A DNA stretch of 46,872 nt, counting the filler, from Jimgerdemannia flammicorona (lineage: Eukaryota): the NCBI GenBank assembly GCA_003990765.1. It is 2 parts of 2 records of this genome, joined end to end, with 100 filler letters (N's around TTAATTAATTAA, not from the genome) between each part and the next. Parts side by side here need not be neighbours in the genome. Positions count along the whole stretch, not along the records: positions 1 to 23,395 come from RBNJ01001112.1; positions 23,496 to 46,872 come from RBNJ01001113.1. One strand, 5' to 3'. The notes below the pieces were generated by a model that was given only the letters and a program-made list of their open reading frames with translations, ran no database searches and was not told where the DNA came from. Position numbers and translations under genes: made by a program. Of the stretch, positions 1-46,872 are shown in pieces. Every line of letters starts with the position of its first letter. Position 1 is the first letter of the stretch.

Positions 1-2780
1 TTGATGATACTGGCTTCTTCCATCTGCTTGATTTCTTCTCTGAGCCATTCTCGGTAGGCTGGCGGGACAGGTCTTGCTTTCTGATAAATTGGTTCAGTGT
101 CTCCAGTATCTACCTCATGATTGTAGTGTGGGGTCTTTCCCTTGATATCCTTGAAATCTGTGGCAAGGACATCCTCAAATTTGTGGAGTATTTTCTTGAG
201 TTCCTCCTTAAGTGGGAATTTGTCTCCAATGGTGTAACTGTGCTTGCTCGTGTTTTCCTCCTTCTTATGCTCGAGTTCAGTGATCTTGATGCTGGCGAAT
301 ACTCCTCTTCCTGTGGATCCGAATCCTTTCTTTCCTCTTTTCATTTCCTCCAGATTCTTGACTTCTATGATCCTTGGCTGTATGATTGGGAAGATCAACA
401 TCTGTGCCAATCAGTCCTTCTTCTTGACTGGGAATGGAATTGTAGGATTGTGGTTCCTAGCAATGAGTAGAATTTCTCCAGTATAGTCTGAATCAATGAC
501 TCCTCCTTCGATTGTAATTTCGCTTCTAGCCAGGCTACTTCTTGTCTTGAGAATCCCGACATGATCCTTTGGGATGGTCATCTCCAGTCCAGTTGCAAGT
601 AGGGTGGTTGTCTGGGGTTCGAGTACAGTTTCTTTTACTGTAGCGATGTCCATTCCGGCTGCATTTTCTGACTTGTATTCTGGCAAGACTGCATCAGGGT
701 GGATCTTTCAAATCTTGACTTTGATTTCTTCTTCATCATCACTGTCCTCCAGGAGGGCTGGTGGTTCATCATCTTCCTCCTTCTCTTCTTCTCTGATCTG
801 TTTTTCGAGAGCTTTCTGGCTTCTTTCCTGGTAGATCATCCTGGTTCCGATGGTGCACTGGTAGCAATCATTGACATGCTCCATACAGTACATCTTGATT
901 CCATGAGGACAGACTCCTTGTGGGGCATAGCCTTCTGCAATCTTCTTGCACCATTCTTCTTCACTCATCCATCCGACTTTCTTCTTCTTTGGGGTAGTCA
1001 CCATATAAGCTTCCTCTTGCTCGCTCTCTTCTTCCTCCATATCGGGCAGGACTCCTTTGTTGATGTTGATGGGAATTCGTATCTTCTGTCCCCAGTAGGT
1101 GATCTGCATCTTCTGAGCATTGAGGTTGATTACTGCCTTGGCTTTGTGAAGCCATTGATTGCTGATGAGGATGTTATAGTTGGTGGCATTGGTTATGATT
1201 ACATCTACTGAGATTGTTGCTCCTCCAATCTTGATGGGAACATCTCAGATCTTTCCCAGAGGTGTGGCTCTTGTGCCATCGGCTGTGACAAATACTAGCT
1301 TAGTTGCTTCTTCCACATCCCAACCTAGGCAGTCTGCTGTCTTCTTACTGAGGAGGCATCCTCCTGCTCCTGTATCAATGATGGCTTCAAAGATTCTATC
1401 TTCAATTTGGCAAGTTGCATAGGCAGAGGTTTTGTGATTGTCCTCACTTTCTTCTCCTGAGTTCTCTTGAACATTATTGGCCTCGGTTATCTTCCATCCT
1501 TGTTCCTTAGTTGTTTCAGCAAGTCCAAACCTCATTTGCTGTCTGAATGTTGGGATTTCTGCAAGCTGACCAAAGGTTGTATTGACCTTTTGTTGACTGA
1601 GATCCTTGAAGATATCATACTTGAAGGTCTTGGTCTTGCGAAGCTTCTTTTCTTTTTCTCCTTTGCTGGCTGGAGTGGTTCCTCGGATGATATCCTGAAC
1701 TGCTTGCTCCAGCTCGATATCTTGGTCCATCTCTTTGGCTTCGCTTTCTGTGGCAGTTTCCATCCGCTTTTCCACTAGGTTCTTCTTGGGTCTTCCTGGC
1801 GGTCTCTTGTAGGGTTCTTTGCGAACATCTTTTTTGGTGGTCTGAGCAGGATAGGCCTCCCATTCCTCTTCATCGGATTCTCCAATTTCTTCAAAGGTGA
1901 TTATATTGGCCTGCTCCTTGTTTCATGTGGCGTTGCTTGGTTGAGCCTTGTGTTTGGTTTCACTCATACATTCATAGGAGTAGTGGCCTTCTTCTCCGCA
2001 GCTGTAGCAGGTACCTTTCTTCTTGTCTGAGGTGGCAGCAAACTTCTGAATAGGGCGGCGATCTCTTCCTTGGATTTCCTTTACCACATCTCCCAGGTGG
2101 GCAGTCATTTCAGCAAACCTTTTGGCAAGTTCCTCCATAGGGTCGCTGTTCTTTTGCTGCTTAGTAGCTTTTGGCTGAGGTGTGTTTCGATTGATCATTG
2201 TGGTGGGGATCACACTGGTTGCCTTGGGTGCCTCGATTCTGACTCCTGTAACTCTCTCCATTGTATGGTCTTATGGGTGTCTGGCTATCCAGTATCGCTA
2301 AGCATAGGTGACCCTTTGTAGCAGATCCAGAATCACTGGTGATGAGCGGATGGCCATGACTATTTCTGGATGGACTCCTTTCATAAAGGTTGCTTCAGCT
2401 ACTTGATCTCGGGTAGCAGTGGCATAATCTGCAAGGATTATCTGATATCGAATTCTAGTATAGAATGTGTTTGGGTCTTTGCTCATTCCTTGGTATGTTA
2501 TGTTGAGCTGATCCTTCAGGGCTTGCTTAATCTTGTCTGTATAATATGTGTTTCGGAGCCAGGTCTTCTGTGCTGTCAGTACAGCATCGGCATCATTTCC
2601 TGCATGGGTTGTGGCTGTGAATGCTGCTCTGGCAGGGCCTCGTAGGCTATAGGGCATGAGGGCTACTTGCTGTGCTGCTGTCAGAGTCCTTATGGCAGCA
2701 TACTGCTCGAAATCATCAATGAAGGTGATGATTGATTCATCTGAGGTATATCTATGGAATACTAGTGGTCTCATATCCAT
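1..2780 (-). pseudogene. gag-pol polyprotein of family A (gag-CCHC-PR-Cys/His module-dUTPase-RT...), broken by nonsense mutations only
   Basis: Single reading frame with in-frame stops; homologous to the element B polyprotein (EELAKxFAEMTAHLGD, TFGQLAExPxFRQQ, HKTSAY). Confidence 0.88.
309..700 (-). pseudogene. dUTPase domain within family A pol
   Basis: Motifs AAGMDI, RSSLA, GGVIDSDYTGEI and, after an in-frame stop, RGKKGFGSTG. Confidence 0.9.
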
Positions 2781-2873
2781 CTTGTCTGGGTATTGGGGCT
2801 CGGTTTGTATGGTTGTTCGGGTGGTGGCGGTTGTTCATTGTTCAGCTTGAAAGTGAGGAATTCGTCTTGAATC

Positions 2874-2891
2874 ACCAGTCAATGGGCACCA
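2874..2891 (-). promoter_or_regulatory. Primer-binding site of family A (TGGTGCCCATTGACTGGT); cognate tRNA not assigned
   Basis: Starts 3 nt after the LTR terminal CA; near-identical to the PBS at 38750. Confidence 0.8.
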
Positions 2892-2894
2892 AGT

Positions 2895-3362
2895 TGTAAC
2901 GTAGCGGACGCTTACTCTTGAAAGTACGTTGGATTTCTGTATCTTGAAAACTTGACTGTTCTGACTCTCGCAGAGTCTCTTGAAGTGGCAGGGGAGGGTG
3001 GGTGAGTTCGAAGTGTATCTGCCCACAGGCTTACTAGTTCCTTTGCTATCTCTTTGCTTTGAACTATTTCGATCTGAGGTTTATTCACTTGAAGATACTG
3101 GGTTATTTATACAAGTTTGCTAGCTATGAGAGGGTAGCTAAGTAATAAATGAGTCATTTGGACTTTGTTGAAACATTTGGACAATGTCTAAATGCTATAC
3201 TAACTCAGGGTATTCGATTTGGATAATGTCCAAAATTTAGACAATGTCTAAGAATTTAGACAATGTCGAAATCGAGGACTGCTAACTATACTACTTTGGG
3301 AATGGGTGCAATCAAGTGTCTATTCCCTATTTCCTTCTTCCAAATCTGGCTGTACTATCACA
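2895..3362 (-). repeat. 5' LTR of family A (468 bp) with internal GACAATGTC-type repeats
   Basis: Minus-strand termini TGTGAT...GTTACA; TATA (TTGTATAAATA) followed by AATAAA; long blocks shared with 20135-20580. Confidence 0.85.
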
Positions 3363-3959
3363 TTATATATAATAAATAGTTAAAGAATATAATATATATA
3401 TATTATAAATATAATTTAGAAGATTAATAATATAAAGATAATATTTTAATACTATATAATTATTTATAATATTATAGTCTTAGATCTCTATTTATATCTT
3501 TATCCCTTATTCTGTAATTTATATAGCTGAATTTAGTTAAAAAAAATAAAAGTTTAAAATAAAAATTTAAAAATTTAAAATTTAATATTAAAATCAAAAA
3601 TAAAATTACTAAAAAAAATTTACTTTTATTATTTATTTTATTTTATTTTATTTTATTTTTACTATTTTATAATAAACATTAAGTCAAAAAAACATTTAAA
3701 AATTTTAAGTAGTCAAATTTGACTGATAGAATAAGAGATATATTTATTAAGTTATATTTTTCTAAAAGATTAGTTATATAAAAAAATTAAATAGTATAAT
3801 TCTTATTATTGAAGATAGAAATAGACTTTTTGTTTAGATTTATACTGACAATCAAATAATTATAACAGAGACTGTTTCTATTACTAAGCTACTTATAATT
3901 TATATATCTTTATTACTAAATTAATCTTTATTTGATATTTTAATATAATATATATTTTT
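3363..3959. other. Extremely AT-rich tract, probably an anciently mutated repeat
   Basis: Very few C/G and no ORF. Confidence 0.55.
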
Positions 3960-3975
3960 AAAGATATTTTACTAG

Positions 3976-5161
3976 TGCCCCTTTCTCTGCTACCTTACCA
4001 GTCACAAGGTTTGGTAGGCAACCTTCTGAGTCCCCTTTCCCCTATTATTACCCCCTCTACCTCAAGTTGGTTTGCTATGTCTGCATAGGCATGGTGGGAG
4101 GAGGGCAATAGTGATGAGTTGCTCCTTTATCAGTATTGGATTGGTGTCTTCTCTACTTTTTCGCAGTTTCTAGTGCCTTCAGCTGCATCTGAAGTATATC
4201 TGTTTTGATGCAGCACCTTCTTCCTTTTGCTGTTATCAACAAGGTGCAGCCTTAATATGTCACGGGTTATATAGGGAGTTGGCTGACCTTGGGCATCAAG
4301 TGCTCAGTATAGGTTATCTGCAGATCCTCGGTGCCTGTGGTGGGGCTTTCTGACTTTGGCAAGCTTTCTAGCGAGTGTGGTTCTGGCATAGGTGACTGTT
4401 TTCAGATGTTGTTGGAATAGGAGGGGAGATGGCCATCACAGATAGGAGAATGGGTGATAATGGTGAACCAGTGGGGTGCCAGGCTGGGGGCAGTCATTGG
4501 GGCTAGGGTGGACAATATTTCAGTGGGGCCTTTTGATTGGCTGGTGGAGGGTGGGGTGGTGCAGGGGCCAGCATCCTGGCTGTACCCAACTGGAACCGAG
4601 AGCTGATACAGTAATGTGATCGAGGCCTGCAGGCTTGGGGGTACCTGACTGGAACCAGGAGCTGACATGGCAATGTGATCAAGGCCCGCAGGCTCGGGGA
4701 GTGGGAGTGGGGTCTTTTCAGGCCCTAGCCCATGTGTAAGTCCTTTGAGGAAGATGCTGTATATAAGTTCTTTACTCACCCGCTTTGAATCCACTTTGCT
4801 CTCTGTTAGTTAGTTGGGGGGTTTTTTCTTTGCCTTGGGCTTTCTTTTGGAGTTTGGGAGGCTATTCTTTATTCAGTCCTGGCGCTGCTAGATCTGATGT
4901 GTAGGTGTGCTCTTGCATGTAAATAATGATCCAGCCCTAGTGAGCAGACAAGTCTAGTCTATGTCATTGAGATTGACATAACTGGTGTTTGACAGACATA
5001 GCTAGAGCAGTGGGATTGCTGGACAATTTAGTAGCCTAGATTAATAGGGGGATATTGTTCGGTGGGTGGTGGGGGAGGGTTTTGGCCTATATAGTCTAGG
5101 TTCCCTTCCAATAAAAATCTGTGGGACTATGAGTCCATTAAAAAAAAAAAAAAAAAAAAAA
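3976..5161 (+). mobile_element. Poly(A)-tailed non-LTR retroposon insertion with 16-bp TSD
   Basis: AAAGATATTTTACTAG at 3960-3975 and 5162-5177; AATAAA near 5110 and an A-run ~5139-5164; insertion at a TTTTT/AAAG site. Confidence 0.8.
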
Positions 5162-5439
5162 AAAGATATTTTACTAGCTTCCAAGTGGGGGCTCATAACC
5201 TATGTAGGGAATTTTCTAGGAATTTAAGTAAAAGAGAGCCAATTTTATTAAAGTTGCATAGGATGTATTTCTCACATTACTGAAGAATGATATAATTAAT
5301 CTTCCGATATAATTAATCTCAAAAGAGTGTGGCGTAAAGTCATGTGTTACACGTTGAGTTGCCACCCAACAAATTTTGTACGGGAAAACCTATTATTAGG
5401 TTTCCACCATAAGTGAGCGATTTCGTTCCAATATCACCA

Positions 5440-6100
5440 AACCTTGACAAACGTATCCGTGGGAAACTATCACCATTTCCGGCACTGTCCCGACGCCCCA
5501 AATCAAGCACACACGGTGTTGCGTTGATTACAATAGGAGGTGGGTAATTATTGTGGAATTCTGTATTTGACAAAGAGCGGCATTTTTATTGATATTGTAT
5601 GTTACGTGGACAAATTACATGACCACAAACGTGGACAAATTACATGGCCACAAAATTACTTGATAACGAGTTGCAAATCCCATCAAGACATATGTAAATA
5701 TGGGAAGAGAGTTTACTCATTATTTGGTGGAGGGTTGAGAAGGGAGTGAATTATACATTGAGCGAGTTATGAAATGTATGATTCTCAATATTTTGCACAC
5801 AATCTGACACATGGTTCATCTTCTCATTTCAATGCACAAAGGCCCCAACTTCACCATTTCCTCCAACATCATCTCTGAGACAATTATTCTGAATGCCAAG
5901 TGTCACCACTTCCGGCGACCAGTCACCCATGACTGTGACGGCGACAGCGACTGCCACCGTAATCCCGATGGCCTCGGCGTGGGCGTCACCACAGGCATCG
6001 CCGTGATCGTCGTCATGCTCCTGTTTCTTCGGTGGCGCAAGCGGAGGCTCGCCACCCCACCGGTGGAAAAGAAACGAGGACCGCGAAGTGGACAACGGAT
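5440..6100 (+). pseudogene. Possible decayed Kelch-repeat / single-pass membrane protein gene
   Basis: Pieces in different frames: WETITISGTVPTPQIKHT, LITIGG and SLFGG (Kelch-like), a T/A-rich stalk, and the TM segment GLGVGVTTGIAVIVVMLLFL followed by RWRKRR. Confidence 0.3.
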
Positions 6101-7267
6101 AAATTGGATATTGTATCTCGGATGGGGAATTTTCCAGTTTTGTTATTGCTATAAATATAATATCTATATTTGAGGCGAGTTTATTAAAAAGTACCTTATT
6201 GCCTATCTTGATTGGGACCTGAAAAATTTCATCTCATTTGTTTATCTATATATATTTCCCCGGCATATTTACAGATTCAACGGAAAAAATTTTAACCAAG
6301 CTACTAACTTGTTTTGACTTTACACAAAACGTGTTCCACACATCTTTTTTTTTTTTTTTTTTTTTTTTTCAACTCTGTATTTACCGCGGCCAAGGCGGGT
6401 TCTATTCATGGGCAATTCGACATACCAGGACACAACGGTTCGCGCGACAAGATTGGCAAGGCAGTGAACTTTACTAACACCGACGACAAGACGGTGCCTC
6501 GCATATCACACTTTACATGCGCACCACTGTGCTTCGCACATCATACTGACGATGCCATTCGACCTGACATCGCTGACCAAAACCTTCCGCTCTATCCTTG
6601 ATATTCTCCGCTCCACCCCCACCCTCTCACGCATTAGCGCACGAGCATGCATCAAATTTGCTGCTTATCATGTTGTATGTAGTATTTTTTTGGTCATGGC
6701 TGAGTTGATCCAAATTGACAAATTGGCGCCGTAACATTAAACGAAACTGAAACCTTCAAGTCCAAGTTTGGCAGCTGGACTAAATAAAACAAAACATTTC
6801 TCTACTCTATTAGGCATTTGTTTCTGTGAGCGCGCTCGTGACTGGGATTCCGGTGGAGCCCGCGATCCGTATGTCCCCAAATGCTGCTAAGAGGGAAAAT
6901 AAAGATTCCCAGCCCCATCAGAAGACATGCCGCAGCCGTACGGGGGGTTAAAGGTTTGTATTGAATAAAATCAGTCAACCATATTAGCCAAAGAAGCAGG
7001 GTAGCGATTCAAGAAGGAGGCTTCTAAATTCCTAAGACGTGGAGTTCGTCTCGCGACATATACTACTAAAAGGACTGCCTAGTGGACGGTTCAAAGTTGA
7101 CAAGTGACAGGCGGGGGTTGGGTCACAAGGTTAGCATATTTCCCGACATGGGTTCCGGTGGCGTTCCGAGCGGATCCTGAAAAGATTTTCGTGTCACACA
7201 TGTTTGAGACCCATCGTTCATTAAAATCCTTTTCTTCCCTTCATTTGAAGGAAGAAAGTCCCACTCG

Positions 7268-10200
7268 ATGCGTGCCATTACCTTCGTTACGGCCCTGAGC
7301 CTGACAGGCGCGTCCTTCGTCAGTGCGCAGGCGACAATTCCTCGCCCCATCGACAACCTCGGCAATAACCCCACCGATGTCTACGCCGGTACTCCGAATC
7401 AGACGCTCTTGCGCCTGAACGTCCCGACCCCCAACTTCGCCAACGCTTCGGGTGCCCTCTTCCCCGGCTCGCTCCCACCCGCGACCGTTGCTACCAATAC
7501 CACGACCTACCCCGCCTTCCAATGCCTCGTCGCCCCGCCGGCGCCTCCCGCTCAGCCGTACCCGCGTTGCGTGAGCGATCTTGTAAGCGGGTACACAAAC
7601 TCACCTTTGGGGCTGCAGGTAGAGGACGCTAGGGTGCGGTCGGTACGAAAAGTATCACATTTGGAGAGCTTCTGGGCCCAATTATTGTCGTATGACCTTT
7701 TGGACATCGAGATGGGTACCACCGAGCTCGTCAACATCGGGATCCCCACAGACGATGTGATACTCAATACGGGGTCGAGTGGCGTGTCAACTGCAGCAAT
7801 AACCAATTCGACAAGCAATAGCCTCGAGTTCTACAGAGCGTCGAACGTTGTCGATCCAGATACACAGCAGACGAATCATACGGGGATAAATTTGGCGACG
7901 GGATTCTTGGACGCTTCGCCTATTTATGGTTCGTCGTCTCTTATCTATCATATGACGGTGTTTTAACCTATACATGTTTTTTTAAGAGATTCTTATTCCC
8001 GCTTCCGTTTCCAATTGGTTACTCCTTGCTTCCCTACACAGGCTCCAACGATGCCGTCCTCCAGACCCTTCGTGATGTCCCAGGAACCCACGGCAAGATG
8101 AAGCTCTTAGCTCAGAACCTTACATCTTACGGTGAGCCAGGTCCTCTTCCGCCACTCGATTCGAACGGCCGCTTCCGCTTGGGCAGCAACCCGCCGCGCT
8201 CCGCCAACATCTTCTCAGTCACGCTGACCACTATCTTGCTGCGCGAGCACAACCGGCAGTGCGACCGTCTATACCATCTTCATAATACCACCTGGACGGA
8301 CGACCAGTACTTCCAAGAGGCACGCAAGTGGGTCATTGCGTTCGTTCAAAAAATCACAGCCACGGAGTACCTTGGCGTCCTCCTTGGGCGCCCGCTGCTG
8401 CCGTACACGGGTTATCGGCCCGACGTCAAGCCTGGTATTGACACCTTTTTCGCCATGGCATCGTTCCGGTACGGACACTCAGTGTTGTCGGACGAGTACC
8501 GCATGGTCGGCACGGACGCGCAGCTCACAGGGTCGTTCAACCTGAAGGGCATGTTGAACTCGTCATACCTGATTCGCAATAAGTACGACATCGCCACCAT
8601 CATGCGGTCGCTTAGTCTGCAAGTCCAGGAGGAGGCGGACGTATATTACGCTGACTCGGTGCGTAACTACGTCAACGTGTTCAATACCACCGTCGATATC
8701 GCCAGCTCAGACAATCTCCGCGCGCGCGATCAAGGTCTTCCACTCTACAACGACGCCCGCCAGGCGTTCGGACTCCCTCGTAAGATTTCGTTTGCCGACA
8801 TTACCAATGACATCAATGTTCAGAAGCGCCTGGCGCAAACGTACCAAAGCGTAGACCAAGTAGAATCGCTGGTGGGCGGCCTAGCAGAGGACCATGTGGC
8901 CGGGGCGAGCGTCGGCGAGCTCTTCAACGCCAGCCTCTGGAATCAATTCACGCGGCTCCGTGATTCCGACCGGTTCTGGTACGAGAACGACATGTTTACC
9001 GCGGAGGAGCTGGATGTTATCAGCCATACCTCCCTACGCGACATCATTATCCGCAACCTCGCTGACCCTGCTACGGGGAATCTCCAAACTGTTTCGGCCA
9101 CTCAAACCTACACTGCTAGTCTGAACGACACGTCCCAGCCGAACCCGCTCTCCTCTCTCCTCCCGGATAACCTCTGGTTCGTGCAACCAATTGTCTCACA
9201 ATCTCGTGAGACTCTCCGTAACGCGCCCTCCAACTCCTTGGTGGACTCGACTGCCTACCCGTACTATTGCCAATTCACTTCGCAGTATATGATCCAATGG
9301 AACACTGACCAGTCCGCAAACCGTATCAACATTGCCCTCACCCTCTATTCCTCTCAAGGATGGTTCGGCATCGGGCTTAACCCATCTGGTGCCCTATCAA
9401 TGGCGGGCGCGGATTTCATCATCGTTTCGGCGTCGTCGATTAACGACGTGAAGCTGGACTTGTATCGGTCGCAAGGGAACGCACAGGCGCCGGTGAAGGA
9501 CACGGACGCGTACGCATTGAGCAATGTGAACAAAACAATTGTGGGAGGGGCGGCCGTTCTCGTAAAGTTCACGCGAGCGTTAGATACGGGCGTGGCAGGA
9601 AAGGCAGTATTTAGCGATTCAGATATGAACGTGATCTGGGCCTATAACCCGTATGACCCGAATCCAACGTATCATGGCGGAAATCGTGGGGGAATGCAGG
9701 TCAATTTCTTGTCGGGAATGATTGCAGAGGTAAACGCCGAGTCGAAACGGACTACGCAACTGGTGCATGGCGTGTTAATGTTCACTGTGTGGGCGTTGTT
9801 GTTTCCAGTATCGATTTACATTATGAGGTTGGTAGGATGATAAAAAATAATTGTTGCCGCATATGTACTGAACGTATGCTTTTTTCGCAGAACATTTTAT
9901 CTCATACACATCGCACACACCCCGGCTTCAAAATAGGTTTGCTAAACACTGGGAAATGTATCTTACAATCCACCGCGGTCTCCAGCTCGTCGGCAGTGTT
10001 TCCGTTGCTGCCGTCGGCGCCGCCGTCATCTCGGCCGTCGACCCATCAGTCCGCACCGCACACTCGATCGTTGGTCTGATCCTGTATTGCCTCGTTTTTG
10101 TTCAAATCGGCATGGGCCTGATTTCAAACTACGGCATGGAGCGGGTCGAATCCGTAAACACCGGCCTTCTCCTCGTCATCAAGAAGACGCACAAATACTT

Positions 10201-12433
10201 TGGTGTCACATTGATAATCGGCGCCCTCGTCAACATCTATCTCGGCATTACCTACTTCGATCCCACTACAATTTTGGCGAAGGTTTACTTGGGTTGGCTG
10301 GGCATACTCGTGGCCGTCTTCGCGATCAAGCAAGTCTTGTTCTCGTGGCAAGCTACGCGGAACCGGAAGAAGGGACTGGAAGCCAAGGCAAGCGAAGACA
10401 AGCTAGGTATGAGACAATTAATTAATGGTGAGGTGATGGATAAGCTCACGTTCATCACCTGGAATGATTTCAACGAACGCGTAGCAAGCGGCGCCGTTCT
10501 CGTCATGGTGGATGACTTTGTCTTCGATATTATGGGCTGGGTGACCTCCCACCCTGGAGGATCGATGATTCTCAAGCGTGCCAATGGGACAGACATCACC
10601 AACGACCTTTTGGGACTTCGCCGCGATACCGATGGCGTGCCGAAGAAAAAACCGCCACTGCGTCGCCAGGGCTCGGGACGCGGTCCAAAAGACGGGAAAG
10701 AAAAGGATGAGTTCGGCTTCTCCTCGGGACTCGAAAAGTACCTGGCGCCTACGGACAAGGAAAAATTGAAGCAAGCCAGCACACAAGTTACTGGTGTAAC
10801 TTCCAAAAGAGGCAGCCAGAACTTCTTCGCCAGTATGCTTCCCGGGGGCTCGCTTGCCTCTACAATGGATTATATCAACTCTATTTTCTTCCAGCCAGGC
10901 GAGATGGCATGCCACGCGCATTCCGACAACGCCAAACGCAAGCTCGCCTCTATGGTCACCGCCCGTATAGACAACTCGGACGCGATGGGCCTCCCAAGCC
11001 CCAACCTGCTAAGCCGTCGCAACGGCCCGGGATCGACCCCAGGGTCACCCCCGGGCAAGGTTGTGTCTCCGAGTCCGGCGCCAGACGCGGTATTCCCAAA
11101 GTCGATCGTGCCGTTCTTGCTTCGGGCCCCTGCCATGCGCAATCAGTTTCGCCGATACGTTCTTATTGACAAGGTAAACGTCGCGCTCGGTGAGCAACCG
11201 GTGGTGGCGTTCACGTTCTCGCCGGTACATACGGTCGGGGAGGATTTGGGTTTACCTACACTACCGGGGCAATATGTGGAGTTAATGTCACAGATTCGGC
11301 AGGAGGTGGTTAAGCGGCCGTACACCATTGTGCAAGGTTCGGTGAGCATGGAGTTCACCATCTACGTCAAAATCTATGCGAACGGTAAGATGTCCAGTCA
11401 CCTCAATTTGGAGCGCCAGGTTAAAATGGAGATCAGCGTTCGCGGGCCCTTCGATATAACACACCGCGTCGAATTTGCGGACATCATCTGGCGACGACCC
11501 AAGGACGTTGATCCTAACCTTGCTCTTCGACAAGACTCGATCATGTTGAACCCGGAACGTGCCGATGGACGGTGGCGACATGTGTACGCTATCGTTGGAG
11601 GCACAGGAATCACGCCGATTCTCCAACTAATTCAATACTACCAGTACGTTCAGAAGGAAGAGCGCAAACGGAGCGCCAAATCAGCGTATTCTGCTGCACT
11701 CGACTCCCCACAAGACCCCCCGATCGTCACTTGGATCAACATCCTTTTCGCCAACCGCACCATCCTGGACGTTTTCGAAAGCGGGCAACTCGAATCCCTT
11801 GCGACAGACACGGGGAACCCGTACCTGCGGATTACGATTAGCTACGTGTTCTCTAAGCCGCCAGACAACTGGCAAGGTCTGAGTGGTCTCTTGGATCGGG
11901 AAAAGGTGGAGGAGTGGGTACGAATTTGCCAAGAGCAATCGACGAACGAACATCAGAACAGCGTGCCGAAGCCCCCAATACAAGGAAAAAAGTTGTCCGT
12001 TGACCAACTGAAAAACCGTGGAGCCATCCACAAGAGCCACACAATCCGCGAAATCACGCAAAGTTCTTCTCCAGCCGGATCGTCGGCACGTGGTACGGGC
12101 CAGCATCGTTTACGCCCACAGCAGGAGCGGCAACAACGGGCGGCGCAGGAGCCCGAGGTGCCAACAATGTCTGTAACTCTTGGGGACATGGAGATAGTGT
12201 CCAATAACAGCGGGAATCCGGACAAGATTGAAGATATCTCGATGCTGCCACTGTCGAGATCGCCAACGGCTGTTGGAATCGACGAGATTGCTGGTATCTC
12301 TGGGGACGAGACTCGGCAGAATGTAGTGATTATCTGCGGCCCGGATAAAATGATGGGTAGGGTGAAAACCATCTTGACGCAGATGGATGTAGAGGAGATT
12401 AAGGAGAACAGCTGGGTTCTTACATTGGATTGA
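7268..12433 (+). CDS. Multidomain membrane oxidoreductase: signal peptide + animal-type heme peroxidase-like + DOMON + cytochrome b561 + cytochrome b5 + FAD-binding + NAD-binding (cb5-reductase type); exons 7268-7928, 8042-9827, 9937-12433; ~1647 aa
   Basis: GT-AG introns 7929-8041 and 9828-9936 join the three ORFs in frame (4944 nt), giving IYG/SND and IMR/FAKHW. Motifs: TGFLDASPIYGS, LREHN, FRYGHS, RARDQGL, LRDSDRFWYE; GWFGIGL..SMAGAD..YHG; four b561 His; HPGG..HS; RPYT, GKMS, GGTGITP, ICGP. Confidence 0.9.
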
Positions 12434-14339
12434 AAGTGCTGCGGCATTTTAATCCCCCATGTACTTTTCAATCCGTTTGTAAAATCTAAAAATAACCGCT
12501 TATCGAATCTTGCAGTTGCCGTTATCTGTACTACTATAATTATTAACTAGCACAATAACCATTTAAAAAGTATCATCTGCAACAAGCGGATCTCCTTGTC
12601 CGACGTGCCTATGGAGCAAAGTCTTCAGTAAGCAATCTGGCCAAATAAAACCAAGGCATCCTATTCGGACACCGACGCAGTAATAATTGGCGATGAGCGC
12701 GAGCAGCGTCCACCAAAGCAATATCGCTACCTTAACTCAGGCTCAAATAGCATCGCCCCTCCCCCTCCCCGACAAGATTCAGGGACGACCTAAACTAGGT
12801 CGCTGAACACATTCCACAATTCCCAAAATACCCATTTGCTACGATTTCCTTTTTCGCTATGGCACGCACAACATTGATTCTTTTATTTTTCAAGGATAGC
12901 AGGGTTTCCTTTCCACTTGGTGCATTCGCATTTATCAGCCACTCAAAAGTAATGTGCGAGACGTCACTCTTCTTTCATGCAGCGAACAAAATACAGGTTA
13001 ACCAAAAATTTACACAGAAGGCAATAGTTCGCCGTTCAATCAAAAAAGTATACAAAAAAGAAACCCCCAAACGAACTCTACGCGTAACCCTCCTTCACTC
13101 TACATTGCTGCAACCCGTTCTCCCGTCCTTCCACCTCGCCCCTAGCCTCGCCCTGTCGGATCGCTCAGCTGTCACGCCGATCTCCGGGACCAGTGTTCCC
13201 CCGAGTCGACTGGTTTATACCGAGCGTATGGACACCTTGGGGTTTGCAACTCGTTAATTTGTGGTAACGTCAGCAATATTAACGTCATACCTAAATATCT
13301 AAATCAATCGCAAAACGTAAAAGCATTATCAAAAACAATATTCTACAATAACATACGCGTCTCAGCAAGGGTTTGAACTTATCGTCGAACTTGGCGAAGC
13401 CAGTCAGCGAAGGGTGACGGAGGCGGCGGTAGAGGCGGGGAGTTGTCGTGAAGGATGACTAATGCATCTGCCTAATTAAGCTGAATTGGCATGCCTTGTA
13501 CATATTAAATTCTGAGACGTAATATTCCCTAAGAAAAATGTCGCGATAATTAGAAATTATTGATGACCTATATAGCTTGGTGATCCCGGCGGGGTCTGAG
13601 GTTTGGTGGCTGTCGATAATCGACGTTCTCCACGCCAGCGGATTTGCTTTTTGTTAGGTACACCATAAGCCTCCAATTTGGGCCGCCCATTAGGTCTGCC
13701 GAGCGTGTCATCTGAGACCCGCGACCCCATCGATGACGTCTTCCTCGCCTCCTTGTTCGTCTGTGGGCAACTAACGAATATCCGACATGGTCATCAACTC
13801 TCTCAACCTTGGCCTCAACTAGCACATTCTGATCAAGGAGGTTACTATTGCCAAAAAATTCTACAACGCCATTGCAATTCTCAACCATCCGTAATATCAG
13901 TTAACCCGACAACCTCATCACAACTCTAGACATAAGGGCCAATTACAACGGTCCTTTCGCTAACATCATTCCCACCTTTGCCCCGAATCACCAAGTCCTG
14001 CATACCAGCAGCATCGAACGTCTCAACCGTCCATGCATATGGCGCGTATAGCTCAGAAAGTGGACGTACAGTGCGCCTAGATCGTTACCCTTGACCAAAG
14101 TGAGGATTTTCTAAACGTGTAGGGCTAGATATTGGAATATTTCCTTAAGAGATTCGGACATGTGAATCGCTGCCAGAAATGGAACAAATGGATGACGCGA
14201 CTGTACTTGTTCTTTTTTAAATCATTATGTACAAAGTTCCTTGGGCTCGTTGTTTTCTTGAAAATTACTACACAATACCCGCGCCATCACCGAATGTTGT
14301 ATGCGGTAAATTACATGTATTGCTGTAAAATATTTTTGT

Positions 14340-14376
<37 letters not shown>

Positions 14377-15537
14377 CTTGCGCCCTCCTCTCCTGTGTTG
14401 TCTTCGATTGTATCCGTTTCTTGACAGGTCATGGCTTCTGCGTCACAATTAGCAGCTCCTCAATGTATGCATTTCAGCTCGCTAATAATCTCACCTGCTT
14501 ACACCTTACATTCACGGCGCCGTGTTTGTCGTCCACGGCCAAGACACGCCTCCAACTGTTTACGTTATGGCTCAGGGGCTTAACGGTTTTTTTTTTCAAA
14601 ACGGGAAGGGTTCTGCTCATGCTTTCCCTAATCCGGCATGACCCCATACATGTCGTCATTAAGAGGGGTATGGCGAGGGCGTCGCAGTCATTGCAATTGA
14701 TGGTACGTCCAGAACGACACTCACATTGACGAGTACCAATTAGCATGCCTAAGCATTCTTCAAAGCCATCAGACAAAAAATGGCAAGACAATTCGGGGCC
14801 CTATCACAACAACATACTAGCGCGAACTGAATGGTGCTTGTACGTGGAGATGGTCGAGCGATATTTTTTCGTTCTAGCACCATCGTTTTGGGAATAATCC
14901 GACGCTGACAAACGTAAGACGAGATATACCGGCGTGGGAAAGATATACACATTCCACCTCCCATTTTGGAGAACCTCCAAAATTTTCGATACTTGCCAAA
15001 TTCCGCAACATCAATTTCCTGGCTTATCAATCGACTTGCGATCATCAACATAGGGTTACCGCCATCTCTCCTCCATTATAGGATTCCTGGAAAGTATCTT
15101 CTGCGCGTGCGCTAATGGAAAAATCCGTTTCTCATTTCCACCACCTCACAAAGCGAAAGTTCGTGCCATATGCAAAAGGTCCACTGGAAGTTTGTACGTC
15201 GATTCACTCGCTTAGGAAACAAAAACCGCTTTGTTCAAACGCATAAGTTGAGGTCATACATGAGGTGGCCACTTTTGTTTTCCTGTTTCTTTAAAAGTGG
15301 TTGGGATATTTGCAACTCGATATGTGGCTTAGACAACGTCCTCCATCCTACGCCATTATTGTTTACGTCACTCATCAACACTCTTATATTACACGCTATG
15401 TTATCAATAATAAACAATTGTCAAGAACCCTTAATTATTGTAGTATATATTTCACTATAATTTTTTTTTTTTTTTTTTTTTGGCTATCTATATCCTAGAA
15501 GGAAGTACACGTGTAAATTTTATGATAAAAGTTTATA

Positions 15538-17758
15538 TCATTTCCGTCTTGCACTATCCGTGTCGGTAATGTCCTCATCGCCAATAACAGTAGTATTCTC
15601 CTCCTCTTTCGATTCCTGCAGACTCACATTACCCTCCTCCATCTGCTTCTCGGCGGTAACTGGCGTCTCCTCAACCACCACCACCTTAATGTTCTCTTGC
15701 TCCCTATTTTTGTTCGGTTTGCTGCGAATGAACAGAATGGCAACGATCAGCGCCAAGCCAATAATGCCTGTCCCAGTCCACAGCGCCGCGTGGTACCCCT
15801 TCATTAAATCCGCCCCGGTCGTGCCCGGCGTGTTGACTGACGTGTCTACGGCTGTCAAAATTGCTAGACCTAGAAGTACAGAATGGAAGGCAATGAGTTT
15901 TTATCGAATTTGAAAATCGGCGACACGACGGATTGCGGGAGGGTCAAAACGTATACTAACCCAATCCGCCGCCTATTTGGAAGGCTGTGTTGAGCAGACC
16001 GCCCACAATTCCTGCCTCGCTCTTTGGTGCCGCATCTTGAAACAATATGGATTGCGTTAAACGTAGATGACGGTGGTCAATGTACAAAATATTGGAAAGG
16101 TGGAATTGTATCCTACCTATAGCTGCGATCATGACTGATGCGTATACGGTTGAAAGACCCGCTACGCCGACAACGAAGCTGGGAAATGCTCTACTCCAGT
16201 ACTGGTCTTCGGTATAATAGAACCCAATGATGACGTTGCCTAAACGAGAGGGGTTGGGTCGTGCGATCAGTATTTGGATTCTTCATGAGAAGAGAAGATG
16301 ATTCTACAAAATTTACAAAAGGCCTAGACCTACCAATTGTGCCGATAAACAGGCCTGCCATCAGTGCTACCTTGATGTTGAAACGGTGGATAATTTTTTC
16401 GGATGCGACGCCCATGATTGATGCAATAATACCTGGACACGGCGATGCGGAAATTTTTGAAATATTAGGATATTACAATGTAAGTCCATATGTACCCGAA
16501 TAATCAGAATGATGTATAATATGAACTTACCAAGAGGCAAGTAATGGACAGCCGTGCCAAGCGCAGAATAATGAAACACATCTTGGAAGATAAGGGTGAC
16601 AAAGTACATGTACCCCTGGAAGTAACCCATAACGCAGCTCGCGATCACGAACGCGGGTGCGAAGTTTGGCAATGTCCATATCCAAGGCGGCATAAGCGGC
16701 TGCCTGATCTTGAACTCAACAACAATAAACGCCACCAGTAAGAGCACCGACACAATTAGCAGCGAGATAATTCGCGGGTTTGCCCATCCCGATGCGTTAC
16801 CATCCGTCAGGACGTACACCAGAAGTAGCATCGACGCCGTCGATAGACCTGCGCCGAAAATGTCGATCGTCTTCTTTTCTGTCGATATTGTGGGCGCGTC
16901 ATCGTTGTCGTCTTCTTCGCTCTTGGATGGAATTACGAGAATCGAGATCACAGCCATGAGCCCAGAGATCATCGCCGAGATATAGAAGAGCCATCGCCAG
17001 CCGAGAGGGCTTTCTGTTACTGCACCGCCGATGATCAGGCCTACTACAAAACCGATTGCGCCGGTGGAGGCGAAGAAAGACATGGCTTGATTTCGCTCGC
17101 GGCCAATTTTGTAATTCCGTAGGATTAGGGCTACTGCGTTGGGAATTGTCGATGCCGCCCCGATGCCTTGCAGTCCTCTAGCAATTATTATCATCGTTGC
17201 GGAATTCGAGTAACCCGTAACCACGGAGAAAATCGTGAACCTGTGTCCATCGGAGCGAAATGTCAGTAAAATTGATGGAGCCAGATTTGCGATAAAAAAA
17301 TGCAAGTTCCAACATCACGTACCAGAGTAGGCCTAGTACGAAGAAATTTCGATGCCCGTACACCTGCGAAAAGAAGTAGAAGATCATAATTTGTAAGCCA
17401 TTGTTTTCTGACAATAGTTTGCAACATTGAAAGCAGCGACAACTTACATCACCCAACCGGCCTGCCAACAGCAGGAATCCTCCGAAAGTTAGTGCATACG
17501 CAGATATTACCCACTACAGAGAAGGAAGGGAACAAGGATTTGAGTGCCTGGAGTATAACGCCGAAATGGGGATATGACATCATGATCTTTAAGAAGACGC
17601 ACCTGAAGACTCCCAACCGTGAACCCGAGCTCCTGCTGGATACGCGGCAGAGCCACGTTGGCGCCGGAGAGGTTAATCGCATCAAGCAGCTGGGCGAGAC
17701 AGAAGGTGGGAAGCAAAAGCGGGCGCAACTTCTTTCTTGTTATTTCTAGGAGTGTCAT
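15538..17758 (-). CDS. MFS transporter, DHA2 (14-TMS, EmrB/QacA/ATR1-like) family, multi-exon; start could extend to ATG 17962
   Basis: LDAINLSGANVALP (motif D1-like), spliced WVISAYALTFGGFLLLAGRLGD/VYGHR (motif A), ARGLQGIGAA (motif B), GFVVGLIIGG..LGWRWLF (motif C); several short GT-AG introns; stop at 15538. Confidence 0.9.
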
Positions 17759-19969
17759 GGTCGTAGTGCGTTTTTTTTGGGGGGGGAGGGGGAGAGGGGT
17801 GGAAAAGGAAGAGGAGGAAGAATGGTTTTTTGTGGACGGCAGGGTGGAAAGTGGGCTGGATTTTATAGATAATGAGGCGGGCAAGGGCAAAGGCGACGGT
17901 GACGAGCTGACAAATGGCATAGTTGATAGAACGAGATCGATTTGTGACTGCCGCGCCGCCATATCTGGACTTTCCCGATCACATACTGACTACATAATGT
18001 ACTGCGGCGTCGGCCCGGTTAAATTTTTCCGCACCAACGAATTTAGGATTACTGCGGTACCTGATTATCAGGAGTAATATACACAAGCCATTCCTAAACC
18101 AGTTAGTGACGGGCATTTTAAAAACGTGCAGGTTACGCCCAATAGAAAATGCCTTTATCCGCAATCTGACGTAGCTGTCAAGACATAACGTTCACATGAG
18201 CACGGCGGGTTATTCAACCGCTTCACCATAAATCTTCTCGACTGAAAATTGATTCAAATTGCCTACACCTATTCAATGTTTTCCTCCCTCCACTTCGTCC
18301 TCTACAAAATCACGCACCGTTCTAGGCCTACCGCATTTACAGGTGCTAAGATTGACGGGAATTATCTGTGTGATTGTTTGCTATTGGTCAAATGGTAATA
18401 ATTGGCTCGAGTAAAAGATGGGTAACAAGGGGACTATCAACAAGGAGTCGGAGAAAGTTCGCACTAAGAGTATCGCAAACTACTTATGACACCCGCAGAA
18501 CATCTACCTGCCGCAGAACAACGACCTGGAGATAGGCGTTCATTGTGCAAGTGCGCAGCGTTAGGTGACTGCTTGTAGATTATTTCGACCGACATACTTT
18601 CGAGATTCAGCTAGGGGTAAGTGTGGTGTTCTGTTCAGTGACTCGGCCAGCACGAGTTCACTCTCAGTGTCAACACGTCTCACTGAAACGGGGGATGGAT
18701 GAGCAAGCACGCGTTGATCACTAGTTGGAGCTCATCAGACAGTAGCAAACAACAGTTCACTCAATTCAAACATAAAAAAAATCCAGCGTAGGCTGAGCCG
18801 TGAGAAGCAGCGTCCACATAGTCGTATCAGTGTCAAGTGTAAATCGAGCTTGGTTGGTATCCTTATTTATCCCTCCGGTCCTCCGGTTAAGATAGTAGAA
18901 TAAAGGTGGCTTGTGGTTGTCCAGAAATTTGTCGCTAATAAAAAGAGCAGTCTGCAATCAGAAAAAATGTCGTATTTAGCGCGACGCCTTTGCTAATGAA
19001 CTTCTTAAGTGAAACGGCATAATACGTCTCGCCGAGCCTGAAAATTGGCGGAATCCTATCTTGCCTGAATTCACGCGAATTCCCATAGTTCAAGTCTTCA
19101 AATCCGAGCTATTTTAGTCTCACACCCATCCTATATATATAGCCATTTTCCGCCTCTCTAAATATACTATTGATTACGTAAAGGGTCACCGCTTAAGCCT
19201 TCACGAACCCCTCAAGTGTACATAGAGCTGTTCTACTTTCGGAGAGCGTAGAGCGATTTCTCCAGCGATCATCGTCAACCTGAAATTCAAAGCGTCACCA
19301 AACACGTGTTTTACAAGGTCCACACGTGTTAGGTCAGGAGCACGTGTTTGGTCGGTTCACATGACGAAGTTGTGATCTCCACGTGACGATGGTGCCATGC
19401 TGGAAACTATGCTAACTGAACGAATTTCACTTGTATACCTTCATCCTCGATTGTACATCTACATGGTGTTATTACGTATCAAATTTCAAATGTGAACATA
19501 TTTTATTTTAAAATTTGGATGCAAATTGAAATTAGTTCTCAAATTAATATAAATATTTTAAATTAAATTAAATTAAATAAAATTTGAGTGAATTTATTCT
19601 GTTCTAAGAACTACTTCATATAAATAATTTATTAGTAAAATATATAGTTTTTTTATATTATAAATAACTTTATAATATTAATATATGAAAATATATCTTA
19701 GCTTTTTAAAATTTAAAAATTAAATATATAATGTAAATTAGAGATAAGAATTAGAAGAGATATATATTTGATTATAGTATCTAAATCTGATTTTTAAATA
19801 TAGTATAAGAAAAATATTATTAGAATAGTAACTTACTATATAAATATATAATAATACTATTCTATTTATTTTATATTATTTAATAGTAATATATAAAATA
19901 TGTGATCTATATAAGTTCACTCTTTTATAATAAATGTTAAGAGCTCTACTAGTGCTAAGTAATTATAAT

Positions 19970-20134
19970 TAGTACTCTTAATGAATTTAATCAAAGATCT
20001 AATTCAATTCAATTCAAATCAAATCCAAGGCTAATTTGATTCAAAATTCAATTTGAATCTTATTATTCAAAATATAATAACTCAATAAAAGTACATCCAT
20101 ATTTAACAATCTTTAGCTTATTAAATTCCTCTAT
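19970..20134. mobile_element. One arm of a fold-back MITE (same family as 27717-28041), cut at its centre by an LTR insertion
   Basis: Matches the reverse complement of the right arm of 27717-28041, from TAGTACTC to TTCCTCTAT. Confidence 0.7.
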
Positions 20135-20580
20135 TGTAACATAGCAAATGCTAAGATGGGCAAGTACATCAGATTTCTTTATCTTGAATTCTTGTCTTCT
20201 TGACTCCCAGAGTCAGTAGTTCCTTGAGGTCAAATGTGTTTTTAAAGAGGTAATCTCAAAGGTCCTTTTATCAGTATACTTGTTCTTTTTCTAACACTTT
20301 CGATCTGAGGTTTATTCACTTGAAGATATTGGGTTATTTATACAAGTTTGCTAGCTAAGAGATGGCTACTGAGTTACGCGGCTAAGTTATGAGTCATTTA
20401 GACAATGTCTAGAAATTTAGACAATGTCGAAATGCTATACTAAATTGGGATGTTTGATTTGGAAATTTAGACAATATCGAAATTGGCAACTGCTAACTAT
20501 AAACTATACTACTTTGGGAATGGGTGCAATCAAGTGTCTATTCCCTATTTCCTTCTTCTTAATTCAGCTATACTGTTACA
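20135..20580 (-). repeat. 3' LTR (446 bp), related to 2895-3362
   Basis: TGTAAC...GTTACA termini; shared blocks such as TTCGATCTGAGGTTTATTCACTTGAAGATA and CTTTGGGAATGGGTGCAATCAAGTGTCTATTCCC. Confidence 0.88.
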
Positions 20581-21079
20581 ACTTCCTCCTGAATAGATAG
20601 TCTCATCTCTGAGGCATCTATTCAAACTCCCATGCTTCGACTGTCTGTATGGTTTTGTACTGTTCAATTTGTTGCATGACTGTCTCCCAATGATGTCTCC
20701 TTATTTTATCGTAGTCGGTAAGGGTTACTCCTTGCAGATGGGCTAATGCTGATTCATCTTCTCAAAATAGCTTATGGATCCTTTTGGTGATAGTGATCTG
20801 TGAGTAGGAGAGTTGGCACTCTGCGATCCAGTCTTCCTTGGTCTTTGCTGAGTCCTGGTTGAGCACCCATCCAAGCTTGAAGTACTCTTGGAACTCTGCC
20901 TGATGTTGGTAAGCACTAAAATGTGAGATCTGAGAGAGATGAGTCTGCACAATACTCTGAATATCCTCATAGTATGCCTCTATGGTCGGAGGCTCGGTGG
21001 TGTGCCATTGTCTTTCAATAGCCCTTTGTGCAGCACTAGTGATCTTGAGTACTGCTGCAGGGCTCTGGTTGTTGGCCAT
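20576..21079 (-). pseudogene. Accessory ORF (unknown family) downstream of integrase, ~167 aa with 3 in-frame stops
   Basis: ORF 20762-21079 reads on through a TGA: EYFKLGWVL...ITKRIHKLF*EDESALAHLQGVTLTDYDKI; it aligns by eye with the ORFs at 21743, 35702 and 37531. Confidence 0.65.
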
Positions 21080-21453
21080 GATACTTCTTGAGTCAGTTTC
21101 GGTGAATGGTGGTGAGGATTATTGTATCTGAGGGCTTTCATAGTCAGAAAGTAGTCCCTTTTATATCTTACACCAGGCAAGGTCCTTCCCATTTAGGCTC
21201 CAGTTTTTGCGACCAAGAGGCTTCTACCATATTCCAATATACCAGGACTTCATCTCCTATCTTGATAATCTCCAGAAGCTTGTGGGTTTTTTCTGCATTG
21301 CTCCATTATAGTGCCTGTGCCTTGATTATGTAATCTTCTGCCTTTTTTCTAATTTGATGCAATCTCTATATCTCCATATCCATATGCTTTCAGATTGCAT
21401 CATTACCTGCTGACAAACTTCCACCAGAACCTTCTTCACTGAATAGCATTTCT

Positions 21454-23228
21454 TGTAAGCGTACAACCTCCAAGCCACCGAAATTATACGTCACCCTCTG
21501 AACAAGCCACTGAAATCACATGTGACCTCCGAACAAATCTGGAAATCACCTGCTTGATCACAAAGCTGAGTCAAACCGAAGTCACAGCGCACAAAGCTGA
21601 GTCAATACGAAGTCACAGAACACAAGATCTACACAAACGGAACCTTACCAATCAGGACCAAATGCATATATACTGAGCACCGAGACGCGTCAAGTCAGAG
21701 AACCAAAACAAACAACAAACCACAACTTCCAAACATACAAACATGACCACTGAGATCTACAACCGCATCCGCGCTGACATTTGGAATGCCATTGTCAACC
21801 ATGCCACACCCCCTCTGCCCCTTATGAATATCCATAGCCTGGCACCCCTCTACTTTGTGGAAGCCTGATGGAACGCCCTGAACATGCTTAGCGAGGCTCA
21901 CCGAATCGGACAAATCTCAAGCTACTACCAGATCGGCCACCTCCTGGAAGACATGGTCGAACACCACCATGATACAGACATTACCCAGATGTCTCAACAC
22001 CAGAAGCTCATCGCCCGCAAACATCGAGAACTCTTCTATGAGTATAAAACCTTTATTCCACGCCTCCGAGTCACTACCAGCGAAATGGTTGCTACCCTGT
22101 CCTACGGCCAAATCGATGACATGATACAAGAAATCAACCACAAGTACCTCAAGTATGTCAAAACCATAGACAGAACCTTCCCGCACCCCGATGACCATAT
22201 CCTGCAAATGCCTCAAGTCGGATACGCCATGAAGGATGTCTACGATATAATCCACTTCGATGAAGACGAAGCAGAAGACAATGATCCCTCTGACACCGAC
22301 ATGACCTCTAGCCAAGGATCTCTGCCAACTCTGATCACTCTGCCAACCTTGCCGATGAACTTACAACAGTTCATAACCACATACGAGACTTATTGGGATA
22401 ATGACCACTGGCACGAATACCAACCCGCGTTCACCCCTGACTACTTCAACTACAATGAAGAGACCGGAGAACACAACCTGTACCTTCAGACAACCCTCGA
22501 GATTGAACCAACCACTCCACCACCCGAGTACGAGCGACTTGAATCACAGCCGCCAGCTTACTATAACCCCGTGACTCATAGTGCTGTAACCTATAGAAGG
22601 TACGCAGATAGCGAATCCGATGAAAGCGAAGACAGTACACCCATCCTTCGCCCAGCAATACCTTATCCAGCATACGAAACAGATGATGCTATCCTATGGG
22701 ATGGAGATGAAGTCCCAATGTATTACTACCTCAGCCAACAAGGAGAAGTAATCCACAAACTACTATTCCTAGACGACCACTTCATCAGAGATGATGCAAT
22801 TGATAGTGATGTCATTGAGGACTACCCAGACAGTGCCTAAACCTATAAATAGCCTAGCAGTCATAGTATAGTTAGATTAGCCCTGTATGACGTGACTGTG
22901 AACTGACTCAGCAGTCAGACGATCTCTTGACATGTCAGATCACACTTGTACTACATGACTGCATTCTGACTCAGCAAGGCACTTAGTGCTATATCCATAT
23001 CTAGCATAGTCCAGATAGCCCTCACTAGTATAAATACCCCCTCCCCCAGACCTCAGAATCTCAAACTCGAACACACAAGAACATTCCTGAATACTTCCCC
23101 CACAATATCCCTTCACACAACTACTCCTAGTATAGCAATATCATGAATAGCGAATAAACCTATTTCATAACCCACAAACCACTCTTAAGTAAATCCGCTC
23201 CCTGTTAGGTCCTACTCCTAACCCTGTC
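21454..23228 (+). mobile_element. Probable long, gene-containing LTR of a further family ('D') inserted into the family A integrase; right boundary uncertain
   Basis: Begins with TGTAAG exactly where integrase homology stops; repeated CAAAGCTGAGTCA; TATA boxes at ~22844 and ~23028 and AATAAA at ~23153; no partner LTR or TSD visible before the gap. Confidence 0.5.
21743..22840 (+). pseudogene. Accessory ORF (unknown family) with long acidic/Pro-rich tail, 365 codons with one in-frame TGA (21866)
   Basis: ATG 21743 is in frame with ORF 21884-22840; core YYQIGHLL...IARKHRELF...IPRLRVTT...LS. Confidence 0.7.
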
Positions 23229-23395
23229 ACGAAATTTCCTAATTGGGTATTGTCTGCAGCGATATGCCAATTCAACTAAGCTGGTCTTAGTTTCTTGAAC
23301 TTCCTGAAATACGGAAAATCCTGAACATCCAGAACTAGTCCGGAAAAGGACCTTGGTTGAGACGTCAACCCAATCTTGAAATCAATAAGCGTAGA

Positions 23396-23495
23396 NNNNN
23401 NNNNNNNNNNNNNNNNNNNNNNNNNNNNNNNNNNNNNNNTTAATTAATTAANNNNNNNNNNNNNNNNNNNNNNNNNNNNNNNNNNNNNNNNNNNN
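23396..23495. other. Assembly gap / artificial linker (44 N + TTAATTAATTAA + 44 N)
   Basis: All-frame stop linker centred in exactly 100 bp. Confidence 0.97.
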
Positions 23496-26340
23496 CTCTC
23501 CCCACTTGTTGCCAATCAAACGCTCCAGGGCCACCCTGCCCAGTATGCACCTCCGGATGCTCGTTGGTCGCCATGATACTAGTAGCTTTTCTCCAGAAAC
23601 TGTGTCGAAAGTGTTGCCAAAGGGTTGTGTAACCTGAATGTTACCGGAGAGAGATGATGTCAACTGGTCACAAAATTGTCTCTCTCCTTCTTTCTCTTGA
23701 GTAAGGCTATATTGAGGTATCAGTGCCCTCCACCACTGCTTGCTGCTTGGAATCTACCACAAACCTCCACTCTCTAGTGATCAGACCAAGAGTACCAGTG
23801 TATCCCAGCAGAGTCCAGTACATTGCCCCAGCACTCCACCACTAGCAGCCAATCAATTCGCATTCCAACCAATGCTGTTCCAACTGGATGTCACCAGGTG
23901 AAAGGACCCAACTTATCCCCCTATCATTGATGAATGCCATCCACCAAACCCATGTCACTCTCCACCTGCAGCCATTGAGAAAGTCCAGAAGATACCATGA
24001 CTTCTGCTCCACCATCAGACCTATCTAGTTTATGATCACGCACCATATTGAAGTCTCCCCCCAGAATGTCCAAAGCAACTACCTCCCAACCATCCCATGT
24101 CTATCATCTCTCAACCCATTGCTTTCGCTCTCTGCCAACTGTAGGGAGGTAAACCAAGCCAACCAACAAGCCATCACCTGCCCCACCTTTTAGTCTTCCC
24201 CAGATCAGTCTGTCACCATAGATCTCTACCTCTACTAGCTCACCTTTGCTTATACCAACCAAGATACCCATCTGCTTATTCCAACCCACTCCACCATACT
24301 ATTCTTTACTCCACATCTCATAGTCCAACTCACCATAAGCTCAAATATCCTGAAGAAACACAACATTGTACCTCCTGACTTTAAGCCATCTGAAAAGCTG
24401 CTATCTTTTAACACTATCCTGCAATCCATTGACATTGATTGACAAAATATGTAGATTGTTCATCATCATGAAGGAAATTGTTTAAAGCTCAGCTAGGACT
24501 ACCATCACCTTCTCAGTCCTTCCTCTAATAATCTCTCACTGGTCCTCACAAATTGCCTTCCAGATTTGCTCACTATTGGCACTACTGCAGAAAAGATCCA
24601 CTCTCCCTATTGCCATCTTCCTGATGTCAGCCATCCTGCTCTCATCAACATCATATCCTTCATCATCCAGAAGGGTGGCAACCATTGCCATCACCAGCTT
24701 AGGTCCCTGCATTGCTATATTGAGGAATCCTTCCCATGCCTCCTGAGATATCCACTTCCTTGATATCTTCCTCTGCCAACTCCTCCAGTACTGCCTGATA
24801 CCAGCTCTCTGCTGTCATCACCAGGGGCCCAGGAGTTGATGGTCTGGAGGTTCTGCTCAGTTCTTGCAGTTGCTCTCTGTCTGCTGATATATCAGAGGCC
24901 ACATCCACCAGCTCATCCTTCTCTACAACTTTCTCTAAACGAATAACCTCACTAGCTTCTGGGTACTCCCAATGGACATTTGCTATCCCGGCCATATGGG
25001 TATCCTCCACCTGAGTCTCCAGCACTACTTCATTATCAACCTCAAAGCCTCCTCCACCAACCTCCTTCTTATCTGTCCACTTTCCTCTCACTGGCACATG
25101 TGCTGAGTTCTCTACACCACCCAGCTGGGAAAAGGACACCTCCACTGCCTCCACTCCTTCCATCTGATTCTTGGCCACCTCTACTCTTGCCTCCTCTTCC
25201 ATGGCTGCCCCTTGAAGGGCCGCCTGCAGATGCTCCCAGTTCCCTTTCCTCTATCTCTTCCTCTTGCCATCAGCCTCGATCCAGACCCAATCCTTGGTAT
25301 ACTCCTCTCACTTCCTCTTTTGCAGCTCCTTGGCAGTCTCTCTCTCCTCCAGAGCAATTGCCAACTCTTCCTCCTCCTGTTCTGCTCCCTTCCTTCTCCA
25401 CACCCTATACTCTTGTCCCGCAATTCTAATTCCTTCAGGCCAATTGCAGCCCAGCCCAGTAGCCTCCTTGCCTTCCAGTCGCAGCATCACCTCACAGTTG
25501 CCATTCCTCAATTTGATGCCCTCCCAGAACATGAACCTGAAGTCCACCATCTCACCATATTCTCCCAGTGCCTCTACCACCATCTCCTTGGTCTCCTGTC
25601 TGCCCAGGGTCAGCAATCCTTCCACTACCAGCTGAACAGCATATGGATCCCATCTCAGACACCTTGCCATCCCAATCCAGATGCCCTTGACTATCATTCC
25701 TTTCTCCAGTATCTTCATCATTGCATCCTCCTCCATGAATCCAATCTCCACAGCCTCTGCTGAAGGGATGAACTTCAGAGACTCTGCCCCAGCCACTTCC
25801 TCCCCCACCAGCCTCAGAACCTCCCTCACTGATATTGCCAATCCCAGGAAGTTCACCAAGACAGCCCACATCAATACTGATTTGTAGAAGAAAGGTCTCA
25901 CCACCAACTCGCCTATCCCTACTACTAGAGTCACCTTTCTCTTGGTCTCTGAAACACCTGCAGTTGTCTCACCAGGCATGGCTGCACCACCAGCAGTCCT
26001 CTCCCCAGCCACCTGCCTAGCTACAGAAGAACCAGTCCCCAGTATCACACTACCAGACCCCTGTCCCCTGCCAGCCACCTGACCCATCACCTGACTCATC
26101 ACCTGATCCTTCCCCCTGTCAACACTACACCCCCTCTGTCCAATCTCCATGGACCTAACTGCAGCCCTCCTATTCCCAACCACCATATGCCAGGCCTTAA
26201 TCCCACCAGTTCTCCCCTGTCCACCAGCCCTTCCTGCAGCCACACCAGCCCTGGCAGCAGCTGCAAAGCTCTTGGGAATACCCAGACCAGGTCCTCTCCT
26301 CACCAGATACTCAGAGCTAGAGGAATCTTAACTAGCCATG
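23496..26340 (-). mobile_element. LINE (L1/Tx1-like) 5' part: ORF1 (~26303-24700) and decayed APE endonuclease of ORF2
   Basis: ORF 25308-26303 is ORF1-like (SFAAAAR, RRM-like region). Downstream minus-strand pieces LVYLPT, ILGGDFN (~24050-24070) and WSDH (~23780) are APE motifs. Confidence 0.75.
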
Positions 26341-26479
26341 TTGCTAAAACTTGACTGTTTTCCTCGAAACTTATTGTGTCTTGTAGGTAGACTCCCACCA
26401 CATGATGTACACCAGTATGTTCAAAATAAAAACTTGAAAACATGTTGTCTTTCGCTGAAAGATACTTGTGTGGCTTAGC

Positions 26480-28097
26480 TCACTCTAAGTGGTTTGAGCA
26501 AAAGAAGTCTCCCTCTAGCAGACTTCTTATTGATTGAAGAGATTATAGCTAGAATAGACCAGTTTATTAGACTAAGAGGCTATAGAAGACTAGAAGCTAG
26601 AGCAAGCCTGGTTGGAGATAAAGGAGCTAAAAAGATTATTATGAGAGGAGAGAGAGACTTATATATAGGAGATAGCTACTAGATTGAGATGGTAGGGGCT
26701 TGAGAAGGGTGAGAGACTATCAAAGATTTCTTTAGACCCAGAGAATAAGGTAGAAATAAAATGAAGTACTTGATGAGAAGAGCATCTTAGTATATAGAAT
26801 GCAGCAGATCTTGAGTTTTCTGAAGAAAAGATAGAGTAGTCTGTAGAGTAAAAAAGAAGAGAGTATAGATAAGAAGGCTATAGGATACTTACTAAAGAAT
26901 TGGCATTCTCTGAGAGTAGATGGTCTTAGTGAGCTAACTCTGCTAATTCAGAAAAAGGAGATTCTATAAGTTTTAGTAGCTACAAAATTGATCATAGCTC
27001 TAGATAAGAATAGTCTATCTTGGGACTTTTGGAAAAAGATAGCAGAGATACTAAGAATGTTGAGAGAGACATGTAGCAGTACTTTGTAACTTTATTCTTA
27101 TAACTAGAGAGTTAGTCAAAAGGTAGTATATTAGTCTGATAGTACTGCTATATAAAAATAAGAATAAGATAGAGAATTAGTAGAATTGATACTTGATAAT
27201 ACTCTTAGATATAAACAGGAAGCTGATTATAAAAGTACTTATTACAAGACTGCAAAAGGTGGTCCAATAGAGTTGGGTGAGGAGTAAAGAGACTTTGTTG
27301 GAAGTAGGCTTATTAGGAATGAGATATATAGTATAGATGTATAGTATGTTTGAGAGAATAAAAACTTGTAGGCTAAAAAGAAGATTGGTCTTCTTAAATT
27401 AAAAGAAAGCCTACAATTATTTTTGGCAAGTTTGAAAAAAGAAAATATTAAATTGAATTGATATTTCTCAATTTTAAATATCTATAATCTGTTTATTAAA
27501 AAGTAGTAAGGTAATACTTATATATAATAGTTATTATAGTACTGTTTTCCTAATAGAAAGAGAAGTTCCTCAGAGAGATCCATTGTCATCTATTCTATAT
27601 ACTCTGTTATTGAAACTATTGATAGACAGAATTTACTAAAAGGTAGCTGAGGTTTTAGTTTTTAGCATTATCTAAAAGATTGGGGTCTATGTAGATAACA
27701 TAGTAGTTGATCTGGATAGTGCTCCCAAACAAATTGAATCAATTCAAATTGAATTGAATTGAGGGTCATTTGAATTGAATTAAGGGTCTAATTCAAACTC
27801 TATTTTTTGAAATATAATAACTCAATGAAATTATGTCCAAAATTAATGATCTTTAGTCTATTAGATTTCTTTTATATAGAGGAATCTAACAGGCTAAATA
27901 TTATTAAATTTGGACATATTTTCATTAAGTTATTATATTTTGAAAAATAGGGTTCAAATTAAATCTTAAATTAAATTGGACCTTTGATTTAATTCAAATC
28001 AAATTGAATTAGACCTTTGATTCAATTTATTGAGAGCACTAGGTCTGGGCTTAGTGATAGATGTGAATATTACAAGAGAGAGTGAAATGGTATGTAT
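26480..28097 (+). mobile_element. Heavily decayed LINE reverse-transcriptase region; continues at 45943-46087 after the LTR insertions
   Basis: Eroded motifs: S.RVDGL (SPGxDGL), KAYN (KAYD), EVPQRDPLSSILY (GVPQGDPLSP), YVDN (YADD). Confidence 0.7.
27717..28041. mobile_element. Fold-back MITE, hAT-like (TIR TAGTGCTC, degenerate 8-bp TSD GATCTGGA/GGTCTGGG)
   Basis: The two halves are inverted repeats centred on TATATA at ~27875; it interrupts the LINE RT just after the YADD-like motif. Confidence 0.78.
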
Positions 28098-28179
28098 TGT
28101 AACAGTGACCCCAGAATGATGACATCAGCACAGGAGACAGCCTTTCCTTACAAGCCACCAGATCGGAGCACAAGAAGAT

Positions 28180-29001
28180 TGTAATAGAATGAAAGAGCAT
28201 GAACAGATGGGATGCGACAAATGATGAATGATTACGTGACCCGGCAATGACGTCATCATACGAATGAAGCGCAACATACGAATTATGAATGACGAATAAT
28301 GCGAACGATGCGAAACAATGCGGAAAATGATATCCAGCTTATCCCCAACAATCGGCGCCACAGCAATAGTTGCCACAGCAGCTGATCATTACCTAGTAAT
28401 TGAGGTCCTGATCACAAAGTTGTTTTTACCAAAAACCACCTGACAAAGATTGCGATCACAAACCTCATTATAGTTACCAAATTAGTCACTCATACTTAGT
28501 TAGAAATCATGGACCAACTTGTATAAATACCCTCCAGTTTCCATCTGAAATAAAGCAGTTTTAGTTCAGTCCTTGATATAAGAATCAAGTTTCCCCCACA
28601 CATATACATTCCCCTATGTCTTAGTAATGACATCTAAGTGACTCTAGTGTTTCTGACTAAACTCTAGAAGCCTAGCTAACTTCTGCCAGAACTGAGACCA
28701 GTATATAAATCTCCAAAGACTTAAGTAAACCCATTGAACCTGAATTTCAAGGCGAATTCAGTCTGTGCACAGCAAAGAACAAGACCCTCAAAATAGGGCA
28801 CAAGAGAAAGACCTTTGAAACAGAAGGCAAACCAGAAAAAGACCTTTGAAAGATAAGGCACTGCCACTACAACTACTTTAAGTAAGTGCTTCCTCAAACT
28901 GAAGGCTTCTTGGTATACATTGTGTACTAAGTCCCTAAGTAATAGTCCACTTCCCTAATTATCCTAAAGATAAGAGAGGAGTAGAAGTGAGAGTTATTAT
29001 A
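28180..29001 (+). repeat. 5' LTR of element C
   Basis: Direct repeat of 36544-37365; terminal CA mutated to TA. Confidence 0.93.
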
Positions 29002-29004
29002 ACT

Positions 29005-29015
29005 TGGTAGCAGCG
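29005..29015 (+). promoter_or_regulatory. PBS of element C (TGGTAGCAGCG), compatible with initiator tRNA-Met
   Basis: Starts 3 nt after the LTR; complementary to a ...CUGCUACCA iMet-type 3' end. Confidence 0.7.
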
Positions 29016-29891
29016 ATTTACCAGCCAAGAAGGCACCAAAGAACATACTCCTGAAGTTGGAACAAGACCAACCTTGAACAGAAGTAACCCTCAGAATCAA
29101 CTGTGGATCCCCAAACTAGAGCCAGAGAAGCCCTTGCCATTAGGACCAGGTGGTACCAGAAAACCACAGACACAGAGACCTACCAGCTTGTAATTGACCA
29201 GGCTTACAAGGATCTATACTAGACCTTTAGGATATACCACCCAGGACTTAGGAATATTGTTAGCCACTGTAGGTTCTACGAACTCCTCCGAGAATACATT
29301 GGAACCACTAGGACCCCAGAATCTACTGCTGCAGCCACTTAGGATTTTTTAGATTATATTACACCCCCTGCTGCAAGAGAAGCAGCTGCCAAGTGGATTG
29401 CCTCTGACAGGTATCATCATACCCCAACCAAGACCTCTCTCTACTACAGGCTAGTTGTATACTATGCCTCTGCTATAACTAGGTACAAGAACAAGCAAGC
29501 AGGCCATCCATCCCCTACTGCTGAACAAGGAGCAGGCCCATCAACCCAGCCAGAGACCGATATCCTCTTTGAAGGACCTAGTCAGTATGAGGATGCACTA
29601 TCTCATCAGAGAAGGGAGTCAGACGTAGACTCTACAGGTTACCAGTCTGACGATAGCCAACGAGGAACAGCAGGCCTAAGAATTTACCAAGGAACTACAG
29701 ATCAAGAAGATCAGACCCCAGAACCAACTCAGCCACCTATACAGAGGTTTGGTTTACCCTCTCTCACAGGAATCTTTGACTTAATATCTGGAAACCAAGT
29801 AACTCCAAGTCATACAGCACTACAACCCCACCAAGCAGAACAATCTTCAGAAGAATCTACCCCAACAGGCCCACCACCAATAGTCAACACA

Positions 29892-32800
29892 ATGGTAGAT
29901 GTCAACATTGCAGCACTGATCACCCAGCTAGCAGCACTAGCAGGAATAGTAGGACAGATTGCTGAACAGAACAAACCAATCAAGACCTTGCGAATTCCAA
30001 CATTCAGTGGAAAAAACAGTGACATTGAAAACTTCATCAATGCAGTTGACACAGGCTACCAAGCAAACCAATAGAATGACAACTGAGTACCTATAGGAAT
30101 GCTCACTAATAACCAGAACAGCACCCTTCAACAGCTGCTTGCCACATCAGCAGCACAAGTAGAAACAGTAGCTACATTCTTTACTAGAACAGTAGCTGAA
30201 TTCTGGCAAACCTTGGAACAACACCCAGTAATCTGGGAAGCCTGCCCTCAAGTCAATGGACAAGTACCTGGCAACAATAGACCAGGTTGGGATGACTATG
30301 AAGCAGGCCCAGGACTCAAGGCCTTACTACTGACCAAATTCCAAAATGCAGCCTACATACAAGAAACATGGAACAAACTGTCCTAGATGAAGTTCCACAA
30401 GAATGGCGAAGAGGATCTAGAGACCTTTGCCACCAGAATGGATGCCTATCTCAAAACCATTAGACTTACCTATCAGGAGAACAATTTGGCCATCAATGGT
30501 ACCAGAGCCAATCATCTCTTTGCAGCCCTACCAGACTGGCTCACCCAGAAGATCAAGGAACAAGATCTTCCCCAAGGATATCCTCACTACTCATAGTACT
30601 TTGCCCAAGTACAAAGAAGAGCCCACGAAATCCTTGCTGCACAAGCTCCATGAAATCAAGAATACAAGAAGGATAACCAAGATAGAAGAAATCCTACCAG
30701 GAGAAATGATCAAAGAAATGACCAAAGATATGATCAAAGATATGATCAAAGGAACCAGCGAAACCCCAGAGGACCCAGACCTCCCACTGAGGATGAGAAG
30801 AAGCAGCTCCGTGAAAAAGGATTGTGCTTCATCTGCAAAAAGGTAGGACACATCTCAGTCAAATGTCCCAAGAAGAGAAATAGAGCAAGTGAACCTAGTA
30901 ACCAGAACATTACTGTCATTAGAGAAGGTCCAGAAAAGAAGAACCCTGAGAATGTCATCAAAGTACAGAAGATATGGTACAAGGCTACCATCCCCACTAA
31001 GGCCCACTCAACTGATGCTGGATATGACCTCTACAGCAGCCAAGATCTCACCATCCCACCAAGTACCAATGCTACAGTGCGAACAGGAATTGCAATACAA
31101 GCCCCCAGAGGTACATACATCCACTTTGCTGAGTGAAGCAGCCTAGCCAAAGAGTTCAACATTGGGCTAGGAGGAGGAGTAGTTGACCAAGGTTTTACTG
31201 GTGAAATCCATGTCATCTTGCGAAATTTTGGAGATACCTCATTTGAAGTCAAAACAGGCCAAAGAATTGTCCAAGCAATCATTGAAGAAATCTGTCAAGA
31301 TCTCACCATTGAAGAAGTTCCCAAACTCTCCCAGATAGATCGTGGCAAGAAAGGGTTTAGATCTACCAACAAATCTCCCAGTCAAAAGGTCACTACCATG
31401 AAGGAAGATGATGAAAACTGGTACAAGAGAATTGCAGATGATTATGCACCATGTGGATGATGCCCTCATTCTATTCGAATGTACTGCATGGAACATGTTG
31501 GTGAATGCTATGCATGCCTCTCCAAAGTTTTCAAAATTCAATCTGAGAAGCACCAAGCTCAACAGACTGAGGAATCCAAACAAGACAACCCTCCTTATGA
31601 AGGATGGAGAGAAACTGACTTCGAGGAGACTGACAGCAATTGGGACAACAATGAGGATGAAGAGCTCAATACCATCAAGAAGGAGGATAGTTGCATCAAG
31701 TTCACAGGCCAAGTCCACAGACAAAATGTCAATGTCTTACTTGATAGTGGTGCTACTGGAAACTACATCAGTACCAAGACTGCCAAGAGGATTGGAGCCC
31801 AAAGCAGACCCACTGCTGAGAAAAGAAGTGTTACCTTTGGTGATGGAAAGACTGCACCATTGACTAAGATCTGTGAAGACCTTTTGCTTAAGATTGGTAA
31901 ATATCAAGAGAAGTTGGACTTACAAGACATTATCTTAGGAAAAGCCTGGTTGACCTAGCACAACCCAGACATCAACTAGAGAACCAATGAGGTTAACCTG
32001 ACCCACGAAGATAGAAAGATCACCCTGACACCCCAGGAAGGTACCAACCACTAAGAAATCGAAATCATTTCTGCCATTCAAATGAAGAGACTCTCTTGAA
32101 AAAAGGGAAACACCTACTTCATCTGTACAGTACAAGAAGTCACTGAAGCCACAAGTAGCCCAATTCTAACAGAAGCACAAGAACTGTTCGAAGAATTCCA
32201 GGATGTATTCCAAGACCCTCAAAGACTTCCACCCAAATGCCAAATCTAACACAGAATTGATCTTATCTCAGGATCTGAACCCCCATACAAGAGTATCTAC
32301 CAACTGGCCCAATATGAGCTCAAGACCCTCAAGGATGAGTTGACCAAACTACTGGCCCAAGGATACATTGAACCCAGCCACTCTCCATTTGGAGCCCCCA
32401 TTCTATTTGTCAAGAAGAAGGATGGCTCTCTGCGAATGTGTATTGACTACAGAGCCCTCAACAAGATCACCATCAAGAACTGATATGCCTTGCCCAGGAT
32501 TGATGAGTTACTATACCAAATCTTCAAGGCTAAGACCTTTTCTCTACTAGATTTGCAAAATAGCTACCACCAGATTCTCATTGATGAGAAGAACATTGAG
32601 AAGACAGCTTTCCAAATACAGTTTGGACACTACCAGTTCTGAGTCATGCCTTTTGGATTGACCAATACACCAGCAACATTCCAGTATCTGATGAATGACA
32701 TCTTTGGACCACTCCTCAACATCTGTATCCTTGTGTATATTAATGATATACTAATCTACAGCAAGATAGTAGAGCTACACTATACCCACCTTAGACAAGT

Positions 32801-35063
32801 ACTGACCCTTCTGTGAGAACACCAGCTCTATGCCAAGATGAGCAAGTGTAAGTTCTACCAAGACCAGATTGAGTACTTAGGATACATCATCTCTGCTGAA
32901 GGTATCAATGTAGACCCCCAAAAGGTATCAGCTCTCAAGGATATCCCTATCCCTACTACTCTCAAGCTACTCCAGTACTTTCTGGATATTGCCAGTTATT
33001 ACTGAAGGTTTATCCAAGGATACTCTGCTATTGCAGCCCCATTGACCAGTCTGGCCTATAAAGGAGTGAACATCAAAGCTGAATAGACTCCCGAATGCAC
33101 CCTAGCTATAGACCATCTCAAGAGACTCCTTACTGAGGCCCCAGTACTAATTGCACCTGACTCTACCAGACCATTCACTCTGACCACAGATGCCTCTGAC
33201 ATTACTATTGGAGCAGTGCTCAGCCAAGAAGACTGCCCAGTGGCCTAACTTTCCCAAAAACTCAAGCCAGCTGAGACCCAGTATACTACCCATGAGAAGG
33301 AACTCCTGGCTATTGTCACTGCACTCCAGGAATAGCACCATTTCCTCCTAGGACAGCCATTTGTAGCCTACACTGATTACTATGCACTGTGGTATATTTA
33401 CACACAGCCTATGCTAACCCACAGACAAGCCTGCTGGATGGAAATCATTGCCAACTTTGATATGGAAATCAAGTATATCCCAGGCAAAACCAACCATGTG
33501 ACTGATGGTTTCTCCAGATATATGGAAGATAAACTTGTCTTCATAGTTGAAGTAATTGGAGACCTTACCCAAATGATCAAGGATGGCTACCAGCAAGATA
33601 GCCCCCTGATGAATTTCCTTCAATTCTGCCAAGACCCAGAGGCCAAGATTCCAGAACCCATGAGGCAAATGGCCAAGAGATTCACCTACCGTGATGGACT
33701 TATCTATAGGGACCATGACAGAGTAGTTGTACCCAACAATAATACTCTGTGACTCAAGATCATGCAGGAACTCCATGATACTCCTGTGGCAGAACACTTT
33801 GGTTTTGAAAAGACCTACAACCTCCTCTCAAGAGAGTTCTACTGACCAAAGATGACCAAGGATATCAAAGACTTTGTGGCCTCATGTGAGATGTACAAAA
33901 GGTTCAAAAGTGGTAACAAGCTATCAGCAGGACTCCTGCAACCCTTGCCTATCCCGAGTCACAATTGGGACCAGATTGTGATGGACTTCATTATCCAACT
34001 CCCCAAGACCAAGGCAGGATGGGATGCCATCATAGTATTCGTGGACTGCCTAAGTAAACAAGCCCATTTTGCACCCACTAAGACCACTGCTACAGTACCA
34101 GAGATTGCCGAGATCTTTCTCAACCAAGTATTCAGGCTATATGGCATGCCTAGCACCATTGTATCTGACCGAGATGTCAAGTTCACAAGCAATTTCTGGA
34201 AGGCATTTTTCTCTCTCCATGGAACCAAGCTGAAGTTCTCTACTGCCTACCACCCTCAGACTGACAGTCAAACCGAGCAAACAAACAGGACTCTCAAACA
34301 GATACTTAGCATCTTCTGCTGTTACAAGCAAAATGATTGGGACAAGTACCTAGCCCATGCTGAGTTTGCCTACAACAACAGTCAGCAAACCTCCACAAAG
34401 AAGACTCCATTCTTCCTGAACCATGGTCAATACCCAAGGACCCCAAGTACTACCACGAAATCAGCAGTCCCAGCAGCCCAAGATCTGGCCAAGACCATTT
34501 CTGACCTTATGCGAATGACAAGAGATGCTCTCATAAAAGCACAAGACTACCAGACCAAGTACGTGAATTTGAAGCAAAGAGAAGCCTCCTACAATATTGG
34601 TGACAAGGTCATGCTTATAACAGACCACCTCCACCCAGACACCCTGGCACAACAACCAGCCAAGAAACTCCATGCTAGAAGAATTGGACCATACAAGATC
34701 ATGGAAAAAATCAGCGAAGTCAACTACAAGTTGCAACTTCCCTACAATATCTGAGTACACCTGGTATTCCATATCAGCCAATTGGCAGACTACCATGAGA
34801 ACTCATTCCCCAAGCATACAGTTCCACCACCACCCTTAGTTAGGATCAATGATTACGAGGAATTCGAAATTGAGGAAGTACTTGACCACAAGGTCCGCAA
34901 ATATCCCAAAACAGTCAAGCACTTTTTCCTGATCAAGTGGAAGGGTTACCCCACCCATGATGCTATCTGGGAAAAAGAAGAAGCTCTAAAGAATGCACGT
35001 GAAGCCCTCCAGGACTACATGGAAACACTCACCCCCCAGCAAAGAAAGGAACTACAGCTCTAA
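29892..35063 (+). pseudogene. Element C polyprotein: gag(CCHC)-dUTPase-Cys/His module-protease-RT-RNase H-integrase-chromodomain (true start may lie further 5')
   Basis: All listed ORF pieces are in one frame. Motifs: CFICKKVGHISVKC, DAGYDL/GVVDQGFTGEI, LLDSGATG, MPFGL..YIND, TDAS, MDFI..SDRD..YHPQTD, GPY, EEFEIEEVLD..IKWKGY..IWE. Confidence 0.92.
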
Positions 35064-35701
35064 GTATAGGAGCACACAGCGAGCAGAAGGATACCACATA
35101 TTTTTAACTGGAAACATATAATACCGAACACTGTGAAAAAAGGAACACTATGGATAACCAAGATATCTGAACAAAAGAACAATCTAGTACAGTACAGCAA
35201 AATGTATTTGAACAACTCTACTTCATGCCATCTGTGTCATCTCTGCTGGATGATGACGGATGCTTCATGTGAAACTTAAGAAAGCCGACAATGTCGAAAC
35301 CAGTCTAAGTCCATCCACGTGACAGATATTGTTACTAGGAATTGCCTTGGATTACAAGAAAAGTCTATTTCTGAGAGGTTCGAACCCCCAGCCATGACAA
35401 TGGGAGCCCTTGCCCTAGACAAGGATGGCCAGTCCTTGCAAATACACCAACCAGACAAAAAAAAAGTGGACCAAGACCTGTTAACTCTGTGTAACCACAA
35501 CTACAGGTGATGAGATCTTTGAAATCAAGATTTTCTCATGTGACTAGCATATGCTCCACTTACAGCACAGATCATGCATTTTGTCAGAAAGCATGACCAA
35601 AGGAAGGTCACATCAGATGGGTGAATAAGTATAAATACCCAAGACAAGAATACCCTGCAACTCTCATCCCCCTTTCCTTACAAAGAAAAGACAAGACAAG
35701 A

Positions 35702-36532
35702 ATGCCTGCCACCTGCCACCAAACTGCCCACCATAGCCAGCCTCTCTCAAGCCAGGTTGACTACCTCTTTGGACACATCCAGGTTGCCATCCAAGGAAGG
35801 AACCGCTGCTCAGAGGCCCTTAACCTCTCCAGCCCAGACCTAAGACAGTATGTCCTTGACCACCATGAAATTATTGAAAGGGCCTACCTTGCTACCAGCC
35901 ACCTAGAGATCTGGCATGAATATGAGATTGGCCATCAACTTCTCTAATGGGCAAAGGACCTCCCCATGGACCAAGTCTCTGATTGGACCCACCTAGACAG
36001 GCATGAGCAAAGACTTGCCAAGAAGGTCCATCAAATCATGTGCCATATACCCTTCACGATCCCCAACCTCAACTATATATAACTGAAGGACTTCCAGAAC
36101 CTCTCTTTCCCTGAGGTCGATGCCCTAGAAGTCAAGGTCACCCAAGAAGCCAACTTCTGGATTGCCCTCAAGTCTACTGACTGTGAACCCTACTGGAGCC
36201 CCCTCCTGAATGACAACTCTGACCAATGGCTCCAAGGTCTCTCTGACCTCTTTGAAGGACCACCTATTCGAATGGATATTCCCAGACATGAAGATCAAGA
36301 GCCCTACTTGGATGGCCCCAACTGCATCAGATGGAGAACCCCTACACCAGCACCTATTCCAATGCAAGAACTATTTGCAGACCTCATTGACTTCTCCATC
36401 CTGGACAGCGAGCCCTCTGCAACCATCAACCCCCCTGCCCTTGAAGAAGATAGTAATGACCCTGAGGAGGATTCCCCACCTTTCTCTCCCCTGGTTCTCA
36501 ATTTCTCAATCAACAAGGACATTGATTTCTAA
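35702..36532 (+). pseudogene. Accessory ORF (unknown family) in the env position of element C, 276 aa with 2 in-frame TAA
   Basis: Own TATA box at ~35630; the frame joins ORFs 35621-35947 and 36272-36532; the stop overlaps the PPT; clearly homologous to 37531-38334. Confidence 0.8.
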
Positions 36533-36543
36533 GGGGGGAAGGA
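36531..36543 (+). promoter_or_regulatory. Polypurine tract of element C
   Basis: AAGGGGGGAAGGA immediately before the 3' LTR TGTAAT. Confidence 0.88.
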
Positions 36544-37365
36544 TGTAATAGAATGAAAGAGTGCAAACAGATAGGATGTAATGAACAATGAACGATCATG
36601 TGACCTGGCGATGATGTCATCATATGAACGAAGCACAACATACGAATTACGAATGATGAATGATGCGAATGATGCAAAACGACACGGAAAATGATATCCA
36701 GCTTATCTCCAACAATTGGCACTGCAGTAATAGTTGCCACAGCAGCTGATCATTGCCTAGTAATTGAGGTCCTGATCACAAAGTTGTTTTTACCAAAAAC
36801 CACCTGATAAAGGTCGTGATCACAAACCTCATTATAGTTACCAAATTAGTCACTCATACTTAGTCAGAAATCATGGACCAACTTGTATAAATACCCCCCA
36901 GTTTCCATCCAAAATAAAGCAGTTTTAGTTCAGTCTTTGATACAAGAATCAAGTCCCCCCCATACACACACATTCCTCTGAGTCTTAGTAATGACATCTA
37001 AGTAACTCTAGTGTTTCTGACTAAACTCCAGAAGCCTAGCTAACTTCTGCCAGAACTGAGACCGGTATATAAATCCCCAAAGACTTAAGTAAACCTATTG
37101 AACCTGAATTCCAAGACGAATTCAGTCTGTGCACAGCAAAGAACAAGACCCTCAAAATAGGGCACAAGAGAAAGACCTTTGAAACAGAAGGCAAACCAGA
37201 AAAAGAACTTTGAAAGATAAGGCACTGCTACTACAACTACTTTAAGCGAGCACTTTCTCAAACTGAAGGCTTCTTGGTACACATTGTGTACTAAGTCCCT
37301 AAGTAATAGTCCACTTCCCTAATTATCCTAAGAATAAGAGAGGGGTAGAAGTGAGAGTTATTACA
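36544..37365 (+). repeat. 3' LTR of element C
   Basis: TGTAAT...ATTACA, direct repeat of 28180-29001. Confidence 0.95.
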
Positions 37366-37530
37366 AAGATCATATGGTATATGAGATGAGCAATGATGAC
37401 CAACTGTGAGTCATTGTGACCACAGCACAAGCATCCTGAAGAATATAAAAAAAGGATCAAGGAACTGCAGTAGCAGCAACCAACAAGAACCACCAATCCT
37501 AAAATAGCTCAAAGACTTACCACAAATAAA

Positions 37531-38334
37531 ATGCCTGCTGCCTGCCAAACCTCAAGGTCAAGGAATCATTAAGATATCTCAGTCAAGGAAAGGATGTTCC
37601 AAGACATCAGAAGAGCCATGAGAACCTACTCAAGAAGGACTCTTAGTGTTAACCTGGGTACTGCAGACCCTTATCACTTTATCCTCTACCACCATGAAAT
37701 GGAAACAAGGATCACCATTACTACTAAATGCCTCCAAATATGGCAGGAGTATGAAATAAGAAACCTCCTCTGCTGGGAATTCCCACAGGCCAGCACCCAA
37801 GAGCTACAAGATGCCACTCCCATGGATATATATGAAACAAGGACAGCTAGGAAGATCCATCAGATCTTCAGGCATGCACTATGGTCAATCCCCAACTTGG
37901 AGTATGTTAGAGTCTCAGATTTCAGAGACCTATCATCCCACTGTATCAATGCACTAGAAGCCAGGGTGGCTACAGAAGTCCAGTCTACTATCACCCTCAA
38001 CAGTGAAGAAGTAGAAGACTTCTGGCACCCTATCCTTCAGGACAACCCAGATCAATTCCTGTAAGGATTGATCTCAGTATTCCAAGGCCTAAGTATCCAG
38101 GTTAGATCTCCCCAAGATCCCACATTTGTTCCTTATTTTGTAGAAGAGAACCTCATAGACTGGAGAGCTCCAGACCTTGTCCCCGATTTCTCCACCACAG
38201 CCAAACGTGATGACGTCATCAATGACGTTATCCAGCACAACATTGAAGCATGCAAAAATGACAAATTCGCAGATCTCATCTCCTTTAGTAATGATGATGA
38301 TGAAGCCCCCATAATCCTGAACTTTCTGCTCTAA
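37531..38334 (+). pseudogene. Accessory ORF inside the 5' LTR of element B (267 aa, 2 in-frame stops)
   Basis: ATG 37531 follows a TATA at ~37443; the stops at 37570 and 38062 are CAA in the other LTR copy. Confidence 0.8.
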
Positions 38335-38749
38335 GTTCTTTATAACACTGGATAATGCCAGCACTGACATTCTGAGGTAACATGAAATTATTCCAGTACT
38401 GGTATTTTGATGTGACACTAAATAATGCCAGCCCTGGAACTTAGTAGTTTTAGTTATTGGAATTTATATTTAGCTTTATATCTTGGTAACCATTGAATTA
38501 TATTTTGTATAAATATCTCTCTTATTTCCTCTGAAATAAAGTCAATTCTTCTTAGTGCAATACATACACTTCCTTGCAAGCAATCTAAGAGATAACAAGA
38601 CAGTTAAAGATAAGAAGTTTGAGGACTATAAGACCTTAGGAAGGTACTCCAATAAGAACTTGCTTATAACAACTTGAGTTAGTCTAAGAGATACACCTTG
38701 AAGAGAATCTGGTATATTTGAAGGACTCAGCAACTACTATGTGACAACT

Positions 38750-38767
38750 TGGTGCCCATTGGCTGGT
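38750..38767 (+). promoter_or_regulatory. PBS of element B (TGGTGCCCATTGGCTGGT)
   Basis: Starts 3 nt after the LTR end GTGACA; same type as the family A PBS. Confidence 0.8.
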
Positions 38768-38866
38768 GATTCAAGATGAATTCCTCACTTTCAAGCTGAA
38801 AAACGAACAACCCCACAACAACTACCCTGACTACAAGAGTCACCCCTGCAAGAATTCAAGACAAGA

Positions 38867-41800
38867 TGGAAATGCACCCCCCCACATTCTATGGATATAT
38901 GTACTACTGAAGAGTCAATCCTGACCTTTATTGAAGACTTTGAACAATTTGCCGCTATACGAGCCCTTGGTGTGGATGCTCAATTGGCCCTTCTATCAGT
39001 CAGCCTCAGAGGACCTGTCAGAAATAAGTTTAATGCAGCCATCATTGCTGGTGCAGATGCAGTCAAACTTGCCAACATAAAGACCTTCCTCAGAACAACA
39101 TATTATACTAAAGAGATCAAGCAAGCTCTCAAGGATCAACTCAATACTATCTGCCAGAGACTTAGTGAAGATCCCAACTCATTCTATACCCGAATCTATC
39201 ACCAGATTGTCTTGGCTGGCTATGATGATGCCCTCAAGGAACAAATAGTGGATTCAACCTTCCTCAAAGGAGTTCACCCTGAAATTGCCCTAGTAATTTG
39301 GTCTACCCCAGCTGTACTGACTCTTGATCAGAAAGTGGTCTTTGCACAGAGATATTGGACAGCCAGACACCCTACCAAACACTCAATGGAGAAAATAACT
39401 GGTATTAAGATAGAGCCATCAAAGTCAACTAGTATCTTACCTGCCACAGTTGTAAACAGACAACCAACCCCACCTATCCCCAAGACAGCCAAAGCTGACC
39501 CAGTGGAAGAACTTGCCAAGCAGTTTGCTGAGATGACTGCACACCTTGGTGATATTGTTAGAGAAGTCCGAAGCGCCAACAGGAGACCAGTATAGAGATT
39601 TGTAGCTGCTACAGAAGAATGTAATATCACATGCTTCAGATGTGGAGAAGAAGGCCACTATACAAAGAGTTACATGACTGAAACAAGACACAAAGCCCAA
39701 CCAAGCAATGCTAGCAGAACCAGAGAACAATCTAATGTAGTAGTCATTGAGGAGATCAGTGACACTGATGATGAAGAATACTATGAGGAGCTCGAATTCT
39801 ACCCTGCTACTGAAGGTACCAGAACCCGGTCCAAGCCCTATGACAAGAAGAGTAACAGCAAGTGAGTTGGAAGACCAAAGAAGACTCCAGCTGTTACTAT
39901 TCAAAGCAAGACCCAATATGAGGAGATTGATCAAGACATGGAGTTAGATGAAGCTGCCCACCAAATTATTGAAGGCACTACTCCAGTCTCAGGAGAAAGT
40001 GAGAGTAAGAAGGAATAGAAGCTGTGCAAGACCAAGATCCACCAGTATGACATCTACATATAAGGACCTCAAGGAACAGAAGGTCAATGCCACTTTTGGG
40101 CAACTAGCTGAAGTCCCTGCCTTCAGACAGCAGTTGAGAGTAGGACTTGCAACTACTATCAAGAATCAAGAGTACAAGATTGTAGAAGCTCACAATGCAC
40201 AAGAAGAATATGAGAACTCAGGTGAAGAATCCAAAGACCAGCACAAGACATCAGCCTATACCCCCTGTCAGATCAAAGACTGTATCTTTGATGCCATCAT
40301 TGATACTGGTGCCGAAGGATGTCTCATGAGCAAGAAGACAATTGACCGCCTAGGTTGGGACATTGAAGAGTCTACCAAGATGGTCTATGTCACAGCAGAT
40401 GGTATACAAGCTACCCCCCTTGGCAAAATCTGAGAAGTCTCCATCAAGATAGGAGGAGCTACCATCCCAGTAGATGTAATTGTTACAAGTGCCACCAACT
40501 ATGACATCCTCATTGGTAACCAATGGCTTCATAAGGCCAAGGCTATCATTGACCTCAATGCTCAGAAGATGCAGATCAACTACAGAGGAAGAAAGGTATG
40601 AGTTTCTATCAATGTCCACAAAAGAGACCTGCTAGACATGGAGGAAGGAGATGAAGAAGACACAGAGGTCTTCATGCACTCAGTGAACAAGAACAAGAAC
40701 AAGACACCCAAGCTCACAGATGAGCAGTGGTATAACAAGATCATTGATGGGTATGCCCCTCAAGGAAGATGCCCCCATAGTACTAGAATGTACTACTCCG
40801 AATACCTGAATGACTGCTGGTTCTGTATCAGCGAAGTAAGGAAAATCCACCAATGGAAATATGAGTAAGAAGCTGCCAAAGCAAAAAGGAAAGCTGAAGA
40901 AGATGACCAGCCCCCAGAGCTTCAAGCTGACAGTGATGATGAGGAGGAACAAGAATCAGACATCACCCTCAAGGTCAAGAAGTTTCACCCTAAAGCCAAG
41001 ATCCCAGAATACAAGACTGAAGGAGCCATAGAAATGGACCTTGTCAGCATCCAAGACACTACTCTCAAACCACAGACCACCACCCTACTTGGCACTGGAA
41101 TTGGAGTCAAGTTGCCAGAAAACTATGCCAGAATTATCAAGACCAGGAGCAGCCTGGCCAAAAGTGAAATCTCAGTTGAAGGAGACATAATTGACCCTGA
41201 TTACACCAGTGAGATTTTTCTCATAGTCAGAAATCACAACCACACCACTCTCTTTGAAGTCAAGAAGCATGACAGGATTGGCCAGATACTGATCCACAAA
41301 ATCAAGAAGCCCAAGATCATAGAGGCCACTGAACTTATCAAGACTAAGAGAGGAGAACAAGGCTTTGGATCTACTGGAAGAGGAGTCTATGCTGCCACCA
41401 AGATTACTGAACTTGAGCACAAGAAAGACAAGAACCAGAATAAGCACACATATACCATTGGAGAAAACTTTCCCCTGGAGAAACAACTTCTCAAGATCCT
41501 GTACCAGAATGAAGAAGTACTTGCTACAGACTTTAGGGATATCCATAATCAAGAACCCAAGTATCACCATGAAGTTGACACTGGTGACACCAAGCCTATC
41601 TACCAGAAAGCCAGACCCATACCACCTGCCTACAGAGAATGGCTGCGAGCTGAACTCAAGGAAATGGAAGAAGCTGGAATCATTAAGCAAGCTATCAGCC
41701 CCTGGGCCTCACCCATTGTTCTTGCCCCAAAGAAAGGAAGCAAGCCTGGAGAGTTTGCACCAAGACTCTGCATTGACTACAGGAAACTCAATGCCATCAC

Positions 41801-42899
41801 CAAGAAGGATAGGCAGCCCTTGTCAAATATTCAAGAAATCCTTACCACCCTTAGAAGCAAAGCCAAATACTACACCACCTTGGATCTGTTCTCAGGCTTT
41901 CATCAGATTGGTCTCACTCAAGATGCCAGTGAGAAATCAGCCTTCATCATATCTAATGCCACCTATATCTATCTGCGAATACCATTTGGAATGTGTAATG
42001 CCCCAGCAAGTTTCCAGTGAATGATGAACAGAGTCTTCAGCAATGAGATTGGAAAATGGCTCTTTGTCTATGTTGATGATGTGATCATCTTCAGCAACAC
42101 TACACAGGAATATGTCAATCACATACAGCTAGCCCTCAAGAGGCTCAAGGAGCATGGCCTCTACATCAAGCCCAAGAAATGCAAGTTTGCAGCTCAAGAA
42201 ATTGTCTACCTAGGACACCTCATCAACCAGACTGGAATCCACACAGACCCCATGAAGATCGAGGCTGTTGCAGCCTACCCAAGACCCAGAACAACCACAG
42301 AAGTCTATGCCTTCCTTGGACTAGCCAGCTACTACAGAAGATTCATCAAAGGATACTCCAACATTGCAGCACCTATCTATGAGCTACTGAAGAAGGAGAC
42401 CAAATTCGAATGGACCAAGGAGCACCAAGAAACCTTCAATGAACTCAAGACCAGGTTGACCCAAGCACCCATTCTCAGAAGACCAGACTGGAGCCTAGAA
42501 TTCATTCTGCAGACAGATGCGAGTGCTATAAGACTTGGAGCGGTCCTAGTTCAGAAGAAAGATGGACATGAATATGTCATCTCCTATGCAAGCCGAGGTA
42601 TCCGTGGAGCAGAACAGAACTACGAGTCATGCAAGCTTAATTGCTTAGCAGTAGTTTGGGCAGTAGACAAGTTCCACTACTATCTAGCCGGAAAACACTT
42701 CACCATTCAAACAGACCATTCCGCTCTTGCCTGGCTATTCCACACTCTGAACCCCAAAGGAATATATGCCAGATAGATCTACAGGCTGCAAGAATATGAC
42801 TGTACTGTCAAGCACTACCCAGGAAAGACCAACACCAATGCTGATGCACTCTCAAGGACACTCTGAAACATCTCCATCAAGACTATTCAACATGAATAA
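38867..42899 (+). pseudogene. Element B gag-protease-Cys/His module-dUTPase-RT-RNase H
   Basis: CFRCGEEGHY, IIDTGA, RSSLA/IIDPDYTSEI/RGEQGFGSTG, PWASPIV, RLCIDYRKLN, LDLFSGFHQI, YVDD, QTDAS, TDHSAL, ADALSR; stops and a frameshift near 40050. Confidence 0.92.
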
Positions 42900-44120
42900 G
42901 GAGCTATACTATGGATTAATCAGCTATCTTGGGCAGTGGAAGATGCCCAACCATCTCAAACCCTGGACAATCACCATCATCAACCGGACTTGGAAACAGT
43001 TTGAATTAGACAACACTACACTCAGAAAAGGAGGAAAGCTAGTAATACCTGAACACAAGAAGTATCAAGTAATGAAGGAAGTATATAAGCAAGGACACTT
43101 AGGAGGAACCAACACATACAATAAGGCAAGAAGAACCATATGGTGGCCCAAGATGGAAGAAGACCTGTGCCAATTTGTCAAAGGGTGTGACAAGTGCTAA
43201 AAACAGAAACAAGATCAGCAAGACCAGGCACCTGGATCATCAAGAATTGAGCCTATCCCCTTCCACTACATCACGATAGATATTATTGGACCACTATCAG
43301 TAACACTATCAGGAAACTGCTATATTATAGTTATTGTAGACCTCTTCACTAAATGGATAGAGGCAGGAGTATTACAAGAAGCCAATGCTCTCTCTATAGC
43401 TGATTTCCTACACTGAGAAATCATCTGCCACTACAAGACACCAAAGCAAATCACAACAGACCATGGCACAGAATTTGTCAATGGATTCCATGAGATAATA
43501 TACCAGAAATACAAGGTCCAGCACATCAAGACTACCGCATACCACCCTCAAGGAAATGGACAGACAGAGAGAACCAACAAGACTCTCAAGAACATCCTAG
43601 CAAAGATCTCAGAGACATACGAGAATTGCGATAACTATCTCCCAACTGCCCTCTCTGTTCTACGAGACATATGGTCACAGAGCACACATTTTACCCTAAG
43701 AGAGCTGCTCTTTGGAGAAGAAGATTCTAATGGAACCTCAGCCACAAATCTAGACCTAACTTGGAGATGGGTTGATGAAGAAATCTGGAGACTACACCAA
43801 ATCAGGAAGAAGGCTGAAGATTACATCACCAAGTCACAAGCACTGATAAGGAAGAATGCAGAAAAGAATCACAAGGCCCTAGAACCCATCCAAATTGGAG
43901 AAAAGGTTCTACTGTATCAAAATATAGTAGAAGCCTCATGGTTACAAAAACTGGAGCCCAAATGGGAAGGACCCTTCTATGTATATACAAGATATCAAGG
44001 GAACTACCTTCTGGCTTAGAAAAATCTCAGGGACCATACTGCCTACCATGGTATATAGGAACAGACTCAAGAAGTACCATGAACCTATACAAGAGAAGCA
44101 AAACATGATAACCGCCTGTG
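42892..44120 (+). pseudogene. Element B integrase (HHCC-like zinc finger, DDE core, GPF/Y), no chromodomain
   Basis: GHLG..WWPKM..CDKC, IDIIGPL, VDLFTKW, ITTDHGTEF, YHPQGNGQTER, KLEPKWEGPF. Confidence 0.88.
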
Positions 44121-44445
44121 AGGTTCTAGTCCACGAATCATAACAGCATGTCCTGTGACCAGCAGGCTATCTGTCTGGACTATTCTCTAAGAGATACGGT
44201 ACTGACAACTACTCATCCATGAGACTTTTGCAGTCAGAGGAGTTCGAACCATCAACTGATTGGTCAAGATCAGAATCAGGCCCTTGCTCTATATGAAGGA
44301 AGTGACCCTTCACCATTATGCCAAAATACAAAGAGGAGATGCCAGCCCATAAATACTCCTTGCCAGAGGTTATGGGATCAGCAAATTTTTCAGAACTGGA
44401 CCAATGAATAAGGATGCTCAGGAAGATCCTTATTCAGGAGAAAGA

Positions 44446-45938
44446 TGTAATGGTGACCCCAGAATGATAACATCAGCACAGGAGACAGCCTTTCCTTACA
44501 AGCCACCAGATCGGAGCACAAGAAGATCATATGGCATATGAGATGAGCAATGATAACCAACTGTGAGTCATTGTGACCACAGCATAAGTATCCTGAAGAA
44601 TATAAAAGAAGAATCAAGGAACTGCAGTAGCAGCAACCAACAAGAACCACCAATCCCAAAATAGCTCAAAGACTTACCACAAACAAAATACCTGCTGCCT
44701 GCCAAACCTCAAGATCAAGGAATTACCAAGGTATCTCGGTTGAGGAAAGGATGTTCCAAGACATCAGAAGAGCCATAAGGACCTGCTCAAGAAGGACTCC
44801 TAGTGTCAACCTGGGTACTGCAGACCTTTATCACTTTATCCTCTACCACTGCAAAATGGAAACAAGGATCACCATTACTACCAAATGCCTCCAAATGTGA
44901 CAGGAGTATGAAATAGGAAACCTCCTCTGCTGGGAATTCCCACAGACCAGCACCCAAGAGCTACAAGATGTCACTCCCATGGATATATGTGAAACAAGGA
45001 CAGCTAGGAAGATCCATCAGATCTTCAGGCATGCACTATGGTCAATCTCTAACTTGGAGTATGTTAGAGTCTCAGATTTCAGAGACCTATCATCCTGCCA
45101 TATCAATGTACTAGAAGCCAGAGTGGCTACAGAAGCCCAGTCCACTATCACCCTCAACAGTGAAGAAGTAGAAGACTTCTGGCACCCTATCCTTCAGGAT
45201 AATCCAGATCAATTCCTGCAAGGATTGATCTCAGTATTCTAAGGCCCAAGCATCTGGGTTAGATCTCCCCAAGATCCCACATTTGTTCCTTATTTTGTAG
45301 AAGAGAACCTCATAGACTAGAGAGCTCCAGACCTTGTCCCCGATTTCCCTGCCATAGCCAAACATGATGATGTCATCGATGATGTTATCCCATGTGATAT
45401 CGAAGTATGTGAAAATGACAAATTCGTGTATCTCATCTCCTTCAGTGATGATGATGATGAAGCTCTCATAATCCCGAACTTTCTGCTCTAAGTTCTTTAT
45501 AACACTGGATAATACCAGCACTGGTATTCTTATGTAACACTGGATAATGCCAGCACTAACATTCTGAGGTGATGCAAAATTATTCCAGTACCGGTATTTT
45601 GATGTAATACTAAATAATGCCAGCCCTGGAACTTAGTAGTTTTAGTTATTGGAATTTATATTTAGCTTTATATCTTAGCAACCATTAAATTATATTTTGT
45701 ATAAATACCTCTCTTATTTCCTCTGAAATAAAGTCAGTTCTTCTTAGTGCAATATACACACTTCCTTGTAAGTAATCTAAGAGATAACAAGACAGTTAAA
45801 GATAAGAAGTTTGAGGACTATAAGACCTTGGAAAGGCACTCCAATAAGAACTTGCTTATAACAACTTGAGTTAGTCTAAAAGATACACCTTGAAGAGAAT
45901 CTGGCATATTTGAAGAACTCGGCGACCACTACGTGACA
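44446..45938 (+). repeat. 3' LTR of element B (1493 bp; carries a 35-bp local duplication near 45500-45570)
   Basis: TGTAAT...GTGACA, preceded by PPT AGGAGAAAGA. Confidence 0.93.
44688..45491 (+). pseudogene. Second copy of the LTR-borne accessory ORF (ATG>ATA, 3 stops)
   Basis: 804 nt, collinear with 37531-38334. Confidence 0.8.
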
Positions 45939-46087
45939 GTATAAAAAGTACTTTGGGGTAAAGCTTATCTAGCATAAGTATGAGACTATAGTTTTGAGTA
46001 ATAGACTGATAAGTAGGGACATCATTGGAACAATTATTCTAGTAGAGAAGATAGTATAGTATCTGGATATTTTTCTATCAATATATA

Positions 46088-46545
46088 TGTAATAATGCTT
46101 ATTTCTACCCCTCTCTTATTTTTTGGATAATTAGAGAAATAAGGTATTATTTAGAGACTTAGTATATAAGTATACTAAGAAGCCTTTAGTTTGAGAAAGT
46201 GCTTGCTTAAAAGTAGTTATAGTAGTAATATCCTTCTTGTTAATTACAGTTATAAGGAACTTATTCTTTATTATATATATACAGACTAAATTTATTTTAG
46301 AATTCAGATTCAATAAGAGGTTTATACTTAAGTCTTTAGTTTTTATATACTAGTCTCAGTTATGGCAGAAGTTGGCTAGACTTCTAGAGTTTAGTTAGAA
46401 ATACTAAAGTCACTTAGGTATCATTACTAAGACTCAGAAGAATATATATATAGAGGGGAGACTTGATTCTTATATTAAGGACTGAACCAAAACTACTTTA
46501 TTTTAGATAGAAACTAGGGGGTATTTATAAAAGTTAGTTTGTGAT
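46088..46545 (-). repeat. Strongly AT-shifted partial LTR of family C
   Basis: Reverse complement aligns with 28505-29001 (e.g. CTAAACTCTAGAAG.CTAGC.AACTTCTGCCA, AGAGGGGTAGAA). Confidence 0.8.
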
Positions 46546-46872
46546 TAGTGCTCCGAACGAATGGAGTTGATCCGGATGAGATTCGATTCAGATTCGTCAT
46601 GTGATGGATTCGAATCAACTCGGATTAGTCTCGTGATCTGATCCGGATTGATCCGGATTGATCCGGATTGATCCATCCGGATTGTTCCATCCGGATTGAC
46701 CATCCGGATTGACCATCCGGATTGACCATCCGGATTGACCCATCTGGATTGACCCATCCGGATTGACCCATTCGGATTGAAATCTTTGGTGACGTCACCC
46801 TTTCTTTTGTTCATTTCGCTCTTGTTTTTTTTTCCTGCCGCACTTTGGTGACATCACCCTTTCCTTTGTTCC
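46546..46872. mobile_element. Left end of a young hAT-like DNA element with subterminal ATCCGGATTG / ACCATCCGGATTG tandem repeats (~46641-46780)
   Basis: Starts TAGTGCTCC.AAC.AAT like the MITE at 27717; CpGs intact; CTTTGGTGAC(G/A)TCACCCTTT occurs twice. Confidence 0.6.

Follow-up and report, generated by a model that had tools for sequence, protein, structure and literature searches.

The window analysed here, a stretch of 46,872 nucleotides from Jimgerdemannia flammicorona, contains several LTR retrotransposons in which an open reading frame lies outside gag and pol. The question raised by this locus is whether these frames represent one and the same gene, and, if so, how it came to reside in distinct elements and what its product might do. 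An earlier note, made by eye, had aligned five such frames (in elements A, D and C, and in both LTRs of element B) and read them as one accessory gene family shared by four lineages. All five were found at the positions it gave. One gene from a single, hitherto undescribed protein family is well supported for each of A, B and C, and probable for D. The number of lineages held in part, A and B being sister lineages by pol.

It is well established that the window is a nest of Ty3-type LTR retrotransposons, inactivated by transition hypermutation, with element C lying inside the 5′ LTR of element B. Element C (28180..37361, plus strand), delimited by self-blastn, Pfam domains, tblastn and its junctions, is a complete chromodomain element with LTRs at 28180-29001 and 36544-37361, bounded by the target-site duplication AAGAT (28175-28179 and 37362-37366). 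Its order is gag, dUTPase, protease, RT, RNase H, integrase, SH3, chromodomain and ORF-C. The insertion of C separates the first 82 bp of the B 5′ LTR (28098..28179, plus, 96% identical to 44446-44527) from the remainder (37367..38746, plus, 90% identical to 44523-45938), which is directly followed by the primer-binding-site-like TTGGTGCCC. The internal region of B (38747..44445, plus) encodes gag, protease, dUTPase, RT, RNase H and integrase, the chromodomain being absent, and includes after the integrase a non-coding slot of 365 nt (44081-44445). Just downstream of the polypurine tract AGGAGAAAGA comes the 3′ LTR (44446..45938, plus, 1493 bp), with 35-bp tandem repeats at 45500-45627, the TATA of the genomic promoter at 45700 and AATAAA at 45727. 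Elements B and C are both complete, with LTRs and target-site duplications. The two LTRs of B differ at 108 positions (106 transitions, 2 transversions) and those of C at 71 (69 transitions, 2 transversions); since nearly all these differences are transitions, reading the stops in the frames as C>T/G>A changes, as the earlier note did, fits the data. Every copy of the gene in the window is broken, so that the family is inactive here.

On the minus strand lie element A and a second A-type element, E (1..3362), which served as a comparator for pol and LTR: its gag-protease-dUTPase-RT part covers 1-2904 and its 5′ LTR 2894-3362. Element A is represented by a 3′ LTR of ~450 bp (20134..20580, minus), 70% identical to the E LTR (3362-2894) and 79% identical to the 5′ LTR of L001, an A-type element from a metagenome. 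A search with the B/C profile found no family ORF in this LTR. Upstream in the element is a C-terminal integrase remnant (21078..21458, minus), which matches the B integrase at 62% over 96 aa by tblastn; by blastn, 21077-21374 is 72% identical to 44081-43780 of element B. The integrase of A is truncated at about 21454-21460 by a D-family LTR (21454 up to the contig end at 23395, plus), which begins with TGTAAG and has TATAAATA at 22844 and 23029, and AATAAA at 23153. In other copies of this LTR a purine tract stands directly 5′ of position 21454 (3 of 4 metagenome runs), and read depth rises 10-20 fold from 21470 onward in all 4 runs. The assignment of D as the LTR of a D-family element is supported; its pol lies outside the window, because the contig stops at an artificial joint (23396-23495).

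The gene is always at the 3′ end of the element. A position between pol and the 3′ LTR is true of A and C, where the gene lies between integrase and polypurine tract, and untrue of B and D. ORF-A (20618..21079, minus, 153 codons, one premature stop) follows immediately on the integrase in element A, a B-related Ty3-type element without chromodomain, and is a domain-only member of the family; it equals in length the intact 153-aa protein P0009, to which it is 78% identical. ORF-C (35702..36532, plus, 276 codons, two premature stops) follows the chromo-integrase of element C and precedes the 3′ LTR, with the polypurine tract (36533-43) adjoining the stop codon of the ORF, and is 62% identical to P0001. 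For B and D, the gene is inside the U3 of the LTR, and is therefore present once per LTR. ORF-B was found at 37531..38334 in the 5′ LTR (plus, 267 codons, two premature stops), and at 44688..45491 in the 3′ LTR (plus, three premature stops and a mutated start codon); the latter copy occupies LTR positions 243-1046, in U3, upstream of the TATA and AATAAA just mentioned. ORF-D (21743..22840, plus, 365 codons, one premature stop) begins 289 nt past the start of its LTR and has 318 codons open from the ATG at 21884. In it a helical N-terminal domain is followed by a long tail, acidic and rich in Tyr and Pro; P0002 matches the C-terminal part of ORF-D at 64% identity, covering the tail alone.

Judged from their protein sequences, ORF-B and ORF-C are clearly homologous. 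They are 33% identical over 273 residues (E 1e-45), local alignments score 369 and 330 where 300 shuffles of each give means of 34-35 (z 67 and 56), and the motifs MPA.C, W.P.L.DN.DQ.LQGL, DLI.FS and P..LNF, already noticed by eye, are indeed common to both. At the nucleotide level no similarity between them was detectable by self-blastn. Pairwise comparisons of A and D with B/C are weak (z 0.7-4.7 against shuffles), and their membership was examined with profiles. In hhalign, the A family matched the B/C family with P 6.4e-5 over 111 columns (probability 64%), and the bridging protein P0006, which matches the B/C profile at E 5.1e-16 among 1.84 billion proteins, matched the A family with P 2.6e-5. 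D aligned in register with B/C profiles over 126 columns (P 0.0014) and was marginal in other profile comparisons (P 0.002, and P 0.03 against the A family), with hhalign probabilities of 17% and 14%; for D, a candidate picked by eye, membership depends on P values near 1e-3, and A had likewise been chosen by eye for its motif. When the six frames of the window were searched with the B/C profile, D (8.8 bits) and A (5.1 bits) were the sole positive-scoring matches besides ORF-C and the two copies of ORF-B. None of 30 shuffled sets rose above -0.5 bits, and the reversed frames gave one match of 4.2 bits, on reversed ORF-B itself. The A-family profile gave 0.0 bits for D and -1.0 bits for the 3′ copy of ORF-B. 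Relatives resembling the N-terminal part of D were found neither in the protein searches nor in a metagenome scan. The most conserved motif, W/F-x-E-Y-E/F-I/K ... A-K/R-K/R-I-H-x-I/L-F, is placed on a long helix and the helices that follow.

One may ask whether the family is confined to B, C and their relatives in the databases, with short helical motifs having converged in A, D or both; the one slot would then be occupied by two or three accessory genes that are unrelated. The pairwise scores close to the shuffle range, the values obtained with the A-family profile, the low hhalign probabilities, and the choice of A and D by eye for exactly the motif in question all point this way. They have to be set against two independent links for A, one of which passes through a secure B/C relative, against in-register alignments that span both the N-terminal helix and the core, against the standing of A and D as the only additional positive matches in six frames, and against the U3 location common to D and B. 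We consider convergence unlikely. The single family thus stands for A, B and C, the inclusion of A being supported by the profile links, and ORF-D is a probable member. No support was obtained, at 44284-44328, for a further remnant that the earlier note had placed after the B integrase: the A-family profile finds nothing there, and with a search space of 400 nt the stretch gets no further than E 0.015, on 17 residues.

In searches that covered 1.8 to 5.8 billion proteins, only 15 relatives turned up, of which 14 are proteins and one is a locus from a metagenome. Intact relatives of the B/C profile are P0001, P0003-P0006 and P0008, the B-like P0003 reaching E 4.8e-122; P0009-P0016 are intact as well; and L001 has an intact A-type ORF with gag-PR-dUTPase-RT-RH-IN upstream. 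No Pfam family matched any of the 4 window ORFs at E up to 10, or the ORF-A frame of L001 at E up to 0.001, and no sequence match to the family was found in PDB. ORF-A is under purifying selection: between the window copy and L001, we counted 78.2 non-synonymous differences for 364.8 sites (pN 0.21), and 79.8 synonymous differences for 91.2 sites (pS 0.88), so that non-synonymous change lags far behind synonymous change. The earlier note had named a lack of homology of A and D, a dN/dS near 1 or a prior description as outcomes adverse to its proposal; what was found is homology, marginal in the case of D, a clear deficit of non-synonymous change, and no published description in Pfam, PDB or the literature searched. 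The gene also fits the kind known as additional ORFs (aORF/ORF3) in that it stands beside gag-pol in bona fide LTR elements and is conserved among copies. Given the stops in every window copy, and with none of the listed runs recorded as RNA, the ORFs might be taken for frames that happen to be open within conserved LTR and untranslated sequence, an explanation that we find hardly credible in view of a B-C likeness seen in protein and not in nucleotides, of frames kept open in relatives at 25-83% identity, of a pN far below pS in ORF-A, and of a confident predicted fold.

How the gene is distributed among pol lineages was then considered. The pol genes of B and C are distant, as had been claimed: C has a chromodomain and B has none, and identity is 37% for RT-RNase H and 28% for integrase. 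B is 70% identical to L001 in RT-RNase H, and C 37%. ORF-B gave no BLASTP match to the A-type ORF of L001, and 11-14 of 109 domain positions are identical between ORF-B and A-type ORFs, compared to 41 of 107 with ORF-C. Because ORF-B resembles ORF-C whereas the B pol is nearest to the A lineage, these comparisons support a modular exchange of the ORF between the B and C pol lineages. The ORF module would have moved between distant pol lineages via recombination. Modules are in fact rearranged in these elements, since the dUTPase precedes the protease in C and follows it in B. The proposal of an exchange between lineages is in this way upheld for B and C by the incongruence of RT and ORF, with unequal rates as another possible cause.

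Vertical inheritance from a common ancestor of the dUTPase-bearing Ty3 lineages, with no exchange at any time, would require that the A lineage evolved faster and lost the tail, and that the polypurine tract shifted upstream of the gene in B and D. ORF-B and ORF-C are about as divergent as their pol genes, so that the B-C pair alone requires no transfer; the dUTPase is common to all lineages concerned; and very unequal rates could also yield the incongruence. However, the nearest pol relatives of B bear an A-type ORF, much less like ORF-B than ORF-C is, and at the place of ORF-A in the A lineage B has its non-coding slot of 365 nt, in addition to the ORF borne by its LTR. Nor is ORF-A fast-evolving, as it is 63-83% identical within its own lineage and has a low pN, and the change in dUTPase order tells that modules do move. 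We hold strictly vertical descent to be improbable, and retain exchange for the B-C case.

To learn about the protein, structures were predicted. The AlphaFold2 model of P0009 is all helical (mean pLDDT 86.2, pTM 0.77). The part shared by the family is an all-helical domain of ~150 residues; A-type proteins are that domain alone, whereas proteins of types B, C and D also have a strongly acidic, disordered tail that carries short hydrophobic motifs (DLIxFS, PxxLNF). Net charge is -16 to -40 for the tails, and +1 to -8 for the first 150 residues, i.e. near neutral or slightly acidic. The model of P0004, of B/C type, was poor (pLDDT 42.5). A homodimer model reached an ipSAE of 0.59 (runs 0.60, 0.48, 0.59), against 0.00 for the best control, with a contact agreement between runs of at least 97% and a partner pLDDT of at least 62. 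Of proteins whose structures were solved as pairs, 21 of 30 attain this mark, and of those solved as single chains 0 of 23 (17 of 29 and 0 of 30 among eukaryotes); the model was run without alignment, and the tool itself cautions that a pass may be less trustworthy for eukaryotic proteins. The tool rates the model as support for binding and not as proof, through a predicted interface of residues 40-76 and 84-94 that includes the family-wide E65-Y66 motif. No match at E 0.001 or better was obtained with Foldseek against PDB (best E 0.67) or in BFVD (best E 0.53). From the helix-turn-helix DNA-binding regulators, a wide VIA search returned the TetR-family protein Mce3R (Z 4.7, the best), SopB (Z 3.8, 89 aligned residues) and VirB (Z 3.6), all under the noise level stated by the tool for helical models.

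The absence of a membrane segment, from which it had been argued that the gene is not env, was confirmed: over windows of 19 residues, the Kyte-Doolittle mean peaked at 0.13-1.05 in all 8 proteins examined, under the usual threshold of 1.6, which speaks against an env-like ORF3. A gag- or capsid-like second ORF was rejected, neither the B/C nor the A profile having a match in the gag of B, C and E in a six-frame search.

A TATA box is present 72-87 nt upstream of the start codon at 4 of the 5 ORF loci. ORF-C has TATAAAT at 35630, 72 nt upstream of its ATG; ORF-B has TATAAAA at 37444 (5′ copy) and 44601 (3′ copy), 87 nt upstream; ORF-A has TATAAAA 86 nt upstream, within the integrase coding sequence, and the L001 ORF has a TATAWAW at the same distance. 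For ORF-D just TATATAC is seen, 76 nt upstream. With a TATAWAW background of 1.2 per kb per strand, its occurrence in 3 of 4 lineages within a 40-nt slot has a rough binomial P of 4e-4, as a sequence pattern only. A putative own TATA promoter may drive transcription of the ORF, with the transcript presumably terminating at the LTR poly(A) signal. Having both, a single B or D LTR would be a self-contained gene.

The explanation that best covers the whole, to which we give a probability of about 0.55, is a shared family, transcribed from its own promoter, whose product would dimerise and act in trans, and which would have been exchanged by recombination. The protein would dimerise through the conserved long helix and act on the life cycle of the element. 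As to the role itself, our preference is tentative: a regulator of LTR-driven transcription, whose helical domain would recognise a target and whose acidic tail would recruit host factors, following the logic of foamy-virus transactivators, is doubtful but is the single role that we favour. A trans-acting regulator would be in keeping with the helical domain, which forms dimers in the model, with the acidic tails and with the TATA box of the ORF; the charge of the helical domain is not typical of nucleic-acid binders and counts against it. That the protein is no transcriptional regulator and serves another step (export or packaging of genomic RNA, antagonism of host silencing, or participation in particle assembly or in integration targeting as a structural component or adaptor) is a serious possibility, if still below even odds. 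The fold searches identified no DNA-binding fold, the helical domain is not basic, and A-type proteins have no acidic tail, so that whatever function is shared must reside in the dimeric helical domain. Precedents exist in two reports, one on an LTR-retrotransposon protein required for nuclear export of genomic RNA (PMC10309623), the other on varied functions of ORF3 (PMC5408684). Against such roles, a basic RNA-binding patch and a membrane segment are both absent, the family profile has no match on the gag regions of the window, and no point favours any one of them specifically. Returning to the regulator, a bolder version seems to us rather unlikely: the B or D LTR being a complete gene, every LTR, solo ones included, could make a dimeric, trans-acting, family-wide factor, for example activating LTR promoters or countering silencing, and the promoter-plus-ORF module would have been exchanged between Ty3 lineages with and without a chromodomain.

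That LTR retrotransposons can carry extra genes is already known. To our knowledge, few of these genes have a known function, and very few are documented outside plants and animals. Among retroviruses, MMTV sag, primate lentivirus nef and foamy-virus tas/bet are accessory genes in or overlapping the U3 of the 3′ LTR; tas/bet have an internal promoter, and MMTV Sag is a membrane glycoprotein. The present gene resembles them in being at the 3′ end, in or overlapping U3, in being duplicated along with the LTR and, putatively, in its own promoter or subgenomic expression. With foamy-virus Tas the likeness is one of layout only, a target-recognition domain plus an acidic activation tail, combined with the 3′ end/U3 position and the upstream TATA; the best BFVD match has an E of 0.53. 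No sequence or fold similarity to viral proteins was seen in BFVD, the elements here have no env, and the family, unlike MMTV Sag, has no hydrophobic segment.

Closer parallels come from retrotransposons. In bdelloid rotifers, ORF3 types are common to unrelated LTR-retrotransposon lineages (Rodriguez, Kenefick and Arkhipova 2017, PMC5408684). There as here, an extra gene is at the 3′ end and one ORF type is found in pol lineages far apart, suggesting modular sharing; the variable position of the dUTPase is a further likeness with aORF/ORF3 elements. The rotifer ORFs described there are recognisable enzymes or env-like, whereas the window family has no Pfam, PDB or fold match. An 'add. ORF with unknown function' is drawn for fungal Gypsy elements in Novikova et al. 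2010 (PMC2864245). The aORFs of plant LTR retrotransposons have been reviewed (PMC7264820), and in the accessible text of that review a word search for 'within/inside/in the LTR' gave 0 occurrences; the window gene differs from aORF/ORF3 in being inside the LTR in two lineages (B, D). Finally, CERV of the C. elegans LTR retrotransposon Cer1 acts in export of genomic RNA, according to PMC10309623. It is likewise element-encoded and neither gag nor pol, the trans action on its own RNA being that of CERV; the host is different, position in the element and domain may be so too, and the likeness is one of description.

The gene thus encodes a protein family without recognisable relatives, and it appears to be mobile between pol lineages. 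Its U3 placement together with an own TATA box parallels sag, nef and tas, and would make single LTRs potential coding units. The D family was very abundant in the soil-metagenome runs examined, so the protein may be common, and unannotated, in genomes of the host clade, and could bear on their annotation and on the control of transposon expansions. If the bolder version were true, the elements would possess a regulatory gene in the manner of retroviruses, with a new protein fold, and solo LTRs, instead of being inert scars, would themselves be genes that code for protein.

Self-comparison, Pfam searches on read-through frames, tblastn with the B and C pol frames and a reading of the junctions showed that the window holds Ty3-type LTR retrotransposons nested in one another. 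Element B, on the + strand, consists of a 1493 bp 3′ LTR (44446-45938, beginning with TGTAATGG after the purine tract AGGAGAAAGA), an internal region (38747-44445) with gag, protease, dUTPase, RT, RNase H and integrase but without chromodomain, and a 5′ LTR in two pieces (28098-28179 and 37367-38746), split by the insertion of element C. The latter (28180-37361, + strand, LTRs at 28180-29001 and 36544-37361) is bordered at both flanks by the 5-bp duplication AAGAT, and Pfam and tblastn gave the order gag, dUTPase, protease, RT, RNase H, integrase, SH3 and chromodomain. The dUTPase is placed before the protease in C and after it in B (30933-32021 and 40290-41384, respectively); a segment of ~90 residues between these two domains is common to both elements, with the module order inverted. 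Just after element B, a piece of sequence in reverse orientation (46090-46546, minus strand) shares 72-74% identity with the C LTR, in its 3′ part, and is followed by 14-bp tandem repeats resembling ATCCGGATTGACC (46647-46796).

Element A is present in the window only as its integrase end, its accessory ORF (ORF-A) and its 3′ LTR, all on the minus strand. The integrase remnant, made of the last 380 nt (21458 to 21078), is 62% identical to the B integrase, and the LTR of ~450 bp (20580 to 20134) matches those of element E, a second copy of the A type (1-3362), and of L001, an A-type element recovered from a metagenome. No nucleotide similarity was detected between the B LTR and the LTRs of A, E and L001 at an E-value of 0.01. 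The sequences beyond the A and E LTRs (19619-20077 and 3364-3820) are 61% alike, reflecting either the same kind of repeat as host site, or a diverged second LTR beside each. At ~21454, element A is interrupted by sequence D, which begins with TGTAAG. Positions 23396-23495 are composed of 44 N, TTAATTAATTAA and 44 N, and look like an artificial linker with stops in all frames placed between contigs, so that the flanking sequences need not be genome neighbours. As D reaches this joint, its internal part lies outside the window.

All four accessory ORFs contain premature stops: one in ORF-A (20618-21079, minus strand), one in ORF-D (21743-22840), two in ORF-C (35702-36532), and two and three in the copies of ORF-B in the 5′ and 3′ LTRs (B5, 37531-38334, and B3, 44688-45491), B3 having also lost its start codon. 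The two LTRs of B differ by 106 transitions among 108 aligned differences, those of C by 69 among 71 (2 differences of another kind in each pair), and the transitions favour CpA and CpG contexts. Wherever intact relatives exist, the stops fall on their Gln, Arg or Trp positions, which means that the ORFs were rightly read through C>T/G>A damage. This pattern resembles repeat-induced point mutation (RIP) or deamination of methylated cytosines, and may reflect either process.

The earlier note had proposed a single gene family for the four ORFs. For B and C, homology is beyond doubt: local alignment scores were 369 and 330, against means of ~34 after shuffling (z of 67 and 56), in BLASTP 273 residues aligned with 33% identity (E = 1e-45), and the shared motifs listed initially were all found in both ORFs. 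Pairwise comparisons of A and D with the family were weak (z of 0.7 to 4.7). A profile built on B5, B3, C and the database relative P0001 was searched exhaustively against 1.84 billion representative proteins, and retrieved 7 of them at an E-value of 0.001 or better; one, P0007, an ankyrin repeat protein, was set aside as spurious. Eight A-type proteins, including P0009, an intact protein of 153 residues (the exact length of ORF-A), were added by a word-seeded search in 5.8 billion proteins, with a mixed alignment as query. A metagenome scan for A relatives produced 334 pattern matches, of which a single one was confirmed. This is L001, 6.5 kb long, in which a 5′ LTR and gag-PR-dUTPase-RT-RH-IN are followed by an intact ORF-A, with an overlap of 44 nt between this ORF and the integrase frame end. 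When the A and B/C families were compared profile to profile, they aligned over 111 columns with P = 6.4e-5. P0006, which the exhaustive search had retrieved as a secure B/C relative (E = 5.1e-16), matched the A family with P = 2.6e-5 and shares with it the motif AHLQGVT. On these profile comparisons, ORF-A very likely belongs to the B/C family.

ORF-D aligned with the B/C profile over 126 columns in register (P = 0.0014), with the combined profile at P = 0.002 and with the A family at P = 0.03. Its sole relative, P0002, covers the tail and lacks the N-domain, the helical part of ~150 residues shared by the family; a metagenome scan for D relatives gave 339 pattern matches and none was confirmed. 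When all six frames of the window were scanned with the B/C profile, positive scores were obtained, besides B5, B3 and C, for D (8.8 bits) and A (5.1 bits) alone, and the matches of these two started at profile position 6 or 9 and extended to 149. As controls, none of 30 shuffled sets scored above -0.5 bits, and reversed frames reached 4.2 bits, on the reversed ORF-B. Membership of ORF-D is thus probable, with about three chances in four. We conclude that the family is real and that the initial observation was largely right, certain for B and C, very likely for A and probable for D. One part of it was not supported: the ORF-A-like remnant reported after the B integrase (44284-44328) gave no profile match, reached an E-value of 0.015 over just 17 residues, and its nucleotide likeness was confined to the polypurine tract and LTR start (76% over 51-60 nt).

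Are these ORFs genes? Reading frames of relatives at 25 to 83% identity are open. Comparing the window copy of ORF-A with its L001 counterpart, we counted 78.2 non-synonymous differences for 364.8 sites (0.21) and 79.8 synonymous differences for 91.2 sites (0.88, saturated). This means that strong purifying selection acted before the hypermutation of the window copy. Between B and C, protein similarity is present while nucleotide similarity is undetectable. The dN/dS of 0.43 found between B5 and B3 was set aside as evidence of selection, because LTR copies diverged by hypermutation after insertion, without selection.

The ORFs are located just before, or in, an LTR. The stop codon of ORF-C (36530-36532) is followed without gap by the polypurine tract (36533-36543) and the LTR (from 36544), and ORF-A ends ~45 nt short of its LTR. 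ORF-B occupies positions 243-1046 of the LTR, and since the 35-bp tandem repeats, a TATA box (45700) and an AATAAA (45727) are all located 3′ of it, it is placed in U3. ORF-D begins 289 nt into its LTR; 3′ of it come TATAAATA, at both 22844 and 23029, and an AATAAA at 23153. The retroviral genes sag, nef and tas also lie in or overlap U3, and would be the nearest analogues of the family as far as layout is concerned. Upstream from the start codon, a TATAWAW motif is found at 72 nt in C, 87 nt in both B copies and 86 nt in A and L001; upstream from ORF-D, only a TATATAC is present, at 76 nt. As TATAWAW occurs 1.2 times per kb on each strand of the window, the presence of this motif within a 40-nt slot in 3 of the 4 lineages has a rough P of 4e-4, and we infer that the ORFs have their own putative promoter. 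In B and D, the transcript would then be contained within a single LTR. The 35-bp repeats, which separate the stop of ORF-B from the LTR TATA box (45500-45627 and 38343-38435), with one copy more in the 3′ LTR than in the 5′ LTR, may be enhancer-like. The distance from TATA to AATAAA is exactly 27 nt in both B and C LTRs (36886/36913, 38508/38535, 45700/45727), despite undetectable similarity between these LTR sequences.

Contigs from three soil metagenomes and one other run, all public, were placed on 20500-23395. In all four, depth rose 10 to 20 fold from 21470 on, compared to the neighbouring A sequence, and in three of them purine tracts ending with AAGAAGGGGAGAG or AAGAAGGAGAGAG directly preceded 21454 in other copies. 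At position 21454, therefore, an LTR starts after a polypurine tract, and D is a member of an abundant family of LTR elements. Thousands of contig pieces had 80 to 99% likeness to the D-type LTR (21470-23395), showing that this LTR family is very abundant and diverse. An LTR end at 23146 was considered too weak, as it was based on a single contig of a single run joining 23146 to 21454 (depth 2, side 31). The 14 sequencing runs listed for the window, with shares of at most 0.23, all came from soil metagenomes or from one other organism, and none is recorded as RNA.

Grouping of the ORFs by identity is opposite to that of RT-RNase H, in agreement with the proposed exchange between lineages. In RT-RNase H, B is 70% identical to L001, of the A type, and 37% to C, C and L001 being also 37% identical. 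For the ORFs, B and C share 33% identity (41 of the 107 positions aligned in the domain), and no BLASTP match was found between ORF-B and the L001 ORF-A, with 11 of 109 positions shared. Very unequal evolutionary rates may produce such a disagreement, and the number of elements compared is small. The incongruence, taken together with two other features, favours a recombination event through which the B/C-type module was acquired; these features are the position of the dUTPase on opposite sides of the protease in B and C, and a 365-nt non-coding slot kept by B at the place where its sister lineage has ORF-A.

At the protein level, Pfam gave no match to the ORFs, and the family profile none in a PDB sequence search, both at E-values up to 10. 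An AlphaFold2 model of P0009, computed from a 17-row alignment of all types, was confident and all helical (mean pLDDT of 86.2, pTM of 0.77), with predicted helices at residues 2-23, 40-75, 81-88, 92-105, 109-114, 120-124 and 128-151. The model of the B/C-type relative P0004 (8 sequences) had helices just in the N-terminal 150 residues, and its mean pLDDT of 42.5 made it unusable as a fold-search query. With the P0009 model, neither Foldseek on the PDB (best E of 0.67, TM of 0.24) nor a BFVD search gave a hit at E = 0.001 or better, and the wide VIA search returned none of 48,161 chains at a Z of 5 or more (best 4.7). Helix-turn-helix entries in the fold list (TetR-type, SopB, VirB) had a Z of 3.6 to 4.7, within noise, and are leads only. 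ESM Atlas neighbours were uninformative for both P0004 (best 0.88) and P0009 (best 0.95, in unnamed prokaryotic or phage clusters); the two queries shared neighbour clusters, again only a lead.

A two-copy model of P0009 passed its controls, with an ipSAE of 0.59 (0.60, 0.48 and 0.59 in separate runs), compared to 0.00 for the best control, with at least 97% of contacts in common between runs and a partner pLDDT of at least 62. In a benchmark of this dimer mark, 21 of 30 pair-solved proteins passed against 0 of 23 single-chain proteins (17 of 29 against 0 of 30 in eukaryotes). The predicted interface, formed by the long helix 40-76 and residues 84-94, coincides with the best-conserved region of the family. 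Modelling thus supports a homodimer of P0009, as a predicted binding. The N-terminal 150 residues are close to neutrality, with a net charge of +1 to -8; B, C, D and their relatives have proline-rich, strongly acidic tails (net -16 to -40). In line with the earlier note, which saw no membrane segment, no 19-residue window of the proteins examined was hydrophobic enough to form one.

Additional ORFs are a known kind of gene in LTR retrotransposons: in bdelloid rotifers, one ORF3 type is found across unrelated lineages (PMC5408684), and a study of fungal Gypsy elements mentions both that the dUTPase varies in position and that there is an ‘additional ORF with unknown function’ (PMC2864245). A literature search, with word searches of PMC3248453 and PMC7264820, gave no account of the family or of in-LTR ORFs of fungal retrotransposons. 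The family is absent from Pfam and PDB, the kind of gene being already known.

Outside the nest, two host genes were recognised. On the + strand, a long open frame (7208-12433) has haem peroxidase, DOMON, cytochrome b561, cytochrome b5 and FAD/NAD reductase domains in a row, and an MFS transporter is encoded on the minus strand (16367-17314). A fungal host would agree with the hypermutation by transitions and with Ty3 elements that carry a dUTPase. In the region ~24000-26300, GC skew is strongly negative and both strands have long proline-rich frames, without Pfam match. Finally, a degraded reverse-transcriptase-like stretch, read by eye in frame translation at ~26900-27700, may be a non-LTR element.
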